Positions 1-64,000 of a stretch of 64,000 nucleotides of DNA are shown in pieces (positions within the stretch are counted from its first letter, which is position 1; the number at the start of each line of letters is the position of its first letter). This stretch comes from Patescibacteria group bacterium. Its GTDB lineage: Bacteria > Patescibacteriota > WWE3 > UBA101185 > 2-01-FULL-41-18. The notes below the pieces were generated by a model that saw only the letters and a list, made by a program, of their open reading frames with translations, was not told the DNA's origin and ran no database searches. The translations under genes and the position numbers were made by a program. The DNA lies in NCBI GenBank assembly GCA_038064575.1, contig JBBTST010000005.1:1382-65381 (forward strand), written 5' to 3'.

Positions 1-579
1 TAACTGTTTCTCGTCATCAACTACAGATTTTTCATCTATTCCCACGCTTCCATGAATTTCGTTTAATTTACATATCAGAGGAAATTTCAATTGTCCGCTT
101 AATATATCTGAGGCTGTGTTAAAGAGTTGATATCTGGGAACAGGCAGCCCAATTAGCTCAAGTAGTTTTTTTGTAAAATATTTATTGTGGGTTATTGATA
201 AACCTAGCATACCGGTTCCGGTGTAAGGAATTTCCAAAAGTTCAAGCAGAGCTGCAATTGTAGGTTCTAATTCTTCATGGCCTTTAACCGACTGCACTAA
301 ATTAAAAACCATATCCGGCTTTTCCACCTCCAGTATTTTGGATAGTTCATTACTTCCGGGATACACTTTTGCCCTAATGCCAATCCTTTCAATTAATTCG
401 GCTATTTTTTTAGCCTCATCAATTACACCTACTTCAGAAATAAATTGCTCTTCACTTGGAAAGTATTCCCTTTTCACTTCTGAATACAGCACTCCAACAA
501 ATTTAGGCAAATCAATTTCTTGATTGCTTATATTTGTGCTAGTTGTTTGTACTGCTGTTTGGGTAAATTTATTTTCCAT
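1..579 (-). CDS. ATP-grasp D-alanine--D-alanine ligase-like protein. N-terminal 193 codons only; the gene runs off the left edge of the window.
   Basis: Minus-strand frame is open from an ATG at 577-579 to position 1 (193 codons, translated by hand). It resembles the N-terminal half of Ddl-family ATP-grasp enzymes and of its neighbour at 647-1660 and the paralogue at 43675-44754. Confidence 0.55.
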   Translation of the reverse strand, partial: MENKFTQTAVQTTSTNISNQEIDLPKFVGVLYSEVKREYFPSEEQFISEVGVIDEAKKIAELIERIGIRAKVYPGSNELSKILEVEKPDMVFNLVQSVKGHEELEPTIAALLELLEIPYTGTGMLGLSITHNKYFTKKLLELIGLPVPRYQLFNTASDILSGQLKFPLICKLNEIHGSVGIDEKSVVDDEKQL

Positions 580-646
580 AAACAATTGTTATAATTTTAA
601 TCTTATTGAAATTTATTTCAAGAATTTTCCACAAAAATAGTGTTAT

Positions 647-1660
647 TTATTTTTGAAATTTATATCTTTCCAACGCACTTTTAATAATTTCAGCAATCAG
701 ACTTTGATATGTACCGCCTTTTACTCTCCATGCAAGTGGAAGATAACTAATTTCTTTCTCATTTGGATTCATTCCAGGTAAACTGTTTACTTCCAAAAAG
801 TACAACTTACCATTTTTGCCCAGTCTAAAATCTATTCTGGAAGCATCTTTTATGTTTAGTTGTGAATTTATAACAAGGCAAGTTTGGTAAATTTCTTCTT
901 CCATTTTTTTTGAAATTTTGGCTGGGCAATAGTATGCATCTTCAAGTCTTTTTAAACTATCTTCATATAACCACTTTAGCTCATACCCGGCAATTTTTTT
1001 AAAACCGATTGGCAAAAAATCAAACCTTTGCTCTATAATTGGAAGAATTTGATCCCCAACACTTCCCACGGTAAATTCCCTTCCATCTATAAACTCTTCA
1101 ACCAGCAATTCCCTCACACCCTTTGTAATAAGCTCTTTAGCCCTCCTCCTAAGTTGACCATTGTTTTCAACCACATTCTTGTCAAAAATCCATTTGCTGG
1201 ATCCTTCGCAGTTTGGTTTGGCAATCAATGGAAATAAAATACCTGGCGGAATGCTAAATTTTAGATTTTTAATTAAAAAGCACTCAGGTGTGGTAACTCC
1301 CTTAGCTTTCAAAATAAGCTTAGTGTAGTATTTATTGAGAGTAATAGCGTGTGTTGTAGGGCTGGAGTGTGTGTAAGGTATGCCAAGCATCTCACAAAAA
1401 AGGGGTATCTGACTTTCTCTGGCATCACCTTTTATCCCTTCCGCTATATTAAAAACTAAATCAATTTTCTTACGGGCTTTTCTTAATTTGGCAAACGCTC
1501 TCTCATCAGCTTCAATTTTGAGCACTTTATGCCCCAACTGCTCAATAATCCCAACAATAGAGTTAATTACATACCTCGAATCAAATTCTATATCTTGTTG
1601 GCTTTTTGGGCTTAGTGACGGCGTGGATTGCTTAACATTAAAGCAGAAGGCTATAGTCAT
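647..1660 (-). CDS. ATP-grasp ligase of the D-Ala-D-Ala ligase (Ddl) family
   Basis: 337-aa ORF with Ddl-like N-terminal and central ATP-grasp regions. It lies in tandem with a second Ddl-like gene at 1-579. Confidence 0.6.
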   Translation of the reverse strand: MTIAFCFNVKQSTPSLSPKSQQDIEFDSRYVINSIVGIIEQLGHKVLKIEADERAFAKLRKARKKIDLVFNIAEGIKGDARESQIPLFCEMLGIPYTHSSPTTHAITLNKYYTKLILKAKGVTTPECFLIKNLKFSIPPGILFPLIAKPNCEGSSKWIFDKNVVENNGQLRRRAKELITKGVRELLVEEFIDGREFTVGSVGDQILPIIEQRFDFLPIGFKKIAGYELKWLYEDSLKRLEDAYYCPAKISKKMEEEIYQTCLVINSQLNIKDASRIDFRLGKNGKLYFLEVNSLPGMNPNEKEISYLPLAWRVKGGTYQSLIAEIIKSALERYKFQK

Positions 1661-1743
1661 AAAGCTTAATATACAATAATTTTATTGACAGATAAACAAA
1701 AATGCCTAAAAATGAGGTCAAATTTAAAAGGGGGTGATTACTA

Positions 1744-1938
1744 GTGGATTTTTATTCAGTAAAGCATAGAAAAATGGTATCAGTTCCTGACACTGATGTT
1801 AAAAAGAAAGTTTTTCAGGTAAAAGGCAAGCCCAGATACGCAGTAGTTGCAAAATCTACTGTTGAAGGAACAGCCGTTTCCTTAACTAAGTTTGTGAGCA
1901 AAGTAGATTATGACAAATTAACAGCTCCTATGGCCTAA
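1744..1938 (+). CDS. small hypothetical protein (64 aa)
   Basis: GTG start preceded by a strong Shine-Dalgarno-like AAAGGGGGTGA at 1731-1741. No recognisable domain. Confidence 0.3.
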   Translation: MDFYSVKHRKMVSVPDTDVKKKVFQVKGKPRYAVVAKSTVEGTAVSLTKFVSKVDYDKLTAPMA

Positions 1939-2045
1939 CTTTAGGTTTAGGATTCTTCTTGCAAGTGATCTGACTTGCAAGAAAAGGCTTAAACTTTTGA
2001 ATAGCCCTGAAGGACCCGGTTTTAATTTCTTGCTATAATTACCTT

Positions 2046-3659
2046 ATGGATGACAATATTGCCAAAAATGTGAACATTTTGATTGATGAGCTCTGCAAAC
2101 CACCGGATAAGAGCCTATTTGACAGCAAAACCAATAAAATTGAGGTCAGCTCCGCAACAAGTATGGTCTCTACTATCTACGAGCGCATCAGAAATGTAAT
2201 AGACTTCAAAGACGAACATTTCATCAGAAGATTTGCCATCCAGCGCTTTTTAAGAGTTTACCTTTCCTCAAAATCAAATCCGGAAGAAACTTCTGAGATT
2301 TTGTATAAGGACTTGCTCAGAGGAAAATATATCAATGAGTCACATGTTTCAGACAGAAGAGCAGAAGAGATCTCCCAAATACTCAAAAGATACGTTTTTG
2401 CAAAACAGACATTAAATGAACTTAGAATTTCTGATAACCAGGGAACACTGTGGGATTTTATGCTTGGTGTTGCAGCCTCAGAAATTGAAAATGTTATAGA
2501 TCCAAACTACAAACCTGAAGTTTTTATTAAGCTTATGGCCCAATACATTCTCAAAGCATTGAGAGGTTCTAATCTTGACCTTTCACCTGAACAGGAAGGT
2601 ATACATGTTTTTATAGCTTGCCACAAAGCTTTGGTCAGGTCGGATTATGCAATTTTAAGATACCACGCCCTCAGAATTTTATATCCTCAGTTCTTTGGTG
2701 TTTTTGATGAGCAAACTGTAAAGGCGGTTGTCAAGAGCCTTCCGGATACCAAAAAATATGTTGACGGCATAATAAAAAGCAGGACTCAGGAAGTGCTGTC
2801 AATCCAGGTGAGAAAGCTTGCGCCTCCTTTTAAGGTTTTGTATGGCACGCTTGAAAAAAACAAGGATCGGGTTAGTTCAATTCTATTCTCTCCCCCCTTG
2901 CTAAGAGATAAAGCAGATGAATTTATGGAATCTTATTATGTTGAGCTCAAAAAAAAATTAAGCTTAAGAATTACCAGAACCCTAATCTATCTATTCATAA
3001 CAAAAATGCTTTTGGCTATATTAATTGAGGCTCCTGTTGATTTATATATAATAAAGCACGTCAATTATATTTCACTTGCAATCAATACTTTCTTCCCTGT
3101 TTTGCTTTTTTTCTTTATAGCTAAAAAAATCACCATTCCTGGTAGAGACAATTCCAATAAAATCCATGAGCTTATTCACATGGTTGTATATGAGGATAAG
3201 CTTTTTGCATCAGATTTGGAAGAAGCCCTGTTTAGAAAAAGGTTGCACGCAAATTATAAAGATAAAAGTTGGCTTTCTCTTGTTTACGCTGCTCTCTACA
3301 TCCTTGTTTATGGATTGATTGCTGTACTTCTTAGTAAAATAGGTTTCAATGTCACAAGCATTTTCCTCTTTTACTTCTTTGTTTCGGTTTTAAGCTTTTT
3401 TGCTTGGAATATCAGAGCAAGGAGTAAAGACCTTCAAATTATTGGAAAGAGAGATAATGTAATTGAAGCTATTTTAAATGTGGTGGCTCTGCCTATATTA
3501 AAGGTTGGTCAAATACTATCAGTTGAAGTTGCCAGATTTAACTTTTTCTCTCTTGCTTTTGACCTTATTTTAGAAGCGCCTTTTAAGATAATTGTTCAAT
3601 CAATTGAAGATCTAATTGATTTTCTTAAATCAAAACATGAAGAAGTAGTAGAAAACTAA
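2046..3659 (+). CDS. hypothetical integral membrane protein (537 aa)
   Basis: Long ORF with several hydrophobic helices in the C-terminal half. No family recognised. Confidence 0.5.
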   Translation: MDDNIAKNVNILIDELCKPPDKSLFDSKTNKIEVSSATSMVSTIYERIRNVIDFKDEHFIRRFAIQRFLRVYLSSKSNPEETSEILYKDLLRGKYINESHVSDRRAEEISQILKRYVFAKQTLNELRISDNQGTLWDFMLGVAASEIENVIDPNYKPEVFIKLMAQYILKALRGSNLDLSPEQEGIHVFIACHKALVRSDYAILRYHALRILYPQFFGVFDEQTVKAVVKSLPDTKKYVDGIIKSRTQEVLSIQVRKLAPPFKVLYGTLEKNKDRVSSILFSPPLLRDKADEFMESYYVELKKKLSLRITRTLIYLFITKMLLAILIEAPVDLYIIKHVNYISLAINTFFPVLLFFFIAKKITIPGRDNSNKIHELIHMVVYEDKLFASDLEEALFRKRLHANYKDKSWLSLVYAALYILVYGLIAVLLSKIGFNVTSIFLFYFFVSVLSFFAWNIRARSKDLQIIGKRDNVIEAILNVVALPILKVGQILSVEVARFNFFSLAFDLILEAPFKIIVQSIEDLIDFLKSKHEEVVEN

Positions 3660-3662
3660 GCT

Positions 3663-4655
3663 TCAAACGCTCTTCTTATTTAGCATATTAACAGCAAAGT
3701 CGGTAAGAGTTCTGCCTGTTGTGGTTTTTCTTACAAGCCCTAATTTTATAAGATAAGGTTCAATAACCTCCTCAACAGTATGTTCATCTTCAGAAAGGGC
3801 AGCGGAAAGAGTACTCAGTCCTGCAGGTCCATTCTTAAATTTTTCATTTAATACCCTTAAGTATTTGATGTCCTCGCTTTCAAGTCCAAACTCATCAATT
3901 CCAAGAAAGCTCAAAATTTCATCAACAAAGCTTTTATTTAGATCTTTTTGGTGTACCTCGCTATAATCCCTCATTCTTTTGAGAATTCTGTTTGCAATTC
4001 TTGGTGTTCCCCTTGCTCTTTTGGCAATTTGCATTGCCAGGGCTTGATCAAGCTCCAACATCATTATCTTTGCGCTTCTTTTGAGAATTTTGCTTAACTC
4101 ATCATCAGTATAATAGTCAAGTCTAAAAACAGCACCAAACCTATCTCTCAAAGGGTTTGAAATGTTGCCAATTTTTGTTGTTGCTCCAACAAGAGTAAAT
4201 TTAGGCAGATCAAGTCTTACTGTTCTTGCAGATGGTCCCTTGCCAATAATTATGTCAATGGCAAAGTCCTCCATAGCAGGATAAATTGTTTCCTCAACAT
4301 TTTTTGTGAGCCTGTGGATTTCATCAATAAACAACACATCATTTTCTTCTAAATTAGTTAGTATTGAGGCAAGGTCCCCTGCTCTGGTTATAGCAGGTCC
4401 TGAAGTTATTTTAAGATTTGAGCCAATCTCATTTGCAATAATATGGGCAACCGTAGTCTTTCCAATTCCAGGAGGGCCATAAAACAGCACATGGTCCAAA
4501 TGCTCCTCCCGTTTTTTTGCAGCTTCAATCATAACAAGCAAATTATTAAGTATCTTTTTTTGCCCAACAAAATCAGTAAATTTTTTGGGTCTTAGCGTAT
4601 TGTCCGCCTCCAAAAGCTCATTTATCTTTTTTGTATCAATTTTTTCTTTTGTCAT
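3663..4655 (-). CDS. ruvB: Holliday junction branch migration ATPase RuvB
   Basis: Walker A GPPGIGKTT and the AAA+ RuvB signature region (LFIDEIHRL). It sits in the conserved ruvC-ruvA-ruvB arrangement. Confidence 0.9.
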   Translation of the reverse strand: MTKEKIDTKKINELLEADNTLRPKKFTDFVGQKKILNNLLVMIEAAKKREEHLDHVLFYGPPGIGKTTVAHIIANEIGSNLKITSGPAITRAGDLASILTNLEENDVLFIDEIHRLTKNVEETIYPAMEDFAIDIIIGKGPSARTVRLDLPKFTLVGATTKIGNISNPLRDRFGAVFRLDYYTDDELSKILKRSAKIMMLELDQALAMQIAKRARGTPRIANRILKRMRDYSEVHQKDLNKSFVDEILSFLGIDEFGLESEDIKYLRVLNEKFKNGPAGLSTLSAALSEDEHTVEEVIEPYLIKLGLVRKTTTGRTLTDFAVNMLNKKSV

Positions 4656-5202
4656 TTTTTAAACTTAATTTAATTCTTTGACTTAGAGGAAGAGTAGAAT
4701 CTATAGTCTCCCCCATTTGAGAAGCTTCTTTTTTGGTAAATCCCAGGCCCATGAGTGCATCTACAAGTTCATTATCGGTAGCATTTAGTGAAAGTTCGCT
4801 GATTTTGCCAAGTTTTGGTTGAAGTTCTAAAATTATTTTCTGTGCTAGTTTTTTCCCAATACCTGAAACTTCCGTAAAAAGCTGGGTTTGTGCCTTTTGT
4901 ATGGCTCTAACAATTTCAGAAACTCTAAAGGACTTTGTAATGTTCATAGCTGTCTTTGGCCCCACCCCTGATACACTCAGTAAATGCTCAAACATTTTCA
5001 AATCTTCTTCATTGATAAAGCCATACAAGCAGATACTATCTTCTTTTACCTCGGTGTGAATTTCAAAGTTCACACTTTCATTAATTGTAAGTGAGGAAAG
5101 AGTATCAGTTGAAATATAAACTTTATAACCAACCCCATTAACCAAAACAACAGCAAAATCATCTGTCTTCTTCAGTACTTTTCCGGAAAGGAAGGAAATC
5201 AT
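4636..5202 (-). CDS. ruvA: Holliday junction DNA helicase subunit RuvA
   Basis: 188 aa with an HhH-motif region (SGVGPKTAM...SGIGKKLAQKII). It overlaps the ruvB start by 20 nt. Confidence 0.85.
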   Translation of the reverse strand: MISFLSGKVLKKTDDFAVVLVNGVGYKVYISTDTLSSLTINESVNFEIHTEVKEDSICLYGFINEEDLKMFEHLLSVSGVGPKTAMNITKSFRVSEIVRAIQKAQTQLFTEVSGIGKKLAQKIILELQPKLGKISELSLNATDNELVDALMGLGFTKKEASQMGETIDSTLPLSQRIKLSLKNDKRKN

Positions 5203-5226
5203 AAGTGTTTTGACTATATCAGATGC

Positions 5227-5700
5227 TTATAAGATTGAGTAGCCGGCACATAAAGCTATTGCAAGCGCATCTGAAATATCATCAGGTTTTGGTATTTGTT
5301 TAAGCCTAAGACTGCTTTTAACCATACTTTCAACCTGCTTTTTATCAGCTCTTCCATAGCCGGTAATAGCAATTTTCACTTGCAAAGGAGTATATTCAAC
5401 CACTTTTATATTATTGATAATCGCTGTCAACAAAATTGCCCCGCTTGCTCTGCCAACGCTCATGGCTGTTTTTGGATTGGTGTTAAAAAAAAGAGACTCC
5501 AGAGCTAACAAATCAGGTCTTATAATCTTGAGTTTGCTATCCAGTGCCTTGTATATCTCAAATAGTCTTTCACCAATAGCTAAGTCTTTGGCAGTTTCTA
5601 TACAAAAGTACTCCAAAGCCTTAAAGGAGGTCTTTTTTGAACCTTCAATTACCCCCACACCAACTCTTGCAGTCCCCGGATCAATGCCAACAATTTTCAT
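5227..5700 (-). CDS. ruvC: crossover junction endodeoxyribonuclease RuvC
   Basis: 157 aa with the N-terminal MKIVGIDPGTARVGVGV motif typical of RuvC resolvases. Adjacent to ruvA. Confidence 0.85.
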   Translation of the reverse strand: MKIVGIDPGTARVGVGVIEGSKKTSFKALEYFCIETAKDLAIGERLFEIYKALDSKLKIIRPDLLALESLFFNTNPKTAMSVGRASGAILLTAIINNIKVVEYTPLQVKIAITGYGRADKKQVESMVKSSLRLKQIPKPDDISDALAIALCAGYSIL

Positions 5701-6785
5701 GCCTTAATAGTACTATATAAGTCGGATACTCTTCTCATAAGGCTGGAATAGAAAAACAAATTATGAATTGTTGCTAGCCTTAAAGCCAGTACATCTTTAA
5801 TTCTAAACAGATGATTTATATACGCTCTGGAATAGTTTTGACATGTGTAACAGCGGCAAAAGGTGCTTATAGGGCTAAAATCCTGCTCAAACTCTTTTTT
5901 ATTTATATAAATGTATGAAAAAAAACCTCTATCCTCCAAATTTGTCAGTTTCAAAGGCTCTTCATTAAACACATAAAGCCTTTTATGCCTGGCATCTCTT
6001 GTAGGCAGCACACAGTCAAAAATTTTATAACCCATTTTTGTACACTTTGCTATTTCATGCGGAAGTCCTACTCCCAGTGCATATTTTGGCTTGTTGTGAG
6101 GAATTAGTGAGGAAACATAGTTAAGATACTCACTATCAAGCTCATTGGTTCTGGTCATTGGCCACCCTCCAAACCCAAAGCCATCAAAACCTATTTCCAA
6201 AAGTTCCTCAGCGCATCTTTTTCTTAAGTCCTTGTGAGCCCCTCCCTGTATAACCGCAAATAAGAGCGGTTTGTTTGCTAAGTTGTGTATTTGAACCTGG
6301 TCCTCAAATCTATCCTTACATCTTTTGGCCCAGGCAATAGTTCGCTCAACGCTCACCTCAATTTCCGCTCTTGAAGCATCCATCTTGGGACAATCATCAA
6401 GGCAAATCATAATATCCGAACCAATTTTAAATTGAGTATCAATACACATCTCGGGCGTAAAAGCTATTTTTGGAGAATTTGGCGCAGTTAAGTTTATTCC
6501 TTCATCTGCCATAGTGCCAAACTTTTTGTTTTTTCTGATTAAAGAAAACACTTGAAAACCCCCCGAGTCTGAAATAACAAAACCATCATAGCTCATGAAT
6601 TTTTTTATACCTCCCGCTTTAGCTAAAATGTCAGAGCCGGGTGAAAACAATAAATGATAGGTGTTTACCACAATGCCTTTAGTGCTGGTATTTTGAAGAT
6701 CCGTAGAATCTATAGTTTTTAAAACGCCTCTTGTAGCATCAGGAAAAAAGTGTGGGTTTTTGATTAAGTTTGAAATGGAAGTCAT
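5697..6785 (-). CDS. tgt: queuine tRNA-ribosyltransferase
   Basis: 362 aa with a TIM-barrel TGT signature (FMSYDGF..SDSGGFQV) and a C-terminal zinc site (CxCxxC...H). Overlaps the ruvC start by 4 nt. Confidence 0.85.
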   Translation of the reverse strand: MTSISNLIKNPHFFPDATRGVLKTIDSTDLQNTSTKGIVVNTYHLLFSPGSDILAKAGGIKKFMSYDGFVISDSGGFQVFSLIRKNKKFGTMADEGINLTAPNSPKIAFTPEMCIDTQFKIGSDIMICLDDCPKMDASRAEIEVSVERTIAWAKRCKDRFEDQVQIHNLANKPLLFAVIQGGAHKDLRKRCAEELLEIGFDGFGFGGWPMTRTNELDSEYLNYVSSLIPHNKPKYALGVGLPHEIAKCTKMGYKIFDCVLPTRDARHKRLYVFNEEPLKLTNLEDRGFFSYIYINKKEFEQDFSPISTFCRCYTCQNYSRAYINHLFRIKDVLALRLATIHNLFFYSSLMRRVSDLYSTIKA

Positions 6786-6864
6786 GATCGCAACTTTATA
6801 TCAGTTTTTTGTTTACTTGAAAATAATATTAGGCTTATGGGGGATAAACCTAATATAAATGAGC

Positions 6865-7095
6865 TTAGAGTTTCCTGAGTTGAGGTATTGGTACAGCGTG
6901 AGCCTGACCATGAGGATAATCAAAGCCCCTAAATTTAACTGAAACTAAATGGGCTTTTCCTCTGGTTTGTTCGTGATCCACAACCTCACCCTCTGTACCA
7001 ACCATAACGCTCCTAAAAAAATCTGAGTGTGCTATTAACTCAACCCTAGTCCCTCTTTGCAAATCCTTTTTAGAAAGCTGAACCTGGTCTGTCAT
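6865..7095 (-). CDS. small hypothetical protein
   Basis: The ORF track lists a 109-aa frame overlapping the end of sodA. The internal Met (MTDQVQ...) gives a non-overlapping ~76-aa product just downstream of sodA. No domain recognised. Confidence 0.2.
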
Positions 7096-7744
7096 CTTCT
7101 TTTTTGTGTCTCCATTTCTTTCTGGTATTTTTAGCTTGCAGGTAAAGTTCTGTTGCCTTATCCCAGTTGATAATGTTCCACCAGGAAGCAACATAATCGG
7201 CTCGTCTGTTTTGGTAATTTAGATAATAAGCGTGCTCCCACACGTCCAAACCCAGTATCACATCCTCATGATCTATCACAGGAGAGTCCTGATTGGGTGT
7301 TGATTTAACCTCTAATTCATCATTTATATCTAACACAACCCATGCCCATCCGCTTCCAAATCTACCCAGAGCCACTTTTGTAAACACTTCTTTAAAACCG
7401 TCAAAGGAGCCATATTTAGCCTTCAGCGCATCCAAAAGCACTCCATCAGGCTCTTTCTTTGCATTGGGGGTAAGCATTGCCCAAAACAAACTGTGGTTGT
7501 AGTGTCCCCCGCCATTATTTCTGACAACGGTTCTAATGTCCTCAGGCACCTCATCCAAATTAGCAAGCATTTCCATAATAGTTTTTACATGCAGCTTATG
7601 ATGAAGTGCAAGTGCATTGTTTAAATTGGTAACATAGGCATCGTGATGTTTTGTATGATGAATTTCCATGGTTTTAGCATCAATAAACGGCTCTAAAGCA
7701 CTATAATCATATGTAAGTTTAGGCAGTTCAAATCTAAAAATCAT
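7070..7744 (-). CDS. sodA: Fe/Mn superoxide dismutase
   Basis: Metal ligand motifs are present: HHTKHH near the N-terminus and DVWEHAYY near the C-terminus. Confidence 0.85.
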
Positions 7745-7818
7745 AGTTTAAGCTTCTTATGACATTATATTTTGAAAATGAACTTTGGCAAGGAAGAAGT
7801 TTAAAAAAAGGCTCTCCC

Positions 7819-8970
7819 CTACTCTTCAACAATTTCTCCTTCAACAAGAGCCATTGTATCAAGTCCTTTTTCTTTTCGTAACTCCTCAATCTTTTTAAGG
7901 CTTCTATCAAGCATAGTTTTTCTGGTTGTAGTAAGTCCATTAAACTCTTCTTGAGTTTCTTCAATCTTCTTACCAAGTTTATCAAAGGCTTTTATATACA
8001 TTTCCCAATTCTTATAAAAGCCTGCAAGCAGCTGAATTATGTTGCTTGAGGTTTTTTCCAGATTAAAATTATCAATAGTCTGTCTTATCAAAGACAGAAT
8101 TGCATAAAGTGTAATTGGAGAACAAATCACAACTCTATTTTTAAGGGCATCGTCTAACAATGCCGAATCTGCCTCATTCAAAAATGAATAAATTTGTTCA
8201 TTGGGGATAAACACAAGCACATAATCAAGAGTCTTTTCTTGGGGATTAATATACTCCCTCCCGGTAACTGATTTGATTTGATTCCTAACATCTTTAGAAA
8301 AAGCGGTTTTATAATTTTCTCTCTCACTAGTATCTTCTGACTCTAAGTATTTCAGGTAGTTATCATACGGAAATTTAACATCCATATTTATTTTCATTCC
8401 CTGAGGGAGCAAAAATGTAAAATCAGGACGCTTAAGACTGGTATCCATTACTTTTTGTTTAATATAATTCACATTTTCAATAAATCCGGATAACCTTAAC
8501 ACATCTTCAGCCATTCTTTCACCCCAGTTTCCCCTTGATTTGGTGCCTGACAAGGCTCTTTTTAGCTCAAAGGTTGTTTCATGCAATTTGGAAGTTTCCT
8601 CAGTTGCTTTTTTTAATACATTTTGTAATTCTCCGTATTTTTCAGATCTATCTTTCTCAAGGCTGGTCATTAGGTTTTGCACTTTTTCAAGCTCCTTTTT
8701 CATGTCATCCCTCACATCACTTAAACTCTTATCTATCAATGATTTTTTTTCATCAAGTTCTTTTGTATTTTGATTTACATGGTTATAAAACTTTTCCCCG
8801 GCAATTTTGATAAATTCATCAGACGCCTTACTTAAAGCATCAAGTGATGTAGTGGACATAAAATCTTTAAGTGAATTATCAGAAGAAGGGTTTTTAAGCA
8901 GTTTTAAAAGAAGAATAGCAAACCCAAGTCCTATTAAAAACCCTATTATAAAGGCAAGTGCAAGTTCCAT
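7819..8970 (-). CDS. rmuC: DNA recombination protein RmuC
   Basis: 383 aa with an N-terminal TM helix, a long coiled-coil and a C-terminal RmuC-type nuclease-like region. Confidence 0.75.
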   Translation of the reverse strand: MELALAFIIGFLIGLGFAILLLKLLKNPSSDNSLKDFMSTTSLDALSKASDEFIKIAGEKFYNHVNQNTKELDEKKSLIDKSLSDVRDDMKKELEKVQNLMTSLEKDRSEKYGELQNVLKKATEETSKLHETTFELKRALSGTKSRGNWGERMAEDVLRLSGFIENVNYIKQKVMDTSLKRPDFTFLLPQGMKINMDVKFPYDNYLKYLESEDTSERENYKTAFSKDVRNQIKSVTGREYINPQEKTLDYVLVFIPNEQIYSFLNEADSALLDDALKNRVVICSPITLYAILSLIRQTIDNFNLEKTSSNIIQLLAGFYKNWEMYIKAFDKLGKKIEETQEEFNGLTTTRKTMLDRSLKKIEELRKEKGLDTMALVEGEIVEE

Positions 8971-9018
8971 GCTGTTATTTTACCAGTTTTTTTAAGTAAA
9001 TTTTTAAGTTCGGAAGGT

Positions 9019-9474
9019 TTATTTTTTCTTATCCCAATTGGCATCATTAGTGGCGCCACAAACACACTCTGTTTTCAAAAGGCTGTATTCCCCTCCCCCA
9101 CAGCCTTTGAGCGCAAGACAGGCACCAAGCATAGAAAGGGGAAGTTCCCACGTACCAAAGGGGAGCTTTGTGTGAACTAAAAAAATGGCAAAAACCATAT
9201 TAACAGCAAGTAGAAGAGCAAAGAACCGTGTATATACGCCAAGAATTATCATAAACCCGCCAATAAGTTCTAAAAAAGTTATGAAATAAGCCCAAAATAG
9301 TGGAAAAAGGAGCTTAAGATTAGTAAACATGGTTATAGTTTTTTCCATGTCTTCCAGTTTGGAATACCCATGTCTAATAAAGACAAATCCCACGGCAAGC
9401 CTTAGAGCTAATAACCCAATATTTTTCATGGTTGGAGTACAGCAATATGATTTCATATTTGGATAGTAATTCAT
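9019..9474 (-). CDS. DoxX family membrane protein
   Basis: 151 aa with four hydrophobic segments, matching the DoxX-like pattern. Confidence 0.55.
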   Translation of the reverse strand: MNYYPNMKSYCCTPTMKNIGLLALRLAVGFVFIRHGYSKLEDMEKTITMFTNLKLLFPLFWAYFITFLELIGGFMIILGVYTRFFALLLAVNMVFAIFLVHTKLPFGTWELPLSMLGACLALKGCGGGEYSLLKTECVCGATNDANWDKKK

Positions 9475-9513
9475 TCTTTACAGGAATTCAAGAAGGATGA
9501 AAGGGAGGTTGCC

Positions 9514-9936
9514 CTACCCAATCATCCTTTTGATAAACACCACTCCATTCAGAACAAAAAACTTAATTCCCGTAACTGAAGCTACGGCAATTAGGTTTGA
9601 AAGCTGAAAATGAAGACCTTTGGAAGTTGCCCAATCAAAAACCCAAACGCTTAACATTCCCAGGAAAATCATAATCAGCGCAAATTTCACCATTCTTTTT
9701 CCCAGCTCTTTTGGTGTGGCTTTTCTGTCACGCCAAGTGATTAAGGAATTCACAGCAAAACTCAAAGTGTAGGTTAGACAGGCTTCTGTGCGCTTTGCCA
9801 CAGACTCATCCCATCCATACACCCCTACAAATTGAGCCATTAGTTTGTAGCTTAATATGTAGATGAAAATTCCTATCAGCAAAAACCAAAAAAGCCTCTC
9901 AAGAAGTTTTAGCCCTTTCATGTCACTCTCCTTCAA
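9514..9936 (-). CDS. GtrA-like small membrane protein
   Basis: 140 aa with four predicted TM helices. Size and topology fit the GtrA family. Confidence 0.45.
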   Translation of the reverse strand: MKESDMKGLKLLERLFWFLLIGIFIYILSYKLMAQFVGVYGWDESVAKRTEACLTYTLSFAVNSLITWRDRKATPKELGKRMVKFALIMIFLGMLSVWVFDWATSKGLHFQLSNLIAVASVTGIKFFVLNGVVFIKRMIG

Positions 9937-10000
9937 GTGATTTTCAGGAATTTTACCCCAATCTTACCCTTTCTCAAAATCTGCTCTATACTTACCCAAT

Positions 10001-10936
10001 ATGCTGATTTCTGCCTTTTTGATCTTTGCCCTTTGTATAACCCTAGTTAAGTCTGCCGATTGGCTAATAAGCTCATCCTCCAGATTGGCAAAGCATTTTG
10101 GGCTTTCTGAATTTACCGTCAGTTTTTTTGTTATTGCATTTGCCACCTCTCTTCCTGAGTTTACTGTTGGAGTTGTCTCAGCGCTTGACAACAACCCATC
10201 TCTCTCACTTGGCAATGTTGTGGGATCAAACATAGCGGATCTCACTTTAATTCTTGCCCTTCCCATCCTGATTGGAGGAGGCATTTATACGTCAACACTT
10301 CTAAAAAGCAAAGATTTAATATACACCGTTTTTTTAGGTATTACACCATTTCTACTTCTCATGGATGGCGTGTTATCAAGACTTGATGGTCTGATCTTGA
10401 TATCGGGATACTTTTTTTATCTGGTTCTGGTTTTGAAAAAAAGTTCTTTTATGGAAAGGCTTGAAGAAAAAATCCTGCGAACCAATGTATACAAACAGTT
10501 TATTATTTTAAGTGTTTCAACGCTTCTATTACTTGCATCCTCAGATCTACTGGTAAAGGAGGCGGAAAGCTTAAGTATTAAACTCAACATTCCTCTAATA
10601 TTTATTGGTATAACTATTACAGCCATTGGTACTTCTCTTCCTGAATTGGCTTTTGGCCTTAAAGCCATCAAATCTGCTCACAAGTCAGAAGTGCTTGGAA
10701 ACGTAGCGGGGAGTGTAATAGCAAACTCAACTATTGTACTGGGAACAACGGCTCTTCTGACTCCCATTAGGCAGGAAAATATTTCCAATGCGTCCTTTCT
10801 CTCATTTTTTGTTATTCTTGCAATTTTTAGTGTGTTTTCAGTTACAAATAAGAGGATTGATAGGCTTGAAGCATTTATTCTACTTGTAATTTACATCATT
10901 TTTGTACTGGTGGAAAAAACTGTTGCCGGAATCTAA
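10001..10936 (+). CDS. Ca2+/Na+ antiporter (CaCA family)
   Basis: 311 aa with two alpha-repeat regions containing GNVVGSNIADL and GNVAGSVIANS, characteristic of CaCA exchangers. Confidence 0.7.
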   Translation: MLISAFLIFALCITLVKSADWLISSSSRLAKHFGLSEFTVSFFVIAFATSLPEFTVGVVSALDNNPSLSLGNVVGSNIADLTLILALPILIGGGIYTSTLLKSKDLIYTVFLGITPFLLLMDGVLSRLDGLILISGYFFYLVLVLKKSSFMERLEEKILRTNVYKQFIILSVSTLLLLASSDLLVKEAESLSIKLNIPLIFIGITITAIGTSLPELAFGLKAIKSAHKSEVLGNVAGSVIANSTIVLGTTALLTPIRQENISNASFLSFFVILAIFSVFSVTNKRIDRLEAFILLVIYIIFVLVEKTVAGI

Positions 10937-11859
10937 ATTGGCAAAGGCTGTCCAAGTCTTCCAAGCAACTTAAAAATAATGTTCCCATATTTTATATATG
11001 GGAATGGGTATCTATAAACTTCCCCGCCAAACTTCTTTTTAAAAAATGAAAAGCCTGCCCAAGTTTTTGTAAACTGTGGAAATCTCTCATCAGCTATGCC
11101 ATCCATGTCAAAGTTTTTCAACCCCTCTGATTTTAAAAATTTAATTATTTCCCAAAGTTGCAAATAATTAGCCAGGAGCTTTCTGCCTTCCTGCAAGGTT
11201 CCAAGTTCACTATAGTAACCGGTGTTTTGAAATATCAAAATAACGCCTGCCGATAAAATTTCGTTCTTTAAGTTTTTGGTTTCTACAAAAATAGCTTTTT
11301 TTCCAAAAGCCTTAAGCCTTTTCCTAAGGCTATTAAGGGTCGGAACCAACAAATGCCTCTCTTTTCCCGCCCTCTCAAAAAACTCCTGATACATTTTCAT
11401 CTCTTCTATAGTTGGAAATCTTTTAAAGCTGCACTTAATACCACTCTTCTGGGCTTTTTTAACTGAATATCTTGCGTCCTCTTTTAAGGCTTTGAAGAGA
11501 TCTTGCTCGTTTTTAGTTAGATCAACAACAATAGTAGAGGGCGTTAAAAGCGGGAAAAAATTAATTACGTAACCATGCCTTTTTAATAAAGCTATTTCCT
11601 TCTCAGCCGTTTTACTAAATACCATAGATTTTTCAGGTTCGTTTAGTTCAATCTTAATAAATAAAGCTTTATTCTCCTTGGCTAGACTGTCAATCTTTTT
11701 AAGCAGCTGAGTTGAAATAGTATTAGCCCTGTGAATCTTGATAACGCTTACAAAACCTATCTTTTTAATATAAACATATACCCCATCCACCAAAACAGCT
11801 TCCCAACCAAGCTCTTTCATATAATTTGCCCAGTTTCTAGATTGCCTTAAGTCTTTCAT
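10933..11859 (-). CDS. FemAB-family (GNAT-fold) aminoacyltransferase-like protein
   Basis: 308 aa with distant resemblance to FemABX / lipid II aminoacyl-transferase family proteins. Other peptidoglycan-type genes (Ddl paralogues) are present in the window. Confidence 0.4.
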   Translation of the reverse strand: MKDLRQSRNWANYMKELGWEAVLVDGVYVYIKKIGFVSVIKIHRANTISTQLLKKIDSLAKENKALFIKIELNEPEKSMVFSKTAEKEIALLKRHGYVINFFPLLTPSTIVVDLTKNEQDLFKALKEDARYSVKKAQKSGIKCSFKRFPTIEEMKMYQEFFERAGKERHLLVPTLNSLRKRLKAFGKKAIFVETKNLKNEILSAGVILIFQNTGYYSELGTLQEGRKLLANYLQLWEIIKFLKSEGLKNFDMDGIADERFPQFTKTWAGFSFFKKKFGGEVYRYPFPYIKYGNIIFKLLGRLGQPLPI

Positions 11860-11976
11860 TTGTGATTTCTGTTTTTGTGCAGGTTTTATTTGTCACTAGT
11901 ATCTAAAATGTGGGTACTTGTATATTAGTGACTGTATTGTAATATACCTCAAGTACAAATTTTTTTAAAGTAAGCA

Positions 11977-12552
11977 ATGACAAAATTAAAAATTAAAGTA
12001 ATTTTAGGAAGTACAAGACAGGGCAGATTTGGAGAAAAACCCGCAAAATGGATTTATCAAAAAGCAAAAAATGATGAGAGTCTTGATGTTGAGTTACTGG
12101 ATTTAAAAGACTTTCCTCTTCCATTCTTTGATGAGCCTGTTTCCCCCTCAATGATTAAGGAACCCTACAAACATCCAGTTGTAGCAAAATTCACCCAAAA
12201 AATTGCGGAAGCTGATAGTTTTATCATTGTAACCCCCGAGTATAATCACGGTTATTCAGCTGTACTTAAAAATGCACTGGATTATGTTTATAATGAGTGG
12301 AATAACAAGCCTCTAGCTTTTGTATCATATGGTGCTTTGGGGGGCGCAAGGGCTGTAGAACAGCTAAGACAAGTTGCGGTAGAGTTGCAAATGGCACCAA
12401 TAAGAGCAGCCGTACACATATCGGCCTTTTGGACTCTCCTTGATACCCAAGGAAATCTTAAAACTGAAAGTTTAGAAGAAAGCGGTAAAAACATGCTCGC
12501 GCAGCTGATCTGGTGGACAAAAGCCTTAAAAGATGCAAGATCAAAAGACTAA
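11977..12552 (+). CDS. NAD(P)H-dependent FMN reductase
   Basis: 191 aa flavodoxin-like protein with the ITPEYNH motif of the NADPH-dependent FMN reductase family. Confidence 0.7.
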   Translation: MTKLKIKVILGSTRQGRFGEKPAKWIYQKAKNDESLDVELLDLKDFPLPFFDEPVSPSMIKEPYKHPVVAKFTQKIAEADSFIIVTPEYNHGYSAVLKNALDYVYNEWNNKPLAFVSYGALGGARAVEQLRQVAVELQMAPIRAAVHISAFWTLLDTQGNLKTESLEESGKNMLAQLIWWTKALKDARSKD

Positions 12553-12593
12553 AACTCTCACCACTTAATACCAAAATAAGATAAAATGCCTCA

Positions 12594-13553
12594 GTGGCAA
12601 GCTTTTGGCAAAATTTGAAGTTAACTATTAAGCCTTTTTTTGTTTTGGCTCCTATGGATGGAGTTACTGATTATGTTTTCAGAGAAATAATTTCAGAAAC
12701 TGCAAAACCGGATGTTTTATTCACAGAATTCACAAGCGTAGATGCTCTTCTCTCAAAAGGTTATGAAAAGACCATTCCCAGACTCAAATTCTCACAAAGG
12801 CAGCGTCCTATTGTTGCGCAAATTTGGGGAACAAACCCACAATTTTTTTACAAGGTAGCCACAATTGTAAAAGATCTGGGATTTGACGGTATTGATATAA
12901 ATATGGGCTGTCCTGATAAAAATGTAATGAAGATAGGCTCAGGGGCCGCTCTCATAAACACTCCAAGCTTAGCTGCGGAAATTATCTTAGCTTCTAAGGA
13001 AGGGGCAAAAAAGCTTCCGGTAAGCGTTAAAACCCGACTGGCAAAAGATCCAAGAAATAACAGGTCCTGGTTCAACAGCCTGCTTAACCAAAATTTAGAT
13101 GCCCTTACTATTCATGGAAGAAGGGCAAAGGACTTATCTAAATCTTTGGTACAGTGGGATGAGATTTCCCAAGCTGTAAAAATGAGAAGTGACATGGGAT
13201 TAGACACAGTTATCATAGGAAACGGGGCTATCAAAAGTTTTACGGAAGCTTTGGAAGTACATACAAAATATGGTGTGGATGGGCTAATGATAGGTACAGG
13301 AGTTTTTTCAAATCCCTGGGTATTTGAAAAAGAGCCTAAAAATCATACAAAACAGGAACATTTAGACCTATTATTAAAGCATACTAAACTTTATTGCCAA
13401 ACCTATCAAAATCAAAGTAACTTTGCAGAGATGAGAAAATTCTTCAAAATTTATGCCAGAGCATTCTCCGGAGCTGATAAATTAAAAAAGCAGCTAATGA
13501 CAACCACTAACTATCAGGAGGTTGAAGATTTGGTTAAGCGTTTTCTTGAGTAA
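12594..13553 (+). CDS. dus: tRNA-dihydrouridine synthase
   Basis: 319 aa Dus family protein (LAPMDGVTD...GFDGIDINMGCP...). Confidence 0.8.
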   Translation: MASFWQNLKLTIKPFFVLAPMDGVTDYVFREIISETAKPDVLFTEFTSVDALLSKGYEKTIPRLKFSQRQRPIVAQIWGTNPQFFYKVATIVKDLGFDGIDINMGCPDKNVMKIGSGAALINTPSLAAEIILASKEGAKKLPVSVKTRLAKDPRNNRSWFNSLLNQNLDALTIHGRRAKDLSKSLVQWDEISQAVKMRSDMGLDTVIIGNGAIKSFTEALEVHTKYGVDGLMIGTGVFSNPWVFEKEPKNHTKQEHLDLLLKHTKLYCQTYQNQSNFAEMRKFFKIYARAFSGADKLKKQLMTTTNYQEVEDLVKRFLE

Positions 13554-13598
13554 AACACAAGTCCTTCCTGCTATAATCGCTCCTGCAGGCTAGCTAAT

Positions 13599-13687
13599 GG
13601 AGAAGTCGCATAGTGGTCGAGTGCAGCGGTTTACTAAACCGCCATACCCAAAAGGTATCGTGGGTTCGAATCCCACCTTCTCCGCCA
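13599..13687 (+). tRNA. class II tRNA with a long variable arm, Ser-like. The anticodon loop reads TTACTAA, giving an apparent anticodon ACU.
   Basis: Hand-folded cloverleaf: acceptor GGAGAAG/CTTCTCC, 3-bp D-stem, anticodon stem GCGGT/ACCGC, variable arm ATACC-CAAAA-GGTAT, T-arm GTGGG-TTCGAAT-CCCAC, and an encoded CCA. Confidence 0.7.
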
Positions 13688-13717
13688 GGATCTCGTCAAA
13701 AATGCTAGAATTTCATT

Positions 13718-14272
13718 ATGATACCCAATTTATTAACCAAGTCTTCAAATTGGAAAAAAGAAGCAGATAAAATTCTCAACAATTCGGATTTACTAAAAGT
13801 ACTGAGAAAATATGGAGAGGTTGAGTTTACAGGTAGTTACTCTTACGATTTAATGTTGTGCCCTGATGTAGATATGTTTTTGATTTTGGATACTTTATCA
13901 AAAACAAATGTAAAATCAATCGTTGATGCCTTAATAGATCAAGGCTTCTGGAATAGAATAAAATACACCAATTTCTTGGAGTTTCCGCATACTAGGTACA
14001 ATAATTCATTTTATATAGGGTTGAAAGCTGACATTAATGGAATAACCTGGAAAATGGATATCTGGCTTGTTTCCAAGGATTCCGTTACAGATTTTAGAGA
14101 AAATTGGGTCACTGATAAACTAACTAATGAATCCAAGCTTACAATACTAAATCTAAAAAAGAATAAGAAGGTAGATGAAAGTTCCTATGATATATACAAT
14201 GCAGTCTTAAACCATCAAATTAAAACTTACAAAGATTTCTTGAAGTGGAAAGTTTCTAAAAAGAGTGACTGA
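13718..14272 (+). CDS. nucleotidyltransferase-fold protein
   Basis: 184 aa with a minimal NTase signature, G-S...D-x-D (TGSYSYDLMLCPDVDMF). Confidence 0.4.
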   Translation: MIPNLLTKSSNWKKEADKILNNSDLLKVLRKYGEVEFTGSYSYDLMLCPDVDMFLILDTLSKTNVKSIVDALIDQGFWNRIKYTNFLEFPHTRYNNSFYIGLKADINGITWKMDIWLVSKDSVTDFRENWVTDKLTNESKLTILNLKKNKKVDESSYDIYNAVLNHQIKTYKDFLKWKVSKKSD

Positions 14273-14312
14273 TTTTAATAATTCCATTTGAAAAAAATTC
14301 CAAGCGCATCTT

Positions 14313-14324
14313 ACCTTCTCCGCC
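14313..14324 (+). repeat. 12-nt direct repeat ACCTTCTCCGCC, identical to the tRNA-Ser 3' acceptor end at 13675-13686
   Basis: Exact 12-mer duplicated 638 nt apart. It brackets the single NTase-fold gene. Confidence 0.6.
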
Positions 14325-14633
14325 GGTTTTGTTATGTTAATATAGTCGTGTGAGTGTAAATGATGACTTAGAAAAACTATCTGGTATATAATCACTTACT
14401 GAAGAAGAAAGTTTAACACTTATCAAGGATAAAAAAAAGAGCTTTTAACTGTGTTTTTGGATCACAGATTGTGGCTCGTGTTTGTGAAAGAATATGATAG
14501 TCCAGAGTGGTTAGCAGAACGTGAATCTGTTCCAAGAAGACGGACGTATATGCAAAGTAATTTTATAGAATCTGTTAACCTGGAAAAATAATACACTTAA
14601 TACCTATTTATTTGTTATACCATGTTGGAGTTC

Positions 14634-15905
14634 TTAATTTGGACTACCCGCCGTCTTTGGAATAGCCATAAGCATATTTGCTTGCGGATACCATCCCCCA
14701 CCCTTCTTCTGCCAGGCAAACCCCTCCGCACATGGGTCATTACTTCTAAATATAAATGGCGTTATTGCCACAATTCTTGCATCATTCAGCCAATAATTAG
14801 TAAAAGCATTTTTAAATCTTGCAGAAGTAGTTTCAGCAGCTAGCAAACTTTTTTGCGAGTACTGCACGCAACTGCTTTGCCCCTCTTTATGAAGCCAGCC
14901 CGTCTCAGTTATGAAGATGGGAAATGGTCCCACACCAAAATTATTTCTAAGTATATTCATTTCCCAGGTGTAATTATTGATTGTGTCTCTTGGACCGTAC
15001 CAACCGGGCAAATTATTAGGATCTCCGCTAAAGTTAGGGTGAGGATAAGAGTGTGTTGCCCAACCATCAATCTTTTTGAAAATTCCGGGAACTGTCTGAT
15101 TCATTTTAACTAAAAAGCTGTCTTCACTCATATATCTATCCTGTGATCTTGCACTGCTATTAAAAGCCGCAGGCATAATAAAAAAGTTATCACTCTTCTT
15201 TTTAAAAGCTTTAATTGCTTTATCAAGCGCTTTTGCGTATTCGTCAGGAGCAATTCGCTCACACCAGTAGTCTTTAGCATTGACCTCATTAAATACACTG
15301 ATGTATCTATATTTGGAAGGCCACTTTAACTTATTTAACATTTCGGCTAAACTGTCAAAATTCATTTTGTCCACTTTGCACTGGTTGTTGTTGTACAGCT
15401 GAACAATTGGAATCAACTGGCTTTTTGAAGCCTGGTCAAACATATCCTGCCATTTTGATTTGTCTCTGTCATTTATTTCCATGGTCAAAAGTACATACCC
15501 CCACTTCCCGCCATTGCTGTTAATAAGTTCGGCAGCATCCTTTATGTCTTTTGAAATGTTGTTAACATACATGCCAAATTTATTGTTTGGAGTGCCCCTG
15601 CCATAAAACACCTGTCCCCGTGCAGAATTAACACCAACAACTTTTGGGGTTTCTTTTCTCTCCTCAGGTTTTTCTAAAGGAATTGGTGGTTCTTTGGTTT
15701 CAACTATCCCAAGTTTAGCTTCGGCGCTTTGGGTAGTTTCTGTAGCTGAGGAACTGCTCTCTTTTGGAAGCACAGGACTTATAATGGCAGTTTTTTGATT
15801 TTGTATTTTTGTTGAAACAAAGATTCCTAACAGGGCTATAGTCAACACACTTAAAAAGACAAATACAACTCTAACGGTGACAAACCCAAATCTATTTTTT
15901 TGCAT
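14634..15905 (-). CDS. secreted glycoside hydrolase-like protein (clan GH-A-like)
   Basis: 423 aa with an N-terminal TM/signal anchor. NEVN (acid/base-like) and ITETGW (nucleophile-like) motifs are spaced as in GH5/GH26-type TIM-barrel glycosidases. Confidence 0.4.
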   Translation of the reverse strand: MQKNRFGFVTVRVVFVFLSVLTIALLGIFVSTKIQNQKTAIISPVLPKESSSSATETTQSAEAKLGIVETKEPPIPLEKPEERKETPKVVGVNSARGQVFYGRGTPNNKFGMYVNNISKDIKDAAELINSNGGKWGYVLLTMEINDRDKSKWQDMFDQASKSQLIPIVQLYNNNQCKVDKMNFDSLAEMLNKLKWPSKYRYISVFNEVNAKDYWCERIAPDEYAKALDKAIKAFKKKSDNFFIMPAAFNSSARSQDRYMSEDSFLVKMNQTVPGIFKKIDGWATHSYPHPNFSGDPNNLPGWYGPRDTINNYTWEMNILRNNFGVGPFPIFITETGWLHKEGQSSCVQYSQKSLLAAETTSARFKNAFTNYWLNDARIVAITPFIFRSNDPCAEGFAWQKKGGGWYPQANMLMAIPKTAGSPN

Positions 15906-16015
15906 AAACTTAGTGTCTCAAGAAAGAAAGCCCTTTGTCAAAAAACCAGGTTTTTATCACACTAGAACTCCCCTTTCCTGGTTGTCAAATTTTTAGATAT
16001 TAGGATAATAACTGG

Positions 16016-16630
16016 TTAGTTATACTTCCACTCTATTTGTTTGACTGAAGCTTCTTCTTCTCCCTTATTCTCCCACGGTAGATATACATTCAACGCATTA
16101 TTTGCAATTCCCAGCTTTTTAAATAGCGGATGAGTTGTTTCCCAATTGCTATTTACATCAAAAGCAAATGCTGAAGATAAAAAGTCATCATGATTTTCAA
16201 CAGAATGATCCTGGATTAACGATGCAAACACAAATTTACTCCCTGGATATTTGAGCTTAATTTCATTTGCGGCCAGAAATTTAGTTTTGCCGCCACAAGG
16301 GAAAGTATCGCAAAGCAGGAAAATAGGTGATTCAGGAAAATCAAAACTGGCAGTAGACAAATCAGCAAGCTTTTTAAGCTCATTTGAACCGTTATAAAGC
16401 ATATATTTGTATTGAATAGTAAGTATTTTGTATGTGTTTAGTTTATAAGCCAAAGGAATAGCGGTAAAAGCCCCTTCTCTTAAAATCGCAATCACTGCGT
16501 CTATTTTTAAGGCGTCTTTTGTTAATTTTGCTGACAGATCCTTCCATAGATCTTCAATAAGTATTCCATAATGTTCCCAAGTCAGAGGAAAAAAACTTTC
16601 GTTATTCATATTTAAGGCGTTGTGAACCAC
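16016..16630 (-). CDS. phosphoribosyltransferase-like protein
   Basis: 204 aa. IFLLCDTFPCGGKT resembles the PRPP-binding loop of type I PRTases. Confidence 0.35.
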   Translation of the reverse strand: MVHNALNMNNESFFPLTWEHYGILIEDLWKDLSAKLTKDALKIDAVIAILREGAFTAIPLAYKLNTYKILTIQYKYMLYNGSNELKKLADLSTASFDFPESPIFLLCDTFPCGGKTKFLAANEIKLKYPGSKFVFASLIQDHSVENHDDFLSSAFAFDVNSNWETTHPLFKKLGIANNALNVYLPWENKGEEEASVKQIEWKYN

Positions 16631-16859
16631 TTTTTTGTACTATCCAGGTATTCATTGCATCAAGATAGGAATTAATTATCTCACCAATTGTACCTTTAAA
16701 TTTCAACTGTAAAAAGAGGTATCTTAAGATTATAATGGGAACATGCCTGCCGTAGCAAAAAATCTTGATCAAATCCCATTAGATGAAGCCCCTTACGTGG
16801 AAGAAGCATCAATTGACAAAGATTTTGGTATAAAGCGTTGAAATGTAAAAAGGTTTTGA

Positions 16860-17642
16860 ATGAAAGTTAAATTCATCCCAACAAAAGATGAAAGAAATCT
16901 TGAGGTCAACAATCTTATAAAGACAAAGTTCCCCCATTTTTTAATTGAGCACTCTCCTGAACTCTTACTTGTTGTAGGCGGGGATGGTGCCTTATTACAC
17001 GCCATTCAAGAATATAACAACTTACAAATTCCATTCTTTGGCATTGCGGGAGGTACTCTTAATTTTATGATGAATCCCATTGAAGATCTTGAAAGCTTTC
17101 TCATGGATTTGATAACAAAAAATCCAATTCTTCATACAGTAGAAACAACTTCAATAAAAACGGCACTTCATAAACAGAAAGAAGAGAGAAAGTTCATAGG
17201 CTGGGCAGTTAACGACGTTGTTCTTGGCACAAGCATAATGGGCTATCACAAGTTTGTTATTAACTCAACAGATGGCTCCTTTGAAGATTTTGCCATAAAC
17301 GGCTCTGGAATTTGTTTAAGTACAGAGCTTGGTTCAACAGGTTATAATTTTAATCTTGGAGGCTCAATTCTTCCCATGGGAAGCAATCTCTGGTCACTAA
17401 ATGGCATAGTTTGCAACAGATACCTGGATGACATTCTTAAAACGCAAAGAATTACTTTTACCTGTGAGTCTAAGAGAGAACCTTCCATTCTATTTATAGA
17501 CGGTATGTACAAAGGACATGAACTAAATCAGGGTGATCAACTGATAGTAGAACAAGGCCAAATTATCAAATTAGCCTTCCTTCACACAGAAACTTTTATC
17601 ACAAAAAGAATTGAAATTGCCTCACGGTTCAGAAAACACTAA
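16860..17642 (+). CDS. nadK: NAD kinase
   Basis: 260 aa with a GGDGALLHA motif and NE/D short motif, as in the PpnK/NadK family. Confidence 0.75.
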   Translation: MKVKFIPTKDERNLEVNNLIKTKFPHFLIEHSPELLLVVGGDGALLHAIQEYNNLQIPFFGIAGGTLNFMMNPIEDLESFLMDLITKNPILHTVETTSIKTALHKQKEERKFIGWAVNDVVLGTSIMGYHKFVINSTDGSFEDFAINGSGICLSTELGSTGYNFNLGGSILPMGSNLWSLNGIVCNRYLDDILKTQRITFTCESKREPSILFIDGMYKGHELNQGDQLIVEQGQIIKLAFLHTETFITKRIEIASRFRKH

Positions 17643-17732
17643 CGGTTACTCAGCTAGCTCCTATAACCCAAATCCTCCTCTATAACCCTTCTTAAGCCTC
17701 TTTATCAGCCTAGTCCTGCTTTTTATTATATA

Positions 17733-18482
17733 ATGATGCATATGATCTACATTAAACTTTTGGTGTTACTATCTTTGATAGTAGCTTATCTGACATTTTC
17801 TTATGTCAGATTTTATCACTTTATAGGAGATGTAAATTTAAAAAGCCCATATCGGAGTAACCAACTCATGATTGGCACCAAACAAGAAAATAAACAAATT
17901 ACGTATGTAGCCTTAGGAGACAGTTTGACAGCAGGTGTGGGCAGTTCGGATTTCACAAAAACATTTCCTTATCTCTTTGCCTCAAAGCTTTCTCAAAACA
18001 ATGCAGTAGTCAAACTATTAAACTTAGGTTTGCCAGGTGGTACAACAACTGACGTTCTAAAAGATCAGCTTCCCCAAGCTATAAGTGAAAATCCAGAATA
18101 CATTACTCTTTTGATTGGCATAAATGACCTTCACAACAAGCAAACCCTAAGTACTTTTAAACAAAACTACTACTATATTTTATCTCAACTACTTACCAAA
18201 ACGCGCGCAAATATTACGGTAATAAATATCCCATACCTGGGCGCAAGTAAAATTGTTTATCCCCCCTTCAACCTGTTTTTAAATTATAGAACCAGGCAGT
18301 TTAATGAGGTCATTTCAATCCTCACCAACACTTCAACCCAAGCTGGAAGACTCAAGCTCATTGATTTATACACAAATACCTACTCTATAGCAAAACAAAA
18401 TCCCTCCTACTATTCAACTGATCTTTTCCACCCATCAGCAGAAGGCTATCTCATTTGGGGAGAGTTAATCAATGCAAATTAG
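17733..18482 (+). CDS. SGNH/GDSL family hydrolase
   Basis: 249 aa with a GDSLTAG block I after a signal anchor and a C-terminal DxxHP block. Confidence 0.65.
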   Translation: MMHMIYIKLLVLLSLIVAYLTFSYVRFYHFIGDVNLKSPYRSNQLMIGTKQENKQITYVALGDSLTAGVGSSDFTKTFPYLFASKLSQNNAVVKLLNLGLPGGTTTDVLKDQLPQAISENPEYITLLIGINDLHNKQTLSTFKQNYYYILSQLLTKTRANITVINIPYLGASKIVYPPFNLFLNYRTRQFNEVISILTNTSTQAGRLKLIDLYTNTYSIAKQNPSYYSTDLFHPSAEGYLIWGELINAN

Positions 18483-19566
18483 CGTCTTAGACCCTTTTTT
18501 CCAAACAGCTCTGTTTACATCTTTTTTTATGGCTCTCGTTATTTTTTCAGCCAAAAAAGACTTAAAACCCCATGACATGAACCACTCGCACACAAATGAG
18601 CTTAAAGGCGTAGCTATATTAATGGTGCTCTTTTCTCACATAGGTTATTTTTTATTTTCAGATCACACCTTTTTATATCCGCTCTCAGTAGCTGGAGGTG
18701 TTGGGGTAAATATCTTCTTATTTTTATCCGGCTTTGGCTTAACTAGCTCAGAAATTAAGTCAAACAAGCCCATTCTTCATTTTTATTTTAAGAGGTTAAG
18801 AAATATTTTTATTCCAATGTGGCTAACCCTGACCTCAGTTTTACTTTTGGATGCACACATATTGAATAAAACTTATAGCTTACACACCATACTACAAGGC
18901 GTTCTTGGTTTTTTCCCAAATTCAGACATTGATTCCGCCATTAACTCTCCTTTGTGGTATTTCACTTTGATTCTTTTTTATTACCTTATCTTTCCTCTAG
19001 CTTACATAAGAAATAAACCCTATTTATCTTCACTCATTATACTGTTGACAGGTTTTCTTATAACACGCCTTGATTTGCCTGTATCTAAAGACGTCTTAAA
19101 ATTATATCAATTGCACTATTTAGCCTTTCCTCTAGGTATGGCATTTGCCAATGCGTATCAAAAGAAACAGATTATAAAACTAAAAGACTATGTAGTAAAA
19201 CATACCTCCTCCTGGGTGGTATCTTATATTTCTTATTTTCTGATATTAATTCTGTCCTTTCTATTTGCATATACAGCCATTCATTCCAACATTGGTAAAA
19301 GCGTTTTTGCTGAGCAAATTACAAGCATGTTTACAATGCTTTCCTTAGTACTTATCTTTCTGATCAAAGACGTCCAATCAGATTTGTTGATTATCTTGGG
19401 AAAATATTCTTATGAAATATATCTGATCCAGTGGCCTCTCCTGTACCGATTTGATTTGATTTATAATCATACACCAGCCTTCTTGGGCACATTTCTTTAC
19501 ATCTTATTTTTCTTTGTCATTGGCTTTGTACTTAATAAGTTTGTAAAACACTATCATTCTGTCTGA
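18472..19566 (+). CDS. acyltransferase family 3 membrane protein
   Basis: 364 aa polytopic membrane protein with the N-terminal H-containing motif of the acyltransferase_3 family. Overlaps the previous gene by 11 nt. Confidence 0.55.
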   Translation: MQISVLDPFFQTALFTSFFMALVIFSAKKDLKPHDMNHSHTNELKGVAILMVLFSHIGYFLFSDHTFLYPLSVAGGVGVNIFLFLSGFGLTSSEIKSNKPILHFYFKRLRNIFIPMWLTLTSVLLLDAHILNKTYSLHTILQGVLGFFPNSDIDSAINSPLWYFTLILFYYLIFPLAYIRNKPYLSSLIILLTGFLITRLDLPVSKDVLKLYQLHYLAFPLGMAFANAYQKKQIIKLKDYVVKHTSSWVVSYISYFLILILSFLFAYTAIHSNIGKSVFAEQITSMFTMLSLVLIFLIKDVQSDLLIILGKYSYEIYLIQWPLLYRFDLIYNHTPAFLGTFLYILFFFVIGFVLNKFVKHYHSV

Positions 19567-19603
19567 GCAGGGCCATATAAACAGGAAGAAAGGTAGTTTT
19601 TTT

Positions 19604-19870
19604 CTAACTGCAGACATTCCTAAACAAAGTACTGTACATCAATGAATCCTCTGCAACATCCATACTATTATCATTGGCAAGAGTCTTTTCCAAATTAGTC
19701 AATATCTTGAAAATATATGGGGGTACTTCCTTTTTTTGTATAGTTTTGGCTCCGGCAATTGCCTCTAATTTGAAAATCTCCGCCATTTTAAAAGATTTAC
19801 GATTAATTCCAATAGCTACTCTTAGTAAATCCATAGAAATGGAAGAAAGAGTTAATTTCACATTATTCAT
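19604..19870 (-). CDS. small hypothetical protein (88 aa)
   Basis: Second gene of a translationally coupled pair. Its start ATG overlaps the upstream stop as ATGAATAA. Confidence 0.3.
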   Translation of the reverse strand: MNNVKLTLSSISMDLLRVAIGINRKSFKMAEIFKLEAIAGAKTIQKKEVPPYIFKILTNLEKTLANDNSMDVAEDSLMYSTLFRNVCS

Positions 19871-20105
19871 AAATCTCTTTGAAAAAATGTTTTGTTAAAC
19901 TGTCATATGTTTTTTTTATTTCTGGGCTTTGAATTTCGTTGCTGGTGTTATTGTCAATGTCTATAACAGTCTTAATATATATGTCAAAACGCTCTCGTAA
20001 CTGAGTTATCTCTTCTTTTGTAAATGGTGTGGCTCTAGTTAACATCATAAAAATGATCACCTGTTTAAAGAGCTTTATTTGAGATTTGCTCAGTCCGACC
20101 TTCAA
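19863..20105 (-). CDS. small hypothetical protein (80 aa)
   Basis: First gene of an overlapping two-gene module at the left edge of the accessory region. Confidence 0.3.
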   Translation of the reverse strand: MKVGLSKSQIKLFKQVIIFMMLTRATPFTKEEITQLRERFDIYIKTVIDIDNNTSNEIQSPEIKKTYDSLTKHFFKEIYE

Positions 20106-20165
20106 ATACTATATATCTATACTACAAAATTTGTTCATCACCGCAAGAGTGTTGACCAAATTTCA

Positions 20166-20232
20166 TGGCTGAGCATGGCTGTCTAGAACCTGTTTCATTC
20201 TCCAGGCTAGAAATGAGACAAATGAAACAGTA
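20166..20232 (+). repeat. Repeat A, a tRNA-3'-end-like direct repeat. It is the partner of repeat B at 24416-24482.
   Basis: About 67 nt and roughly 80 percent identical to copy B in the same orientation. On the minus strand it reads TTCTAGACAGCCATGCTCAGCCA, which looks like T-loop, T-stem 3' strand, acceptor 3' strand, discriminator and CCA. It contains a perfect 10-bp inverted repeat CTGTTTCATT/AATGAAACAG. Confidence 0.55.
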
Positions 20233-20272
20233 TAAAAGGTGTGTTCCAAGTTTATTATGTGTTTTTATTTAG

Positions 20273-20803
20273 TTACGGGGTTGGAACTATCTGTAGTTGT
20301 TGCTCAACTTGCTGATTAGATTCTGTACCAAAAGTTACGAGAAGTTTATCGCCGTCTTTTATCTCTTGAGTAAGTGCATTGTTGCTTTGTTCATCGTTTA
20401 TATAAAACTTTAAAGTTCCACGATTTCCATTGCAAAACGTTTCTTTAGTGCCAGTAGTTAGACATTCAGACGTTAACTTGAACGGAAGTGTTGAAAAGAA
20501 ATCATTCCAAGTTGTGCCTGACTTTTTAACCTGAACTATATTTGGATTACTTGCTTCAATATACGAATCTTGAGAGAGGTTGTGATACATGCTTGCAGTA
20601 AAAATACGAAAAGTTCCGTTGGTAAAGATCGCAAAAGACGCCTTGATATCGGTAATTGGAGTTGACGTATTCTCTGTAGCTTCCATAGAGGCCCTATCTT
20701 TGGGTAAAGATGACTCAGGCGCCGGTTGTTTATTCGAAAAAAAGTAGAATGCAAAAAGAATTACTAGGATAACTATTCCACTAATACCAATAATTTTACT
20801 CAT
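20273..20803 (-). CDS. secreted hypothetical protein with a signal anchor
   Basis: 176 aa with an N-terminal hydrophobic helix. No domain recognised. Confidence 0.4.
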   Translation of the reverse strand: MSKIIGISGIVILVILFAFYFFSNKQPAPESSLPKDRASMEATENTSTPITDIKASFAIFTNGTFRIFTASMYHNLSQDSYIEASNPNIVQVKKSGTTWNDFFSTLPFKLTSECLTTGTKETFCNGNRGTLKFYINDEQSNNALTQEIKDGDKLLVTFGTESNQQVEQQLQIVPTP

Positions 20804-20837
20804 ACCTTAATAATATCCTATTTAGAATATATTCGAA

Positions 20838-21395
20838 TCAATATTTTTCATCTTGAACAAAGCGTAGAGCTACAGAATTCATGCAATACCTTTTACCAGT
20901 TGGTTCTGGCCCATCATCGAAGACATGACCCAGATGTCCTCCACAAGTATCTAATACTTCAATTCTATCGTCCCCTAAACCTGTTTCTTTCCTAAGAACA
21001 ATCGCGTTTTCATCAATTGGAGCCCAAAAACTAGGCCAACCAGTACCTGAATCATATTTTTGTTCTGATCGAAAAAGTGGTTTATCACAGCCAACACTGT
21101 AGTATGTTCCTTTTCGTTTTTCATTGTTCAATTCACCTGTAAACGGTATTTCAGTTCCTGCCTCGCGCAGTACGCGATATTGCTCAGGATTTAATATCTT
21201 TTTCCACTCCATGTCCGTTTTTTGCTTATCAGGATCAAAATTACCTGAGATAATCTGACTTGTTGTATGTTGCGGAGATGAAGTCTTTGGCAAAGCATTT
21301 TCTTGTAGACGGCTTATTAAAATTACTGCTCCTACCAAAAGAACTATTAAGGTGATGTGAAGAAATCCATTTTTGTGATTAGAATGTGTGATCAT
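20838..21395 (-). CDS. msrB: peptide-methionine (R)-S-oxide reductase MsrB, membrane-anchored and extracytoplasmic
   Basis: The SelR/MsrB core is GTYYSVGCDKPLF...GWPSFW...HLGHVFDDGP...RYCMNS, with CxxC zinc ligands. An N-terminal TM helix is present. Confidence 0.8.
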   Translation of the reverse strand: MITHSNHKNGFLHITLIVLLVGAVILISRLQENALPKTSSPQHTTSQIISGNFDPDKQKTDMEWKKILNPEQYRVLREAGTEIPFTGELNNEKRKGTYYSVGCDKPLFRSEQKYDSGTGWPSFWAPIDENAIVLRKETGLGDDRIEVLDTCGGHLGHVFDDGPEPTGKRYCMNSVALRFVQDEKY

Positions 21396-21403
21396 TATCT
21401 AAA

Positions 21404-23131
21404 TTACCCAAAAGTAAATGCAAACACTTCAGTATTATCATCTTCAAACTCTAGTCTAAGTATATGTCTACCAGGTGCAGATAGGTTAATGAGTTTGTAG
21501 AGTGTATCTTTATCAACCGTCACCACACCGTTTATATTATGCTCTCCAAAATCTTGCATCTTGCCATCTAGATATACCTTTACTTTAGCAGGTGTTCCCT
21601 TCGTGCGCATAACTAAAAATACTTCTTTTGAATCAAAATTAAGTGTAAGCGTTGATCCTTTCTGGGGACTAGCATACTCTTCCATCACATTCCAACTACC
21701 TTCGAATGCGAATTCATTAGTCCCTATATTTGTTGGTGTCGAGTATGTACTTATTGTATTTTCCTTAATAGTTTCAGGTGAAGCAAAATGCTCAATTCTT
21801 CCATAGCCTAAATATAATTCTGGTGTTCTTGCCTGTATCTGATAAGTTGGATTATTTATTTCTAAAGATACATCAGTTGCCCCAGCCTCTTTTAAAAGCT
21901 CTTGAATTACCTTTTCGCTTTCGTCATACTCTCCCTCTCCAAAATGTGTGTAGCGTATATAGCCTTCTTTGTCGATAAAGTACTTAGCTGGCCAGTAACG
22001 ATTGTTATATGCTTTCCATGTAGAAAAATCATTGTCCTGAACAATTGGATAAGTAAGCTTGAAATCTTTGATTGCCTGGGCAACATTTTTCTCACTTTTT
22101 TCAAACTCAAATTCTGGGGCGTGCACACCTATAATAACTAAGCCCTTATCTTTATACTTCTCATTCCAATCTTTAAGATACGGCAGAGTTCTTTGACAGT
22201 TAATACATGAGTACGTCCAGAAATCGATAATAACAACCTTTCCTTTTAGTTGTTCAAGTGTCAGTGGTTCGCTGTTAAACCATATACCTCCTGCAATAAT
22301 TTCTGATGCCTTTACACCTTTATTATTAAGTAGCTTAAACATCGGTTTACCCATATCCTCTTTTTTAATTTCGTTGGTAGATTTTTTATCTAATTGCTCT
22401 CGGATCAATTCATTATCTTCAAATTTAGTAAGACCTGTGCCATATTGAGGAAAAGTGTTTAGGATATATGTTTGGAATCTACGATCCACATTAAAAAATA
22501 TTCCTATGGCCGTTATAATCATTATTATTCCAAACAGTTTTTGTATTTGACCTAAGTTTGAGAGTAGCCATGGTACCCGCCTAAGTGCATTTTGACCGCC
22601 TAAAATAATCAAAAACATAGGAATAGCTGTTCCAAGAGAATAAGCGAGAGTGATTAAGAAAGCATCAAGTGTGACAGTACCCGTTATAGCAAGAGATATT
22701 ACAGAAGCAAGGATTGGCCCAACACAGGGAGTCCAGAGTAGCCCAATAGACAAACCAATTATTAAACCTCCCCTAAAGCCAGTTTTACCTTGGTTATTGG
22801 GCATACCGCTCGAAAGTTTAGAAAATAAGTTTTCAATTACTAACTGGAATTTTGGAATAAGTAAAGACAGTCCAAAACCGGCGACAACAAGTATAGAAAC
22901 TAACCTAAGCGTTTCTGCAGGAATTCCACTGATGCGTACAATGGTAGAAAGAAAAAGCGTAAAGAAAGTAAAACTAAGGATAAATCCAACAACTACGCCA
23001 ATTGGGCGAGACTTCCCTGTATTAATACCACCGACACTTGATGTGAGAATAATTGGCAATACAGGGAGAATACATGGTGAAAGTACCGTTATAATACCTG
23101 CTAAAAATGCAAATGCTAAAAGTAATATCAT
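21404..23131 (-). CDS. CcdA/DsbD-like transmembrane electron transporter fused to a TlpA/ResA-like thioredoxin domain
   Basis: 575 aa. The N-terminal polytopic region carries the two conserved Cys of CcdA/DsbD-beta. The C-terminal periplasmic domain has a WTYSCINCQ thioredoxin-fold active site. Confidence 0.7.
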   Translation of the reverse strand: MILLLAFAFLAGIITVLSPCILPVLPIILTSSVGGINTGKSRPIGVVVGFILSFTFFTLFLSTIVRISGIPAETLRLVSILVVAGFGLSLLIPKFQLVIENLFSKLSSGMPNNQGKTGFRGGLIIGLSIGLLWTPCVGPILASVISLAITGTVTLDAFLITLAYSLGTAIPMFLIILGGQNALRRVPWLLSNLGQIQKLFGIIMIITAIGIFFNVDRRFQTYILNTFPQYGTGLTKFEDNELIREQLDKKSTNEIKKEDMGKPMFKLLNNKGVKASEIIAGGIWFNSEPLTLEQLKGKVVIIDFWTYSCINCQRTLPYLKDWNEKYKDKGLVIIGVHAPEFEFEKSEKNVAQAIKDFKLTYPIVQDNDFSTWKAYNNRYWPAKYFIDKEGYIRYTHFGEGEYDESEKVIQELLKEAGATDVSLEINNPTYQIQARTPELYLGYGRIEHFASPETIKENTISTYSTPTNIGTNEFAFEGSWNVMEEYASPQKGSTLTLNFDSKEVFLVMRTKGTPAKVKVYLDGKMQDFGEHNINGVVTVDKDTLYKLINLSAPGRHILRLEFEDDNTEVFAFTFG

Positions 23132-23134
23132 AGA

Positions 23135-23677
23135 TCACTTAATATTAGAAAGTAATTCGGTTATTTTTCCACCGTTCCATTTTGTAAGCTCGTTACCCTG
23201 TTCATCTATTTGGACAAAGGTATGTTGGTAAGTAATACCATATTTTTTAGCAAGATTTTTTTCGTCTTGATCAGTTTCAGGATCATTGTAATTTACTCTA
23301 ATAACTGTAACATCTTCTGGAATACTAGATTCATCTTCTTTGAAGCTTACATCTGCAGGTTTACATGTAGGACACCAGGATGCATAAAAAAATAAAACCC
23401 TTCGACTTGTTGCTGAACCGTCAAGTACCTCTTTACTGTACATTGCATATCGTGACTTGTTTATTTTGTTTTCCATCATTTTTTCCTCAATATCTTCAGC
23501 GTCTTTTTTCATCATGGAATTTTCTGTCTCTTTTTCTGTAGGTTCTGTTACCATCGTAGTTTCTTTTGTCTTCTCCATAGAACTTTCGTTTGATGTGTTT
23601 CGAGAAACAAAATAGAATACTAATCCTGCAACTACTACAAAACTTACTATTAAAATATTTTTTATTGAATTTTTCAT
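23135..23677 (-). CDS. secreted thioredoxin-like protein
   Basis: 180 aa with a signal anchor and a WCPTCK (CxxC) thioredoxin active site. Confidence 0.6.
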   Translation of the reverse strand: MKNSIKNILIVSFVVVAGLVFYFVSRNTSNESSMEKTKETTMVTEPTEKETENSMMKKDAEDIEEKMMENKINKSRYAMYSKEVLDGSATSRRVLFFYASWCPTCKPADVSFKEDESSIPEDVTVIRVNYNDPETDQDEKNLAKKYGITYQHTFVQIDEQGNELTKWNGGKITELLSNIK

Positions 23678-23744
23678 ATATTTCTAAAATGATCCTCTTT
23701 CTTAAATAAGAATAAAGTAGTTGAAAAGTAATGTCAAGTAGACT

Positions 23745-24098
23745 TTACATTCTGAAATGAGAATAAATTCTTGAGAGTAGTTTTGAAAAAATCATGGCGC
23801 AAAGAGCCATTACTAACCAGATATCAATATTGTGTTGTAATGCTTGTATGGTTATACCCAAGATTAGAGTACCAACACCGACGAGATAAGAGATTCTTCC
23901 TGCCGTCAGAATATGTATGGATTCGCGTTCATCTGAGGACTTTTCTCTAAATAAATATGCAGCGAACGTAAGAAAAGATAAGATAAAACCCACAATCAGC
24001 ATGGATACAACACTATCAGGCATGCTTAAGTTGCCTGGATTAAGAAAAATTATAGCAATCACGAGTATTCCGATAGCACTTATAGTTTCTATTATCAT
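23745..24098 (-). CDS. small membrane protein
   Basis: 117 aa with four hydrophobic segments. Its start overlaps the stop of the XRE regulator (ATGA). Confidence 0.35.
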   Translation of the reverse strand: MIIETISAIGILVIAIIFLNPGNLSMPDSVVSMLIVGFILSFLTFAAYLFREKSSDERESIHILTAGRISYLVGVGTLILGITIQALQHNIDIWLVMALCAMIFSKLLSRIYSHFRM

Positions 24099-24307
24099 AG
24101 TAATTTCTCAATTATAAACAATTTCTCAACTGATGTATTGAAATACTTTGCTATTTTTAGGGCGAGTAGTACCGAAGGAGTATAGTTGCCTTTTTCTATT
24201 GCAATAATAGTTTGTCTTGTAACATCAACAGCTTTAGCAAGATCCTCCTGCGTGACCTTGTTTTTAGCCCTATATTCTTGCACATAATTTTTAATCTGCT
24301 CTGTCAT
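24095..24307 (-). CDS. XRE-family helix-turn-helix transcriptional regulator
   Basis: 70 aa Cro/C1-type HTH (VTQEDLAKAVDVTRQTIIAIEKGNYTPSVLLALKIAKYF). Confidence 0.7.
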   Translation of the reverse strand: MTEQIKNYVQEYRAKNKVTQEDLAKAVDVTRQTIIAIEKGNYTPSVLLALKIAKYFNTSVEKLFIIEKLL

Positions 24308-24415
24308 TGCTTTTGTATTTTAACACTTTGGTTCGAAATGAAGATATTAGGATAGAGTTTTTATCAAGCCGTTGTAATGTATTCGAATGAGATGGGTCGC
24401 TTAGGGTGCTACTTT

Positions 24416-24482
24416 TGGCTGAGCATGTCGGTCTAGAACCCATTTTACTCTCTAGGATGTAAATGAGACAAATGAGACAGTA
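24416..24482 (+). repeat. Repeat B, a tRNA-3'-end-like direct repeat and partner of repeat A
   Basis: See repeat A. On the minus strand it reads TTCTAGACCGACATGCTCAGCCA. It sits immediately 3' of the Shedu-like gene. Confidence 0.55.
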
Positions 24483-24492
24483 CTCAACTGTG

Positions 24493-25653
24493 TTATAGCT
24501 TCTCACGCGATAAGTGCATAGAAGCATTACCTCTATCTAATAAGTCTTTATATGTAATCACTTCAATACCATGTAGTGCATGATTCATCTTTCTCAGAGC
24601 ATCTCTCTTATATATGTCCCAGTTAGTACTATCGCCAATTAAAATATAGGCATGGGGTTTGAGCAAAGATAGCTCAATATTATATATTTGAGCAATATTA
24701 GGTTCAATTTCTCTTCTTAGCCTATCAACTTCACTCAAGTAATTAATAACCTGTCCTATAGCAACATTTGTTTCTGCTGACCATCGCCATGCATTAGTAT
24801 GACTAGTGTCTTTAATAATAACCTCATCTGATGGGAGTTTAATTTCCAGAATGTCTACAAATCCATCTAGTGTAGGAAATAGGTAGTCGGGCATAATACC
24901 TGTTAGATTTATCTTTGCTTTCTCAATAGGTTTTTGGTAGTTCACACCAAATAACCAGTTATTTTTATAAATCCATTTTTGCCATGAATCGTCACCTGTA
25001 GTTTCCGAATAATTACCGTGTTCTAATCTCATACCGAGTTCATCGATCACATTCTGCTTTTTGCTTTGAATTCGTGCATATGTTAATTTTTGGATTAAAG
25101 TAGGATTTGATTCTGATAGATATACCCATACGTCTTCACCATATCCCGCATCAATAAGTTTCTTAACATAAGCAACTTTATTTTCGTCTGTTATTATGAC
25201 TTTTTCTGGATCAACTATAGTGTAAGAAGTTGCATCAAAATCAATTTCTTCAATACCTTTTATAAAATTTATTAATCCAAAGAAGTTTTCATGACACGAA
25301 TCCAAATCAACTCTTGCTTTAATAAGCTTGTCATCTTGCGTTTCCTTCGAGAAATTGCTAATTGCTTTATTAGAAATGTCTCTTATTTCAAATGAAAATC
25401 GTGGTGTAAACTTTCCATTTTCCTTTTTTATTAATGTAATTACACATGACTTTTCTACCTTAGCGGATTCCTCTAAGACAAATCTTTTTATAAGACCTTT
25501 TTTTGTATTTTTGAAGTACCAAAAACCATTGGTGCCAGTTTTGTCAATCTCAATTGTTGTTAAAGAATCAGAACCAACCACAAAATCTGTGTTTTCGTAA
25601 TCAGGTTCTACCGCCCACATTTTTAGTCGTTTTCGCTGATCATCAGTTAACAT
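24493..25653 (-). CDS. Shedu-like (DUF4263) PD-(D/E)xK nuclease, candidate antiphage effector SduA
   Basis: 386 aa. The C-terminal region carries MPDYLF...(14 aa)...DILEIK, a PD / ExK triad with the spacing seen in characterised SduA. A variable N-terminal domain is typical for Shedu. Confidence 0.5.
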   Translation of the reverse strand: MLTDDQRKRLKMWAVEPDYENTDFVVGSDSLTTIEIDKTGTNGFWYFKNTKKGLIKRFVLEESAKVEKSCVITLIKKENGKFTPRFSFEIRDISNKAISNFSKETQDDKLIKARVDLDSCHENFFGLINFIKGIEEIDFDATSYTIVDPEKVIITDENKVAYVKKLIDAGYGEDVWVYLSESNPTLIQKLTYARIQSKKQNVIDELGMRLEHGNYSETTGDDSWQKWIYKNNWLFGVNYQKPIEKAKINLTGIMPDYLFPTLDGFVDILEIKLPSDEVIIKDTSHTNAWRWSAETNVAIGQVINYLSEVDRLRREIEPNIAQIYNIELSLLKPHAYILIGDSTNWDIYKRDALRKMNHALHGIEVITYKDLLDRGNASMHLSREKL

Positions 25654-25784
25654 AATTTATTATAAATCCTAAAATAGAACCTTTATTCGGAAATTTATGC
25701 AGTTCTATCGTAGATAACTTTTTTACGCGTGCCATAAGGGCATTATACGAGACAGTTCATATTTGGTCACGTCTAATGGAGTGT

Positions 25785-27461
25785 CTACTTATTATCTGTT
25801 ACGCGAGCAACTAATTTCTTCCCATCCTCAGACCAAGATAGTTTTACGCTTCGTTCTGGTTTCCTAGGATATTTCTCTAAAAATTCTTTGTTTTCGGAAA
25901 TTAAATAGACTGTACAGTATGTTCTTCCATCAGGTCTTTTTAGTTTCCTGCCGTGTAAAATACCTTCTCGTTCAAGTTTACCTCTAGTAGCAGGCTGAAC
26001 ACTAAATTCGGACTTAATTTCGTATTCTTTAATCCAAATCTTATTATCATGATCCCAACTTAAAGATGGGATAATACCTTCCTTAATGTTTCTCCAACAA
26101 TCAGCACATCTTAAACCATCAAGATTCCACCATATTTTATTACTTTCTATTGTTTCTCTACATATAGCACAGGTATAGTGACCTTCCGTAGGTTCGAGAA
26201 AAAATCCCTCTGGTTCTTTTTCTAGTCTTCTCTTTCTGATGTTTTCTACAGCTTCTTGTTTGCCTTGGATTTTCGCCATTTGGACATAAGGGTGGTTTGC
26301 ATACTTAGACTTCTTTATAGGGTCAAAGTCCTGTTTCTTATCCTCTTTAACTTTTCCTGCTATTTCTAACAAATCCTCCTCTCGCTCATACCCTTTTAAT
26401 TTGCCAGAGATGTAACCTAATCTGTCACTAAGACCTTCATTCATTAAACGCCAGTTTGTATCTTCTAATTTTGTTTTTAATAGTTTTTGAAGATCATATT
26501 GTGAAGTCCTTTTATTACGAGTGGGGTCGGAATCTTGAAAAGAGAAAGGTACGATAACATGCCTATCAATTTCAGGTTTATCGAAAAAAAGCTTAGTATA
26601 TTTATGTTCATCTAAAATGCTACTAAGCATTGCTTCAAGATCCGCAATACTTAATCTTTTTAATCTTGATACTTTTTCATAAATTGGGTTATCAATCTCA
26701 CGCTTAACCTCTTCCTTTACAAAAGAAGCATACTCGGACGCTTCCATTAGTTCGATTGCTTCTGCTCCCTTTTCTTCATCAAGACAGAATTCACTTCTAT
26801 ATTTTTCAAGTAATGCTTTATCTTCGTCTTCTTTAGCTTTACGTTCTGCTCTGCTTTTTCCGAAATCGTTAACGTCTGTATTTTTATAGCCACAAGATTT
26901 ACAAACAGTTTTCCAAGTTATTACCTCCCCTTTTCTAGTTTGAGAAACTTTTACTTCTTTATTACACTTAGGACAAAGCTGTGGCTTAGATTCGTGGATT
27001 TCTCCGTTGTCGTAAACAGCAGTTTTCTTAGTACATTTTGTGCAGTCGAAAAAGAACAGTACTCTAAGAGGTTTATCTGTCCAATCGTTTTCTAGAGTCT
27101 TAAATGTTGTTTTCATAGCGGAGTTACAATCAGGACACCTTATGTCTTGTGGTTCAGAAGTATTATCGTATTTGTCTTGAAACTTTTGATCTCGGTCTAT
27201 CCACTCATTTAGTCGTGTCTTTTTATTTTGAAACTCTAAACCCTTTTTAACATACAGGCTTACATTTAACATGTATGAAAAGGCTTTATGTCGCTCTTCG
27301 TCTGGTTTGTCCTTTAACTTTTCATCGTTGGAGCTGTTTTGATAGGCTTTCTGGCATATGCGGATATGGTCTAGGCATTCTTTAATTGTGAATAAGTCGT
27401 ATAGATCAATATAGTATTGTTCAGATTTAAGGTGTTTTTCACCCCTATCTTTTTCTTCCAC
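25785..27461 (-). CDS. multi-zinc-ribbon protein of unknown function (558 aa)
   Basis: Six CxxC pairs form three predicted zinc ribbons: CPDC/CTKC, CPKC/CKSC and CAIC/CADC. No enzymatic motif recognised. Last gene of a tightly spaced three-gene operon with 12- and 17-nt gaps. Confidence 0.5.
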   Translation of the reverse strand: MEEKDRGEKHLKSEQYYIDLYDLFTIKECLDHIRICQKAYQNSSNDEKLKDKPDEERHKAFSYMLNVSLYVKKGLEFQNKKTRLNEWIDRDQKFQDKYDNTSEPQDIRCPDCNSAMKTTFKTLENDWTDKPLRVLFFFDCTKCTKKTAVYDNGEIHESKPQLCPKCNKEVKVSQTRKGEVITWKTVCKSCGYKNTDVNDFGKSRAERKAKEDEDKALLEKYRSEFCLDEEKGAEAIELMEASEYASFVKEEVKREIDNPIYEKVSRLKRLSIADLEAMLSSILDEHKYTKLFFDKPEIDRHVIVPFSFQDSDPTRNKRTSQYDLQKLLKTKLEDTNWRLMNEGLSDRLGYISGKLKGYEREEDLLEIAGKVKEDKKQDFDPIKKSKYANHPYVQMAKIQGKQEAVENIRKRRLEKEPEGFFLEPTEGHYTCAICRETIESNKIWWNLDGLRCADCWRNIKEGIIPSLSWDHDNKIWIKEYEIKSEFSVQPATRGKLEREGILHGRKLKRPDGRTYCTVYLISENKEFLEKYPRKPERSVKLSWSEDGKKLVARVTDNK

Positions 27462-27478
27462 TCTTCTATTTTACACGC

Positions 27479-27691
27479 TCAATTAATTTTTCTGAATCTG
27501 TACTTATCTTTTATATTGTCATGGAAATATGCACCGTGGGAGCTAGAATTCATTAAGCTTCGATAAACATTTTCCGGCACATTAAAATATTGGTATATAC
27601 CACCGTCGTTAAATTCTATTTCTAAAGTTGACGTTAAGCCATCATAACCAATGGAGTCTATATTAGATGAAGTTACGTTAGTTCGTTGCAT
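27479..27691 (-). CDS. KTSC domain protein
   Basis: 70 aa matching the KTSC signature SSNI.SIGYD..T.TLEIEF.DGGIYQY..VP..VY..LMN..S.G.YF..NIK..Y. Confidence 0.6.
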   Translation of the reverse strand: MQRTNVTSSNIDSIGYDGLTSTLEIEFNDGGIYQYFNVPENVYRSLMNSSSHGAYFHDNIKDKYRFRKIN

Positions 27692-27703
27692 GTCGTTATT
27701 TTA

Positions 27704-29197
27704 TCACTTCATTTGCTGAGCTGCCAGATAATCTTTAATTACCATGGTTGCTTTACAGTCATCCTCGTTGTAATCCAGAATCCTTTGTAATTTTTTTGGG
27801 TCTTGGTCTTTTAAATACTCGTTATACCACTGAATAGACAACGCTCCAGATGGTGTTTCATCCCTCCATTTAAACCCGAGATATTGGGCAATTTCTTTTA
27901 CTGAATAACTACCTAACGGCCAGTCTGTGTGGGGCAAAATCACATGGGTATATAAATCAACTGCTATTTCCTTATCAAAAAATGCTTCAAGTTCTTCTTC
28001 TGTTACAACATTAGGGTAAAGTTCTCTCATTTTCTTATAAATTGTTTTCTCATGCTGGGAGTAGTAATAAACTGCAAAATCATCTGTTGGTAATGATCGA
28101 ATGTATTCCCAAAATTCAATCCAAGCCTGTTTCTCGGCTTCTGGTGTTGTATCTGATGCTACAAAGGGTACAAATCGTTCACCATTTGGCGATCTTTCAT
28201 AAACTCCGTGCAAATAGACCATTTCTTGCGTTGGATCATCCTCAATATCAAAGTATAGTTCATAAGATTTTTGTGGAAATTCTAGATGTTTGTAAATCAC
28301 TGGTTTTGAATTGCTATTTAGGAGAAACGCTCTTTGCACTATTTTAGTTAAAGTTTTTTCAGCGATACCAGAAAGAAAATTCTTATCTGTAGCTTTCTTT
28401 GCCATAACCTCGGCTACATTTACATTTATAATATCTTCAACGCGTTCAATGCCTAAGTCTTCATTTAGTTTATCCCTTTTACTTCTTCCTAAATAAAAAA
28501 TAGTTGTTAAGTCGTGTGTATTTTTAGCCCATGTTTTGCAACTTTTATACCAAGGGCAGAGTTTACAAATTCCTGCCATTGCAGGTTTGTTTTGTATTTT
28601 ATTATCAAGCATTAACTCTACTTCATTTCTTATTTCATAATAGAACTGCCACCAAGTATTTTTGTTCTTTATACCTATTTCATTTTGAAGATCGTAAATC
28701 ACTTCTTGATTGTGAATATCTATAATTCTAGCTTTATCAGAGTTAGCAAATCCAAGCTTTTTTAGGATCTCCACATAGTGACATAGCTGCACAGCATAGT
28801 GTTTTTTGTATTTTTCTTCACCTTCTTCATCAGATCCTTCAAATCCGCGTCCACTCTTTATATCTATAGGAGTATATGTACCATCCTCATTACTTTTTAG
28901 TAGATCCGGAATTCCTAAAAGATTTTCGTGCATTAATACACCTTGATAAATAAGACCCGTGCCTTTTTTCATTTCTTCGATTGTTTCTTCAAAGCGTTGT
29001 TCGTAGCTCCCTTCAGATAAGTTTGCTAATTGGCCTAATGTAGAAACCACTTTACCTTCGTGTAATACTCCCTTATCCCAAAGCAATTGCACAAATGGGT
29101 TTGGTTCTGGGTTCTTTTCTTCTTGTGGACCGTACTTATCCCTCCACACTCGGTGCGTACATTGTAAGTAGTTGTACAAAGTTGAAGCGGATATCAT
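27704..29197 (-). CDS. TM0106-family RecB/Cas4-like Fe-S nuclease
   Basis: 497 aa. N-terminal Cys (LQCTHRVWRDKYGP) plus CKLCPWYKSCKTW give a four-Cys Fe-S cluster pattern as in Cas4/AddB. Nuclease motifs GIPDLL...IDIKS are present. The C-terminal half is RNase-H-like, as in TIGR03491 proteins. Confidence 0.65.
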   Translation of the reverse strand: MISASTLYNYLQCTHRVWRDKYGPQEEKNPEPNPFVQLLWDKGVLHEGKVVSTLGQLANLSEGSYEQRFEETIEEMKKGTGLIYQGVLMHENLLGIPDLLKSNEDGTYTPIDIKSGRGFEGSDEEGEEKYKKHYAVQLCHYVEILKKLGFANSDKARIIDIHNQEVIYDLQNEIGIKNKNTWWQFYYEIRNEVELMLDNKIQNKPAMAGICKLCPWYKSCKTWAKNTHDLTTIFYLGRSKRDKLNEDLGIERVEDIINVNVAEVMAKKATDKNFLSGIAEKTLTKIVQRAFLLNSNSKPVIYKHLEFPQKSYELYFDIEDDPTQEMVYLHGVYERSPNGERFVPFVASDTTPEAEKQAWIEFWEYIRSLPTDDFAVYYYSQHEKTIYKKMRELYPNVVTEEELEAFFDKEIAVDLYTHVILPHTDWPLGSYSVKEIAQYLGFKWRDETPSGALSIQWYNEYLKDQDPKKLQRILDYNEDDCKATMVIKDYLAAQQMK

Positions 29198-29290
29198 GAG
29201 CGCAATACTCCAGTCCTTATATTGATCTGTAATTTTGATTCTTTCATATACGCATTATAGTACTAGTTAAGTCCGTAGAAACTAGTTGCT

Positions 29291-29704
29291 TTATACCCTC
29301 CTAATTTTATCTATCAAAAACTTTATATAGTAACCTTTGCTAGATTTGACCTGTATGTACATATCATTTAGTAAATAGTTTCCAAAATGTCGTGGTTCAT
29401 TGTCTTGTCGATAATAGAAAGTTATAGGGGCTCTCTTTTTGTATTGGTTAGTTAGATACTCTTTAATGTAGTCTAAATCCTGCTCTCTATTAAACCTATC
29501 TACCGTATTTCTGGCATGTTTGAGGGGTTTTGGAATCTCAGCTTTTTTTGGGATATTATTTTTGGTATTAAAGTCCCAATGTTTCGCACAATTAGGACAC
29601 TTAAAAACACTGCCCTTACTTAGGTTTAATTTTAAAGTAATACCACAGGTGCAAACCACAAATTTGTAGGAATTGTTTTCGTTAGTTTTTATATTGTAAG
29701 GCAA
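29291..29704 (-). CDS. small zinc-ribbon protein. The annotated start is TTG; the frame stays open upstream to 29908.
   Basis: 137 aa with a CTCG...CPNC ribbon. The same frame stays open for 68 more codons upstream with no ATG/GTG/TTG. That stretch encodes a second ribbon, CDIC-x17-CLDC, and overlaps the end of the helicase gene. Confidence 0.45.
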   Translation of the reverse strand: MPYNIKTNENNSYKFVVCTCGITLKLNLSKGSVFKCPNCAKHWDFNTKNNIPKKAEIPKPLKHARNTVDRFNREQDLDYIKEYLTNQYKKRAPITFYYRQDNEPRHFGNYLLNDMYIQVKSSKGYYIKFLIDKIRRV

Positions 29705-29889
29705 TCGCTTTCGAAAAGCGTGTAAAGTTATGCCATGTGTGCTTTCATAGCAGTCTAAGCAATTATTAATAGTTTTATATGGAAACTGTTTGGCAGCAAA
29801 TATCTTATTACAAATATCGCAAGCTCTACTAACGCCATTCTCAAGATCTTCAATTTGAGCGTGTATGTTCTCAATTGTATTTGAAATTA

Positions 29890-32800
29890 TTATTTTTTTT
29901 TTACTATTTCATTAATTCTAGCGTCTAGTGTTGCAACCGGATCTTTACCTATATTAAATCTGTTTATTCTTAAAAAGCTGTAACCGTAGCCTTCTAGAAC
30001 TTTTTGTCTATATATGTCTTCACTGTTCATGTAACTTATATAGTTTGAGGCATTCACATTTTCTAGTTGCGTAAAATGTTCCCTAAAACCATCATACTCA
30101 ACAATTATCTTTTTGTTTTTAAAAATTAGTAAGAAGTCGACTTTATATTCTGGATATGTATATTCTCTAGATAATTGTTTAAGATACTTACCTAAATCGA
30201 ATTGGGGTATAAATTCTATAGTATCCTTGTTGTCTTTATAAAACTTAGTCAAATAGAATATTTCTTGAATTTTAACTTCCATTGGGGAATTTGGATCTGT
30301 ACCTCCTATGATGGTGTTTTTTCCGTTTATCAGTTCATCTCTGTAGTGTATTAGTGCATTCCTAAGCTCACCTTTAAACTCCTCAATTGGTTTACTAAGC
30401 ACAAAATGAATACAATCTTTCGCTCTACTAAACCCTACATTCAGGCGCTGTGCTTTGACATTGTCCTTATTTTCATCAAACAGTACAGGAAATATCCAAT
30501 TAAGCATGTCCTTTTCTTTTGTTGCTACCATAGAATAGAAAATATAATCACGTTCTTCCCCCTGACATGTGTCGAATGTCATGATTTTCAATTTACGATC
30601 ACTAAACAACCATTCCCTTTCCTCTAGCTTGTTCAATACATCAAATAAAAGTGTCACTTGTTCTCTATGTGGAGTTATTATTCCAATAGTTTTAGTGAAG
30701 CCATCTGCCTTTAGTTGCTTAATTACATTAACTATATGCTTTATTTCCAGTTCATTTGTATTGCTATTTTTATCAAGTTTCCCATCATGTTTAATTACAT
30801 CAAACTTAATAACTTCGGTTAGTGGAACACCTCTAATTTTCATACTTTGCAACGTATTATGATAAAAGTATTTATCTGAATAAGATATTATTTCAGGGTA
30901 ACATCGAAAGTGTTTTTGTAATTGACACTGGTAGTTTCTAATAAAACGTGAAAATTTCAGTATTGAGTTCTTAATGTCAAAGTTATCTCTTACCTTTGTT
31001 TCCCAGCCCATCTTATCTTCTCCATTTATCTTTTCTGCTCTAAAAACCTCCTTTATACGTGTTTTATATTGCTGATTGGTTACAGTGCTTGCATTGCCCG
31101 CTTTTACATTCGAAAACTGCTTATCATCTCCTAAAACAATTACTTGTTTACCTCGAATTAGGGCAGGCAAGGCTTGAGATATACTCACTTGAGATGCTTC
31201 ATCGATAATAATTAGATCAAATAAATCTTTTTCTAACGGTATGTATTCAGCATAATCTCTTATTCCAGCTAAAATGCAGGGAAAAGCTTTTTTTAAATTT
31301 TTAAACAGTGCTATAGGGAATTCTTGTTTATTTTTAAGTATAGTTTTAAGTGTATTAACCTCCCCTGCATTATCTTGAGAATACTCGATTATTCTTTTGT
31401 CCAAGAAATAGGTCATTTGAGCAGTTATTAATTGCTCTACAGTCTCAATTCTAGTTATATAGTCATCCGCAGGTGCATTTGTAAAACTGTTTGTTAGCTT
31501 CGATTCTAGATGTTTATAATCAATGATTTCTCCTAATAATTCTTCTGACTTTTCCAACAGAAGAAAATCAAATTCATTTATGTTACCTTCAATATTTATA
31601 TTTAACTCTTTAGCCAGTCCTGGATGTAATTCTATAAATTCCTCCACATACTCAAAGTTTTTGGAAAGCTTAGCTAACACCAAACATGAATTACAATATT
31701 CTTTGATTCTTTCAGTATTGATATCATTTTTTATAACATCAGTGCTTAATTCCTTATCGATAATTTTAAGTCCTTCGTTCTCTAAATAAACAAAGCCGGC
31801 ATTTAACTCGCTTGAGATACGCTCTAAATTTAGTATGTCTACATAACAGAGCAATAATTTTGGATTAAGATTCTTAAGAGCATCAAAGTTAACAATTATA
31901 TTGTGTATTTCCTTTATATCTGTGAAAAACTCATCAAACGCATTAATATAATCAGAATTCTTGTAATTACTTAAAAGCTGAAAGACATTATCAAATGTTT
32001 CGCGTTTTCTACTTACAATCTTAGATTGAATAAAATAAAGTAGGTCATATAAGTATGTTATAGAGTCGAGTTTTTTTTCAGGATTCTCAATATTAAAGTA
32101 GTTAAATGTTTTCTTAAGCTCTCTTGTTAAATCATTAAGTTCACTCTTATTGAAAAAAAAGCCAAAAATAGGTTTACGCAAACTTTTAACATTCTTTATA
32201 TATTTATTAAGCGCATTCAGTGCTGTGTCTAGATCGATGTCAGGATCCACATATAAATCATGTAGCTTACCAAGATCGTTAGAATACTTTTGGTTAAACT
32301 TCAATGCGTTTTGAAAAAGATTCTGTACAAAAACTACGTCACCATAAACATATTCCAGTTCTGAAAACAAGTTACTTTTTAACCATTGTTTGTATAGAGG
32401 CCACTCACTAAGGGCTTTTAGAGAAATAATATGATTGAAGATAGCTTCGACCCGTAATATATGTTTTATAGATAATAAGTTACTTGCCTTATCCTTCCCC
32501 AATACAGGACCTAATTCTCTATAAGCATCATTTGTTTTCTTACCTTCTAGAGAACTAATGATTTGTTTTGAAGTTTCAACATTTTTTAAAAGTTCTTGTA
32601 GTTTTTCTGTATTCTTCTCATTTATAAAACTTTTGCTGTAATTGGCATTTGTGTGAAAAGACAGTTGTTCAAGTAGTTCTTTTAATTTTGGTAACTTTTC
32701 TAAACCTTCTAGGTCTTCGTTTTTAATTAGATCGTTTTCAAATGAAAGCTTATTTTCTAGTTCAAAGTACCTAATAATATCGTCAATACTAATTGCGTCA

Positions 32801-34551
32801 AAGTGCTTAATAGTTGTCTCTAAATCATTTTTTAGCTTAGTAAGTAAGAGATCTTTCTGTTGTACGGTCGATTCTTGTGTCTTTTTATATGCTAGATAAT
32901 GATTCTTTATTTTTTGAATTGTCTGACCTTGGACAATTTTATAAAACTTGTTTCCGGACCCACCTAATCTTAAAATGGGATTCTGAAAATCCTCTTCGTG
33001 CCTAATCTTATTTAATGTCCCCGCAATTTTTTCCTCTACAACATCTAAAGCCTCTTTTTTATCGGAAAGTACAAGGACTGATTTTTCCTCTAGTAAAGCT
33101 TTACATATGATTGCTGTGATTGTGTGACTTTTACCAGTTCCTGGGGGGCCTTCAAGTATCATAAATTTACAATCGGGTTTTTGCAGTGCCATCAATACTT
33201 GTTTCTGCTCATCATTAAGTGGAATTGGACTTTCAACAATAAGCTTAGTAGAGCAGCTCAGTTCCTGCCATTCTGTATCAATCTCATCAATAAAAGATTT
33301 CGGATTTTCCTTTATAAACCCATCTAATAAATGCGTGAAGTCTTCTATAAGTTCACCATCATCGTTTAGTATTTTCTCATAATCATTAATGAGTGCTTCA
33401 TCAGATTTGTCAAAAAGAAATATATAACATTTATTAGACAACCCTGTAATTAAACTTAGTCCTTTTTGCAATCTGGCATCCTGTATATCTATTGTCAGAC
33501 CTAACTCTAAAAAGTTTTCTATTTTTCTTACTATTGTTGTTACTTTATCAAAAAAATCATCTTCACTATTAATATAAATAACTCTTTCAAAATCTACGGC
33601 AAGTGTAGACTTTCTGTTTGATTGGCGATTGAATTCCTGCACTACAAAATCTAAACCTTGTGAATTTACATATATTCTATGTTCAAAATTTAATATAAAT
33701 CTGTCCTCATCTTTTTCTACATGTATAGGCATATAGAATAGTGGAAAAGTTTCATTACCCAAAGATAGCTCAAAGAAATAAAAGTAAATTTCCGTTTTAT
33801 CTATCAATTTACCGTTCCTATATATTTGATATAGCTCGGAAAATAAATCGCTTACAGCACTATTTTCGAAAAACATTGTTAGCTTTGCCTTCAGACTTTC
33901 CAAAGGTATGATCTCTTCTAAAGCGCTAACGATATCGAAATCAACAGCACCTTCTTTTACTTCAAATATTTTCTGTAGTAGATCAGTTAATTGATTTTCT
34001 ACATCGCCAAAAAGAGTATCTATGATATCTGTCTCAAGCTGAAATTTACTGTTTTCGTCCGCCAAGCCGAGATTTTCTAGTGGTTTATCTAAATCTTGTA
34101 AAAATGGGTAGATTAATACTTTCGAATAAGAGCTTTTAATTGAACTGATGCCTTCTTCCAAATACTGATCATACGAATCATTGTACTTAGTTTTGCAGTC
34201 ATAAATGCGTTTTTCTATCTCTATATGTGCCTGAGTGATATCTTTGCTTTTTAATGCTTCAACTCTAGAAATTATTAGTTTTAATAGTGATGTTGGAATT
34301 TTAGTAGTATATTCATTTTTTTTAACTACTAAAGATTGATTTTCAAAAGATTTGGCAAATTGCTTGAGAAGAGCCTGCTTAAAATCAATAAATTTATCTA
34401 AATCTACTGCGACTTTCAAACCATTGTTTGTTTTCTGTATTGTATTTCTTTTTGGCACTCTTCTCTTCTTGAAGTCAGTTTCAAGAAAGTTCATAAAGTA
34501 TTTTGCAACCTCTTTAACAAAGTTGTTTGGTTCAGTGACTGCTTTTGCCAT
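29890..34551 (-). CDS. giant UPF1/DNA2-like SF1B helicase with a C-terminal DUF559/Vsr-like PD-(D/E)xK endonuclease domain
   Basis: 1553 aa. Walker A is LEGPPGTGKSHTI and motif II is IIIDEASQV...VLGDDKQF. A second RecA-like domain is IMTFDTCQGEERDYIFYSMV. The C-terminus, VDFLL...IIVEYDGFREH, has the DUF559 / REase_MTES_1575-type fold. There is a long N-terminal alpha-rich region of about 450 aa. Confidence 0.75.
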   Translation of the reverse strand: MAKAVTEPNNFVKEVAKYFMNFLETDFKKRRVPKRNTIQKTNNGLKVAVDLDKFIDFKQALLKQFAKSFENQSLVVKKNEYTTKIPTSLLKLIISRVEALKSKDITQAHIEIEKRIYDCKTKYNDSYDQYLEEGISSIKSSYSKVLIYPFLQDLDKPLENLGLADENSKFQLETDIIDTLFGDVENQLTDLLQKIFEVKEGAVDFDIVSALEEIIPLESLKAKLTMFFENSAVSDLFSELYQIYRNGKLIDKTEIYFYFFELSLGNETFPLFYMPIHVEKDEDRFILNFEHRIYVNSQGLDFVVQEFNRQSNRKSTLAVDFERVIYINSEDDFFDKVTTIVRKIENFLELGLTIDIQDARLQKGLSLITGLSNKCYIFLFDKSDEALINDYEKILNDDGELIEDFTHLLDGFIKENPKSFIDEIDTEWQELSCSTKLIVESPIPLNDEQKQVLMALQKPDCKFMILEGPPGTGKSHTITAIICKALLEEKSVLVLSDKKEALDVVEEKIAGTLNKIRHEEDFQNPILRLGGSGNKFYKIVQGQTIQKIKNHYLAYKKTQESTVQQKDLLLTKLKNDLETTIKHFDAISIDDIIRYFELENKLSFENDLIKNEDLEGLEKLPKLKELLEQLSFHTNANYSKSFINEKNTEKLQELLKNVETSKQIISSLEGKKTNDAYRELGPVLGKDKASNLLSIKHILRVEAIFNHIISLKALSEWPLYKQWLKSNLFSELEYVYGDVVFVQNLFQNALKFNQKYSNDLGKLHDLYVDPDIDLDTALNALNKYIKNVKSLRKPIFGFFFNKSELNDLTRELKKTFNYFNIENPEKKLDSITYLYDLLYFIQSKIVSRKRETFDNVFQLLSNYKNSDYINAFDEFFTDIKEIHNIIVNFDALKNLNPKLLLCYVDILNLERISSELNAGFVYLENEGLKIIDKELSTDVIKNDINTERIKEYCNSCLVLAKLSKNFEYVEEFIELHPGLAKELNINIEGNINEFDFLLLEKSEELLGEIIDYKHLESKLTNSFTNAPADDYITRIETVEQLITAQMTYFLDKRIIEYSQDNAGEVNTLKTILKNKQEFPIALFKNLKKAFPCILAGIRDYAEYIPLEKDLFDLIIIDEASQVSISQALPALIRGKQVIVLGDDKQFSNVKAGNASTVTNQQYKTRIKEVFRAEKINGEDKMGWETKVRDNFDIKNSILKFSRFIRNYQCQLQKHFRCYPEIISYSDKYFYHNTLQSMKIRGVPLTEVIKFDVIKHDGKLDKNSNTNELEIKHIVNVIKQLKADGFTKTIGIITPHREQVTLLFDVLNKLEEREWLFSDRKLKIMTFDTCQGEERDYIFYSMVATKEKDMLNWIFPVLFDENKDNVKAQRLNVGFSRAKDCIHFVLSKPIEEFKGELRNALIHYRDELINGKNTIIGGTDPNSPMEVKIQEIFYLTKFYKDNKDTIEFIPQFDLGKYLKQLSREYTYPEYKVDFLLIFKNKKIIVEYDGFREHFTQLENVNASNYISYMNSEDIYRQKVLEGYGYSFLRINRFNIGKDPVATLDARINEIVKKK
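29893..29902 (-). repeat. A10 homopolymer on the coding strand (T10 on plus), directly abutting the helicase stop codon
   Basis: Minus-strand sequence is GTA-A10-TAA. The A-run forms the terminal KKK codons of the helicase. One extra A, or a -1 slip, enters the start-less zinc-ribbon frame. Confidence 0.8.
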
Positions 34552-34815
34552 ACAGTTATTTTATCACTACTACAACATTTGGATACTATAGTATAGTAGA
34601 CACTTTTCTACACTTATCAACAGATATGCTGTCACAACAACGAATAGTGCTTGACCTGTGATTTTATTAATGCTAATTTGTATTTAGTTCTTTTGGAACT
34701 TGCGTTTGGGCGCGCACTAAAAATCCCAACTTTATAGATAAACAATCGCCTATAACAGGCACGTAGATACCACTTATAGATAACTAAGTTAATAAATTTA
34801 ATTAATGGAGGTCAT

Positions 34816-36168
34816 ATGACTAACAAACTTAGTGGTATCAATGATGCCAAGCTACAAATATTTAATTTGAACATAAAGGATATTAATCCTTCCGCCTATA
34901 ACCCTCGAAAATGGGATAAGTATAAAATTGACCAATTAACCAAAAGTATTACTGACTTTGGTGTTGTAGATCCTTTAGTAATTAATTCCGCCGAAAACAG
35001 AAAGAATATAGTTATTGGCGGTCATTTTAGACTTAAAGTCTTAAAAGAAATGGGATATATCGAAGTCCCATGTGTGTATGTAAATATCCCTGAGATTGAA
35101 CGTGAAAAAGAATTAAATTTAAGACTAAACAAAGCCGTTGGTGATTGGGATTTCAAACTTCTGGCTGAGTTTGATACATCCCTTTTATCAAACGTTGGTT
35201 TTTCAAGCGAAGAGTTAGATCAAATATTTGATATTGATGATTCACCAGAGCAATTTGATTTAGAAAAAGAACTTAATAAACTAAACATTAAAAATATCAC
35301 TATTAAAAAAGGCGATGTAATTTCTCTTGGAAATAGTAAATTAATGTGTGGGGATTCTACAGTCGAGGAGGATATGTTAAAGCTGATGAATGGAGAGAAA
35401 GCAGACATGTGCTTCACAGACCCACCCTATCTATTGGATTATTTAAACGGAAAAAAGAAAGGTGGTAAAGCAACAACAGGATTTGGAGCCAAAAGAAATC
35501 GCCGTTATCTCGAAACAGACACATTACCAGATGACTTCACAGAGAAATGGATGGCGAACATTAATAAAATCCAAAACGATAGTTTCTCCATAATAGTCTA
35601 CGAAAATTGGAAGAACATAAGAACTATTTGGGGAGAACTTGAGAAATATTGGAAGGTAAAAAACATGATTGTTTGGAGATTACCCAACAGGGTGCAGGGT
35701 TTTTCTGGTAAATATAGATTCTTTTCCAAACATGATATTGCTATGGTTGGAGCTTCACCTAACACAGATATTGAGTTCAACATGGAAACAGAGCCAGATG
35801 GTTTGCAGGAGGAATATGAAACAGCTCTTTATGCGATATCAGGTAAACCACAATGGGAAAGCTATAAAAAAGGCAAGAAGTATCAGCCAACAGACTTTAT
35901 TGATTACAAAGCCTCCGATGAAAAGAGCTCTGGGCAAGGAGTAGTATTTGGTACTAAGCCAATCGAAATATTAATACCATACATAAAAGTATTAACTAGA
36001 AGAAATGAATTAATCGTTGAACCTTTTGGTGGTAGTGGATCTACTCTTATTGCAGCAACAAAAATGAGACGTAGGTGTTATGTAATGGAGAAATCTCCTG
36101 TTTATGCTGAAGTTATTGTTAAAAGATGGGAGAAGTTAACTGGTTTAAAGGCGAAAGTTAATGCCTAA
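34816..36168 (+). CDS. ParB-like nuclease domain / DNA (amino) methyltransferase fusion
   Basis: 450 aa. The N-terminal ParB/Srx fold is present (DPLVIN...GGHFRLKVLKEMGY). The C-terminal MTase has motif IV DPPY (MCFTDPPYL) and motif I FGGSGST, a beta-class order consistent with N6-adenine (or N4-cytosine) methylation. Confidence 0.75.
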   Translation: MTNKLSGINDAKLQIFNLNIKDINPSAYNPRKWDKYKIDQLTKSITDFGVVDPLVINSAENRKNIVIGGHFRLKVLKEMGYIEVPCVYVNIPEIEREKELNLRLNKAVGDWDFKLLAEFDTSLLSNVGFSSEELDQIFDIDDSPEQFDLEKELNKLNIKNITIKKGDVISLGNSKLMCGDSTVEEDMLKLMNGEKADMCFTDPPYLLDYLNGKKKGGKATTGFGAKRNRRYLETDTLPDDFTEKWMANINKIQNDSFSIIVYENWKNIRTIWGELEKYWKVKNMIVWRLPNRVQGFSGKYRFFSKHDIAMVGASPNTDIEFNMETEPDGLQEEYETALYAISGKPQWESYKKGKKYQPTDFIDYKASDEKSSGQGVVFGTKPIEILIPYIKVLTRRNELIVEPFGGSGSTLIAATKMRRRCYVMEKSPVYAEVIVKRWEKLTGLKAKVNA

Positions 36169-36538
36169 GCGTACTAAATATGTTGAGGATAAAATACAGG
36201 AGGATAAGGACAGACTCCTAGCTGAATTGGAAAAAATGCCTGTAGTTGAGGTAGCTTGTAAAAGAACTGGTATATGTAGAGCTACCTACTATCGTTGGAT
36301 TAATGAAGACAAGGCTTTTAGCCAATCAGCACGTATAGCTCAAATAGAAGGTATTAAGTTAATAAATGACGCAATGGAATCTACACTAATTTCGTTAGCT
36401 TTAGAAAATAGAAGCATGGGTGCTATCAGGTTTTGGCTTGAAAATAGACACGCTGATTACAAGCAAAACAAAGAGCTAGAGAGGTCTAGGAAGCTGAAGA
36501 ATAATTTTACTAAGCTATCCAGACCGGATATCTATTAG
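36161..36538 (+). CDS. terminase small subunit-like HTH DNA-binding protein
   Basis: 125 aa with an N-terminal HTH (VACKRTGICRATYYRWINED) and a C-terminal RFWLENRHADY, reminiscent of phage TerS (Terminase_2-like) proteins. It overlaps the MTase stop by 8 nt, consistent with an operon. Confidence 0.4.
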   Translation: MPKRTKYVEDKIQEDKDRLLAELEKMPVVEVACKRTGICRATYYRWINEDKAFSQSARIAQIEGIKLINDAMESTLISLALENRSMGAIRFWLENRHADYKQNKELERSRKLKNNFTKLSRPDIY

Positions 36539-36569
36539 TAGATAGCGTTATTTTGTTATAATCACATTA

Positions 36570-36690
36570 GAAAAATTAACAGCCGCGAAAAAAAATCCAC
36601 TGTAAAAAGTGGTGCATGGAACCTGAAAAGGGGCTACCCTATTGGGTTTCATGCTTCGCGGCTGTTACTACAAGGGTAGTCCCTTTTTGT
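36570..36690 (+). other. structured RNA-like element ending in a U-tract (candidate ncRNA / attenuator / intrinsic terminator)
   Basis: It is preceded by an extended -10 promoter, TGTTATAAT, at 36553-36561. An 11-bp outer stem pairs ACAGCCGCGAA with TTCGCGGCTGT. It encloses a CCACT/AGTGG hairpin and a 10-bp stem GCATGGAACC/GGTTTCATGC. A loop segment, GGGCTACCCT, is complementary to the downstream AGGGTAGTCCC, which is followed by TTTTTGTTTG. Confidence 0.35.
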
Positions 36691-36782
36691 TTGTGGTAAC
36701 AATTAGCGAACTCATGCAAAACCTTGCATATATACCTTTGTAGCGTCATCAATGTCGCAGTAATAATTTATAGGAGGTATAT

Positions 36783-37325
36783 ATGTATTTATACGAGGCT
36801 AAAAAATTTAATGTTAAGTACATTACAGGTATAGGAGCAGTCACTAAGCCTACAGATAGTTATTTGTTATCTATAGAAAGTGAAGGAATAAAACTTTGGC
36901 GTCTTCTATCACCAACAGTATTAATAAAATGGACAGATATTCAGAAAATTTCCTCAGAAACACAAAATGAAGCATCCAAGTCCTTATCAATGGGCAAAGC
37001 TGCAGTAGGTTTAGTATTACTGGGACCGCTCGGTGCCTTAATAGGAGCAGGAATGGGGTCTAAAAAGCCACTCTTTGTTTCTATTTCTTACAAAGACTCG
37101 TATGGAGAAATTTGCGAGTGCTTGGTGCAAACTAAACAAGCACATGAAATAGCTACGAAACTAAACAACGAGAGAAAAGAATATTATAGAAAAAACAATA
37201 TTCCACTAACAACTGAAACGGTTTCAAATTTAGATCAGCTTGAAAAGCTAGCAGAACTTAAAGATAAAGGTGTTATTTCTTCGGATGAGTTTGAGGCTAA
37301 GAAGAAACAATTACTAGACTTGTAA
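36783..37325 (+). CDS. SHOCT-domain protein
   Basis: 180 aa with a central hydrophobic Gly-rich segment and a C-terminal SHOCT motif (LEKLAELKDKGVISSDEFEAKKKQLL). Confidence 0.5.
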   Translation: MYLYEAKKFNVKYITGIGAVTKPTDSYLLSIESEGIKLWRLLSPTVLIKWTDIQKISSETQNEASKSLSMGKAAVGLVLLGPLGALIGAGMGSKKPLFVSISYKDSYGEICECLVQTKQAHEIATKLNNERKEYYRKNNIPLTTETVSNLDQLEKLAELKDKGVISSDEFEAKKKQLLDL

Positions 37326-38111
37326 ATTTCTAGCTAATCTTTCTGAGTCAGTGGTTTCTTTTTGTTTTATTTGAGCATAAATTTCCTGTTTTTTCTTTTC
37401 CCTGTCGGCAATGGCGATTTCATGCTCGATGATCCGATAACCTTGTAGAGCTTTTTTAAAAGCAGTTCTATCACTTTCTCTTTCTAACAAAAGTACTATG
37501 TATGCATTTAAAGATATATTTTCATCTAATGCGATATTCTTAAGAAAACTAGCTAACCCTTCCATATTTTCTGCTAAGTGCTCAAAATTTTTCACAGCAA
37601 CATTAATACCTGAAAGTAATGCAGTATTTAGACTATCTAATAACCTATTAATAGTTTCCGTATCTGTATTTATTCGCTCAATTGTTAACCAGTAGTCAGA
37701 CACTTCGTTTATTAGATTTATATCACCTAAATCTAGTTCTATGTCCTCAAGAATTTTAAGCTTTGGAAATCTATGAGCTGGCATTACTGGAGGATTCTGT
37801 CTTAGTTTCTGTACTGAACTTTCAAGAGAATATACAAGCCTACTGATGTTATCCTGCTGTTTTACAATTGTATATTCAACCCTTACCAAGGCATCATGAT
37901 GCCTTTTATATCTAGTCCGCCTTTTGTCTTGTTCACTGGAAAGTCTTTCAAACAAAAATGCAAAGAATGCTCCCGAAAAGCCTCCTAAAAAAGCAATCCA
38001 TGCTTCTCTGGAAAAGTTTTGATTAGTCTGATTAATAAGGGTTTCTAGATTAGATATTAGTTTATCCATATCTTGAATGTTTATTTGCTGTTGTGACTGA
38101 AACCAATGCAT
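37314..38111 (-). CDS. hypothetical protein with an N-terminal TM helix
   Basis: 265 aa, coiled-coil rich, with no domain recognised. Convergent with the SHOCT gene, overlapping by 12 nt. Confidence 0.35.
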   Translation of the reverse strand: MHWFQSQQQINIQDMDKLISNLETLINQTNQNFSREAWIAFLGGFSGAFFAFLFERLSSEQDKRRTRYKRHHDALVRVEYTIVKQQDNISRLVYSLESSVQKLRQNPPVMPAHRFPKLKILEDIELDLGDINLINEVSDYWLTIERINTDTETINRLLDSLNTALLSGINVAVKNFEHLAENMEGLASFLKNIALDENISLNAYIVLLLERESDRTAFKKALQGYRIIEHEIAIADREKKKQEIYAQIKQKETTDSERLARNLQV

Positions 38112-38171
38112 GCGAGGATTTTACCACTACCTATGGACTTTCTTAAGTTATTGCGTCATCCATTGGTATAG

Positions 38172-39467
38172 ATGACGCAGAATACAATCTCGCCAAAATA
38201 CTGTTTATACGCTCGTAAAAGCTCCGAATCGGACGAGAGGCAAGCCATGTCAATCGATTCACAAATCAAGGAAATGACGGCACTAGCCGAAAAAGAAGGT
38301 ATAGAAATAGTAGATATAAAGCAGGAAAGCCATTCGGCAAAGATTTCAGGTTCCAGACCACTATTTCTAGAAATGATAAAGGAGCTAAACTACGGAAAGT
38401 ACAATGCTATTCTAACCTGGGCACCTGATAGGTTAAGCAGAAACGCTGGGGATTTAGGCTCACTAGTAGACCTTATGGACAGGGTTAAGCTCTTACATAT
38501 AAGGACTATATCTCAATCTTTTTCAAACAATCCAAACGAAAAGTTTCTACTGATGATTCTCTGCTCACAAGCAAAGCTTGAAAATGACAACAGAGGTTTA
38601 AATGTCAAAAGAGGTATAAGAACAAAATGTGAGATGGGCTGGCGACCCTGCCCTGCTCCTATTGGTTATATCAACTATTCTCATGGCGGAACTAAAAAGG
38701 TAATGGTAAACAAAGAGGTAGCCCCATTAGTAAAAGAACTTTTCGATTTAGTAGCTACGAAAAAGTACAGCGGTAGGGACATAAAAAAGTATCTGGATAA
38801 AGATGGAAGATTAAACAAAGCTACTGGAAAGAAAATACCATTAAGCATGATTTACAGAATGCTAAAAACACCTTTCTACTACGGTGAGTTCCAATATCCA
38901 GAAGGTGATGGCCCTTGGTATAAAGGTGCTCACGAACCAATTATTCCAAAATGGCTCTTTGATAAAGTCCAACAAAAGCTGGTAGTACCTAGAAAGTCTA
39001 AGTGGGGCGCTAAAGACTTTTTATTTAAGAATGTTTTCAGGTGCGCTTACTGCGGAGCAACCATAGTAGGAGAAGAAAAATTCAAGATGCTTAAAGTAGG
39101 CCAGAAACGAACTTATATTTACTATCACTGCACAAAACAAGTAGATGCAGAGTGTCCCGAAATGTATGTAGCAGAAAACATACTAATTGGATCCTTGATT
39201 AGCTACATACAGCTTATTGAAGTAAAAAAGCCAGACACATTACAACTAACAAATGAAGTAAAAAAGAGCATGAGGAAGTTTTCAGGTCTAAGAGCGCATT
39301 TACTAACTGAACAAAATGTAACGTTACCTGCAGAGTTAACATTTACTGAATACCTAAAATACATTATTTACAACGGAACGGATACTGAGAAACACGAAGT
39401 AATTGAATCACTTCCAAAACCACTATATATACATAATGGCACTATTTATTCACATCCTTTAGGATAA
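38172..39467 (+). CDS. large serine recombinase (resolvase/integrase family)
   Basis: 431 aa. The N-terminal resolvase catalytic domain has the nucleophile serine context YARKSSESDE...SIDSQ. A recombinase domain and a C-terminal zinc ribbon (CAYCG...YYHCTKQ) follow, as in large serine recombinases. Confidence 0.8.
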   Translation: MTQNTISPKYCLYARKSSESDERQAMSIDSQIKEMTALAEKEGIEIVDIKQESHSAKISGSRPLFLEMIKELNYGKYNAILTWAPDRLSRNAGDLGSLVDLMDRVKLLHIRTISQSFSNNPNEKFLLMILCSQAKLENDNRGLNVKRGIRTKCEMGWRPCPAPIGYINYSHGGTKKVMVNKEVAPLVKELFDLVATKKYSGRDIKKYLDKDGRLNKATGKKIPLSMIYRMLKTPFYYGEFQYPEGDGPWYKGAHEPIIPKWLFDKVQQKLVVPRKSKWGAKDFLFKNVFRCAYCGATIVGEEKFKMLKVGQKRTYIYYHCTKQVDAECPEMYVAENILIGSLISYIQLIEVKKPDTLQLTNEVKKSMRKFSGLRAHLLTEQNVTLPAELTFTEYLKYIIYNGTDTEKHEVIESLPKPLYIHNGTIYSHPLG

Positions 39468-39484
39468 AAAGTTATACTGTTAGC

Positions 39485-39952
39485 ATGGAATATAAATTAA
39501 CCCCAGAGATAATTACGTTGCACAGATATTTTATTTGGGCGGACAGAATGCGTGTGCATTTTGATGAAGTTTTAAGTAATAATAAAAATACAACAACTAT
39601 AGAAACTGAAGAATTTATAGAGAAGAAAAAAGGTATTGATACATTCTTATACATGTCCTTATGGTACGGAACATTTTATGTACTTATTGAGGGTTGGATT
39701 GAACTAGGATTGTCTGACCCAGAAATAGATACATTTTTAAAATCTCCAAACGTTAATTTACTAAGACGTTATAGGAATGGAGCATTTCATTTTCAAAAAG
39801 ATTATTTCGACAAACACTTCACAGAATTGATGACTGAAGGTGAAGACTTTGCAAATTGGTCACGAGACCTACGAGATCACATTAGTAGATGGTTTTTAGA
39901 CATTCATAGGCAATCGAAAGAGGAACAGGGACTCGAACCGTCAAGCACATGA
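39485..39952 (+). CDS. hypothetical protein (155 aa)
   Basis: ORF immediately downstream of the recombinase. No domain recognised. Confidence 0.3.
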   Translation: MEYKLTPEIITLHRYFIWADRMRVHFDEVLSNNKNTTTIETEEFIEKKKGIDTFLYMSLWYGTFYVLIEGWIELGLSDPEIDTFLKSPNVNLLRRYRNGAFHFQKDYFDKHFTELMTEGEDFANWSRDLRDHISRWFLDIHRQSKEEQGLEPSST

Positions 39953-40054
39953 GTTTATCAAGCAACAAAAGGCAAAAGTACGTTTCGGAAGATTTTGAAA
40001 ATTGTGGATAATATCAAGCCTTAACAAGCTATTCTAGGCTCTGTGATCGCGTTT

Positions 40055-40128
40055 ATGCAGTTCTTGGCTGGGGAGCAGGGATTCGAACCCCAATAGGCAG
40101 CTCCAAAAGCTGCTGTCCTACCATTAGA
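40055..40128 (-). tRNA. tRNA-Gln (anticodon UUG)
   Basis: Hand-folded. A U1-A72 acceptor (TGGGGAG/CTCCCCA) with discriminator G and encoded CCA, as in bacterial tRNA-Gln. The anticodon stem is GCAGC/GCTGC with loop TTTTGGA. T-arm is GGGGTTCGAATCCC. Confidence 0.85.
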
Positions 40129-40276
40129 CGACTCCCCATCATTTCAAAACACCTTCAAATACCAAGAAGATTATATCATTTAGATGTAACTACTAATTAA
40201 TATAGGAAAACTAGCATTTTCTTCTGGTATCTATTCTAACAATTATATAGTCCGCAAACTTTGCTATAATTTTCTT

Positions 40277-40669
40277 GTGCTCACACAATACAAAATCTTT
40301 ATTTATAGCTCAAACCCTGACAAGTTGGTAAAATTTTACACAGAAGTTTTGGGTTGCCGAATTGTTAAAAAGCTCGAATATGAACTTGATTATGGCTATA
40401 CTCTTGAACTTTCACCAGGTGGTATGCAAATCTGGTTAGCCAAACACTCTAAGATTAAAGGTAAAAATAAAGACCCTTTTAGATACATACTGAATATTTA
40501 CACAGATAACATTAACTTTTATTTGAAAAAGGCAAGAAGCTATTTGGGAGTTACAGTTGTGGCAGAGCCTTTCCCCATGGGACCCATCATCCCAGGTGAA
40601 ACAAGGTGGGTATGCACACTATTGGATCCTGAAAACAATTGTATTCAACTAATGGGTAAACTTGAGTAA
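40277..40669 (+). CDS. VOC (glyoxalase/bleomycin-resistance/dioxygenase) family protein
   Basis: 130 aa with a single paired beta-alpha-beta-beta-beta module pattern. Sits between tRNA-Gln and tRNA-Val. Confidence 0.5.
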   Translation: MLTQYKIFIYSSNPDKLVKFYTEVLGCRIVKKLEYELDYGYTLELSPGGMQIWLAKHSKIKGKNKDPFRYILNIYTDNINFYLKKARSYLGVTVVAEPFPMGPIIPGETRWVCTLLDPENNCIQLMGKLE

Positions 40670-40685
40670 TAATTATAACCCTATA

Positions 40686-40762
40686 TGGTGGGCCAGCATG
40701 GGCTCGAACCATGGACCTTCGCGATGTAAACGCGACGCTCTAACCAACTGAGCTACTAGCCC
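40686..40762 (-). tRNA. tRNA-Val (anticodon UAC)
   Basis: Acceptor GGGCTAG/CTGGCCC with one G-U pair, D-arm GCTCAGTTGGTTAGAGC, anticodon stem TCGCG/CGCGA with loop TTTACAT, T-arm GGTTCGAGCCC, and an encoded CCA. Confidence 0.85.
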
Positions 40763-40808
40763 TCACCAATTAAGAGCAATTATAACCAAATTATTAACTT
40801 TTGAAAGT

Positions 40809-41186
40809 TCAAATCATCTCCCAAATTCCAACAACCATTCCCTCCGTATCTGTAACTCTTGCGTAATAACCCATATCTCCTACCTTCATTTTAGGCATCA
40901 GTTCTTTACCACCCGCTTTAACCACTTTTTTCAGATAATCATCAACAGACGGCACGTTTATAACCAAAACTGGATTCATTCCGCCATTGTCCTTTTCGAC
41001 CATCATTCCCCCATTTATTGCCCCTGCTTCCTTAGGCATTTGATTTTCGTCAACCTCAACCGTATGAACAATCGTGTAATTCATCTCCGGCATATCCTGA
41101 AATTTCCACCCAAAGACGCTTTCATAAAATTTTTTACTCCTTTGCTTGTCCTTTGCAGGGATTTCAAAATGTACTACTGAATTCAT
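40809..41186 (-). CDS. VOC (glyoxalase/bleomycin-resistance) family protein
   Basis: 125 aa with VOC-type N-terminal (VHFEIP..D...FY) and C-terminal halves. Confidence 0.55.
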   Translation of the reverse strand: MNSVVHFEIPAKDKQRSKKFYESVFGWKFQDMPEMNYTIVHTVEVDENQMPKEAGAINGGMMVEKDNGGMNPVLVINVPSVDDYLKKVVKAGGKELMPKMKVGDMGYYARVTDTEGMVVGIWEMI

Positions 41187-41264
41187 ATAGATACCTTTAA
41201 ATATATACTCACACTAGAATAGTGAATTCTTTACCAAAAGTCCATCCTAAACTTTACTTTCAAC

Positions 41265-41294
41265 TGGTGGTCTATTGTGAATGAAATTGCGAAC
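41265..41294 (+). repeat. 30-nt junction repeat TGGTGGTCTATTGTGAATGAA(A/G)TTGCGAAC, copy 1
   Basis: A second copy lies at 42619-42648. Both begin with TGGTGG (CCACCA on the minus strand), the same hexamer that ends tRNA-Phe. Confidence 0.6.
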
Positions 41295-41301
41295 CTTTTC
41301 A

Positions 41302-42525
41302 TTAAGAATCAAATGAATACGCAATTTTGTTAAACTTCTTATTTAGGTTCAACACTGTTGTTCTAACGTCCAGACCTTTCAGAGCCTGATCCACTACTTT
41401 AGCTAGCTCATTAGCATCTGTTTCTTTAAATCCCCTTCTAGTCAATTCTTGTGTTCCAATTCGTATAAATAATCTACCACCCAAAGGAGAATCAAAATTA
41501 GTAGAAATATTATTTTTTACCAATCGAGTGTATAGCTCAATACTCTCTCCCATATTATCTATAAACACATGGAACTGATGGTTATTTGAGTATTCACCGT
41601 TGTTTGCCTTTCTTACCTCATAACCTAATTCGGTAAATTTACTCGCCATGCTTCTTGAATTGCTAACAATTTGTTTTGCGTAATCTTGCCCAAACTCTTT
41701 CATTTCCAAAATTGTTATTGCTAGAGAAATTAAATGTGGCATATGTGGTGTTGAATATAAACAACCGTCTATAATGGCATTTCCTTTATCTGCTAATGCT
41801 TTATCTCTAAAGGCAATCATCCCTTTATGAGGTCCTGGTAGTGTTTTATGTGTATTTGCACATATAACATTCGCACCTTCAAGTAATGGGGCTTGAAATT
41901 GCTGACCCATTATTAAACCCATGGTGTGGCTTGCATCATAAATTATTATTACTTCATTCCCAATAGCCTCACGTAATTCTTTTAAATTGTGTGGATTAAG
42001 ATAATAAGAAACATCTAAATATATAGCTTTGGCATCTAGCTTTTTTACTAATTCTGAGGTCTTTTCTACATCAAATCTCAAATTTTTTAAATCATAGACC
42101 ACATAATCATGTTTTCTACCTACTCTTTCTAGTATACGTGCTGTTGCAAAATGCCCGCCGGCGTCTTTAGGCACAGTTAACACCATTTCGCCTGGGTTTG
42201 TGACTGACAAAATTGCAGACATCATTGCATGAACACCAGACAAAACATTCAAATTTACTGCATCTGCTGATAGCATTTCTTTAGCTGCCTCTGTTGCAAG
42301 GTGTATTAACTCCTCGACACTTTTAAATCCCAGTCCTAAGAAGTCTCCCATAGCAACTACTGCATTGGCATCTCCTCCACCAAAGTAATATCTATTTGAA
42401 ATACTGGAAGCTAGGAACATACGCGCTGTATTAGATATTCTATTTTCGTTTGCAGTTAAATGGATAAAGGAATCATTTCTGGCTACTTCGTTTGATATAC
42501 CATCTAAAACATGCTTAATTTTCAT
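41302..42525 (-). CDS. divergent serine hydroxymethyltransferase-like PLP-dependent enzyme
   Basis: 407 aa. THKTLPGPHKGMIAF matches the SHMT PLP-lysine motif T(T)HKTLRGPRGG. N-terminal LTANENRIS...SNRYYFGG parallels SHMT IASENFTS...RYYGG. The rest is divergent. Confidence 0.5.
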   Translation of the reverse strand: MKIKHVLDGISNEVARNDSFIHLTANENRISNTARMFLASSISNRYYFGGGDANAVVAMGDFLGLGFKSVEELIHLATEAAKEMLSADAVNLNVLSGVHAMMSAILSVTNPGEMVLTVPKDAGGHFATARILERVGRKHDYVVYDLKNLRFDVEKTSELVKKLDAKAIYLDVSYYLNPHNLKELREAIGNEVIIIYDASHTMGLIMGQQFQAPLLEGANVICANTHKTLPGPHKGMIAFRDKALADKGNAIIDGCLYSTPHMPHLISLAITILEMKEFGQDYAKQIVSNSRSMASKFTELGYEVRKANNGEYSNNHQFHVFIDNMGESIELYTRLVKNNISTNFDSPLGGRLFIRIGTQELTRRGFKETDANELAKVVDQALKGLDVRTTVLNLNKKFNKIAYSFDS

Positions 42526-42544
42526 AACTAAAGTATTTTAACAC

Positions 42545-42609
42545 TAAAAAGTTCGACTTCCCACTCTCTATCAAGGCAGAAACTACAGGATTATATTGTT
42601 AGGACAAAG
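42545..42609 (+). repeat. 65-nt leader repeat, copy 1 (identical copy at 43471-43535)
   Basis: Exact 65-nt identity. Each copy lies immediately 5', in gene orientation, of a minus-strand cassette gene. It is followed by 3 variable nt and then ATTTGATGGTGG. Confidence 0.7.
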
Positions 42610-42618
42610 CGTATTTGA

Positions 42619-42648
42619 TGGTGGTCTATTGTGAATGAAGTTGCGAAC
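42619..42648 (+). repeat. 30-nt junction repeat, copy 2
   Basis: See the copy at 41265-41294. One mismatch (A/G). Confidence 0.6.
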
Positions 42649-43445
42649 TATTTCAGTTCTTTAACAGACTCCCACATTGAAAGCAATTTAGATACGCTAT
42701 TTTCGTAAGCATTGTTTTCCAATTTAAACTCCTCATTCAATTTCAGCTTCTCCGCTTCTGTGATATGAAGCCATTCTTCGTATCTTTCTATTCGTGAAGC
42801 ATGTCGCTCTGTATTTTTGAGAATATTTCTTTTAGATTCTATTGGGCAATTTGGATCCTCATATAAAAGTCTTTTTGTTTTCATCATGTTTTGCAAATCA
42901 AATATCATCAATCTTTGTTTGTTATCTCCCTCATTTACTACCGCTATATTATCTGGGTGAAAATCATCAAATACACCCATCTCTACTAGTGCTTTTTTAG
43001 AACCCCATATTAACCGCACCATCTGTGCCCTCAGTTCAGGGTTTTGTTCAAAATATTTATCAAATCTATTATCGTATTTCTCTTTGGAATCTTGCGATTC
43101 AATAACCTTTTCTAAAGTATCACCTTTAAATCTTTTTTGAATTGTAAAATATACCTTATTACCTTCTTTATCATTTCCTAACACCCAATGAGTAGGAATA
43201 AAATTATCTCCAAATATTAATTCAGATTGTAAAAATTGTTGAGTCGCTTGTAGTTCCTTAATATTTGTTTCCGATTGGCTCATTTCATAGGCTTTTTCGT
43301 GTTTTGTAGTCCCATCCGGTTTCAATGGGTTGAATTCCTTTATAACCCACTCTGGACCCAACTCTTTTACTATTGATTCAAAACCTCTACCAAGTTCTTG
43401 ACCAGGTGTTTGTTCAAATGGAAAATTCTCAATATTATGACTCAT
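42648..43445 (-). CDS. protein-kinase-like (APH/choline-kinase-like) fold protein
   Basis: 265 aa. It has a Gly-rich loop LGRGFESIV, a Lys in WVIKEF, a catalytic-loop-like FHPDNIAV and a DFG-equivalent IFDLQ. Confidence 0.45.
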   Translation of the reverse strand: MSHNIENFPFEQTPGQELGRGFESIVKELGPEWVIKEFNPLKPDGTTKHEKAYEMSQSETNIKELQATQQFLQSELIFGDNFIPTHWVLGNDKEGNKVYFTIQKRFKGDTLEKVIESQDSKEKYDNRFDKYFEQNPELRAQMVRLIWGSKKALVEMGVFDDFHPDNIAVVNEGDNKQRLMIFDLQNMMKTKRLLYEDPNCPIESKRNILKNTERHASRIERYEEWLHITEAEKLKLNEEFKLENNAYENSVSKLLSMWESVKELK

Positions 43446-43470
43446 ATAAATATTTTACATCTTTTAAAAT

Positions 43471-43535
43471 TAAAAAGTTCGACTTCCCACTCTCTATCAA
43501 GGCAGAAACTACAGGATTATATTGTTAGGACAAAG
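43471..43535 (+). repeat. 65-nt leader repeat, copy 2
   Basis: Identical to 42545-42609. It abuts ATTTGATGGTGG, which runs directly into the 3' end of tRNA-Phe. Confidence 0.7.
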
Positions 43536-43544
43536 AGGATTTGA

Positions 43545-43620
43545 TGGTGGGAAGGGCGAGAATCGAACTCGCATAGCCGGTTTTTCAGACCGGTGCAATG
43601 ACCAACTTTGCTACCTTCCC
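43545..43620 (-). tRNA. tRNA-Phe (anticodon GAA)
   Basis: Acceptor GGGAAGG/CCTTCCC, anticodon stem CCGGT/ACCGG with loop CTGAAAA, T-arm GAGTTCGATTCTC, discriminator A, and an encoded CCA. Confidence 0.85.
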
Positions 43621-43674
43621 ATTTAATCAAATGGGGTTTAGGCAATAACAGCGCCTGTTTTACCCACACAATCT

Positions 43675-44754
43675 TTAGGATTCTATCAGATTTGCTTTTT
43701 CTAAGAAAGAAGTTGAAGGCTGTTTTACACTTTCATACTCTTCTACAGCACTATCAATAATAAGTTGCACAAAAAGCTCATAACTAAGCCCCGCAGCTGC
43801 AAGTTTAGAGGCCATAACACTCTTATCAAGTCCCGGATTAACATTTACTTCTATAACATAAGGCACATTATCTTTTGACAGTCTTAAATCTAGTCTAAAA
43901 TACCCGGTGATATCAAAGGTTTTTTGTGTTTTATACACTATATCCTGTATTCCCCCAAGTACAGAATCAGTTAATTCCGCAGGACAAGCTTCATCACAAT
44001 AGCTATTAGGTCCCCATTTGTGCTCAAAGTCACAAATATTCCATTTTCTGTTAGCATCAGGTATAAAAAGCCCTTCCAGAACAGGTAATATAACCAGATC
44101 TCTCCCTTTTTTGACAGTAAAAACTTCCAATTCTCTTCCCTCTATATATTCTTCTGCCAATGTTGCATCTTTATATTCTTCCTTAATTATATTTATTCTA
44201 TCTTTCAACTCATTAAAGTTCTTAACCACAGATTCTTGAGTAATACCAATACTGGAGTCAGCACTGTTTGGTTTTGTGATTAGAGGATACCTAAGACTGT
44301 ACTTCAAATAATCCTCACTGCTAATGAAGAGTTGATAGTTTGGTGTGGGGATTTTGTATTTAACCAGATAATCTTTGGTTCTTGCCTTATCTATTGTAAT
44401 AGCACCGGAAAATGAAGAAGAGCCGGTCATAGGTATACCAAGCGCTTCAATAAAAGTTGTGATGGAACAAAACGAATTAGGCAGGTCATCAAACCCCTCC
44501 AACAAGTTAAAAATAAGATCAGCTTTTAAGTTTGGCAATATATTTAGAGTTTTTCTTGTAACATTGACTAGATCTGCTTCATAACCAAGCTTCAATAAAC
44601 ACTCATACACATCTTTAGCGCATTGAAAGTTATCATCGTCCGCAAGTTTATCTAAAGGATTCCCTTTCTTTACTTCATTAATAGAGTTATATAAAACTGC
44701 AATTTTTTTTATTAAGGCAGGCATAATTATTATACTAAAAATGATAACGCACAT
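43675..44754 (-). CDS. ATP-grasp ligase of the D-Ala-D-Ala ligase (Ddl) family, third paralogue
   Basis: 359 aa with a Ddl-like N-terminal KIAVLYNS...LIFNLLEG and a central ATP-grasp region. Confidence 0.6.
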   Translation of the reverse strand: MCVIIFSIIIMPALIKKIAVLYNSINEVKKGNPLDKLADDDNFQCAKDVYECLLKLGYEADLVNVTRKTLNILPNLKADLIFNLLEGFDDLPNSFCSITTFIEALGIPMTGSSSFSGAITIDKARTKDYLVKYKIPTPNYQLFISSEDYLKYSLRYPLITKPNSADSSIGITQESVVKNFNELKDRINIIKEEYKDATLAEEYIEGRELEVFTVKKGRDLVILPVLEGLFIPDANRKWNICDFEHKWGPNSYCDEACPAELTDSVLGGIQDIVYKTQKTFDITGYFRLDLRLSKDNVPYVIEVNVNPGLDKSVMASKLAAAGLSYELFVQLIIDSAVEEYESVKQPSTSFLEKANLIES

Positions 44755-44813
44755 TTATAACTAAATGCAACGTTTATCTTTTGAATTATATGTTTTAAAA
44801 TTGGTATACACTT

Positions 44814-45455
44814 ATGAAAAGTTTAAAAATAAATATTGATCTTTTTATCATGGCAATCACAATCTTTTGCATAATTCTCTATTTCTTTAGGGTTGTCATA
44901 GCTCAAAATTTTAACTATCACTTCTTAATTTGGAATTTAACCTTGGCGCTTATTCCCTACAAAGCTTCACAATACATAAAGTCAAAAGACACCGTTTTCT
45001 TTACACTCAGCTTTATAGTTTGGCTTGCCTTCTTTCCAAACGCTCCTTATCTTGTAACAGATGTTATTCATGCAGGTCTTCTTATGGACACTGTTCCAAT
45101 ATTTTATAACTACTTTATGTTGGTAAGTTATGCCTTATTGGGTCTTTTACTCTGTTTCCGCTCTATGGAACTCACTTTTAATACACTAAAGCATAAATTC
45201 ATTTTTGTTACAGCCATAAAATTTTATTTCTTTACTTATTTATTTTCCGCAATTGCTATCTTTATTGGCAGATTTATGAGGTGGAATAGTTGGGATCTTC
45301 TATTTAACTTAAGTTTTATTTACAAAGACTTTATAAATATCTTTGCTGATTCGTACCTTTTGCTTTTCTTACTCTTATCAATATCCTCAAGTATGCTCTT
45401 TTTTTATTTTTGTCAGCTTTTATACACTAAAATTACTTCCAGATATCTGAATTGA
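44814..45455 (+). CDS. polytopic membrane protein, hypothetical
   Basis: 213 aa with about six hydrophobic helices. Confidence 0.45.
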   Translation: MKSLKINIDLFIMAITIFCIILYFFRVVIAQNFNYHFLIWNLTLALIPYKASQYIKSKDTVFFTLSFIVWLAFFPNAPYLVTDVIHAGLLMDTVPIFYNYFMLVSYALLGLLLCFRSMELTFNTLKHKFIFVTAIKFYFFTYLFSAIAIFIGRFMRWNSWDLLFNLSFIYKDFINIFADSYLLLFLLLSISSSMLFFYFCQLLYTKITSRYLN

Positions 45456-45476
45456 CCTCTGGCGCACCGGTGGGAT

Positions 45477-46343
45477 ATGAAAATTCCTCAGGAGCAAGAG
45501 GGAGATGGGACTCGACCAAGAGTACAGTCATGGTATTATATTTATGTGATCAAAAGGATATTCCAGAACATTTTTACAATTTTAGTTTTTATGACTTTAA
45601 TTACTAACTTGGTACTTGGATTTTTAATTGTTAGTAATTACAAATCTCAAACTTCTGTCAACGGTAATTCTGCTCAGGTTTCAGATTACGATTATTCAAA
45701 AATAAATTTAGTGAGAGATTCAGTAACTGAACTAATGAAAAAAACGCATTTTGAGAGGAGAAACGAATTCTTTAGAAGAAATGCTAAATATTTTAGAACT
45801 AAAAATAACATCAAAGAGTTAACTTTGGAATTTGGTTTTGACAGACCTTCATCATATGATTTTTCTAATAATTACACTTATTTGATGAGCGCCTGTTATT
45901 ACGATGAGTCACAAGACTGTGTAGGACCAGAACTGACAAATGCAGGCATTGAAGTGACACAAGACGAGAGTATAAGTACAGTAGAAATTCAAGAAATTTA
46001 TTTTGTGCAACTAAATAACAATCCAGTATATTTTGTAACCATGAAAACTGATGTAGGAATTAGATATGCATTATTTTATCCAGGAGACATTTCCAAGCCT
46101 GGATTGTCATATTATTCATATTTATCCAACTATAAGGTAATAAACTCTAGTCCGGACAACCATGAAATATTTAGTGTAGTAAAAAGTATGGATAAAGATA
46201 TGGTATTTGCACATTCCGTTAGAGATGAGGATGTCTCTGGTGTTAGGCATTCATTAAAAATAAATATAGTAGACAATAAAGTGGACGTTGAATTGGAGCG
46301 GGAGACGGGGCTCGAACCCGCAGCCTCTACCTTGGCAAGGTAG
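45477..46343 (+). CDS. hypothetical secreted/membrane-anchored protein. The ORF as listed reads about 50 nt into the antisense of tRNA-Gly.
   Basis: 288 aa with an N-terminal TM helix. The last ~16 codons (..VELERETGLEPAASTLAR) are the reverse complement of tRNA-Gly. The true C-terminus is uncertain. Confidence 0.3.
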   Translation: MKIPQEQEGDGTRPRVQSWYYIYVIKRIFQNIFTILVFMTLITNLVLGFLIVSNYKSQTSVNGNSAQVSDYDYSKINLVRDSVTELMKKTHFERRNEFFRRNAKYFRTKNNIKELTLEFGFDRPSSYDFSNNYTYLMSACYYDESQDCVGPELTNAGIEVTQDESISTVEIQEIYFVQLNNNPVYFVTMKTDVGIRYALFYPGDISKPGLSYYSYLSNYKVINSSPDNHEIFSVVKSMDKDMVFAHSVRDEDVSGVRHSLKINIVDNKVDVELERETGLEPAASTLAR

Positions 46344-46368
46344 CGCTCCACCATTGAGCTACTCCCGC
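46294..46368 (-). tRNA. tRNA-Gly (anticodon GCC)
   Basis: Acceptor GCGGGAG/CTCCCGC, anticodon stem CTACC/GGTAG with loop TTGCCAA, T-arm GCGGGTTCGAGCCCCGT, discriminator U, and an encoded CCA. Confidence 0.85.
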
Positions 46369-46407
46369 AATTTTTTGATTAAACTTAACCGTTTCAAAAG
46401 TACTTTC

Positions 46408-46494
46408 TGGTGGGCGAGAGAGGACTCGAACCTCCACAGATTTTACTCCATATGCACCTCAAGCATACGCGTATGCCAATTCCGCCACTCGCCC
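46408..46494 (-). tRNA. tRNA-Leu (anticodon GAG), class II
   Basis: Acceptor GGGCGAG/CTCGCCC, anticodon stem TATGC/GCATA with loop TTGAGGT, a long variable arm, T-arm GGAGGTTCGAGTCCTCT, and an encoded CCA. Confidence 0.8.
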
Positions 46495-46552
46495 ATACTG
46501 CCCAAAACTTAAGAATATTAACACAAATTCCAGGCCCTCAGGAAAAGCTTTT

Positions 46553-46640
46553 TGGTGCTGAAGGTGGGAGTTGAACCCACACCTCCTTTTGGGAGACTGC
46601 CCTCTGAAGACAGCGTGTCTGCCAATTCCACCACTTCAGC
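46553..46640 (-). tRNA. tRNA-Leu (anticodon CAG), class II
   Basis: Acceptor GCTGAAG/CTTCAGC, anticodon stem CTGTC/GGCAG (one G-U) with loop TTCAGAG, variable arm TCTCC-CAAAA-GGAGG, T-arm GTGGGTTCAACTCCCAC, and an encoded CCA. Confidence 0.8.
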
Positions 46641-46749
46641 AAAATTCAAAAGCCCTGTTATTATATCCCAGAGTCTGTTTATTCAAAAGTAATCACATGT
46701 TAGAATTGTTGGCGTCAGACAGCCCTGCACTTGCTGTTTTAACAGGCTT

Positions 46750-46824
46750 GAGTCCGTAGCTCAACGGTAGAGCAGCTCCCTCTTAAGGAGTTGGTTGAGA
46801 GTTCGAATCTCTCCGGGCTCACCA
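46750..46824 (+). tRNA. tRNA-Lys (anticodon CUU)
   Basis: Acceptor GAGTCCG/CGGGCTC (one G-U), D-arm GCTCAACGGTAGAGC, anticodon stem GCTCC/GGAGT with loop CTCTTAA, T-arm GAGAGTTCGAATCTCTC, and an encoded CCA. Confidence 0.8.
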
Positions 46825-46866
46825 CTATAATTTCCACTTTTCCTCAAACATATTATACTTCTATAA

Positions 46867-47994
46867 ATGCTTAAAATCGGTCATCTTCTTTTTTATGCTG
46901 AAACCCTTCACGTTATATACTTAATTCTTCTCAATTCAGCCAAAACTCATTTGATGGGCATTCCTCCAAGAAAGGAAGAGGATCTTACTACCATGGCTAA
47001 AAACATACTCTTGGAAAATTTGCATTTCCCATTGGTTTATGCCGGTCAGGGCCACTTTAAGCTTATGTGGCTTGCGGATTTTGCTATGGCCTTTAATGGG
47101 CTGTTCAAAGTAATTGAGGCTGACAAGCTAAAAAGAGTCATTCAGTTTATGATTAACACCTCTTATAAACAAAATCATGTTTTTACTTCTTACTCCAACA
47201 AAGCAGGCTTTGATGCCCCATATTCAAGGGCAGACAGTCTCCCTTGGCTGTTACATTGTGTCAGCCAGCACACAACACTCACTAACACTAAAGATCTTCT
47301 CAATGCAAACAGGCAAAAACTTGAGCTCTTACTTTCAGGCTATGAAGAAACTTATTGTGACAAAGACGGACTTATAAAAGATTCTGTTGTGGGAGACTGG
47401 ATTGATACTATAAAAAGACCTTCTTCTACTTGGAATAATATTCTCGCTCTTTACACCTTTAAAATGGCAAGGCACTTAAATCTAAAGACAGCAGTAAGCT
47501 TGGAAAAGCTTGAAATTAAACTATTAGAACAGCGCTACAAAGATGGCTACTTGTTGGATTACTTTGACTCAGCATTTTCAAGCCTAGATTCAGCCGTGTT
47601 AGCTTTATATTTAGAGCTTTTTGATAAAACTGTTAGAACAAACCTTGCCCTAAAGCTTAAAAACGCTTCAAATACAACCTCAATCCCGTGCGCAATTAAG
47701 CCGGCCCTTCAAAACTATCCTAAAAGCATAACCCCCCTCGTAACTAGACTAACTTGTGATGGGTACCACTCCAAAGCTTGCTGGCCTCACCTGGGACTAA
47801 TGTACCTAAATGGTCTAAGAAGTCTTAATATTCCTTACACAAATGAACTGGACTCCATAGAAAAAGTATTTTGGAAACACAAAAACTTTGTTGAAGTTGT
47901 GTCAGATGATGGGAATTTTTTTAAAAAGATCTTAACATCCGACCACAGTTTCACAATGGCAGCAGGGCAATATCTTGAACTAATATCAGCTTAG
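46867..47994 (+). CDS. hypothetical protein (375 aa)
   Basis: Long ORF following the tRNA cluster. Alpha-helical, with no motif recognised. Confidence 0.4.
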   Translation: MLKIGHLLFYAETLHVIYLILLNSAKTHLMGIPPRKEEDLTTMAKNILLENLHFPLVYAGQGHFKLMWLADFAMAFNGLFKVIEADKLKRVIQFMINTSYKQNHVFTSYSNKAGFDAPYSRADSLPWLLHCVSQHTTLTNTKDLLNANRQKLELLLSGYEETYCDKDGLIKDSVVGDWIDTIKRPSSTWNNILALYTFKMARHLNLKTAVSLEKLEIKLLEQRYKDGYLLDYFDSAFSSLDSAVLALYLELFDKTVRTNLALKLKNASNTTSIPCAIKPALQNYPKSITPLVTRLTCDGYHSKACWPHLGLMYLNGLRSLNIPYTNELDSIEKVFWKHKNFVEVVSDDGNFFKKILTSDHSFTMAAGQYLELISA

Positions 47995-47997
47995 TAT

Positions 47998-49098
47998 TTA
48001 AGGCATTTTATATAACAGCCTGTACTGAGGAGTTCTTATACTAAGCGGATTGACAACTCCCAAAATATTATTAAATTTATAGCTTAACCCTGAAAACAGT
48101 TGGTCTATAAAAGAGCCCGACTTTATCTTAACAACTTTGTACTTTTGTAAATTCGCTTTTAATGCAGTTGCTGCAATAGCACTATCTAAAGTCCCAACCT
48201 CATCAATAAGCCCTGCATTTTTTGCAGCAATTCCGGAGTAAATTTTTCCCTCTGCCAATTCGGAGGCTTTCTCAAAAGGTATTTTCCTGCCCTCTGAAAC
48301 TCTGCTTAAAAACATATTGTAGGCATCATTTATCATTAAATCTATCATTTCATGTTCTTCTTTTGTCATTTCCCTGGAATCGCTTAGTATATCTTTATAT
48401 TTTCCGGCTTTAAAAGTATTCTTTTTCACGCCTACTTTTTCATATAAGCCCTCAAGGTTATAAGCTTCCATAATTACTCCAATTGAACCTGTTATTGTTG
48501 CAGGATTGGCTATTATATAGTCTCCCGCTGAGGAGATATAGTATCCCCCGGAAGCTGCTATATCACCCATCAGAACAACTATTGGAATATCCTTCTCTTT
48601 TTTAAAATCTTTAATCACTTCAAATATTCTGTCTGAAGCTACCGCTGAACCTCCGGGAGAAGAAACATAAATCAATAAAGCTTTGAAATCCTTATCTGCT
48701 CTAACAATATTAAGGAAATTTTCTACTCCAACTGGAGTGATAGCTTTTAATCCTCCAATAAAAGGTTGGTTTGCCACCTCTTCTTCCACAATTTCTCCGC
48801 TTAGTTCCAGGTAGGCTATTTTGTCTTCTCCTCCGTAGTCTCTATACACCTCCTGAGAGGAGTCTTTATAATCGGTTAAAATTTTGTCTCCGGAAACACC
48901 TATTAACCCAGTGACTATTGCAAATAACACAAGCAGATAACCTAGCACAATTGAAGCCATGCTTCCAATTCCTCTAAAAGTCCACTTTAGCATCTCAGAA
49001 ATAAGTTTTAGAATAAAAGAGAAAAATCTTTCAAAAATATCCTTCTCCTTTGGATTTTGCAGTTCATTTGAATTTAAAGGGGCAGAGTCAATTAGCAT
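47998..49098 (-). CDS. sppA: signal peptide peptidase SppA (S49 family)
   Basis: 366 aa with an N-terminal TM helix and a ClpP/crotonase-fold S49 region carrying the SppA serine context (SSPGGSAVASD...SGGYYISSAGD...GSIGV). Confidence 0.7.
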   Translation of the reverse strand: MLIDSAPLNSNELQNPKEKDIFERFFSFILKLISEMLKWTFRGIGSMASIVLGYLLVLFAIVTGLIGVSGDKILTDYKDSSQEVYRDYGGEDKIAYLELSGEIVEEEVANQPFIGGLKAITPVGVENFLNIVRADKDFKALLIYVSSPGGSAVASDRIFEVIKDFKKEKDIPIVVLMGDIAASGGYYISSAGDYIIANPATITGSIGVIMEAYNLEGLYEKVGVKKNTFKAGKYKDILSDSREMTKEEHEMIDLMINDAYNMFLSRVSEGRKIPFEKASELAEGKIYSGIAAKNAGLIDEVGTLDSAIAATALKANLQKYKVVKIKSGSFIDQLFSGLSYKFNNILGVVNPLSIRTPQYRLLYKMP

Positions 49099-49230
49099 AT
49101 ATAAGCTTGGTAATTATAACCCAAAAGATTAGACAACATAAGGAGTAGTATTTTCAAGCCCCTCATTTAGTGTTACTTATACTTTTACATAGTGTTTTTA
49201 AATGCGCACCCTCACTTCCACCTTCTCACA

Positions 49231-49306
49231 TGGTGCGCCCTAGAGGATTTGAACCCCTAACCCCTTCGTCCGAAGCGAAGTGCTCTATCCATTGAGCTAA
49301 GGGCGC
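49231..49306 (-). tRNA. tRNA-Arg (anticodon UCG)
   Basis: Acceptor GCGCCCT/AGGGCGC, anticodon stem CTTCG/CGAAG with loop CTTCGGA, T-arm GGGGTTCAAATCCTC, and an encoded CCA. Confidence 0.85.
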
Positions 49307-49356
49307 ATCAAAAGCTTCAATTGCCATTTATTATACCGCATTGTACTATTTAGGCT

Positions 49357-49809
49357 ATGTCTGAGGAAAAAAAGAAGGTTTTGGTTTTGCTTCTAGCTTC
49401 TGCATCAGTTCTATTAAGTATTGCGTATTTATACTTCCAAAAACCTGCTGCAAAATCAGTAGCAGAAAAAAAGGAAGAAAAAAATCAAAAACCTTCAAGG
49501 TTTAGAATTGATCTGACTATAATAAATGGCAAAACCCTTCAAAATTTTCAACCTAAGGTGGATGAAGGCTCTACCATACTTGATTTCATGGAAGATCTAA
49601 GGCAAAAAGATGAGCTAAAATATGAGATCACCAAATATTCTTATGGAAACATAATAGAATCCATAAATACTGTAGAAAATAACAAACAATTGGGCATGTC
49701 TTGGAAGCTATACATTAATAATAATCTTTCAGAAGAACTAATAGACAAGACTAAAGTTGATAGAGATAATAAATATAAGTGGATATATGAGAAAGATACA
49801 CAAAAATGA
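49357..49809 (+). CDS. membrane-anchored hypothetical protein
   Basis: 150 aa with an N-terminal TM helix. No domain recognised. Confidence 0.4.
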   Translation: MSEEKKKVLVLLLASASVLLSIAYLYFQKPAAKSVAEKKEEKNQKPSRFRIDLTIINGKTLQNFQPKVDEGSTILDFMEDLRQKDELKYEITKYSYGNIIESINTVENNKQLGMSWKLYINNNLSEELIDKTKVDRDNKYKWIYEKDTQK

Positions 49810-50189
49810 GTGAGCTAAATGACATGTTAAACTCTCACCACCCTAAAAGGCACGCCAGAAGGTTCTATCACGCCTTTAAAGGCTTGGAGCATGTGTTTAG
49901 AAATGAAGCTAATTTTAGGATACATGTGGTGGCAGCTGTTACTGCGTCTCTTCTTGCCTCTTACCTTAACTTCTCAACCACAGAATGGCTGGTCCTTGTA
50001 TTAACCATGGGCTTTGTTCTGATTACTGAGATTCTTAATACCCTGATTGAAGAAATGATAGACCACCTAATCACTGAGCATCATGAAGCTGCAAGAATAA
50101 TAAAAGACGTTGGTGCAGCATCTGTTTTAATGGCTGCTATTATAAGTGTGGTTTCAGGAGCACTCTTATTTATTCCCAAGCTTTTTTAA
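49806..50189 (+). CDS. dgkA: diacylglycerol / undecaprenol kinase DgkA
   Basis: 127 aa with three TM helices and the DgkA motif EILNTLIEEMID. Overlaps the upstream gene by 4 nt. Confidence 0.7.
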   Translation: MSELNDMLNSHHPKRHARRFYHAFKGLEHVFRNEANFRIHVVAAVTASLLASYLNFSTTEWLVLVLTMGFVLITEILNTLIEEMIDHLITEHHEAARIIKDVGAASVLMAAIISVVSGALLFIPKLF

Positions 50190-50804
50190 CAATTGATTTA
50201 GTTTTAGCTTAAGCTCCCTCCTGTTTTCCTCTTCAGAAAGTATGTGAGCAACCCCCGGCAATACGGATAGAACTATTATTAAAACAAGTATAGGAAGCAG
50301 GTATTTATCAACATCCGGTATCAAAGCCCCCAGGAAATAGCCAAGCAGAGTCAAACCAAAAGCCCATATAATCCCGCCAATAACATTGTAAGAAACAAAA
50401 GTCTTATAGTGCATGTCTGCAGCTCCGGCTACAATTGGCGCAAAAGTCCTTACTGCGGGAACAAATCTGGCCAATATAATTGTCTTGCCACCATGTTTTT
50501 CATAAAATTTCTTGGCTGACTCTAAATGCCTCTTTTTAAACAGCAAACTATCTTCTTTATTAAATACCTTATTTCCAAGCTTTCTTCCAAACCAGTACCC
50601 TACGGAATCTCCGGAAATTGCAGCTATTGTAAGAAGAGGCAATAATATATAAATATTTAGTAGGTTTTGTGAGGCCAAAAAACCTGCCGTAAACAAAAGG
50701 CTATCTCCCGGTAAAAAAAACCCAAAAAAAAGACCAGATTCAGCAAAAACTATTGAAAAAAGCCCAAGATAACCCGTACTTCTAATAAGTTCTTCCAAAT
50801 GCAT
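50166..50804 (-). CDS. DedA family membrane protein
   Basis: 212 aa with a DedA/SNARE-associated pattern (GYLGLFSIVFAESGLFFGFFLPGDSLLF). Confidence 0.7.
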   Translation of the reverse strand: MHLEELIRSTGYLGLFSIVFAESGLFFGFFLPGDSLLFTAGFLASQNLLNIYILLPLLTIAAISGDSVGYWFGRKLGNKVFNKEDSLLFKKRHLESAKKFYEKHGGKTIILARFVPAVRTFAPIVAGAADMHYKTFVSYNVIGGIIWAFGLTLLGYFLGALIPDVDKYLLPILVLIIVLSVLPGVAHILSEEENRRELKLKLNQLLKKLGNK

Positions 50805-50826
50805 TGTAAGATTCTACACTAAACTT

Positions 50827-51354
50827 TTATTTGGTGCAGGCGTTAGCATTCCAAAGTCCCCTACCCTCTTCTTCCGCTAACTTCTGAGCTTTTTTAAACT
50901 CGATTTGAAACTTATACGGGTACTTATAGGTATATTCGTAAGCATACCCTTCTTTAATCATAAGTTCATTAATAAAGGGGCCATCTTGTAGGTACGCATA
51001 CCTTAACAACCTCCCATATCTATCAACCACATCCTGCGACTCATCCAAGTCAAGTCGAACATACTTATTATATATAAGCTCTTTTGCCTTAGAACTTGCC
51101 TCTTTACCAAAACACTCAACTTTTCTTCTTGGATCTACTGTTTCAGGAGTATTAACACCTATAAGTCTAATTCTTTGTTTTTTGCCTTGAATTACTACAT
51201 CAAACGTATCCCCATCAACTACTTTTTGAACAAGATAATAAGCTTGCCCATCAGTACCTTGCACTTCACTAGGCCTGCCAAATGAGGCAATAACATAAAT
51301 CAAAAGGCTCGTAGCCAAAGCCAAAACAATCAGAACCTTTTTTTGTTTTGTCAC
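50827..51354 (-). CDS. secreted thermonuclease (SNase-like)
   Basis: 175 aa with a signal anchor and an SNase fold (VVDGDTFDV...RLIGVNTPE...RYGRLL.Y). Confidence 0.65.
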   Translation of the reverse strand: MTKQKKVLIVLALATSLLIYVIASFGRPSEVQGTDGQAYYLVQKVVDGDTFDVVIQGKKQRIRLIGVNTPETVDPRRKVECFGKEASSKAKELIYNKYVRLDLDESQDVVDRYGRLLRYAYLQDGPFINELMIKEGYAYEYTYKYPYKFQIEFKKAQKLAEEEGRGLWNANACTK

Positions 51355-51381
51355 AAATGCATTTTAGTATATTTTGAATTT

Positions 51382-52095
51382 TTAGAACACGGGATTTAAT
51401 GAGTAAATCATATAAAATCCTAGTATCAGCAAGAAAAGCCCTATGCCAAGCCTCATAAGACCTCTATGCTCTTTCCTCCAGCTCTCCAAAGCGTCAGAGG
51501 AAGTGCCAAAATAAGCAATACCAATGATTACAAACAAAGGCAGCACAAAAATCAAATTATACAGAAGCAGCAAAGGAACAGCAGATGAATAAAGACCCTT
51601 AGACAAAAGTCCAAGAATTGCAAGATATGGAGCGCCCGTACAAGGAAGCTCAACAGCAACAACAAAAAGCCCTAACATAACGGTAGTTGCAATTAATAAA
51701 AATGGATGGCTTTGCTCCATTTTCTCCATTTTACTCGTGTACATTTTAATTCTCTCAGCTCCACCTGGGAGAATCTGAAGAGAAAAGCCTTTCCCATACC
51801 AAAAGTAGTCCTTAATTTCCAAAAGACCCGCAACTATAGCTATAAGTGCCGCCATCCAATAAAAAAAGTTAGAAACTCCGGTTGATGCTGTAAATTTCAG
51901 TATTCCTATACCAAGCACCAAATATGCTACATATACAACAGATGTATACAATAGGCCAAAAAGTACCATTTTTTTAGCACTTTTAAAAAGCTTTGTCATG
52001 AAGGCTATCAAAAAAATCAGGACTCCAAAGACACAAGGATTGATACTATCTACCAAAGCTGCCACAATTACTATAGGAAGTGTTATTTCTTGCAT
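51382..52095 (-). CDS. cytochrome c-type biogenesis / thiol-disulfide transporter CcdA-like protein
   Basis: 237 aa with six TM helices and conserved Cys in TM1 (NPCVFGV) and TM4 (LPCTGAPY). Confidence 0.65.
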   Translation of the reverse strand: MQEITLPIVIVAALVDSINPCVFGVLIFLIAFMTKLFKSAKKMVLFGLLYTSVVYVAYLVLGIGILKFTASTGVSNFFYWMAALIAIVAGLLEIKDYFWYGKGFSLQILPGGAERIKMYTSKMEKMEQSHPFLLIATTVMLGLFVVAVELPCTGAPYLAILGLLSKGLYSSAVPLLLLYNLIFVLPLFVIIGIAYFGTSSDALESWRKEHRGLMRLGIGLFLLILGFYMIYSLNPVF

Positions 52096-52101
52096 AGCTA
52101 T

Positions 52102-52935
52102 TTACTTTTCCTCTAACAATACATCCGCAAAGGCGGCAAGGCTCTCAAGCTTTTGCAAGCCCTCCAACCTTTTAATTTCAACCCCATCTTGTTCAATTAT
52201 AAAAGTGGGCGTCTTTGTTACTCTCATTTTAAGACACCTTCCAGGATCGCCTCCGGGCCCATCCGGATGGCACTCAACTGCATTTAGTTTAGTATAGGCT
52301 TTACCTAACAACAGTTCTTGACGCTTACAGTTACTGCATTTAAAAGACTTATAATAAATTACGCCTTTTGCATTCATTGCCTCAACAAAAGGTGTGTAAT
52401 CCTTTTTTGTAGAATTTCCGGTCTGAGCAAAGAAAGTTACACCTGAAAGCACTACACCGGCTATAACCACAGGAATAGATAATCTGGCAATATTAGAAAA
52501 ATTCTCTTTCATTGCCAAGAATGACGTTATAAGAATTAGTAGCATTAATATTTTTGAGGTTTCACACAGCACACAATAGGAATTGATAAATAATATTTCA
52601 GTGAGTGTAAAATAAAGCGATGGTATCAAAACAAGAAGAGTCAAAAAGAAAAGGGCTTGAAAGGCATCTCTGGTTTTTTTAAAAAGTACCCATAAAAGAG
52701 CAAAACCAAAGTAACCCATACCAAGAACAGAGATAGGAAGACCAAAGACTTCCGAATAAATACTTGTAGTAACAACATCGCATGAAATTTTTTCAGAAAT
52801 ATCACAGAAAGACCTGGCCAAAGTAAAGTGAATATAGGTCAAATAAGCCATTATCACAAACCCAGCCAAAGACACCACACCCACTACCACCCTAGGTACC
52901 CTATTTTGCTTATCTAATTCATGAGTCAATGCCAT
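52102..52935 (-). CDS. vitamin K epoxide reductase (VKOR) fused to a thioredoxin-like domain
   Basis: 277 aa. The VKOR TM core has a CxxC pair (CVLCETSK) and a loop Cys pair. The C-terminal Trx-like domain has CSNCKRQ. Confidence 0.65.
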   Translation of the reverse strand: MALTHELDKQNRVPRVVVGVVSLAGFVIMAYLTYIHFTLARSFCDISEKISCDVVTTSIYSEVFGLPISVLGMGYFGFALLWVLFKKTRDAFQALFFLTLLVLIPSLYFTLTEILFINSYCVLCETSKILMLLILITSFLAMKENFSNIARLSIPVVIAGVVLSGVTFFAQTGNSTKKDYTPFVEAMNAKGVIYYKSFKCSNCKRQELLLGKAYTKLNAVECHPDGPGGDPGRCLKMRVTKTPTFIIEQDGVEIKRLEGLQKLESLAAFADVLLEEK

Positions 52936-53397
52936 CTATTTATTTTTTTTACTAATAAAATACAACAAAGCCAAGGGTGCTCCCCAGTTTGCCCATCTCT
53001 CAACAAAATCCCAAATCGGTTCCTTTACTAAAGGTCTTAGAAGAGCCGTAAAGAATCCCCATACAATAGCCCATAATAGAGCCGGTTTCATAGGCTTAAC
53101 CAAAATACTTAATGCTATAAGTATATCAAAAGCACCCACTAACATAAGCATTGTTGTAGCCATAGGGGTATCAACACCTGTCAATTTTGAAATCCAGCCA
53201 ATCCATTGAGCTTTTTTTTGAAGCGCAAAAATTCCATGTCCAAAAAACTCTCCAAACACTGCTACCCTTAGAGCCCAAACAACATATTTCTCCTGTAGGT
53301 ATTTTTCCATAAAATCCCCTTTCAGTAATTTTAAGTACTTATAATATTCTGTATCACAAAATAACACATGTAAAGGGGATATAACGCATAGACACAA
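52936..53397 (-). CDS. DoxX family membrane protein
   Basis: 153 aa with four TM helices. Immediately upstream of the VKOR fusion, with no gap. Confidence 0.5.
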   Translation of the reverse strand: MCLCVISPLHVLFCDTEYYKYLKLLKGDFMEKYLQEKYVVWALRVAVFGEFFGHGIFALQKKAQWIGWISKLTGVDTPMATTMLMLVGAFDILIALSILVKPMKPALLWAIVWGFFTALLRPLVKEPIWDFVERWANWGAPLALLYFISKKNK

Positions 53398-53440
53398 GCT
53401 AATATGACCTCTTACTAACTGTAACTTTAAAGTGGGTGGT

Positions 53441-53968
53441 TTATGATTCTAAATAGTCCAAAACGCCATTCTTATTTATATCATCACTGTTTTTAAAACT
53501 GAAGTCATCTTCTGAAGGGTGTTTATCAAAAACATTTGGTACCCCATCCATATCCAAATCCGTAAAATACTCTGCCTGGCTTACCAGTGGATCGGGATCA
53601 AGAGCATCCACTATACCGTCAAAGTCAGAATCACTGTCAAATCCCTGGTCTACTACGGTAACATAGGTGATTACCTGAGGAGTCTGAATCACTGTTTCAA
53701 CTTGTACTTCCTTTTGCTTTGGTACTGTTTCAGTTCTTACTTCAATATATTCTTCCTCTGCTTCTTTTTTAACTTTCCCTTCACCCTCATCTTCATCTTC
53801 TTCATCCTCTTTCTCATCTTCCCTGTCTTCTTCTTCACTTTTTTCACCTTTCTCTTCTTCCTCCGCATGGGCTCTTTGCACAAAGAAACTTGAGTTTCCA
53901 TTACTAAAAACCAGTACTAAACTAAATACAAAAATTAGGAATAGTATATAACTGGTTTTTATTTTCAT
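53441..53968 (-). CDS. secreted acidic protein with calcium-binding type-3-like repeats
   Basis: 175 aa with a signal peptide, an E/D-rich stretch, and DxDxDGxxDxxD repeats (DSDSDFDGIVDALDPD, DLDMDGVPNVFD, DINKNGVLD). Confidence 0.4.
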   Translation of the reverse strand: MKIKTSYILFLIFVFSLVLVFSNGNSSFFVQRAHAEEEEKGEKSEEEDREDEKEDEEDEDEGEGKVKKEAEEEYIEVRTETVPKQKEVQVETVIQTPQVITYVTVVDQGFDSDSDFDGIVDALDPDPLVSQAEYFTDLDMDGVPNVFDKHPSEDDFSFKNSDDINKNGVLDYLES

Positions 53969-53969
53969 A

Positions 53970-54392
53970 TTAAGACGCTTTCGTACTTTTTGTAACCTTT
54001 GGCTTAGAAGTTTTTATACTTACTGCAGAGCTGGTCTTGACGGGGGCAGAACTCTTTTTTGTTTGAACCTGCGCCGTGGAGGGCTTGGACGGGGTTGTTG
54101 AGGAGGCGATTGATCTTGTATGCTCCTTAACTTTTCCTGGTTGCTCCCTTAATATCTGTTCATACTGAGTCTTAGCTTCCGCCATTAACTTTGAGTACTC
54201 CAATTTGATTTTATTTTTCTCAGCTTCAAATTCCTGCTTAGCAAGATCCTGTTCCCAAGAAAGCTTAGCAGCCCTTTCCAGTTCTTTTTGCATTTTTTTA
54301 TTTTTCTCAGCAAAAGATACACCAATAAAGGAACCAATCAGTAGAACTAAGGTCAGTATCAATGCAAGTACTCTAACTTTTATCTTTGTCAT
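53970..54392 (-). CDS. secreted hypothetical protein, S/T/K-rich
   Basis: 140 aa with a signal anchor, a coiled-coil and a low-complexity C-terminus. Confidence 0.35.
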   Translation of the reverse strand: MTKIKVRVLALILTLVLLIGSFIGVSFAEKNKKMQKELERAAKLSWEQDLAKQEFEAEKNKIKLEYSKLMAEAKTQYEQILREQPGKVKEHTRSIASSTTPSKPSTAQVQTKKSSAPVKTSSAVSIKTSKPKVTKSTKAS

Positions 54393-54435
54393 ACTAACTA
54401 GAATACCAAACAGTAAATTAAGAGTAGATTAAGAC

Positions 54436-55203
54436 TTACTTAAATAAGTAGGTATCTTCCAGATCAGAATAAGAACTGTCAAATGAATGCTCTTTAAGCC
54501 AAGCTTTAGCTATAACTTTAAAAGAACACTTTTTATTTATAATATGCTCTCCTTCCTCACTTTCCTCTTCCTCCTTGTCATCCTTATCTTCCTCATGATC
54601 ATCATCCTCATCATGATTACTTTTTTTGAAGGTGGTAACAGTAAAATTAAACTGTTGTTTGTTTCCTTTTTTAAGCTCAAGTTGTACCTTGTCTTGATCC
54701 TCATCTATTATCACATTGGTTAACAAACCATCATATAGTATTAAGGCTGTATTATCCTCATCCAAAAATATTTTTAATTTTGCATTGGAACAATAACTAT
54801 TATCCACTATATCTTTAATTTCCAGATTATAGTAAAAATCTAACAACCCCTCATTCTTCACAATTAGAGTTTCTGCTTTAGTTTTTGATCTTTCTTCCTC
54901 ACAGTCGTCATCTTCTTCCCCATCCCTTCTATCCATACCTTTCCACTCATTTTCATGTTCTTTCCTATCATTATCTTCGTTGTCATCAGACTCATCATCA
55001 TCTTCCTTGTCACACTCCTCCTTATCATGGTTATCTTCTTTTTTATTCTGTTTTTTTAAACTTAAATCCAAAGTAAGAGCAGAAAGATTGTTTTCTTCAG
55101 TAAACTCCGTATCAGCATAATAAGAGGATGTGCTTGGAATAAAAAATAAATAGGTTAAAAACAAAAGAATGGTTGACTTTAGCAATAGACTTTTGATTTT
55201 CAT
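54436..55203 (-). CDS. secreted acidic (D/E-rich) protein
   Basis: 255 aa with a signal peptide and two long D/E-rich low-complexity segments. Confidence 0.4.
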   Translation of the reverse strand: MKIKSLLLKSTILLFLTYLFFIPSTSSYYADTEFTEENNLSALTLDLSLKKQNKKEDNHDKEECDKEDDDESDDNEDNDRKEHENEWKGMDRRDGEEDDDCEEERSKTKAETLIVKNEGLLDFYYNLEIKDIVDNSYCSNAKLKIFLDEDNTALILYDGLLTNVIIDEDQDKVQLELKKGNKQQFNFTVTTFKKSNHDEDDDHEEDKDDKEEEESEEGEHIINKKCSFKVIAKAWLKEHSFDSSYSDLEDTYLFK

Positions 55204-55204
55204 T

Positions 55205-55789
55205 CTAAATTAAAGATGATATCTTTTCCTTACTTTTTTTCTTTCCTGAAATAGTCTTTAACACTTGAACCTTTATATTCAAAAGCTCAGAATAAATGAT
55301 TATGGTTGCAGGAATTATAATTAGAGATATAAATCCTGGTAGTGTTTTCACAAAAAGCAGTGGAAATCCAACTAAAGGCACACTAAAAATCACTTTTCCC
55401 AACACACTCTCTGCACTAATTTGCCCTGAATCATCAGCATCATTTGAATCACCTTTAGTAGAAAAAGTTACAGGTTTTAAGGCTTGGTCTCTTTTAACTT
55501 TGGAAATTCTGTGTGTAGTAGTCTCCTTAGATCTGGAAGTGTTTCTAAAAGTAATTACATCCCCAATTGCATAATTTTCAAATTGTTTAACAACAATCAA
55601 ACTTCCCATAGGAACAGACGGGAACATAGATCCAGACTGAACACTAAAAACTTTAACTTTAAAAGGTATTTCAAGATTTGAAAGGAAGAGTACAAGTGCT
55701 ACAAAAGCAAGAATCAAGAGTAAACACCAATACAATCCTCCTAAAACTTTTTTTATCATTTTGCTTCCAAAGCGGTGGGAGTTACCCAC
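55205..55789 (-). CDS. SipW-like (archaeal/ER-type) signal peptidase I
   Basis: 194 aa with an N-terminal TM helix and SGSMFPS (catalytic Ser context of SipW/Spc21-type S26 peptidases). It sits 3' of two TasA-like substrate genes. Confidence 0.6.
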   Translation of the reverse strand: MGNSHRFGSKMIKKVLGGLYWCLLLILAFVALVLFLSNLEIPFKVKVFSVQSGSMFPSVPMGSLIVVKQFENYAIGDVITFRNTSRSKETTTHRISKVKRDQALKPVTFSTKGDSNDADDSGQISAESVLGKVIFSVPLVGFPLLFVKTLPGFISLIIIPATIIIYSELLNIKVQVLKTISGKKKSKEKISSLI

Positions 55790-55822
55790 CGCTCAAAGAA
55801 TATCAATTAACTAACAACTTAC

Positions 55823-56662
55823 CTATAAAACCACACATCTAAAATCTGTGTTGTTTCTGGATTGAACTGCTCTGAATGTAACATCCGCGGTCAGACTGTC
55901 TGACTGGGCGGTGTTATCAACCAGGCTTCCATTACAGGTAAAGCCTGCACCTCTTGGAAGCTGAGTAGCCCCATCTATAGAAGTTGGACCATTTGTAGTC
56001 AGGTTGTCCTGTGTAACTTTAGTTTCAGTTATGGCACCAAAGCACCACCCTTTTCCTATGTATCTTGTGGAGTCTCCGGGTAGGACGTTATTGGTGTCCC
56101 CCCAGATATTGGTTGAAGAATCAGCCAACGCCACTGTTGCTGTCTGGTTGACGGCAAGAGCTCCCAACGGACCTCCTGGAAGAGTAGTCTCATTTGTTTC
56201 AAGTACATTATCCCCATCATCTGCCCACCACAGAAAGTTGACTTGGTCTGCAAGCTCCCCTTCTCCAATACCCAATAATCCTGGAGAGGTGTCCCCTGCT
56301 TGACCTTCAGGCTCAGTTAAGCCGTTGTCATCATCACTCGTTAAAGTAACATCAGCACAAAGCCAGGAATCATTATTATTTACATGAGCACTGATTGTAT
56401 CTTCTCCATAATCTCCGGGTTTAAGATCCCTGAAGTCAAAAAACTTCTGAATGGTTAAATCAGAGATTGTCCAGGTTGTATTAGGAGAAGTTACTCCATT
56501 GTAATAACTTGTATTATCTATTTGAAGGTCAATAGACCCGGCAGCCAACACATTTCCGGTGGATGTTTCAGTGTCCTGAAAAAATGCCCTTGTACCGGCT
56601 ACAGCAATTACAGCCGTTGTTGAAACCACTAATAAACTTGATAGAATCTTTTTCATTTTCAC
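55823..56662 (-). CDS. TasA/camelysin-like protein with a SipW-cognate signal peptide
   Basis: 279 aa. The N-terminus ends in AGTRAFFQDTETSTGNVLAAGSIDLQ, matching the SipW-cognate motif (A-F-F-x-D-x-E-x-S...AG.(I/L)DL). Confidence 0.6.
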   Translation of the reverse strand: MKMKKILSSLLVVSTTAVIAVAGTRAFFQDTETSTGNVLAAGSIDLQIDNTSYYNGVTSPNTTWTISDLTIQKFFDFRDLKPGDYGEDTISAHVNNNDSWLCADVTLTSDDDNGLTEPEGQAGDTSPGLLGIGEGELADQVNFLWWADDGDNVLETNETTLPGGPLGALAVNQTATVALADSSTNIWGDTNNVLPGDSTRYIGKGWCFGAITETKVTQDNLTTNGPTSIDGATQLPRGAGFTCNGSLVDNTAQSDSLTADVTFRAVQSRNNTDFRCVVL

Positions 56663-56684
56663 CTCCTTTTTAAGAAACTTTTAA

Positions 56685-58004
56685 TTACAATTGATTCGCG
56701 CAGGAATCAGTTTTTTTAGCATCAATCGCATCTATATCATATCCATCTGCAGTTGCTGCATGAATTGCTGGATTTGTGGTATCGGTAAGCCTTATATATA
56801 AAATCCAGGAAAATCCGGTTGGGGAAAAATCTTTAAGACCAATCCCAGCTCCCCCTTCACTTGATTGACTTGTCACTTCTCCAATAGATGTAAAATTAAC
56901 TCCATCCGGACTTACTTCAACCAAAGCTTTTTCAAGAGGAAATGTAGCTCTTCCATTAGTTATTTCATGAAAAGAAAGATCAAACCCATCAACATTTACA
57001 ACAGGTTGGTTAAATTTAACCACCAATGACCCGCCAAACCCCAAACTAAAAAAACCTGTTCCCAAAGCCCCATTTCCATCAGGTACGCCCAAGGCATTTG
57101 AAGGCGTACTTCTTGCCGGCAATACGTCTGAACCATCTTTTCTATTGCCCTGGTTGCTGGCAAACACACTATTGGCAAACACATTCTCCGCTATTACACA
57201 ATCCTCCCCTTGACACTTAAAAGTAGCATTGTTTCTAGCCTGAACCGCCGTAAAAGTTATATCTGCCTTCAAACTGTCAGACTGGGTTATGTTATTTTCC
57301 GCGCTTCCACTGCAGTCAATACCGGGATCAATCAAAGGGTTATTATTCCCGGGCGTAACGGCAGATAAGCTCATATTCCCAAAACACCAAGCCTTTCCTA
57401 TATAGTAAGTTTGGTCTGCCTTTGCAGGTTCACCATTTACACCTCCCAATTTATTTTTTATAGAATCTGCCAAAGTCCAGGTAGCATTCAGAACATTCTT
57501 TGCTAGCCCTTGCGCAATTTGAGAAGAGGAGGAAGCCTCATCAGTTTCTAACACATTATCTCCATCATCCCTCCAGAATATAAATTTTATATGAGAAGCA
57601 AGTTCACCATCAAATAAATTTCCACCATCTTCTTCAGCATCACCATCTCCAAGTTCAGGTTCAGTTGAAGATTTATCATCATCCTCAGTTAGAGTTAAAT
57701 TTGCACAAAGCCAAGCCGGGTTTGTGTTTACATGAAGAGAAATTGTATCTTCTCCATAATCTCCGGGTTTCAAATCCTTAAAATCTAAAAATCTTTCCAC
57801 TGTTAAATCTTTTAATTCCCATGAAGTCTCAGGAGAAGCCTCCCCGTTATAATAACTTGTATTGTCTATCTTAAGATCTATTTCTCCTGCTGATAAATTG
57901 TTGTTGGTTGAAGTTTCGGGATCTGAAAAAAATGCATTGGTCCCCGCAATGGCAGATGCAGAAGCAATCAGTATAGCAAGAATGCTAACAGGCAGTTTTT
58001 TCAT
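56685..58004 (-). CDS. TasA/camelysin-like protein with a SipW-cognate signal peptide (longer paralogue)
   Basis: 439 aa. Its N-terminus, AGTNAFFSDPETSTNNNLSAGEIDLKIDNTSYYNG, parallels the downstream paralogue. Confidence 0.6.
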   Translation of the reverse strand: MKKLPVSILAILIASASAIAGTNAFFSDPETSTNNNLSAGEIDLKIDNTSYYNGEASPETSWELKDLTVERFLDFKDLKPGDYGEDTISLHVNTNPAWLCANLTLTEDDDKSSTEPELGDGDAEEDGGNLFDGELASHIKFIFWRDDGDNVLETDEASSSSQIAQGLAKNVLNATWTLADSIKNKLGGVNGEPAKADQTYYIGKAWCFGNMSLSAVTPGNNNPLIDPGIDCSGSAENNITQSDSLKADITFTAVQARNNATFKCQGEDCVIAENVFANSVFASNQGNRKDGSDVLPARSTPSNALGVPDGNGALGTGFFSLGFGGSLVVKFNQPVVNVDGFDLSFHEITNGRATFPLEKALVEVSPDGVNFTSIGEVTSQSSEGGAGIGLKDFSPTGFSWILYIRLTDTTNPAIHAATADGYDIDAIDAKKTDSCANQL

Positions 58005-58264
58005 GTGGACCTATATTTTCAAAAACCCAAAATTATAGCAAGCAATTTTTATTAGCTCTTTTTAATTTATTATAATCAAAAAGGGAAATGACTTGATTTA
58101 TAGTCTTTACTATTGGCAAAATCAAATACACCTCACGGGAAGCTTTAAAGGTTAAGTTAAACTAAAGATCCTCCAAAATAAGTTTTCTGACTAAAACCAT
58201 TAGTCCAACTATTTTAAACCCAACACTATTGTCAAAGTATAAAATGTTTGAAATTTCTGTTCTC

Positions 58265-58342
58265 TGGGGTGGCTGATGGGACTTGAACCCACAACATCCT
58301 CCTCCACAGGGAGGCGCTCTAACCAATTGAACTACAGCCACC
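58265..58342 (-). tRNA. tRNA-His (anticodon GUG)
   Basis: An encoded G(-1) precedes acceptor GTGGCTG/CAGCCAC. Anticodon stem CCTCC/GGAGG with loop CTGTGGA, T-arm GTGGGTTCAAGTCCCAT, discriminator C, and an encoded CCA. Confidence 0.85.
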
Positions 58343-58433
58343 ACGCAATTAACTTAAAAAACTAAAGAGATTATACAAAATATCTCCCTTTAAGTCTAAG
58401 TTTTGCTGTGGTTATTGGATTTTTGCCTTTTAC

Positions 58434-59840
58434 CTACTTAATGTCCCAATTTTTAAAATCTGCAAACCTACCGTGTGAATAATATGTATTGGAAAGAGCA
58501 TCTCCTGGGATCTCAATTCTGTCTGAATGATAGTATTTTAGGATTGGGTGATACAAAAACACAACCGGCGCGTTTTCAAATATAACCTCCTGAAAAACTC
58601 CGTAATGTTTTTTTCTGTTCTCCACCTCAATTGCATTTCTACCCTCTTCCAAAGATCTATCAAGCCTTACATTATCAAACCCGGATAAATTTAAACCCGG
58701 AGCATCAGATCTGGTGGAATGCCATAGAGCATATCTATCCGGGTCTCTTGATACCTCCTGACCATATAGAAGCACTTCAAATTCCCTTTTCTCAACAAGA
58801 TCTTTTTCTATATCTTCTGAACTTTTAGGTTTCAAAGCAAGTTCCACGCCAACCTTTGCCCAAGACTTCTGAATTAGCTTTCCCAGTTCCATCTGATCTG
58901 AAGAATTAGGAACTATCATTTCAAGCTTCAAATTCAAGTTATCAGTGTAGTTTGCATCATACTCATTAAAGTTAAGCTCCCCACTGGTATAGCTGTTTTG
59001 ACTTATAGGACCCTTAACTTCTACGCCTTTCCTTTTAATCAATTCAGCTATGGGTGTTGCTTTAGCTAATTTTTTTCTAAGCTCGCTTTTTTCCAGCTTC
59101 TCATTTCTAGTATTAAAAATTAACGAATAATATATTCCTCCCAAGGGAAATTCCAATTTTTGTAAGTTTTTATAAACTAATGATTCAGGAGAAATAAAAC
59201 CGTCAATCTCTCCAAGTTTAAAAGCTGTAAATAGCTGATCGTTATTTTCATAATATCTGACAGCAATTCTTGGTATTTTGTAGGTTGCAACTTTACTTTG
59301 CAGTAAAACCTCCTTCACTATAGGACCTTCCTTTTTAATCCTGACAATTTGATATGGTCCCGAGGAAACAGGCTCAAGAGCAGTTCCTAAGCCAGTAGCA
59401 GGAATAACCCCTTGCGTCAGAATGTGCGGAAAGGGAGAAAATTTGTTAGGAAGACTGTACCTAATAGTATATTTATTGATTTTATCCGTGGCTATTTCTT
59501 TAAGATTGGGAGCAGTAAATGCCGAATACAAAAGATCATCAGCAGTTATTTCATTTCCATTTGACCATTTTTGCCCTTTTTTTAAATAAACAGTGTATTC
59601 CAAACCATCATCCGACACATCCAATGAATCCGCCAGATCCTCAGTCAAGACCCCCTCCTTATCATAGGTAAACAAACCCCTAAAAAGCATTTTGGAAATA
59701 GTTTTATCATTCTCGTTCAAAGCTTCATGTGGAAAAAAGGAGGTCGGTTGACCCACAAAGCCTTCAATATAGGTTTTTTGAGGGTAAAAAGTAACAAAAA
59801 GAGCTGTTAAAAAAGAGAGAGACTGACTTAATATATTCAT
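58434..59840 (-). CDS. ABC transporter substrate-binding protein (family 5, peptide/nickel type)
   Basis: 468 aa with a signal anchor. Overall organisation matches SBP_bac_5 proteins. Confidence 0.65.
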   Translation of the reverse strand: MNILSQSLSFLTALFVTFYPQKTYIEGFVGQPTSFFPHEALNENDKTISKMLFRGLFTYDKEGVLTEDLADSLDVSDDGLEYTVYLKKGQKWSNGNEITADDLLYSAFTAPNLKEIATDKINKYTIRYSLPNKFSPFPHILTQGVIPATGLGTALEPVSSGPYQIVRIKKEGPIVKEVLLQSKVATYKIPRIAVRYYENNDQLFTAFKLGEIDGFISPESLVYKNLQKLEFPLGGIYYSLIFNTRNEKLEKSELRKKLAKATPIAELIKRKGVEVKGPISQNSYTSGELNFNEYDANYTDNLNLKLEMIVPNSSDQMELGKLIQKSWAKVGVELALKPKSSEDIEKDLVEKREFEVLLYGQEVSRDPDRYALWHSTRSDAPGLNLSGFDNVRLDRSLEEGRNAIEVENRKKHYGVFQEVIFENAPVVFLYHPILKYYHSDRIEIPGDALSNTYYSHGRFADFKNWDIK

Positions 59841-60004
59841 AGTACTTGGGAAGTTTTGACTTTAAGATTATAACAAATGCTGACCAAAGAGTCTTTTTTG
59901 CTTGAAGCTTTACCCATTCAGAAGCTTGAGGGTATTTGAGAATGCTGATAGAATTTGCAGGTCTTAAGCGGCAGGAGCTTTGTTACTTTTTAATCTGCAG
60001 TCTA

Positions 60005-60081
60005 GGCCCCGTCGTCTAGCGGTCAAGGACGTCGCCTTTTCAGGGCGAATATCGCGGGTTCGAATCCCGCCGGGGTCACCA
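60005..60081 (+). tRNA. tRNA-Glu (anticodon UUC)
   Basis: Acceptor GGCCCCG/CGGGGTC (one G-U), D-arm with TCTAGCGGTCAAGGA, anticodon stem TCGCC/GGCGA with loop TTTTCAG, T-arm GCGGGTTCGAATCCCGC, and an encoded CCA. Confidence 0.85.
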
Positions 60082-60088
60082 CTAAAGA

Positions 60089-61117
60089 TCAGTAAATTCT
60101 AAAAACTCTCCTATCCAAACTAACACAGGGGTTCCCTTTGATTACAGTGATTTCTCCGTTCTCAAGATCTGCCAAAAAAGAAAAAACGGTTTTTATGTCT
60201 TTATCATGTCTACAAACCGCATTATTACCCTCCGAGGTTCCATGATATGAAAGTATTTCTACCAAGTCATCAATGTTAACAGCCTTTTGATATCTATTTA
60301 GAAGATCAAGAATTTTTTTACATCTGTTGCAAGAGTTAACGTAGTCTAAAGAAAGTTTATCATCCCTCTCGTATTTATTCATTTTCTCTGACAGGTAGTG
60401 ATTTGTGTGTGCTAAAAAGCCATCAGTCATTTTAAGCAGCTCAAAATCAGTGGCGGAGCCTTCTATACTTAAAGCCTCACCTGATTTAGAAGAAATAATA
60501 GTGTTATAAGAAGATGCTCTATGGGAGTGAAGCGTAACATTTACGGCATCTTCAAAAGTTTCCTGCGCCATTGCAACTCTAGCCAACAAAAGTCTTGGTA
60601 TACCTACCCTATCATCATTTGGGCTAACTTCATTACCTGTCACACAAAGCCCAAGGCAATTTATACCTACACTCACAAAGATCCCACAAACCCCTACACT
60701 TAGCTGTCTTGGTTCTTCCGGTATATTCCAATCAACTATAACCAGCATTTCTTCATATAAGGGACTTAGGTCATTGTTGTGCCCAACAAGCATTCTCCCC
60801 TGGTTAACCAGCACATCACTACATTTTCCAAAGGGTGTCTTAACTGTGTAAAGCTCCTCTATGCTACAAATAAACAACTCCAAAAAGTCTACTCCGGCGC
60901 CCTTAGCTGCTCCTTCTAGCTCATCAATCACCCAAGGAAAGTAAACTTTGGTAATCTTTAAACACTTGTTTGCAAGCTTCAAACACTTCTCCCACGAGTG
61001 AATAGTCACTAAATACTCTTTATAGTCCCTAACCATTTCTTTAAAACTGGCAGGATACTTGTTTCCAAGTTGGAAGCCACAAGCGTAGTGGGTTCCTTCA
61101 ACCCTAATATATTCCAT
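60089..61117 (-). CDS. C45-family (acyl-CoA:6-APA acyltransferase / choloylglycine hydrolase-like) Ntn-hydrolase
   Basis: 342 aa. The internal nucleophile context is FGKCSDVLV...GHNND, typical of self-processing Ntn hydrolases of the C45/C59 type. Confidence 0.4.
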   Translation of the reverse strand: MEYIRVEGTHYACGFQLGNKYPASFKEMVRDYKEYLVTIHSWEKCLKLANKCLKITKVYFPWVIDELEGAAKGAGVDFLELFICSIEELYTVKTPFGKCSDVLVNQGRMLVGHNNDLSPLYEEMLVIVDWNIPEEPRQLSVGVCGIFVSVGINCLGLCVTGNEVSPNDDRVGIPRLLLARVAMAQETFEDAVNVTLHSHRASSYNTIISSKSGEALSIEGSATDFELLKMTDGFLAHTNHYLSEKMNKYERDDKLSLDYVNSCNRCKKILDLLNRYQKAVNIDDLVEILSYHGTSEGNNAVCRHDKDIKTVFSFLADLENGEITVIKGNPCVSLDRRVFRIY

Positions 61118-61151
61118 TTGAGAAGTATAACATTGAAGTTTAAGAGCTAAG

Positions 61152-62324
61152 TTAAAAACTGAACAGGTCTAAAATTCTTGAGACAAACCCCTGATCATTT
61201 CTAACAAAAGTACCGGTGGACGCATCATATACTAAGCTTGAAGGTATATTAAGCGTAAATAAACCTAGCAACTTCTCAGATTTAGTTCCTGTAACAACAT
61301 ACTCAAGATTTTTTGGTTGGTTGATTTGGGAATCCAAGGAAACCCCACCTACTGAGTCCAAATCATCAGAAGCCTGGGCTCTTTGTACTACACTATCAGG
61401 CATAGCTTTTAACTCAACATCTCCTGATGGAGTTTTAACAAATATTTTACCGGTAGCATCATCAACTGACATTGGAAACTTTGATAAAGCATCAACACCC
61501 TGTCTTGATACTACAAAGTTGTTCTGGTTTAGCCTAATTCTAAGCCTGCTTTCAGAAGAGGCTTCATTGTCATCATCCCCTGTTCTTACAATTAGTTCGT
61601 TTTTCTTAACATTAAATCTAACTCTGGAAAGCTCGGTATCCCCTGCCTTAACTTTAAGCTCCACTCTCTTCCCATCCTCAGTTTTTAATTCAAAATCAGA
61701 AAGCTTGGTACCGGTAGCATCATACACTTTAACTCTACTCTCTTCTTTTCCATTCTCATTTTCATACTTTTCAACTCTTATTTTATTTCCTTCGGCATCA
61801 AAGGTCTTTATCTCATATTTATATTTACCATCATCTTCAACTTCAGTTTCTATTATTGAAACAGTACCATCAGGGTTAACAACTCTTCTTTTAGATTCGT
61901 TCTCATCTTCCTTACCATCATCTTCATCCTCATTCTCATCTTCCACCTCTGTTGAAGATCTGGTACGTAAATTTCCTGAGCCTGAATTACTTGACCTATC
62001 ATCCTCATCCTTATCGTCATCCTTATCCTCGTCAGCGTCTTCATTTTCATCGTCTTTATCTTCAGTATCGTTATCATCTTCATCCCTTTCATCATTATCA
62101 TTGTCATCCGAGTCATTGTCCTTGTCATCTCCACCACTATCGCTATCACCATCGTCATCATCAGAATCACTTCCCTTACTTAAAACGGATCCTGATTCTT
62201 TTTTTGAATTACTATAAACACCAACAAAAGACCCAACGCTTAACAAAAGAAGTACTAATAAAACCGGGAGCAATGTTATATACAGAGAGATTGATGATTG
62301 TTTTATTTTTTTAGGCAGATTCAT
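61152..62324 (-). CDS. secreted acidic protein with a long D/E/N-rich low-complexity region
   Basis: 390 aa with a signal anchor, about 120 aa of D/E/N/S repeats, then a beta-rich C-terminal region. Confidence 0.45.
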   Translation of the reverse strand: MNLPKKIKQSSISLYITLLPVLLVLLLLSVGSFVGVYSNSKKESGSVLSKGSDSDDDDGDSDSGGDDKDNDSDDNDNDERDEDDNDTEDKDDENEDADEDKDDDKDEDDRSSNSGSGNLRTRSSTEVEDENEDEDDGKEDENESKRRVVNPDGTVSIIETEVEDDGKYKYEIKTFDAEGNKIRVEKYENENGKEESRVKVYDATGTKLSDFELKTEDGKRVELKVKAGDTELSRVRFNVKKNELIVRTGDDDNEASSESRLRIRLNQNNFVVSRQGVDALSKFPMSVDDATGKIFVKTPSGDVELKAMPDSVVQRAQASDDLDSVGGVSLDSQINQPKNLEYVVTGTKSEKLLGLFTLNIPSSLVYDASTGTFVRNDQGFVSRILDLFSF

Positions 62325-62363
62325 AGTTTAATTAAAGTTGAATCCATTCCATTTGTCAATAAT

Positions 62364-63452
62364 CTAATCTACTATGTAACTTTTAATATCAGAAAGTGCG
62401 TCTCTAACTTTATTTTTAAATGACGAACTCTCAGTCATTATACTTATCAGGGAGGCGGCAAGTTTGTGTGGATCGTGCCTGAGTAAACTTCTGACAGATT
62501 TATCCACCGGAGACTTCTCAAACTTAAAGTCGGATAAGAAATCTCCCCTTATTTGAAACCTTCCTTGAAGTTCAAGCTTTTCCAGATCATTCTCAACAAC
62601 TTTCTCGTCATCTTTTTCATAGTACTCAGTTGCAAATTTAGGAATTTGGCTGTCATTAATAAGTATAAAGTTAATTTTTTTGCCCAAATACCTTTCAATA
62701 TCCAACACATGATCTGAAGCTTTATAGTCAGTGGTTTGCCCTTTTTTGGTAACAAGATTAACTATATAGATAAGCTTAGCTTCACTTTTGAGAAGGGTAT
62801 CTCCAAAACCTTTTGTAATGATATTTGGTATCACACTTGTGTATAAATCTCCCGGGCCAAATATTATAAAATCCGCTTCCTCCAAAGCTTTTTTTGCAGG
62901 GAGAGCCAGCTGTGCTCCCGGGTCTAAGTAAGCTTTCCTTATCCTTGAGTTAGTTTTTTGAGCCTTATCTATTAAGCCCTCACCTTTCACTATTTCTCCG
63001 TCTTCATATTCAACACACAGGTGTGCTTTATCTAAAGTTACTGGGAGCACTTTTCCTTTAGTTCCAAGTATAAAGGAGGCATGCTCCAAAACCTCATCAT
63101 AATCTTTTGCAATCTTTTCAAGAGCCGTAATAAAAATGTTTCCAAAGTTGTGTCCTAACAAGTCCCCACTCTCAAATCTATACAAAAATAACTTTCTCCA
63201 AAGGTCTGGTGCTTCCGACAAAGCAACCAAACACTGCCTTAGATCCCCAGGCGGAAGCACTCCTAATTGATCTCTAAGCCTTCCTGTTGATCCGCCGCTA
63301 TCCATCATTGACACAACTGCTGAAATATCAAGATTGTAATTTTTTAAACCTGTTAGTACTGTATAAGTTCCTGTACCACCGCCAATCACAACCACTTTTT
63401 TCATAAGATTTTTATAAGAAACAATACAATTATACCTCTTTATGCTTACCAA
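62364..63452 (-). CDS. YvcK/CofD-like protein (gluconeogenesis factor / UPF0052)
   Basis: 362 aa with the N-terminal VVIGGGTGTYTVLTGLK...MDSGGSTGRLRD signature of the YvcK/CofD family. Confidence 0.75.
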   Translation of the reverse strand: MVSIKRYNCIVSYKNLMKKVVVIGGGTGTYTVLTGLKNYNLDISAVVSMMDSGGSTGRLRDQLGVLPPGDLRQCLVALSEAPDLWRKLFLYRFESGDLLGHNFGNIFITALEKIAKDYDEVLEHASFILGTKGKVLPVTLDKAHLCVEYEDGEIVKGEGLIDKAQKTNSRIRKAYLDPGAQLALPAKKALEEADFIIFGPGDLYTSVIPNIITKGFGDTLLKSEAKLIYIVNLVTKKGQTTDYKASDHVLDIERYLGKKINFILINDSQIPKFATEYYEKDDEKVVENDLEKLELQGRFQIRGDFLSDFKFEKSPVDKSVRSLLRHDPHKLAASLISIMTESSSFKNKVRDALSDIKSYIVD

Positions 63453-63536
63453 CAGTTTATAAATGTTATAATTCCGCTTGAAAGTAAATAAGATAAAAGC
63501 TAAACTTTCGTAGTTTAAAAATCGGTAAAGTCCATG

Positions 63537-63611
63537 AGGGGGCGTAGCTCAGTGGTAGAGCAGCGGCCTTTTAAGCCGCGTGTCGTGAGTTCGATCCTCA
63601 CCGCCCTCACC
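63537..63611 (+). tRNA. tRNA-Lys (anticodon UUU)
   Basis: Acceptor GGGGGCG/CGCCCTC (one G-U), D-arm GCTCAGTGGTAGAGC, anticodon stem GCGGC/GCCGC with loop CTTTTAA, T-arm GTGAGTTCGATCCTCAC, and an encoded CCA. Confidence 0.85.
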
Positions 63612-63624
63612 AATAAACAGTCCG

Positions 63625-64000
63625 TCACAACAAAGTAAATGTATCTTCCCAAATTACTTTCATGTCTAATTGGTTAACAGCATCTGTATGAAAAACAGCG
63701 TGGATATTATTTAGAACCACACTTTTGTTTAATACACTTGAAAGTAGTGATTTAAGGGTCTTAGTTAACTTTTTAACATCAACATCTTGTATTGTAAAAT
63801 TACCAATTGAAATGTGCGGCTTAAAACACTCAAAAACCCTTGCATAGCCATACTTATTCAAATACTCAAGTTCTTTTTGGCTGAAGTGGCCACTGTTCAC
63901 ACGTTCTAAATCCTTTGCTCTCACACAATTATCCCTATAAGCATTTAACAAATTATTTATATCTTCGTGTAATTTTCTTATATCCTTTCCCAATACTTCA
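63625..64000 (-). CDS. 2H phosphoesterase (LigT-like) protein, C-terminal part. The gene continues beyond the right edge.
   Basis: H-x-S-x motif FKPHISIG, typical of the second 2H-family motif. The frame is open to the window end. Confidence 0.4.
   Translation of the reverse strand, partial: EVLGKDIRKLHEDINNLLNAYRDNCVRAKDLERVNSGHFSQKELEYLNKYGYARVFECFKPHISIGNFTIQDVDVKKLTKTLKSLLSSVLNKSVVLNNIHAVFHTDAVNQLDMKVIWEDTFTLL

What the first reader, a model, noticed from the sequence alone, without database searches (positions are those of the whole stretch)
19570..40130. About 20 kb composite accessory island next to tRNA-Gln with a large serine recombinase, TerS-like gene and defence cargo (possible phage-satellite-like element)
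From the end of the acyltransferase gene to tRNA-Gln, gene content switches from housekeeping to accessory. In order it carries: an overlapping small-gene pair, two tRNA-3'-end-like repeats, a redox-repair cassette, the Shedu-like gene, the nuclease/KTSC/zinc-ribbon operon, the helicase-nuclease, the ParB-MTase, a terminase-small-subunit-like HTH gene, SHOCT, and a large serine recombinase about 600 nt from the 3' end of tRNA-Gln.

Integrase plus TerS-like plus defence cargo with no structural phage genes is the layout of phage-inducible chromosomal islands / satellites that hitch-hike on helper phages while carrying antiphage systems.
Basis: inference. Interest (0 to 1): 0.65.

Follow-up and report, generated by a model that had tools for sequence, protein, structure and literature searches.

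The report
Tandem serine-recombinase island at tRNA-Gln
The roughly 20 kb region is a real mobile island in an uncultured groundwater bacterium: two tandem units inserted at the end of a tRNA-Gln gene by a large serine recombinase, from a widespread, apparently undescribed family that carries phage DNA-packaging genes and anti-phage defence cargo but no virus-particle genes.

Summary
The recombinase has its catalytic serine and ends 598 nt from tRNA-Gln.

The window comes from a Patescibacteria (CPR) genome from Hainich groundwater. More than 35 public contigs share a backbone of ParB-methyltransferase, TerS-like HTH, usually TerL, variable defence cargo, and the large serine recombinase (LSR). 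In 17 of 17 cases the first tRNA after the LSR points its 3' end at it. A GGTC motif sits 20-27 nt before that tRNA end in 14 of 17 cases, against 1 of 29 other tRNAs.

One relative is 96.6-99.9% identical in two different host contexts, which shows recent transfer. No capsid, portal or tail genes were found in any family member.

The two "tRNA-like repeats" match the family's left-end signature. I read the island as two tandem units:
- 20,166-24,415: no recombinase, redox cargo.
- 24,416-40,064: LSR, Shedu and other nuclease/helicase cargo. This copy lacks TerL.

The gene pair at 19,604-20,105 lies outside the island. No empty site or excised circle was found. Satellite-style spread in helper-phage capsids is plausible but remains an inference.

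The parts
20166..20232 (+). Left junction (proposed attL, B|P'1). Contains a tRNA-3'-end mimic, TGGCTGAGCATGGCTGTCTAGAACC, at 20166-20191, and a tandem 9-mer 'X motif', AATGAGACAAATGAAACAGTA, at about 20212-20232.
   Evidence: Direct repeat D3, 67 nt, 84% identical to 24416-24482. The same mimic + X-motif signature marks the left ends of family members L039, L026/L152, L153, L154/L163, L156 and L157. The flank to its left has no element-end homology.
20273..24307 (-). Cargo of unit 1, which has no recombinase. One leftward gene string: HTH_3 regulator (24095-24307), 117-aa membrane protein (23745-24098), thioredoxin-like (23135-23677), DsbD_TM-thioredoxin fusion (21404-23131), MsrB (20838-21395), 176-aa unknown (20273-20803).
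   Evidence: Pfam. An LSR-profile HMM on the six-frame translation of 19.5-24.5 kb gave no hit. Tetranucleotide z is about 2.9-3.4.
24325..24415 (+). Right-end-like arm of unit 1 (proposed P1): GGTTCGAA (24330-24337), ATCAAGC (24363-24369), GGGTCGCTT (24394-24402).
   Evidence: It aligns with the sequences that precede tRNA-Gln in the window, L174 and L176 (TTTTATCAAGC ... GGTCGC ... TGGCTG). The GGTC[GA]CTT motif occurs only once in the 64-kb window.
24416..24482 (+). Left end of unit 2 (proposed P'2). tRNA-3'-end mimic at 24416-24441 and X motif at 24462-24482.
   Evidence: L156 has the same order: GGGTCGCTT, 13 nt, mimic, X motif.
24493..25653 (-). Shedu (SduA) defence nuclease.
   Evidence: PADLOC SduA 1.6e-80. 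Pfam SduA_C 68.5 bits, above the cutoff of 27.
25785..29704 (-). Operon of a 137-aa protein (29291-29704), a TM0106-family RecB/Cas4-like nuclease (27704-29197), KTSC (27479-27691) and a 558-aa zinc-ribbon protein (25785-27461).
   Evidence: TIGR03491 E=4e-73. KTSC E=2.4e-27. Homologs of the 558-aa protein recur left of the ParB-MTase in L027, L030, L037, L039, L047, L054 and L153.
29890..34551 (-). 1553-aa SF1 (Upf1-like) helicase with a C-terminal Vsr/DUF559-like nuclease motif (VDFLL...VEYDG..H). Defence-like cargo.
   Evidence: AAA_11/AAA_12. PADLOC PDC-S37 and MkoA/MkoC core. NCBIfam ProA and Hhe hits far below their cutoffs. It is 36% identical to the 1650-aa helicase at the same position in L176.
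34816..36168 (+). ParB_N + N6/N4 DNA methyltransferase. First gene of the family backbone.
   Evidence: Pfam. phrog_498 E=1.6e-79. 62-72% identical homologs lie upstream of the HTH in 34 loci.
36161..36538 (+). TerS-like HTH protein. Second backbone gene.
   Evidence: Five TerS PHROGs at E=3e-4 to 4e-3. 27 of 27 homologs match PF13022 and 6 of 27 match PF20901 Sf6_terminase. The homolog directly precedes TerL in 23 loci.
36557..36690 (+). Conserved structured non-coding RNA candidate, with its own TATAAT box and a terminator-like 3' hairpin.
   Evidence: 72-86% identical in L174 and L176-L179. RNAalifold gives 39 pairs, 7 with compensatory double changes among 4 sequences. No Rfam family.
36783..38111 (.). 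Variable slot where relatives carry TerL and/or cargo. Here it holds a SHOCT protein (36783-37325, +) and a 265-aa unknown (37314-38111, -).
   Evidence: Pfam SHOCT. No TerL remnant anywhere in the window. A homolog of the 265-aa protein sits next to the LSR in L040.
38172..39467 (+). Large serine recombinase (431 aa) with the catalytic Ser in the YARKS motif.
   Evidence: PF00239 E=1e-19, PF07508 and PF13408. phrog_95 E=2.6e-58. Alignment to SprA/YokA structures. Closest named family is CcrB, far below its cutoff.
39485..39952 (+). 155-aa unknown protein in the variable slot between the LSR and the tRNA.
   Evidence: No family hits. Not homologous to the 177-aa ORF at the same position in L174.
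39957..40064 (+). Right-end arm of unit 2 (proposed P2): ATCAAGC at 39957-39963 and at 40013-40019; GATCGCG at 40045-40051, 20 nt before the tRNA 3' end.
   Evidence: 75.6% identical to the equivalent 53 nt + tRNA in L176. Alignments. GGTC lies at -18 to -32 in 14 of 17 LSR-adjacent tRNAs against 1 of 29 other tRNAs, p=4e-8.
40065..40138 (-). Intact tRNA-Gln(UUG). Its CCA/acceptor/T-arm end is the proposed B' half of the attachment site.
   Evidence: ARAGORN. Rfam 58 bits. The same tRNA follows the LSR in L019, L028 and L174-L179.

Best explanation
The region from about 20,166 to 40,064 is a tandem pair of integrative elements inserted at the 3' (CCA) end of tRNA-Gln(UUG) in a Patescibacteria chromosome.

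Unit 2 (24,416-40,064; 15.6 kb) is a member of a large family built on a conserved backbone: ParB-methyltransferase, TerS-like HTH, usually TerL, variable cargo, then a large serine recombinase (LSR). Unit 1 (20,166-24,415; 4.25 kb) has the family's two ends but no recombinase. It resembles the ccr-less pseudo-SCC or CIME-type units known elsewhere.

Proposed mechanism:
- The LSR recombines an element site with a chromosomal site. The element site is a P arm carrying ATCAAGC...GG(G)TCGC, joined to a P' arm that mimics a tRNA acceptor/T-arm. The chromosomal site is the tRNA trailer joined to the tRNA 3' end.
- The crossover lies in or next to the shared TGGCTG (CCA end). The tRNA therefore stays intact and no long direct repeat is made.
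- A second integration, or another recombination event, at the same tRNA gave the order B|P'1 ... P1|P'2 ... P2|tRNA.
- The cargo is anti-phage: Shedu, a RecB/Cas4-like nuclease operon, and a helicase-nuclease. Unit 1 carries oxidative-repair genes.
- The methyltransferase probably protects the element's DNA in new hosts.
- Spread between cells most likely uses helper-phage capsids through the element's terminase proteins. This copy keeps only TerS, so it would need a helper's TerL or may be immobile.

Shown: gene content, family architecture, tRNA association, end signatures, and recent transfer of a relative.

Inferred, with my estimates: crossover position; tandem-accretion history (about 0.65); satellite-type packaging (about 0.35-0.4).
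For: Backbone and cargo:
- The backbone recurs in more than 35 IMG/VR and metagenome loci. Cluster counts: LSR in 38 loci, ParB-MTase in 34, HTH in 28, TerL in 23. TerL matches phrog_38 at E down to 1e-77.
- Recurrent cargo is defence-type: type I and III restriction-modification, reverse transcriptase, Sie-like protein, nucleases. No capsid, portal or tail family was found in any scan.
- L039 appears to show both ends in 12 kb and has no structural genes.

tRNA association:
- The first tRNA downstream of the LSR is on the opposite strand in 17 of 17 loci.
- GGTC lies 18-32 nt before the tRNA end in 14 of 17 loci, against 1 of 29 control tRNAs (p=4e-8).

Mobility of a relative:
- L176 and L178 are the same element at 96.6-99.9% nucleotide identity.
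- Their host flanks differ, with tRNA-Val only 80% identical. Identity stops at tRNA-Gln.
- L176's host has the same tRNA array as the window.

End signatures:
- The left-end signature (tRNA-end mimic + AATGNGACA x2) is seen in the window twice and in L026, L039, L153, L154, L156 and L157.
- A scan of IMG/VR for the X motif returned 19 loci, at least 4 of them on contigs already found through the LSR.
- The mimic is closer to the family consensus than to tRNA-Gln, so it is carried by the element.
- The flank left of 24416 aligns with element right ends. The flank left of 20166 does not.

Tandem arrays elsewhere:
- The L034/L026 contig holds three LSR elements.
- The L044/L157 contig has a unit without an LSR next to a full one.

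Other:
- Composition is atypical from 20 to about 44 kb.
- The LSR catalytic motif is intact.
Against: - No empty site, circular junction or alternative context was found among about 20 contigs from several Hainich samples that carry identical proteins. The island looks fixed in this population.
- No close relative with conserved synteny was found to show an unoccupied tRNA-Gln.
- This copy lacks TerL.
- No replication module (primase, Rep) is recognisable.
- No helper phage is known.
- The whole-arm dyad-symmetry test of the proposed att sites was not significant. Only the outer GGGTCG / GGGTTCG motifs correspond.
- LSRs normally recombine only attP with attB, so tandem accretion needs a relaxed specificity or another route.
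- The X motif also looks like a promoter/operator. The D3 repeats could therefore be partly regulatory.
Confidence: 0.65

Rival explanations
1. This is the same LSR-driven integrative element, but not a phage satellite. It moves between cells by natural transformation, vesicles or generalised transduction. The ParB-MTase/TerS/TerL module is either a leftover of phage ancestry or has another role, such as DNA processing, anti-restriction or interference with phage packaging as a defence.
For: - No replication module or capsid-remodelling genes were found.
- This copy and at least 7 relatives lack the phrog_38 TerL.
- The island appears fixed, with no excised forms.
- From general knowledge: Patescibacteria commonly encode competence machinery.
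Against: - The operon ParB-MTase, HTH, TerL, LSR is retained with overlapping genes across LSRs only 42-53% identical. This argues for selection on the terminase genes.
- The same ParB-MTase, HTH, TerL order occurs in a viral contig without an LSR (L072).
- An element that keeps its own TerS plus TerL is hard to explain without capsid packaging.
Confidence: 0.2
2. This is a decayed prophage of a temperate Patescibacteria phage. Integrase, methyltransferase and small terminase survive, and an ordinary defence island has accreted next to them.
For: - ParB-MTase, TerS and TerL are typical phage packaging-region genes.
- IMG/VR lists many relatives as viral.
- TerL is missing here.
Against: - The compact layout without structural genes is the rule in more than 30 diverged relatives, not an occasional decay product.
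- L039 appears to show both ends in 12 kb.
- The compact L176/L178 element was transferred recently between hosts.
- In a prophage, the terminase and integrase genes would normally be separated by the structural module.
Confidence: 0.08
3. Only 24.4-40.06 kb is the element. The 20.2-24.4 kb redox cassette is native chromosome, and the two D3 repeats are paralogous promoter/operator regions for two leftward operons rather than attachment-site remnants.
For: - Each D3 copy lies upstream of a minus-strand operon.
- A sigma-70-like match overlaps the X motif on the minus strand (24471-24442).
- The X motif sits 78 nt upstream of TerS-like genes in L147, L150, L159 and L161.
- GC of unit 1 (0.354) matches the genome.
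Against: - The 65-90 nt left of 24416 aligns with element right ends (ATCAAGC...GGTCGC...TGGCTG), as expected for the end of another element and not for native trailer.
- The tetranucleotide deviation already starts at 20 kb (z about 2.9-3.4).
- A unit without an LSR beside a full element recurs in the L044/L157 contig.
- The promoter-like count is not above the shuffled expectation.
Confidence: 0.07

Closest known systems
Staphylococcal cassette chromosome (SCC/SCCmec) composite islands
   Same: - Driven by large serine recombinases; CcrB is the closest named NCBIfam model to this LSR (E=1.4e-30).
- Inserted at the 3' end of a conserved housekeeping gene, which stays intact.
- Carries accessory and defence cargo.
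- Forms tandem composite islands that include units without a recombinase (PsiSCC; for example 10.1101/336396).
   Different: - The target is a tRNA-Gln CCA end, not rlmH.
- The LSR is far below the Ccr cutoffs (106 bits against 900), so it is not a Ccr.
- The backbone is ParB-MTase/TerS/TerL rather than the Cch helicase and primase genes of SCC.
- The host is Patescibacteria.
Phage-inducible chromosomal islands (PICI/SaPI-type satellites)
   Same: - 10-16 kb integrative island beside a conserved site.
- Integrase plus a small-terminase-like gene plus anti-phage cargo.
- No capsid, tail or lysis genes.
   Different: - A serine rather than a tyrosine integrase.
- No recognisable primase/Rep-ori module, master repressor or capsid-size redirection genes.
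- Relatives carry a full TerS+TerL pair without capsid genes, a combination I did not find described.
- Induction by a helper phage is untested.
PLE of Vibrio cholerae and serine-recombinase VEIMEs (marine satellites)
   Same: They are satellites that use a large serine recombinase for integration and excision and protect the host against phage (PMC9638900; PMC9618062).
   Different: - PLE integrates into repeats of the Vibrio cholerae superintegron (from general knowledge), not at tRNA ends.
- PLE has its own replication initiator and no terminase genes.
- No sequence relationship was tested beyond the shared LSR class.
Tycheposons of Prochlorococcus
   Same: - Cargo-carrying integrative elements that target tRNA genes.
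- They pile up in tandem, leaving degraded units and partial tRNAs.
- They include PICI-like members with TerS or a capsid gene.
- A minority use LSRs (10.1101/2020.12.28.424599).
   Different: - 910 of 937 use tyrosine recombinases and leave true partial-tRNA direct repeats.
- Many carry replication genes.
- In the window, the 'partial tRNA' is an element-borne mimic, and no replication genes are seen.
Temperate-phage LSR integrases (SPbeta SprA, A118, TP901-1)
   Same: Same three-domain recombinase. The best solved-structure matches are SprA/YokA, TP901-1 and A118.
   Different: - Those enzymes target sites inside protein-coding genes and belong to complete phages.
- This family is associated with tRNA 3' ends of several identities (Gln, Ser, Asn, Asp, Glu, Trp).

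Membership tests
Large serine recombinase (integrase type) | N-terminal resolvase catalytic domain with the nucleophilic serine | tested here: met
   PF00239 E=9.8e-20, above cutoff. YARKS(17) aligns with YLRRS of SprA, and the RLSR motif is present.
Large serine recombinase (integrase type) | Recombinase domain plus zinc-ribbon domain C-terminal to the catalytic domain | tested here: met
   PF07508 scores 48.5 bits against a cutoff of 21.1. PF13408 scores 24.6 bits against 25.3, which is borderline. phrog_95 integrase E=2.6e-58.
Large serine recombinase (integrase type) | Catalyses attP x attB recombination at a 2-bp crossover | not testable with these tools
   There is only indirect evidence. 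The arm motifs are conserved and the TGGCTG is shared at all three junctions. The dyad-symmetry test was not significant.
Phage satellite (PICI-like) | Integrase-bearing island without capsid, tail or lysis genes | tested here: met
   Pfam, PHROG and PADLOC scans covered the window ORFs of 70 aa or more. Relatives' cargo was also scanned. No structural family was found.
Phage satellite (PICI-like) | Gene(s) that redirect helper-phage packaging (TerS or equivalent) | tested here: inconclusive
   The window's HTH has only weak TerS hits (E about 3e-4). Context in relatives is strong, since it directly precedes TerL in 23 loci. TerL is absent from the window.
Phage satellite (PICI-like) | Own replication module (primase/Rep and origin) | tested here: not met
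   No primase or Rep family was found in the window. A PIF1 helicase occurs in only 3 relatives.
Phage satellite (PICI-like) | Excision, replication and packaging induced by a helper phage | not testable with these tools
   No helper is known. No excised form was found in assembled contigs.
SCC (Ccr-type cassette chromosome) | Ccr recombinase | tested here: not met
   The best NCBIfam hit is CcrB at 106.5 bits against an equivalog cutoff of 900.
SCC (Ccr-type cassette chromosome) | Integration at the 3' end of rlmH | tested here: not met
   The island abuts tRNA-Gln.
Prophage | Portal, capsid, tail and lysis genes | tested here: not met
   None in the window or in the family members examined.
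Shedu defence system | SduA protein with a DUF4263 nuclease domain | tested here: met
   PADLOC PDLC00390 E=1.6e-80. PF14082 scores 68.5 bits against a cutoff of 27.
Tycheposon | tRNA-targeting element flanked by a full and a partial copy of the target tRNA | tested here: not met
   There is no direct repeat of tRNA-Gln of 14 nt or more. The tRNA-like pieces match the family consensus better than they match tRNA-Gln.
Terminase small subunit | N-terminal HTH protein encoded immediately upstream of TerL | tested here: inconclusive
   Met in 23 relatives and in phage-like contig L072. Not met in the window itself. The profile against PDB reaches Sf6 gp1 only at E=0.36. PF20901 matches 6 of 27 homologs.

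The most novel reading that the evidence does not exclude
The island belongs to an undescribed, Patescibacteria-wide family of phage satellites with three unusual properties:
- They carry their own TerS+TerL packaging motor but no capsid genes.
- They use a large serine recombinase whose attachment site is the universally conserved CCA/acceptor/T-arm end of tRNA genes. The element carries a mimic of that end, which lets lineages switch between tRNA-Gln, Ser, Asn, Asp, Glu and Trp.
- They build defence islands by tandem accretion, leaving units without a recombinase that can be mobilised in trans.
Probability: 0.3. Interest if true: 0.8.

Novelty: new variant of a known kind. Interest (0 to 1): 0.64.

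Why it matters
Mobile elements of the Candidate Phyla Radiation are barely charted, although these bacteria make up a large share of groundwater diversity.

If the reading holds, four things follow:
- **A vehicle for defence genes.** A single backbone of methyltransferase, terminase genes and serine recombinase shuttles restriction-modification, Shedu, reverse-transcriptase and nuclease systems between divergent Patescibacteria. That would explain how their small genomes acquire defence islands.
- **A new style of capsid piracy.** A satellite with its own TerS+TerL but no capsid genes would sit between SaPI-type islands, which carry TerS only, and capsid-forming PICIs.
- **A possible tool.** A serine integrase that recognises tRNA 3' ends with a site of roughly 50 bp and leaves the tRNA intact could be a useful source of integration tools. 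It is also unusual for this enzyme class.
- **A parallel with SCCmec.** The tandem arrangement with a unit that lacks a recombinase extends that kind of island-building to a distant phylum.

The conserved structured RNA inside the element is a further testable lead.

Tried and rejected
**Empty-site searches (all failed)**
- SHMT was searched in the GTDB species representatives. The best matches are 75-76% identical and there is no synteny.
- Homologs of the VOC gene next to tRNA-Gln are 74-81% identical but sit in unrelated contexts with no tRNA.
- The single metagenome scan used the L176 host gene DUF2207. It returned only hits of 43% identity or less, and none had the tRNA array next to an LSR.
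- Exact-protein look-ups of the LSR, VOC, acyltransferase, HTH and MsrB gave only the same context.

**Other negative results**
- A direct repeat of tRNA-Gln as an att core: none of 14 nt or more. A 13-nt match (TTTATGCAGTTCT at 25694) is at chance level and is not followed by TGG.
- A TerL remnant in the window: none.
- Viral-contig scans with the 558-aa protein and with the helicase: no relatives.
- My idea that each att site is a 48-bp imperfect inverted repeat failed an ungapped symmetry test against random positions. I keep only the correspondence of the outer motifs.

**A correction to my own earlier reading**
- I first read the 6.5-kb middle unit of the L034/L026 contig as lacking an LSR. 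It actually encodes a divergent 570-aa LSR. That contig is therefore a three-element array, not an example of a unit without an LSR.

**Left end of the L176 element**
- Walking left from its helicase reached only more restriction-modification cargo before the contig ended.

**Smaller points**
- A tRNA-like piece at 39918-39945, inside the 155-aa ORF, does not form a T-arm. I treat it as unexplained.
- Contig breaks at about 21,075 and about 37,160 in several assemblies led to no alternative structure.

Full report
**Source and observation**

The window is a Patescibacteria (CPR) chromosome segment.
- Identical proteins occur on Hainich aquifer metagenome contigs and are labelled 'Patescibacteria group bacterium'.
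- The nearest species-level genomes share only 75-76% SHMT identity.

- MsrB, a DsbD-thioredoxin fusion, a thioredoxin-like protein and an HTH_3 regulator.
- Shedu SduA (PADLOC 1.6e-80).
- A 558-aa zinc-ribbon protein, KTSC, and a TM0106-family RecB/Cas4-like nuclease (TIGR03491, 4e-73).
- A 1553-aa SF1 helicase with a Vsr/DUF559-like C-terminus.
- A ParB-methyltransferase (phrog_498, 1.6e-79) and a small HTH with weak TerS hits.
- SHOCT and a 431-aa large serine recombinase (LSR).

The LSR has the YxRxS catalytic motif aligned to SprA. It ends 598 nt from the 3' end of tRNA-Gln(UUG). The two tRNA-like repeats are 67 nt long and 84% identical, at 20166 and 24416. GC barely changes. Tetranucleotide composition deviates by z=2.5-5.8 from 20 kb to about 44 kb. 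With 12 tRNAs in 64 kb, proximity to a tRNA is weak evidence by itself.

**A recurrent element family**

I scanned IMG/VR with the LSR and with the ParB-methyltransferase and ran tblastn and clustering on the hits. The same ordered module appears in more than 35 contigs: ParB-MTase, HTH, then the LSR 0-8 kb downstream.

In 23 loci the HTH gene overlaps the start of a roughly 500-aa gene. This is a terminase large subunit (phrog_38, E down to 1e-77). Three further loci carry a T4-type TerL instead.

The slots between TerL and the LSR, after the LSR, and left of the methyltransferase hold variable cargo:
- type I and type III restriction-modification systems;
- Eco57I-like and SNF2-PLD enzymes;
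- reverse transcriptases and a Sie-like protein;
- HNH and DUF2779/Cas4 nucleases, and ABC-type ATPases;
- a CI/LexA-like repressor.

None of about 50 cargo proteins scanned matched a capsid, portal, tail or lysis family. L039, whose two ends appear to lie 12 kb apart, has none. The window has no TerL and no remnant of one. At least 7 relatives also lack the phrog_38 TerL. A phage-like contig without an LSR (L072) has the same ParB-MTase, HTH, TerL order, so the module derives from a phage packaging region.

The LSR family is very large, with at least 8000 proteins at E<1e-30. The named members are Patescibacteria.

**Association with tRNA ends**

In 17 of 17 loci that show a tRNA after the LSR, the tRNA is on the opposite strand, with its 3' end facing the LSR. 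Targets are Gln, Ser, Asn, Asp, Glu and Trp. The closest relatives of the window's LSR all sit at tRNA-Gln(UUG): 82% identity in L174/L175 and 67% in L176-L179.

L176's host has the same tRNA array as the window (Gln-Val-Phe-...-Gly-Leu-Leu-Lys-Arg), so the site is orthologous.

A (G)GGTC motif lies 20-27 nt before the tRNA 3' end in 14 of 17 LSR-adjacent tRNAs. It does so in only 1 of 29 other tRNAs in the same sequences (Fisher p=4e-8). The motif does not depend on tRNA identity, so it belongs to the element. The window's copy reads GATC at -20.

**Direct evidence of mobility in a relative**

L176 and L178 encode the identical LSR. Their helicase-MTase-HTH-TerL block is 96.6% identical, and the LSR-to-tRNA-Gln block is 99.87% identical. 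Identity stops at the 5' end of tRNA-Gln. Beyond it the hosts differ: tRNA-Val is 80% identical and the neighbouring genes are different. The cargo between TerL and the LSR is also swapped. This is a recent transfer of a compact element that has no structural genes.

**Ends of the window's island**

Left ends of family members share a signature. It is a 25-nt mimic of a tRNA acceptor/T-arm 3' end (consensus TGGCGGAGCACCNNGGTCTGGAACC), followed 20-90 nt later by a tandem 9-mer, AATGNGACA x2.
- The signature occurs in L026/L152, L039, L153, L154/L163, L156 and L157.
- An exact-pattern scan of IMG/VR for the 9-mer pair gave 19 loci. At least 4 lie on contigs already recovered through the LSR.
- Both D3 copies in the window carry this signature.
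- The mimic matches the family consensus (about 20 of 25) better than it matches tRNA-Gln (17 of 26). Elements at different tRNAs share it. It is therefore carried by the element and is not a displaced tRNA fragment.

The 65-90 nt left of the second copy (24325-24415) align with the sequences that precede tRNA-Gln in the window, L174 and L176 (TTTTATCAAGC ... GGTCGC ... TGGCTG). This stretch is an element right end. The flank left of the first copy has no such similarity.

The simplest reading is B|P'1 - unit 1 - P1|P'2 - unit 2 - P2|tRNA-Gln. All three junctions share TGGCTG. The crossover probably lies at the CCA end, which leaves the tRNA intact and makes no long direct repeat.

Unit 1 (20,166-24,415) has no recombinase (HMM search). 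Tandem arrays recur elsewhere:
- three LSR elements in the L034/L026 contig;
- a unit without an LSR beside a full one in the L044/L157 contig.

The gene pair at 19,604-20,105 is outside the island.

**Limits**

- I could not find an empty site or an excised circle. The island looks fixed in this population.
- The proposed half-site symmetry did not pass a whole-arm test.
- The 9-mer motif also resembles an operator/promoter. It lies 78 nt upstream of TerS-like genes in four viral contigs, and a sigma-70-like match overlaps it.
- Tandem accretion is not standard LSR behaviour.
- No replication module or helper phage is known.
- TerS identity rests on context plus weak profile hits.

**Comparison with known systems**

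The element works most like two known kinds.
- SCC-type composite islands: LSR-driven, inserted at the 3' end of a conserved gene, with tandem units that lack a recombinase (10.1101/336396).
- PICI/PLE-type satellites: integrase plus packaging gene plus defence cargo, with no structural genes. PLE also uses an LSR (PMC9638900).

Tycheposons share tRNA targeting and tandem decay (10.1101/2020.12.28.424599).

The element is not a member of any of these families.
- The CcrB score is 106 bits against a cutoff of 900.
- The target is not rlmH.
- There is no true partial-tRNA repeat.
- There is no replication module.

Literature searches found no description of a Patescibacteria family of LSR, terminase and methyltransferase elements at tRNA ends.

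**Verdict**

Its boundaries are about 20,166 and 40,064. It belongs to a widespread, apparently undescribed family. Satellite-type spread is plausible (about 0.35-0.4) but unproven. I rate it a new variant of a known kind, with interest 0.64.

Noticed in passing
window 36557-36690 (+): A conserved, structured non-coding RNA candidate lies between the TerS-like gene and the SHOCT gene. It has its own TATAAT box, a 14-bp closing stem, a fully compensated variable hairpin and a terminator-like 3' end. There is a possible alternative pairing between GGGGCUACCC and GGGUAGUCCC. It is 72-86% identical in L174 and L176-L179, where it follows TerL. It matches no Rfam family.
   Followed up: partly
window 40139-43620; repeats at 41265-41301, 42619-42655, 42511-42624, 43437-43550: The tRNA array to the right of the island looks like a cargo hotspot with several insertion sites. 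In L176, tRNA-Gln, Val and Phe are nearly adjacent. In the window, a VOC gene sits on the 3' side of tRNA-Val, and glyoxalase, SHMT and a 265-aa gene sit on the 3' side of tRNA-Phe. They are bracketed by fragments resembling the tRNA-Phe 3' end and by duplicated trailers of 75-114 nt. Composition stays atypical to about 44 kb.
   Followed up: partly
window 13599-13687 (+); also L033 15932-16019: ARAGORN calls a tRNA-Ser with anticodon ACT (A at the wobble position). This is unusual for bacteria. The same anticodon appears in a related contig.
   Followed up: no
L176 8825-9983 vs L178 5776-6958: Two copies of the same element, 96.6-99.9% identical, differ only in the slot just upstream of the LSR: a 361-aa protein in one, and DUF4352 + DUF1508 in the other. 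This slot appears to be a hotspot for cargo exchange. In the window, the equivalent slot holds SHOCT and the 265-aa gene.
   Followed up: partly
L147 3063-3083, L150, L159, L161 (IMG/VR contigs): The tandem 9-mer motif (AATGCGACA x2, followed by CTATAAAAAAGG) lies 78 nt upstream of a TerS-like HTH gene in contigs without the LSR. The motif may be an operator or a pac-type site bound by the HTH protein.
   Followed up: no
window about 21075 and about 37160: Contigs from independent assemblies of the same population end at these two positions: L137/L138 inside MsrB, and L002/L004/L167 inside the SHOCT gene. No alternative sequence path was found. This may reflect micro-heterogeneity or a coverage effect.
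   Followed up: partly
window 19604-20105 (-): An overlapping pair of small genes (88 and 80 aa) has no family hits. It lies between the acyltransferase gene and the island's left junction. It may be native, or a remnant of an older insertion.
   Followed up: no
window 39918-39945 (+), inside the end of the 155-aa ORF: A stretch resembling a tRNA T-arm (GAACAGGGACTCGAACCGTCAAGC) lies 120 nt from tRNA-Gln. It does not fold as a T-arm. Similar fragments lie 70-80 nt from the tRNA in L023 and L033.
   Followed up: partly
L044 8859-9929 and four other loci; L031 4094-4738: A reverse transcriptase gene (RVT_1) recurs immediately upstream of the LSR in five family members. One member encodes a CI/LexA-like repressor with an S24 peptidase, divergent from the methyltransferase gene. 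This hints at an SOS-type switch.
   Followed up: no

Follow-up and report, generated by a model that had tools for sequence, protein, structure and literature searches.

The two direct repeats studied here, A and B, probably mark the right ends of a head-to-tail pair of integrative elements that lies directly 3′ of a tRNA-Gln(UUG) gene. Both end in a 25-nt core, GGTTCTAGACCGACATGCTCAGCCA, which we found to be a Patescibacteria-wide site. Its copies are arranged as co-oriented arrays behind tRNA-Gln, each copy moves together with the DNA 5′ of it, and the core forms the exact boundary of exchangeable units. The window, that is the whole stretch of DNA analysed, comprises 64,000 nucleotides of a contig from a Patescibacteria group bacterium of the WWE3 lineage.

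Repeats A and B and the tRNA-Gln array of the window

Repeats A (20166-20232) and B (24416-24482) had been described in the first-pass annotation as about 80% identical and similarly oriented, and alignment confirmed this: both are 67 nt long, in direct orientation with a spacing of 4250 nt, and share 84% identity. The 64-kb window holds no further copy: patterns derived from either repeat half matched nowhere else, and 100 dinucleotide-preserving shuffles indicated that none would be expected by chance. When read on the minus strand, each repeat consists of a 42-nt accessory module followed by the 25-nt core. The tRNA-3′-end-like motif noticed earlier is present in the sequence of both copies, with the common reading ...GGTTCTAGAC(C/A)G(A/C)CATGCTCAGCCA, and from the T-loop through A72-G73-CCA the core keeps the register of a tRNA 3′ end.

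Although tRNA-3′-end-like, the core is no tRNA. The T-stem 5′ strand is missing, and the 12 tRNAs found in the window by ARAGORN and Rfam all lie elsewhere, in agreement with the earlier remark that no 5′ tRNA half accompanies the repeats. The pseudo-tRNA search proposed at that stage was run as a permissive Rfam scan (E ≤ 10) of positions 19900-24700 and returned no tRNA match; nor was any other RNA family detected at the repeats, either in that scan or at Rfam gathering thresholds across the window and six loci. The core matches the 3′ end of the local tRNA-Gln at 16 of 25 positions and that of the local tRNA-Ser at 18 of 25, and the postulated parental tRNA with a TGAGCAT acceptor was absent from the tRNAs called in the window or fetched loci. 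The proposal that A and B are footprints of integration at a tRNA site holds in part: they are tRNA-3′-end-like junctions of units at a tRNA gene, but their core mimics a tRNA end and differs from tRNA-Gln at 9 of 25 positions.

The perfect 10-bp hairpin reported in A (CTGTTTCATT/AATGAAACAG) is real and lies within the accessory module, yet B and the majority of the other copies do not retain it, and the fold of A is no more stable than that of shuffled sequence (z = -0.47). A structured RNA was rejected, since A folds like its shuffles and the good score of B is owed to its flanks. A sigma-54 promoter on the plus strand (TGGC...) was also rejected by inspection, the GG/GC spacing being wrong. 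The GC content of the island is the same as that of its flanks, with no compositional anomaly.

The features of the array, from its anchor outwards, are as follows:

40065..40138, minus strand: tRNA-Gln(UUG) gene, array anchor (ARAGORN and Rfam)
39976..40062, minus strand: LE1, conserved left-end module of about 90 nt (nhmmer profile match, E = 4.7e-14)
39915..39939, minus strand: partial tRNA-Gln T-arm-like fragment, GGTTCGAGTCCCTGTTCC... (window scan)
38172..39467, plus strand: large serine recombinase (LSR) of E1, 431 aa (Pfam Resolvase, Recombinase and Zn_ribbon_recom)
24493..38111: E1 cargo (ORF calls, Pfam, PADLOC)
24416..24482, minus strand: repeat B, assigned as long-form right end of E1 (accessory module 24441-24482, core 24416-24440)
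24325..24414, minus strand: LE2, conserved left-end module of E2 (nhmmer E = 3e-14 and alignment)
20273..24307, minus strand: E2 cargo, six genes (ORF calls, Pfam), listed in the next six lines
24095-24307, minus strand: XRE regulator
within E2, minus strand: 117-aa membrane protein
23135-23677, minus strand: thioredoxin
21404-23131, minus strand: DipZ-type CcdA-redoxin fusion (DsbD_TM, redoxin and Thioredoxin_10)
20838-21395, minus strand: membrane-anchored SelR/MsrB
within E2, minus strand: 176-aa anchored protein
20166..20232, minus strand: repeat A, assigned as long-form right end of E2 (accessory module 20191-20232, core 20166-20190)

On the tRNA side, the junction falls at the 3′ end of tRNA-Gln(UUG) (...GGTTCGAATCCCTGCTCCCCAGCCA), 15.6 kb from B. 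LE1 begins 3 nt past its CCA, and the T-arm-like fragment sits within the 3′ end of a 155-aa ORF and has counterparts at the equivalent relative position in three other loci (L096, L057 and L012). We delimited E1 as 40064-24416 (15.6 kb), a unit with an LSR and defence genes whose right end is B. The LSR gene is transcribed toward the tRNA-Gln 3′ end, and the cargo comprises a 265-aa ORF, a SHOCT protein, an HTH protein, a ParB-N4/N6 methylase, a 1553-aa SF1 helicase (MkoA/Hhe-like), a 137-aa ORF, a Cas4/RecB-like nuclease, a KTSC protein, a 558-aa zinc-ribbon protein and Shedu SduA, the last detected by PADLOC at 1.6e-80. The helicase/ParB-methylase/HTH/LSR core of E1 is common to loci L096-L098. 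Repeat B, whose core carries no mismatches to the consensus, is the first site downstream of LE1 and is of the long form, as is the site following the left end in four of four distinct left-end-bearing units.

E2 (24415-20166, 4.25 kb) is an XRE-controlled cassette for envelope methionine-sulfoxide and thiol redox; it has no recombinase, and its right end is A. LE2 begins 2 nt past core B and extends to the XRE promoter region; the core of A has two mismatches to the consensus, and an nhmmer profile search detected no left-end module after A. The genes of the 4.2-kb module agree with the original description, all six lying on the minus strand, and the redox module's own left end (LE2) and right end (A) bear out the view that it is a discrete unit. 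The suggestion that successive elements are stacked at one tRNA-like site was also upheld, by E1 and E2 behind tRNA-Gln. The idea of A and B as an attL/attR pair had to be abandoned: both are assigned as right ends of tandem elements, and the tRNA-side junction lies at 40065-40138.

At 70-78% nucleotide identity, the redox block was also found downstream of tRNA-Gln in four other lineages, where neither a left end nor a long right end could be recognised; the block may thus have resided beside tRNA-Gln for a long time instead of having arrived recently. Neither excision products nor empty sites nor strain polymorphism came to light. Strain polymorphism for E2 was rejected, as contigs with the exact MsrB protein of the window all have the same neighbours and layout.

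A conserved core at the boundaries of exchangeable units

Searches of public contigs retrieved the core in 165 copies, spread over 24 genome and 67 metagenome contigs (91 in all), the titles of the genome contigs being those of Patescibacteria MAGs (Saccharibacteria, WWE3, Gottesmanbacteria and Patescibacteria group) or of an unclassified uncultured bacterium. Contigs with several cores carry them in one orientation throughout, with up to eight copies per contig. tRNA-Gln accounts for 22 of the 34 tRNAs near cores, and all 22 lie upstream of the cores and are co-oriented with them; none of the 165 cores at the 91 loci forms part of a called tRNA. Information content amounts to 1.4-1.9 bits at positions 2-25 except 12-14 and is below 0.4 bits outside the core. 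In some arrays (L001, L012 and L014) cores occur alongside true tRNA-Gln 3′ fragments and a hybrid site, the repeat being the 3′ part of the target tRNA only at a minority of sites (L001 7319, L012 4865 and L014 6440).

Several other identities were considered for the core and rejected. Viral contigs contained no matches, which argues against a phage origin, and, as for a coding-end remnant, only 2 of about 50 copies first checked (L002, and later L079) run on into a long antisense ORF. An integron attC or dif-like site was dismissed because the core has neither the required symmetry nor the boxes. A REP/BOX-like dispersed repeat lacking any tRNA association, the alternative raised by the first-pass annotation, does not describe this family, which is widespread yet tightly linked to tRNA-Gln, its copies being clustered in one orientation downstream of that gene. 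A literature search for the core sequence gave no match, and topical searches of papers available without subscription found no description of tRNA-Gln arrays in CPR.

Comparisons between genomes placed the limits of homology at the core. L002 (WWE3) and L006 (Saccharibacteria) have 3473 bp in common at 88.8% identity, and the similarity stops at the last base of the core in both; homology blocks between genomes end 0-2 nt from that base. Long HSPs had 30 internal right ends, nine of which fell within 0-2 nt of a site end in both sequences, the chance rate being 0.64% per sequence. A 488-bp single-gene cassette starts directly past the tRNA-Gln CCA in L064 and past a decayed core in L007, with a core at its end in both loci. 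The inter-site units (n = 116) have a median length of 911 bp and hold a single ORF in 64 cases, and 112 of their 171 ORFs are co-oriented with the site and 59 are not (a bias of about 65%). Matches to the left-end profile start 1-4 nt past a tRNA-Gln 3′ end or a core in 16 of 17 cases. The sequence directly 3′ of the core is unconserved in short one-gene cassettes.

Recombinases and a proposed route of integration

The only recombinases found in the 611 kb of loci are LSRs. Those of the window, L002, L079 and L057 (a remnant) each lie just beyond tRNA-Gln or a core and read toward that site, and Resolvase, Recombinase and zinc-ribbon domains were found in the LSRs of the window, L002 and L079 and among the precomputed domains of homologues. 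Homologues of the window LSR gave six informative loci, and in all six a tRNA-Gln lies past the 3′ end of the LSR gene and keeps the relative orientation seen in the window. In L002 and L079 the LSR gene closes with six codons and a stop (WLSM(S/T)V*) that are the reverse complement of the core, and among 120 homologues of the L002 LSR, 64 have a C-terminus that reads as the antisense translation of a tRNA 3′ end. At the loci fetched for three LSRs of the L002 family (P0245, P0252 and P0260; L105-L109), the overlapped tRNA is tRNA-Asn, and no tRNA-like repeat was found within 10 kb of tRNA-Asn-linked relatives of the L002 LSR. A distal core was likewise not found within 10 kb of the LSRs in L094-L100 and L105-L115, so that the assignment of the core as right end of an LSR element draws on E1 of the window and the L057 remnant only; an LSR lies near a core in only about 4 of 92 sources. 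For tyrosine recombinases, phmmer gave no match at E ≤ 1 in 1134 ORF segments of the window and 91 loci, in a screen with a single XerC query and limited sensitivity; the same screen found no IntI-type tyrosine recombinase beside the arrays.

We propose that each element would begin with a left end of about 90 nt, 1-4 nt past the preceding ...CAGCCA, continue with its cargo and terminate in a right end composed of an accessory module of about 42 nt (TTTTTATACTGTCTCATTTGTCTCATTT..CCTGGAGA..) and the 25-nt core, the latter mimicking a tRNA 3′ end with a T-loop-like GGTTCTAGACC and then A72-G73-CCA. Integration would proceed by site-specific recombination with crossover at or just past ...CAGCCA, leaving the tRNA intact. 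The tRNA-Gln-linked LSRs are the candidate catalysts, and the core and the tRNA-Gln 3′ end may serve as the element-borne and the chromosomal half-site, respectively. Units devoid of a recombinase, such as E2 and many one-gene cassettes elsewhere, may be mobilised in trans or may be remnants.

The attP and attB sites of serine integrases are about 40-50 bp long, with two imperfectly symmetric half-sites round a central dinucleotide. The 25-nt core is as long as one half-site, its end coincides with the junction, and symmetry is weak; the other half is conserved only in units that bear a left end, short cassettes having no conserved other half. As a serine integrase needs two specific half-sites, the unconserved sequence past the core in short cassettes is a poor fit to such an enzyme. 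Canonical serine integrases recombine attP with attB only, so that tandem stacking would need non-canonical events or composite transfer.

On a wider scale, we tentatively suggest that Patescibacteria might possess an undescribed, integron-like mode of gene capture. The 3′ end of tRNA-Gln, and perhaps also that of further tRNAs such as tRNA-Phe in the window, would be the fixed site and the 25-nt pseudo-tRNA end the portable cassette site, and LSRs whose genes end within the cassette site would transfer multi-gene elements as well as single-gene cassettes from class to class of the superphylum.

Alternative explanations and related systems

It is conceivable, if doubtful, that the arrays work as integrons do, with the core as counterpart of attC, the tRNA-Gln 3′ end as counterpart of attI and an LSR or an unseen recombinase working in trans to reshuffle cassettes of one gene, most of them promoterless. 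The idea shares ground with the explanation by stacked elements, the difference being that small cassettes are the primary mobile units. The 116 units, with their median of 911 bp, 64 single-ORF members and 112 co-oriented against 59 other ORFs, speak for it, as do start codons 3-12 nt past the preceding core, the highly varied cassette cargo, a site that remains with the cassette on its 5′ side, the exact junctions of the L064/L007 cassette and the different cassettes that L008 and L011 hold between shared flanking blocks. The single-query XerC screen, however, found no integron integrase or other tyrosine recombinase, the core has neither an attC-type imperfect palindrome nor a GTTRRRY box, orientation is biased far less (about 65%) than in integrons, and a conserved platform gene beside tRNA-Gln was not found; decayed full elements in the arrays could also give the same picture. 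That A and B are displaced 3′ fragments of a real tRNA with a TGAGCAT acceptor, left by classical tyrosine-integrase islands, is scarcely credible. True displaced tRNA-Gln 3′ fragments matching the host acceptor do occur at L001 7319 and L012 4865, with a foreign-looking one at L014 6440, but none of the 165 cores belongs to a called tRNA. A core replacing the tRNA-Gln 3′ end would moreover break the acceptor stem, unit boundaries fall at the core 3′ end and not at the T-loop, and the single XerC query revealed no tyrosine recombinase in the loci.

Two further explanations dispense with a dedicated recombinase or with mobility. tRNA-Gln and the cores might act as portable patches of short homology at which RecA-dependent swapping follows DNA uptake, in keeping with a core that is nearly invariant across classes, exchange blocks that stop at cores and the lack of a nearby recombinase in most arrays. 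We consider this unlikely: 25 nt lies at the lower limit for homologous recombination, and such anchors leave unexplained why the site is kept with one side only, in a single orientation and in a tRNA-like register, as well as the specific placement of the LSR genes, whose stop codon falls within the core. A recurrent expression signal between genes, be it a promoter/operator or an mRNA 3′-end/processing element, is very unlikely in our view, since it accounts neither for the linkage to tRNA-Gln and the homology breakpoints at the core nor for copies whose neighbouring genes are all antisense (L002 and L006). The long form does contain TTGTCT-17/18-TA(A/T)AAT-like boxes facing the core, TATAAT lies 8-14 nt upstream of the core in many variants, strong -10-like boxes are modestly enriched upstream (28/127, versus 16 and 12 in control windows), and cores often lie 0-40 nt past a co-oriented stop codon; but no Rfam family was found and the fold of A is not significant, and a promoter pointing outward would also fit the end of a mobile element, where such promoters are common.

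The preferred reading, of integrative elements stacked behind tRNA-Gln(UUG), has parallels in several known systems. SCCmec-type composite islands of staphylococci employ the large serine recombinases CcrAB/CcrC and the 3′ end of rlmH/orfX. They share with the arrays, as interpreted here, a large serine recombinase, a conserved housekeeping gene that stays functional when elements insert at its 3′ end, tandem accretion with short direct repeats between elements, and recombinase-less pseudo-cassettes with accessory genes. The Patescibacteria system, known from sequence alone, differs in targeting a tRNA gene instead of a protein gene, in a 25-nt tRNA-end mimic conserved across the classes of a superphylum and in units that go down to single genes of about 0.5 kb. 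Integrons combine the tyrosine recombinase IntI, an attI site and arrays of attC cassettes. Arrays of highly diverse cargo anchored at a single fixed site downstream of a strong promoter are common to both, and the units of the present arrays likewise appear to be short, mostly one-gene and often promoterless, each with its own putative recombination site at its end; in contrast to integrons, the present arrays yielded no IntI-type tyrosine recombinase to the single-query XerC screen, have a conserved 25-nt sequence in place of the structured, sequence-variable attC, show a weaker orientation bias and include large multi-gene elements.

Accretion is also known from CIMEs, the cis-mobilisable elements of streptococci. 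Classical tRNA/tmRNA islands of the Islander/TIGER type (PMC4383910) resemble the arrays in having an intact tRNA at one end and tRNA-3′-like repeats at the junctions, and, like CIMEs, in forming tandem arrays with non-autonomous units between att sites. In these islands (PMC4383910) and CIMEs, a tyrosine integrase crosses over within the tRNA and the repeat is the tRNA's own 3′ part, whereas in the present arrays 9 of 25 positions distinguish the repeat from the host tRNA and the junction lies at or after the CCA. The tycheposons and tRNA-linked genomic islands of Prochlorococcus, where 910/937 tycheposon-type elements use a tyrosine recombinase and the remainder an LSR, likewise occur in streamlined hosts as tRNA-seeded islands built by repeated integration, in which newer elements displace older ones, with scattered partial tRNAs, degraded elements and adaptive or defensive cargo (10.1101/2020.12.28.424599). 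Their repeats are true partial tRNAs, unlike the main repeat found here, which is a non-tRNA mimic and occurs with LSRs as the only recombinases detected, and arrays of one-gene cassettes such as those described above are unreported there (10.1101/2020.12.28.424599).

CPR/Patescibacteria have tiny genomes, and their gene exchange is little understood. The 25-nt marker together with the tRNA-Gln anchor would let flexible genes (defence, stress repair, metabolism) be mapped in any metagenome, the age of cargo could be read from its array position, and transfer between classes would be traceable, as for the 3.4-kb redox block with 89% identity between WWE3 and Saccharibacteria. The system would also yield a family of serine integrases whose site is short, defined and tRNA-end-like, and enzymes of that type are wanted for genome engineering. 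For the window itself, this reading means that the envelope methionine-sulfoxide repair cassette is accessory cargo, outside the core genome.

Repeats A and B and the Patescibacterial core family

The two repeats under study lie in the window as follows.

20166-20232, read on the minus strand: repeat A, 67 nt
24416-24482, read on the minus strand: repeat B, 67 nt

A and B are direct repeats with 84% identity and a spacing of 4250 nt, in agreement with the first-pass annotation, which had described them as about 80% identical and in the same orientation. When either repeat half was used as a pattern, only A and B were matched in the window, where 100 shuffles gave an expectation of 0. On the minus strand both read TACTGT(C/T)TCATTTGTCTCATTT...GGAGA...GGTTCTAGAC(C/A)G(A/C)CATGCTCAGCCA, a 42-nt accessory module followed by a 25-nt core. 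The earlier reading of this strand as resembling a tRNA 3' end was borne out, the core being in register with one (T-loop-like TTCTAGA, 5 + 7 nt, G, CCA). No tRNA was detected at A or B by the suggested pseudo-tRNA search with ARAGORN and Rfam, even at E<=10. The 10-bp hairpin reported in A could be confirmed, though without conservation in B and with a thermodynamically ordinary stability.

The repeat is one of a large family restricted to Patescibacteria. With a 20-base pattern derived from it, 24 stretches were matched among 185,579 species genomes, together with 67 metagenome contigs; no match was obtained in the viral contigs searched. The titled genome contigs belonged to Saccharibacteria, WWE3, Gottesmanbacteria and other Patescibacteria MAGs, with the one exception of an unclassified uncultured-bacterium MAG. 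The conserved part is the core, GGTTCTAGACCGACATGCTCAGCCA, for which the information content over 127 distinct copies was 1.4-1.9 bits at positions 2-25, except positions 12-14, and <0.4 bits directly flanking it on both sides. With <=6 mismatches allowed, 165 copies were found; those of one contig (<=8) always share a single orientation, with a typical spacing of 0.45-2 kb. About one sixth of copies, with 25 distinct examples, are of a long form in which the core is preceded by a module as in A and B. This module contains outward-facing boxes resembling -35/-10 (TTGTCT-18-TAAAAT in B, TATAAT in variants) and an upstream inverted GAGACA...TGTCTC that co-varies among variants, and may be a promoter, operator or accessory-protein site.

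A divergent core, (G)GGTCCAGACCGGTA(T/C)GCTCAGC, was observed in Microgenomates-type genomes (loci L101-L104; e.g. L104 533-557 and 1401-1425, L102 8526-8550), preceded by the -10-like box (A/T)AGTTATAA(C/T)GA(T/C)AAAA(C/T). The tRNA-Gln genes of these genomes do not encode CCA.

Linkage to tRNA-Gln and breakpoints at the core

ARAGORN detected 34 tRNAs in the 91 core-bearing loci, 22 of them tRNA-Gln (UUG or CUG), and all 22 were upstream of the cores on the same strand. In L020, tRNA-Gln is followed by small ORFs, each with a core or decayed core behind it. The tRNA-Gln of the window (40065-40138, minus strand) is located 15.6 kb upstream of B, and no core-like sites were found between them. 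Compared with the tRNA 3' ends of the window, the core matched tRNA-Gln at 16/25 positions and tRNA-Ser at 18/25; tRNA-Gln is not singled out by sequence identity alone. The link therefore rests on location, on the A72-G73-CCA (CAGCCA) ending common to the core and tRNA-Gln, and on arrays in which cores occur alongside true 3' fragments of tRNA-Gln and a hybrid site (e.g. L001, L012, L014, L024).

Exchangeable DNA has its precise boundary at the core, and the core stays with the unit 5' of it. The clearest boundary case is a one-gene cassette of 488 bp, 86% identical between L064 and L007, which starts directly after tRNA-Gln ...CCCCCAGCCA in L064 and after a decayed core in L007, and ends with the core in both, divergence setting in 2 nt later. 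L008 and L011 have two blocks in common with edges <=3 nt from core ends, the intervening cassettes being different. A stretch of 3473 bp with 88.8% identity, common to L002 (WWE3) and L006 (Saccharibacteria), stops at the core's last base in each; its presence at this identity in both genomes points to recent transfer between classes. Among HSPs >=300 bp from all sources, 9/30 internal right ends (six distinct pairs) had a site end 0-2 nt away in both partners (chance 0.64% per sequence), and left ends coincided with a site in one partner only (7/35).

The units between sites (n=116) have a median length of 911 bp and contain a single ORF in 64 cases, with 112 ORFs co-oriented with the site and 59 opposed. 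Their cargo is very diverse and includes methyltransferases, Fic, GNAT, 2'-5' RNA ligase, heliorhodopsin, DHPS/HPPK, a P-type ATPase, an MFS transporter and erythromycin esterase. The block shared by L002 (297-3753) and L006 (3.4 kb, 89% DNA identity; also L012 7532-8000) encodes a Trx-CcdA-like 434-aa protein, Trx, YibE/F-like and DUF134-like proteins and a glycine-rich 87-aa protein. Such envelope thiol-redox cargo recurs, as also in L099, where DsbA/DsbD/CopA adjoin a large serine recombinase (LSR) gene.

LSR genes at the junction and two proposed stacked elements

Searching 611 kb of loci, including the window, with phmmer revealed no XerC-like tyrosine recombinase, the approximate XerC seed having limited sensitivity. 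Three LSRs were found in the same loci, with a remnant of one more detected by tblastn in L057.

Window 38172-39467: LSR with Resolvase, Recombinase and Zn ribbon domains
L002 3733-5328: LSR of the ~530-aa family
L079 3415-5025 (oriented): LSR of the ~530-aa family

All four genes are placed just beyond tRNA-Gln or a core and read toward it. The L002 and L079 LSRs are only 25% identical, and in both the final six codons plus the stop (WLSM(S/T)V*) correspond to the reverse-complemented core. For homologues of the window LSR (56-82% identical), tRNA-Gln was found past the LSR stop codon in 6/6 informative loci, on the opposite strand and at 170-2000 nt; in L110, the two are 10 kb apart with phage-like nucleotide-modification genes between them. 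In a set of 120 L002 LSR homologues, the last 16 residues include DSN in 46 (background rate 0.3%) and (W/L/M)L(P/R/G..)(R/G/D/W) in 64, motifs that result from antisense translation of a tRNA T-loop, acceptor and CCA. Three members of this family (P0245, P0252, P0260; loci L105-L109) overlap tRNA-Asn, a tRNA that likewise carries U1:A72 and G73. Taken together, the C-terminal and junction data indicate that LSR genes of Patescibacteria (CPR) commonly extend over the junction and into a core or a tRNA 3' end. Across the ~530-aa family (L002, L079, P0241-P0360, L105-L109) the C-terminus was often seen to be encoded by the antisense strand of a tRNA 3' end, e.g. ...WLPRVDSNHEP over tRNA-Asn, and in two cases to be encoded by the core (...WLSMSV*); with such a C-terminus the integrase ORF spans the attachment junction.

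In LSR loci, tRNA-Gln and cores are followed by a shared ~90-nt module, the left end (LE), with words including GGGCAC, GGCTTGATAAAA and TTCGAACC. An nhmmer profile identified 17 copies, 16 of which start 1-4 nt after a site. Where a next downstream site was available, it was of the long form in 4/4 distinct cases (L010/L082, L057 and the window twice). This pattern gives the window the order tRNA-Gln / LE1 - 155-aa ORF - LSR ... Shedu - B, followed by LE2 - XRE ... MsrB - 176-aa ORF - A and then the flank, from which two stacked elements are proposed.

40064-24416: element E1, LSR and defence genes
40062-39976: LE1, after tRNA-Gln
24415-20166: element E2, redox cassette
24414-24325: LE2, after B

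E1 has a helicase/ParB-methylase/HTH/LSR core in common with L096-L098, and its defence genes encode Shedu SduA (PADLOC 1.6e-80), an MkoA/Hhe-like helicase and a Cas4-like nuclease. The family may be derived from a phage or satellite, because relatives of E1 carry a TerL-like gene and a type I restriction-modification system. The region 24493-34551 of E1 has the look of a small defence island. Besides Shedu SduA it encodes a 1553-aa SF1 helicase that resembles MkoA/Hhe/PDC-S37, a ParB-N4/N6 methylase, a KTSC protein, a Cas4/RecB-like RNase_H_2 protein and a 558-aa multi-zinc-ribbon protein, which gave no family match.

E2 possesses both ends and lacks a recombinase. ORF and domain analyses confirmed the previously described gene content between A and B, six genes all on the minus strand: XRE, a 117-aa membrane protein, thioredoxin, a DipZ-type fusion (DsbD_TM+redoxin+Thioredoxin_10), SelR/MsrB and a 176-aa anchored protein. 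A second LSR-less unit running from LE to long right end (L012, L002, L006) also carries envelope thiol-redox genes.

Several further features were observed. A second, partial T-arm-like fragment, GGTTC(G/T)AGTCC(C)TGTT.., occurs at window 39915-39939 and in L096, L057 and L012, ~130-190 nt beyond tRNA-Gln or core (about +150 to +190 nt in L096, L057 and L012) and overlapping the end of the LSR or the following ORF; the L096 LSR stop codon is apparently the TAG within its GGTTCTAGTCC. This fragment may belong to the attachment region or be the relic of a site. Another array built on this plan is found at tRNA-Phe (window 41265-43620, minus strand; tRNA ending ...CCCACCA), consisting of a ~114-nt leader, a 265-aa ORF and site GTTCGCAACTTCATTCACAATAGACCACCA, then the leader again (86% identical), an SHMT-like 407-aa ORF and the site (92% identical). 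Neither the other fetched loci nor viral contigs gave a match to this site, and the leader words GCCTTGATAGAGAG and GTCGAAC resemble words of the tRNA-Gln left-end module. Long TC-rich 9-nt periodic repeat runs on the plus strand (53754-55051, 61825-62166) probably code, on the minus strand, for acidic low-complexity protein segments rich in Asp/Glu.

Origin of the redox cassette and proposed mechanism

The first-pass annotation had suggested that the redox module was acquired as a unit. DipZ homologues with 74-87% identity are spread over Woese-, Levy-, Gottesman-, Shapiro- and Daviesbacteria, and on four such contigs a redox block (XRE, 117-aa protein, Trx, DipZ, with or without MsrB and a 174-aa protein) has 70-78% DNA identity to E2. 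Each block is downstream of tRNA-Gln and co-oriented with it, at 69 nt (L101), 1.5 kb (L102), 3.7 kb (L103) and 5.4 kb (L104), with degenerate cores or other cassettes in between. This recurrence, with differing outer flanks, upholds the suggestion in part and fits a unit at a tRNA-Gln hot spot displaced by later arrivals. The block could also be an ancient resident next to tRNA-Gln, which would agree with the lack of a recognisable LE or long right end at the L101-L104 copies and with a GC content that shows no anomaly at the cassette.

For the movement of units, we propose that crossover would take place at or just after CAGCCA, leaving the tRNA intact. The core, 25 nt long and reaching to the junction, has the size of an LSR half-site and would be the one carried by the element, with the tRNA-Gln 3' end as its chromosomal counterpart; E2 and the small cassettes would be moved by an LSR in trans. 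A weak point for an LSR mechanism is that short cassettes lack a conserved start. Tandem stacking also needs explanation, since recombination of attP with attL or attR is not carried out by canonical LSRs. Neither a circular form nor an empty site was seen among contigs carrying the window's MsrB.

The closest known systems are SCCmec-type composite islands, the tycheposon-built tRNA islands of Prochlorococcus (10.1101/2020.12.28.424599), integrons and classical tyrosine-integrase tRNA islands (PMC4383910). SCCmec-type islands resemble the arrays in involving an LSR, in inserting at a housekeeping gene's 3' end and in having cassettes without a recombinase between short repeats, and the one-gene arrays are integron-like; by the defining features of these systems, the core/tRNA-Gln arrays are outside all four. 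No paper on the core sequence or such arrays in CPR was found in a literature search of incomplete coverage, which does not prove absence. The principle of tRNA-anchored accretion of integrative elements is already established. What appears to be new is a conserved tRNA-end mimic with superphylum-wide spread, together with integron-like one-gene arrays and LSR genes that terminate inside the site.

What the first reader, a model, noticed from the sequence alone, without database searches (positions are those of the whole stretch)
25785..29197. Uncharacterised three-gene operon: TM0106 RecB/Cas4-like Fe-S nuclease, KTSC domain protein and a 558-aa multi-zinc-ribbon protein
Three minus-strand genes lie in one block: the nuclease at 27704-29197, the KTSC gene at 27479-27691, and the zinc-ribbon gene at 25785-27461. 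The gaps between them are only 12 and 17 nt, so they are almost certainly co-transcribed.

The block sits in a defence/mobile island. Immediately 5' are a giant helicase-nuclease and a small zinc-ribbon gene. Immediately 3' is a Shedu-like nuclease.

The first product has the Cas4/AddB-type four-Cys Fe-S arrangement, PD-(D/E)xK motifs and an RNase-H-like C-terminal half, which is the TM0106 family architecture. The second is a bare KTSC domain of unknown function. The third carries six CxxC pairs, giving three predicted zinc ribbons, and no recognisable catalytic motif.

I do not recognise this trio as any named defence system. Its position on the same strand and directly downstream of a DNA2/UPF1-like helicase is reminiscent of a split Dna2/AddAB-like nuclease-helicase machine with extra zinc-ribbon sensor or adaptor subunits.
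Basis: partly seen in the sequence, partly recalled or inferred. Interest (0 to 1): 0.8.

Follow-up and report, generated by a model that had tools for sequence, protein, structure and literature searches.

The report
Loosely linked nuclease, KTSC, zinc-ribbon genes
The three genes are real and sit in a mobile defence island of a tiny-genome (CPR/Patescibacteria) bacterium, but they are not a fixed three-gene system: they are separable parts that only sometimes travel together, and the nuclease's most likely working partner is the helicase gene upstream of it.

Summary
Observation confirmed. The three minus-strand ORFs, their 12- and 17-nt gaps, the domain calls and six invariant CxxC pairs are as described.

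Interpretation partly supported. None of 79 loci with a homologue of the 558-aa protein has a TM0106 or KTSC gene nearby. Among 80 TM0106 loci, none has the zinc-ribbon gene and two have KTSC.

The order nuclease, then KTSC or a Cas4-like PDDEXK_1 gene, then zinc-ribbon gene recurs only in the window's own TM0106 subclade (4 of 9 loci; the full trio once more, L164). A distant TM0106 homologue, DUF2779, lies 5' of the zinc-ribbon gene in about 17 of 81 loci.

TM0106 behaves as a tightly coupled 3' partner of varied ATP-driven enzymes: the giant SF1 helicase, MmeI and Type ISP restriction enzymes, SNF2, OLD and AAA_13. On plasmids of cultivated bacteria it is fused to an AAA_11/AAA_12 helicase. 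KTSC matches an assembly domain of an antiphage HerA.

The 558-aa protein belongs to a large orphan family (at least 1000 clusters) with no enzymatic domain and no structural analogue.

Short gaps are weak operon evidence here: KTSC and the zinc-ribbon gene each have a leaderless-type -10 box.

No named system matches. Moderate interest.

The parts
27704..29197 (-). TM0106-family dual nuclease (497 aa). The N-terminal half is a Cas4/RecB-like PD-(D/E)xK domain with a 4-Cys Fe-S motif. The C-terminal half is an RNase-H-like DEDDy 3'-5' exonuclease domain.
   Evidence: TIGR03491 246.9 bits against a cutoff of 97.45. PF13482 at residues 314-491. Invariant C13, C211, C214, C220, D98, K114, Q137, Y141, D317, E319, Y476 and D480. 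It has an SD-like GGAG 10 nt upstream and no -10 box.
27479..27691 (-). Stand-alone KTSC domain protein (70 aa); probably a small protein-protein assembly or adaptor module.
   Evidence: PF13619 94.8 bits. PDB 7x8c at E = 2e-23, and the C-terminal arm of the antiphage HerA 8wiv at E = 1.6e-17. That arm contacts neighbouring subunits (PMC11472057). Only three other KTSC genes occur in 1.9 Mb of loci, all beside TM0106.
25785..27461 (-). 558-aa orphan protein, long form of a large uncharacterised family. Domain order: helical hairpin, two zinc ribbons, coiled coil, ferredoxin-like alpha/beta domain, basic helix, third zinc ribbon, winged-helix-like C-terminus. No catalytic domain.
27698..27727 (-). 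Promoter-like site (extended -10, TGATAAAAT) ending 6 nt before the KTSC start codon. The TM0106 stop codon TGA is part of it.
   Evidence: The same geometry is found at 21 of 72 genes against 3.6% of control sites.
27468..27496 (-). Promoter-like site (GTGTAAAAT) ending 6 nt before the GTG start of the 558-aa gene.
29890..34551 (-). Giant SF1 (Upf1/Dna2-like, AAA_11/AAA_12) helicase, 1553 aa. JGI names homologues 'very-short-patch-repair endonuclease', suggesting a C-terminal Vsr/DUF559-like nuclease region, but no nuclease domain was detected in this protein here. It is the likely motor partner of TM0106.
   Evidence: Pfam AAA_11, AAA_12 and AAA_30. Only sub-threshold matches to Hhe, ProA, MkoA and PDC-S37. 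Homologues lie directly upstream of TM0106 in L093, L096, L097, L125, L126, L135, L136, L152 and L165. Source names for homologues.
29291..29704 (-). 137-aa Cys-rich small protein between the helicase and TM0106; it appears to be a companion of the helicase.
   Evidence: ORF. Its C-terminal half has homologues right after the helicase in L160 and L163. It is not related to the WYL-like gene that precedes TM0106 elsewhere.
24493..25653 (-). Shedu SduA nuclease, an independent single-gene defence system.
   Evidence: PADLOC SduA 268.8 bits; PF14082 68.5 bits. It has its own TATAAT box 5 nt before the start codon.
24095..24307 (-). XRE-type HTH regulator near the left edge of the island.
   Evidence: PF01381 56.9 bits.
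34816..36168 (+). ParB_N plus N6/N4 DNA methyltransferase. It is the island backbone gene, divergent from the defence-gene array.
   Evidence: PF01555 and PF02195; phrog_498. About 70% identical homologues flank zinc-ribbon or TM0106 arrays in more than 20 loci.
36161..36538 (+). Small-terminase-like HTH protein (backbone).
   Evidence: Weak matches to PF13022 and to terminase small-subunit PHROGs. The same gene sits next to ParB-MTase in L169 and many other loci.
36783..37325 (+). SHOCT-domain protein (backbone; also present in L169).
   Evidence: PF09851.
38172..39467 (+). Large serine recombinase; probably the integrase of the island.
   Evidence: Resolvase, Recombinase and Zn_ribbon_recom domains.
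40065..40138 (-). tRNA-Gln at the right edge of the island.

Best explanation
The block is a stretch of separable modules inside an integrated island of about 16 kb (roughly 24.1-40.1 kb). The island belongs to a recurrent CPR/Patescibacteria island family whose backbone is a ParB-methyltransferase, a small-terminase-like gene, a SHOCT gene and a serine recombinase, next to tRNA-Gln.

Shown:
- TM0106 is a dual nuclease with a Cas4-like Fe-S PD-(D/E)xK domain and a DEDDy exonuclease domain, and all catalytic residues are conserved.
- Across genomes it sits as a tightly coupled 3' gene behind varied ATP-driven DNA enzymes.
- In other bacteria it is fused to an SF1 helicase.

Inferred:
- In this window TM0106 works with the upstream giant SF1 helicase, possibly with the small Cys-rich protein as well. 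The helicase unwinds or translocates on foreign or broken DNA. TM0106 then degrades both strands, 5'-3' through the Cas4-like domain and 3'-5' through the DEDD domain.
- KTSC is a small assembly or adaptor subunit. It occupies a variable slot directly after TM0106 that is filled by a second Cas4-like nuclease (PDDEXK_1) in sister islands.
- The 558-aa protein is non-enzymatic and probably binds nucleic acid through three zinc ribbons and a winged-helix-like end. It probably self-associates through a coiled coil and a PilO-like alpha/beta domain. It is an optional accessory (sensor, regulator or recruiter) that prefers to sit 3' of TM0106/DUF2779-type nucleases but mostly occurs without them.

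The three genes are therefore loosely linked neighbours, not an obligate operon. KTSC and the 558-aa gene probably have their own leaderless-type promoters.
For: Separability:
- 0 of 79 zinc-ribbon loci have TM0106 or KTSC.
- 0 of 80 TM0106 loci have the zinc-ribbon gene, and 2 of 80 have KTSC.

TM0106 as a coupled 3' partner:
- Its upstream neighbour is on the same strand in 53 of 57 loci, with a median gap of 4 nt; 36 of 53 gaps are 20 nt or less, against 33% in this window.
- The partners are the giant helicase, MmeI, SNF2 plus DUF2130, OLD, PIF1, AAA_13 (PADLOC candidate PDC-S06) and Type ISP/IIG RM enzymes.

Helicase link:
- Plasmid fusions combine PDDEXK and RNase_H_2 with AAA_11/AAA_12.
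- Majorek et al. 2014 report tandem AAA domains in COG2251.

Loose linkage:
- L164: TM0106 (79%), KTSC, a 309-aa gene, long zinc-ribbon gene.
- L165: helicase, TM0106, PDDEXK_1, one opposite-strand gene, short zinc-ribbon gene.
- L169: Type ISP, TM0106, PDDEXK_1, short zinc-ribbon gene.
- DUF2779 is a distant TM0106 homologue (HMM E = 5e-10). It lies within 2 kb and 5' of the zinc-ribbon gene in 14 of the 15 loci that have it. These form 10 independent groups, plus the viral locus L171.

KTSC: it matches the inter-subunit arm of the antiphage HerA.

The zinc-ribbon protein has no enzymatic domain and no structural analogue.

Independent start signals.

Island context.
Against: - There is no experimental evidence for any activity or any defence phenotype.
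- In the window TM0106 is not directly adjacent to the helicase; a 137-aa gene and gaps of 185 and 93 nt intervene.
- Helicase homologues often occur without TM0106. Three of four helicase-centred loci have none, and in the fourth the TM0106-like gene is convergent.
- The tight coupling of TM0106 to varied upstream genes could instead mean that TM0106 marks a hotspot where defence genes insert.
- The zinc-ribbon gene's preference for TM0106/DUF2779 could reflect shared island ancestry rather than function.
- DNA binding by the 558-aa protein is inferred only from fold elements. Domain charges are modest (pI 8.7 for zinc ribbons 1 and 2, 9.5 for the C-terminus).
- The -10 boxes are consensus matches, not mapped transcription starts.
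Confidence: 0.55

Rival explanations
1. TM0106, KTSC and the 558-aa zinc-ribbon protein, with or without the upstream helicase, form one dedicated multi-subunit anti-phage system. The zinc-ribbon protein senses infection, KTSC bridges the subunits, and TM0106 is the effector.
For: - The same gene order recurs in L164.
- The order nuclease, then KTSC or PDDEXK_1, then zinc-ribbon gene is seen in 4 of 9 loci of the window's TM0106 subclade.
- DUF2779 lies 5' of the zinc-ribbon gene in about 17 of 81 loci.
- All KTSC genes found lie beside TM0106.
- The setting is a defence island, with Shedu, RM and SMODS neighbours.
Against: - About 80% of zinc-ribbon genes have no TM0106/DUF2779-type neighbour.
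- 78 of 78 TM0106 loci outside the subclade lack the zinc-ribbon gene, and more than 95% lack KTSC.
- The intervening genes differ between loci.
- In L164 the zinc-ribbon gene carries an in-frame stop.
- The orientation of DUF2779 relative to the zinc-ribbon gene is mixed: co-directional, divergent and convergent.
- KTSC and the zinc-ribbon gene have separate promoter-like boxes.
Confidence: 0.12
2. The genes are not defence genes. They serve DNA maintenance or the life cycle of the mobile element. TM0106/DUF2779 would be a repair or recombination exonuclease that CPR bacteria need because they lack RecBCD/AddAB. The zinc-ribbon protein would be a DNA-binding replication, recombination or regulatory factor of the island.
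For: - Both families are unusually well conserved for defence genes: mean column identity is 69% for TM0106 and 58% for the zinc-ribbon family, with plateaus near 60% and 50% identity across CPR phyla.
- The DUF2779 homologue MMSYN1_0389 is quasi-essential in the minimal Mycoplasma JCVI-syn3.0 (PMC13621843).
- The zinc-ribbon gene recurs beside the ParB-MTase/TerS/TerL cassette and beside LexA-like and XRE regulators and recombinases.
Against: - The distribution is patchy, some genomes have two copies, and the flanks are variable.
- Immediate neighbours are overwhelmingly restriction-modification, Shedu, OLD, SNF2, SMODS and candidate defence genes.
- TM0106 fusions on plasmids sit next to BREX and a ubiquitin-like defence cluster.
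- Both families are nearly absent from viral contigs and absent from isolated phage genomes.
Confidence: 0.2
3. The co-location has no functional meaning. The three genes are independent cargo that accumulated at the same insertion hotspot next to the ParB-methyltransferase cassette. The few shared arrangements are inherited from a common ancestral island.
For: - All loci that share TM0106 plus a zinc-ribbon gene (the window, L164, L165, L169) also share the ParB-MTase backbone at 67-76% identity.
- The content between and around the two genes varies.
- Each gene family is most often found without the others.
Against: - The nuclease-before-zinc-ribbon order is kept although the fillers change.
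- The association is repeated with the distantly related DUF2779 in 10 independent groups, and in 14 of 15 loci it lies within 2 kb.
- The association involves both long and short zinc-ribbon forms.
- All three KTSC genes found elsewhere lie within 2 kb of TM0106 on the same strand, in three different arrangements.
Confidence: 0.13

Closest known systems
TM0106 family RecB-like putative nuclease (TIGR03491 / COG2251; Pfam RNase_H_2 PF13482)
   Same: The 497-aa protein is a full-length member, scoring well above the curated cutoff, with the Cas4-like 4-Cys nuclease half and the RNase-H-like exonuclease half.
   Different: The family has no characterised function. The window protein is the short stand-alone form, whereas plasmid-borne relatives in cultivated bacteria are fused to an SF1 helicase.
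DUF2779 (PF11074), including MMSYN1_0389 of JCVI-syn3.0
   Same: Same two-nuclease architecture (Cas4-like plus DEDD). It is a detectable distant homologue (HMM E = 5e-10) and is the commonest enzymatic neighbour of the zinc-ribbon family.
   Different: It is a different Pfam family. The Mycoplasma protein keeps only two of the four Fe-S cysteines, according to the paper. Its function is also untested.
Nuclease-helicase DNA-end processors (AddAB/AdnAB, Dna2) and single-protein helicase-nuclease defences (Hhe, Mokosh MkoA/MkoC helicase module)
   Same: A Cas4/AddB-type Fe-S PD-(D/E)xK nuclease sits next to, or is fused with, an SF1 AAA_11/AAA_12 helicase. The helicase region gives partial matches to MkoA, MkoC, Hhe, ProA and PDC-S37 models.
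   Different: All matches are far below the family cutoffs (for example Hhe 86 bits against 2000, and ProA 154 against 1500). TM0106 adds a DEDD exonuclease that AddB and Dna2 lack. The pairing is facultative. No PLD nuclease of Mokosh is present.
SIR2-HerA antiphage system (Paenibacillus sp. 453MF; PDB 8wiv series)
   Same: The KTSC protein is homologous (E = 1.6e-17) to the distal part of the HerA C-terminal arm domain, which contacts neighbouring subunits.
   Different: There is no HerA or SIR2 gene here, and KTSC is a free 70-aa protein. The role in assembly is an inference carried over from that structure.
Shedu (SduA)
   Same: The gene immediately 3' of the block is a clear SduA, and Shedu recurs near the zinc-ribbon gene in 9 of 79 loci.
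   Different: Shedu is a self-contained single-gene system. Nothing indicates that the trio belongs to it.
Hotspots of defence genes in mobile elements (P2/P4-type prophage and satellite hotspots; from my own knowledge of Rousset et al. 2022, not checked here)
   Same: A conserved backbone (ParB-MTase, TerS-like gene, recombinase) with a variable array of defence genes at one fixed position.
   Different: The host lineage (CPR) and the backbone differ. In the loci inspected no phage structural gene was recognised beyond TerL (the neighbours seen there are HTH_XRE and, in L010, HsdM); no dedicated search for portal or capsid genes was run.

Membership tests
TM0106 family (TIGR03491) | Full-length match to the curated family model above its cutoff | tested here: met
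   246.9 bits against a cutoff of 97.45, residues 3-491 of 497.
TM0106 family (TIGR03491) | N-terminal Cas4/RecB-like PD-(D/E)xK nuclease with a C...CxxCx5C Fe-S cysteine set | tested here: met
   C13, C211, C214, C220, D98, K114, Q137 and Y141 are invariant in 22 homologues. Cas4 models match residues 3-221.
TM0106 family (TIGR03491) | C-terminal RNase-H-like (PolB-exonuclease-like) domain with acidic catalytic residues | tested here: met
   PF13482 93.6 bits at residues 314-491. D317, E319, Y476 and D480 are invariant.
TM0106 family (TIGR03491) | Nuclease activity | not testable with these tools
   No member with a solved structure is detectable by sequence. No biochemical study was found.
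CRISPR-associated Cas4 (TIGR00372) | Score above the equivalog cutoff, and a cas/CRISPR context | tested here: not met
   32.6 bits against a cutoff of 65. Rfam found only tRNAs in the window, with no CRISPR repeat family. No cas gene was seen among the ORFs that were scanned.
KTSC domain (PF13619) | Match above the Pfam gathering score over the whole domain | tested here: met
   94.8 bits against 25, profile positions 1-58 of 58. PDB 7x8c at E = 2e-23.
Any named defence system in PADLOC v2.0.0 or NCBIfam antiphage models (the trio as a unit) | The component proteins match the models of a listed system | tested here: not met
   TM0106 matches only weak Cas4 models; KTSC and the 558-aa protein match nothing. 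The short zinc-ribbon form also matches nothing.
Conserved three-gene operon (TM0106 + KTSC + zinc-ribbon gene) | The three genes are co-localised in most genomes that carry them | tested here: not met
   0 of 79 zinc-ribbon loci have the other two. Among 80 TM0106 loci, 0 have the zinc-ribbon gene and 2 have KTSC. The full trio occurs only in the window and in L164.
Conserved three-gene operon (TM0106 + KTSC + zinc-ribbon gene) | A single transcription unit | tested here: inconclusive
   No terminator-like site lies between the genes. However, each of KTSC and the zinc-ribbon gene has a -10-like box 6 nt before its start codon, a geometry enriched 8-fold at gene starts in this window. No transcript data are available.
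Hhe / ProA / Mokosh (the upstream 1553-aa helicase) | Full-length match above the curated cutoff | tested here: not met
   Hhe 86.3 bits against 2000; ProA 154 against 1500. PADLOC MkoA, MkoC and PDC-S37 match only the helicase core, residues about 1090-1385.
Split nuclease-helicase machine (AddAB/Dna2-like way of working) | Nuclease and SF1 helicase are genetically coupled (fusion or conserved adjacency) | tested here: met
   Fusion proteins of 1118-1144 aa combine PDDEXK, RNase_H_2, AAA_11 and AAA_12. The helicase lies directly upstream in 8 of 57 loci, plus L165. The coupling is facultative: see the helicase-only loci.
Shedu (the downstream gene) | SduA / DUF4263 nuclease domain | tested here: met
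   PADLOC SduA 268.8 bits; PF14082 68.5 bits.

The most novel reading that the evidence does not exclude
The orphan zinc-ribbon family (at least 1000 clusters, no annotation, no structural analogue) is the sensor or adaptor half of a new, modular two-part DNA-surveillance system that is widespread in CPR bacteria. Its effector would be a Cas4-like/DEDD dual nuclease (TM0106 or DUF2779). KTSC or a second Cas4-like nuclease would be exchangeable third subunits, and diverse helicases or restriction enzymes would act as optional motors.
Probability: 0.2. Interest if true: 0.7.

Novelty: new variant of a known kind. Interest (0 to 1): 0.45.

Why it matters
CPR/Patescibacteria have tiny genomes and few recognised defence systems, yet their horizontally acquired genes are enriched for defence functions (PMC12455944).

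This work separates what is solid from what was over-read in the first-stage finding. It leaves three testable leads:

1. TM0106, a widespread and uncharacterised dual nuclease, behaves as a portable effector that plugs in behind many different ATP-driven DNA enzymes and is fused to a helicase in cultivated bacteria.
2. A very large zinc-ribbon protein family with no annotation or structural relative lives in these islands and prefers the company of TM0106/DUF2779 nucleases.
3. KTSC, a domain of unknown function, is tied here and in SIR2-HerA to antiphage nuclease or ATPase assemblies.

Any of these, if confirmed, would give a first function to a large 'unknown' family.

Tried and rejected

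2. small137 as a WYL-like protein related to the 99-aa gene that precedes TM0106 elsewhere. Rejected: hhalign probability 0.4%.

3. The roughly 270-aa ORFs after TM0106 in the wider set as PDDEXK_1. Rejected: that PDDEXK_1 type occurs only in the window's subclade.

4. The P0097 fusion of the zinc-ribbon protein to a nucleoside phosphorylase as a functional clue. It is only half a PNP_UDP_1 domain, in one of 120 hits, and is probably a gene-calling artefact.

5. Long att-type direct repeats bounding the island. None is convincing; the only long repeat (67 nt) brackets a different segment.

6. Promoter and terminator consensus scans. Counts are at or below shuffle expectation. Only the position-specific test was informative.

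7. My first tblastn screen suggested there was no zinc-ribbon/TM0106 linkage at all. This was revised after HMM searches of the closest TM0106 relatives.

8. Literature searches for TM0106, COG2251, KTSC, PF13482 or a CPR system of this composition found no named system.

Full report
**1. What is in the sequence**

The three minus-strand ORFs exist exactly as reported. They are 27704-29197 (497 aa, ATG start), 27479-27691 (70 aa, ATG start) and 25785-27461 (558 aa, GTG start), separated by 12 and 17 nt.

The 497-aa protein is a full-length member of TIGR03491, the 'TM0106 family RecB-like putative nuclease' (246.9 bits against a cutoff of 97.45). Its C-terminal half matches RNase_H_2 (PF13482). 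Its N-terminal half gives sub-threshold Cas4 matches. In 22 homologues the following residues are invariant: the Cas4/AddB-type cysteines C13, C211, C214 and C220; D98, K114, Q137 and Y141; and the exonuclease residues D317, E319, Y476 and D480. Both nuclease centres therefore look intact.

The 70-aa protein is a bare KTSC domain (94.8 bits).

The 558-aa protein has no match in Pfam, PADLOC or PHROGs. All six of its CxxC pairs are invariant across 25 homologues.

Shedu SduA lies directly 3' of the block (268.8 bits). A 1553-aa SF1 helicase with AAA_11 and AAA_12 domains and a 137-aa Cys-rich ORF lie 5' of it.

**2. Setting**

The window comes from a CPR/Patescibacteria genome. The source label on the identical proteins says so. 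G+C is about 35% and coding density about 91%.

The block lies in an island of about 16 kb. Housekeeping genes flank it: Trx, DsbD and MsrB on the left, and glyoxalase and SHMT on the right. G+C dips to 0.31 over the helicase.

From left to right the island holds an XRE HTH gene, Shedu, the trio, the small ORF and the helicase. Then, on the other strand, come a ParB_N-N6/N4 methyltransferase, a small-terminase-like HTH gene, a SHOCT gene and a large serine recombinase, next to tRNA-Gln.

**3. Is the trio conserved?**

Starting from the 558-aa protein, a scan of one genome per species returned 79 loci, nearly all from CPR MAGs. None has a TM0106 or KTSC gene within 8 kb, by tblastn or by HMM.

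The neighbours of the zinc-ribbon gene vary from locus to locus:
- XRE HTH genes (18 loci);
- LexA-like genes (16);
- DUF2779 (15);
- the ParB-MTase/TerS/TerL cassette (15);
- Shedu (9);
- HsdR and HsdM, type IIG RM enzymes, SMODS and serine recombinases.

Starting from TM0106, 80 metagenome loci were fetched. None has the zinc-ribbon gene. Only L101 and L139 have a KTSC gene.

**4. What does recur**

Three looser patterns emerged.

(a) DUF2779 (PF11074, 130 bits) has the same Cas4-like plus RNase-H-like architecture as TM0106, as Majorek et al. 2014 also noted. It is a distant homologue: its HMM hits TM0106 proteins at E down to 5e-10. In 14 of the 15 zinc-ribbon loci that have it, DUF2779 lies within 2 kb and 5' of the zinc-ribbon gene. 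These loci form 10 independent groups at 80% identity. One of the two viral-contig hits shows the same arrangement (L171).

(b) The closest relatives of the window's TM0106 (69-84% identity) were looked up one by one and searched with HMMs. They fall into three groups.

Loci with a zinc-ribbon gene:
- L164 (79%): AAA_13, TM0106, KTSC (1-nt gap), a 309-aa gene, then a long zinc-ribbon gene that is 52% identical and carries one in-frame TAA.
- L165 (78%): ParB-MTase(-), then helicase, TM0106, PDDEXK_1, one opposite-strand gene, and a short zinc-ribbon gene.
- L169 (69%): SHOCT, TerS-like gene and ParB-MTase(-), then Type ISP, TM0106, PDDEXK_1, a short zinc-ribbon gene (6-nt gap) and an SF1 helicase.

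Loci with TM0106 followed by PDDEXK_1 but no zinc-ribbon gene: L166, L167 and L081.

Loci with neither partner: L168 and L080.

In this subclade the slot after TM0106 therefore holds PDDEXK_1 in 5 of 9 loci and KTSC in 2 of 9. A zinc-ribbon gene follows in 4 of 9, against 0 of 78 in the rest of the family.

(c) In 1.9 Mb of fetched loci there are only three KTSC genes. All three lie on the same strand as a TM0106 gene and within 2 kb of it, in three different arrangements.

**5. TM0106's real partner**

Across 57 loci with enough upstream sequence, the gene before TM0106 is on the same strand in 53. The median gap is 4 nt, and 36 of the 53 gaps are 20 nt or less, against 33% of same-strand gaps in this window.

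The upstream genes differ:
- the giant helicase family (8 loci directly upstream);
- MmeI-type RM enzymes (7 directly upstream, 23 somewhere in the array);
- a WYL-like 99-aa gene (6);
- SNF2 plus DUF2130 (4);
- OLD, PIF1, AAA_13 (PADLOC candidate PDC-S06) and Type ISP/IIG enzymes.

On plasmids of cultivated Proteobacteria, 'TM0106 family' proteins are 1118-1144 aa. They consist of PDDEXK and RNase_H_2 domains fused to an AAA_11/AAA_12 SF1 helicase. They lie beside a ubiquitin-like E1/E2 cluster in one case, and BREX BrxL and a TrlF ATPase in the other.

The pairing is not obligatory. Helicase homologues often stand alone next to integrases.

**6. KTSC**

The window protein matches PDB 7x8c (E = 2e-23). 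It also matches residues 629-696 of the HerA subunit of the Paenibacillus SIR2-HerA antiphage system (E = 1.6e-17).

In that structure the 'C-terminal arm domain' (aa 576-696) wraps onto the neighbouring subunit and stabilises the split-spiral hexamer (PMC11472057). I infer that the free KTSC protein is a small assembly or adaptor subunit. This is a transfer from one structure, not a test.

**7. The 558-aa protein**

The family is large. In a library of 50%-identity representatives, at least 1000 clusters match at E = 1e-3 or better, and 377 at 1e-30 or better. Most clusters are a short form of about 360 aa that covers profile positions 1-365. The long form, with an extra zinc ribbon and a winged-helix-like tail, is a small subfamily. 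Some MAGs carry two copies.

The AF2 model is confident (pLDDT 83.4). Its domain order is a helical hairpin, two three-stranded zinc ribbons, a coiled coil, an alpha/beta ferredoxin-like domain, a basic helix, a third zinc ribbon and a helix-turn-helix with a beta hairpin.

No specific structural analogue was found:
- Foldseek against the PDB and against viral structures gave nothing at E = 0.001 or better.

The family is absent from isolated phage genomes and from PLSDB plasmids. It has only two hits among 2.9 million viral contigs.

With no catalytic motif, the most economical reading is a nucleic-acid-binding, self-associating accessory protein. This is an inference.

**8. Operon question**

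No terminator-like site separates the three genes. But this genome appears to use leaderless-type promoters widely. In the window, 21 of 72 genes have a hexamer matching at least 5 of 6 TATAAT positions that ends 4-9 nt before the start codon, against 3.6% of random intragenic sites. SD-like motifs are at background level (15% against 14%).

KTSC (TGATAAAAT-N6-ATG) and the 558-aa gene (GTGTAAAAT-N6-GTG) both have such a box. So do Shedu, the helicase and the HTH gene. TM0106 instead has a GGAG 10 nt upstream. Short gaps therefore do not show a single transcript.

**9. Verdict**

The trio is a real and correctly described stretch of genes. It is best read as separable modules in a recurrent CPR defence and mobility island, with three elements:
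- a helicase-linked dual nuclease;
- an exchangeable small subunit (KTSC here, PDDEXK_1 in sister islands);
- an optional orphan zinc-ribbon protein that tends to sit 3' of TM0106/DUF2779-type nucleases.

It matches no named system (literature). I rate it a new variant of a known kind (helicase/nuclease defence-island modules), of moderate interest.

The most novel reading still open is that the zinc-ribbon family and the Cas4-DEDD nucleases form a new modular system across CPR bacteria. I put this at about 20%.

Noticed in passing
whole window; examples at 24307, 25653, 27461, 27691, 34551, 38111 and 39485: Leaderless-type promoter geometry is common. 21 of 72 genes have a strong -10-like hexamer (often GTGnTAAAAT) ending 4-9 nt before the start codon, against 3.6% at control positions. 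Shine-Dalgarno-like motifs are at background level.
   Followed up: partly
window 20166-20232 and 24416-24482: A 67-nt direct repeat (84% identical) brackets the thioredoxin/DsbD/MsrB gene cluster. The second copy lies inside the 78-aa ORF just 3' of Shedu, ending 12 nt short of the Shedu stop codon. Rfam has no match there. Unexplained.
   Followed up: no
window 34816-36538; loci L010, L018, L020, L035, L038, L065 and L170: A cassette of ParB_N-methyltransferase, small-terminase-like gene, large-terminase-like gene and XRE HTH gene recurs in many CPR genomes. Beyond TerL I saw only HTH_XRE (and HsdM in L010), with no recognised structural gene, though I ran no dedicated search for portal or capsid genes. 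It is always divergent from a variable array of defence genes. The window and L169 have a variant that lacks TerL and has a SHOCT gene instead.
   Followed up: partly
window 29291-29704; L160 10166-10447; L163 9980-10198: The C-terminal half of the 137-aa Cys-rich protein has 40-45% identical homologues immediately after giant-helicase homologues in two other loci. This suggests a helicase plus small-protein pair.
   Followed up: partly
loci L087, L119, L134, L138, L144 and L147: A 99-aa WYL-like gene (4 of 5 members match PF13280 weakly, below threshold) directly precedes TM0106, overlapping it or separated by a few nt.
   Followed up: partly
L175 (Phenylobacterium plasmid pA) and L176 (Vibrio tubiashii p123): TM0106-SF1 helicase fusion proteins of 1118-1144 aa lie next to a multiubiquitin/E2/ThiF(E1)/DUF6527 cluster in one plasmid. 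In the other they lie after BREX BrxL and a SMEK-domain protein, and are followed by a TrlF-family ATPase.
   Followed up: partly
L006/L013, L022/L025 and L032/L051 (pairs on the same contig): Some genomes of about 1 Mb carry two diverged copies of the zinc-ribbon gene in different islands.
   Followed up: no
L164 9732-9734: The zinc-ribbon homologue in the only other locus with the full trio is interrupted by a single in-frame TAA, at a variable position just before the conserved YRLGY motif. It is either a pseudogene or an assembly error.
   Followed up: partly
locus titles: Many contigs that carry these CPR-type islands are labelled 'uncultured Gammaproteobacteria' or 'Pseudomonadales' in third-party MAG sets. 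The labels may be wrong; I did not check.
   Followed up: no
window 30000-34000: G+C falls to 0.31 over the giant helicase gene, against 0.35-0.39 in the flanks. This is consistent with recent acquisition of that gene.
   Followed up: no
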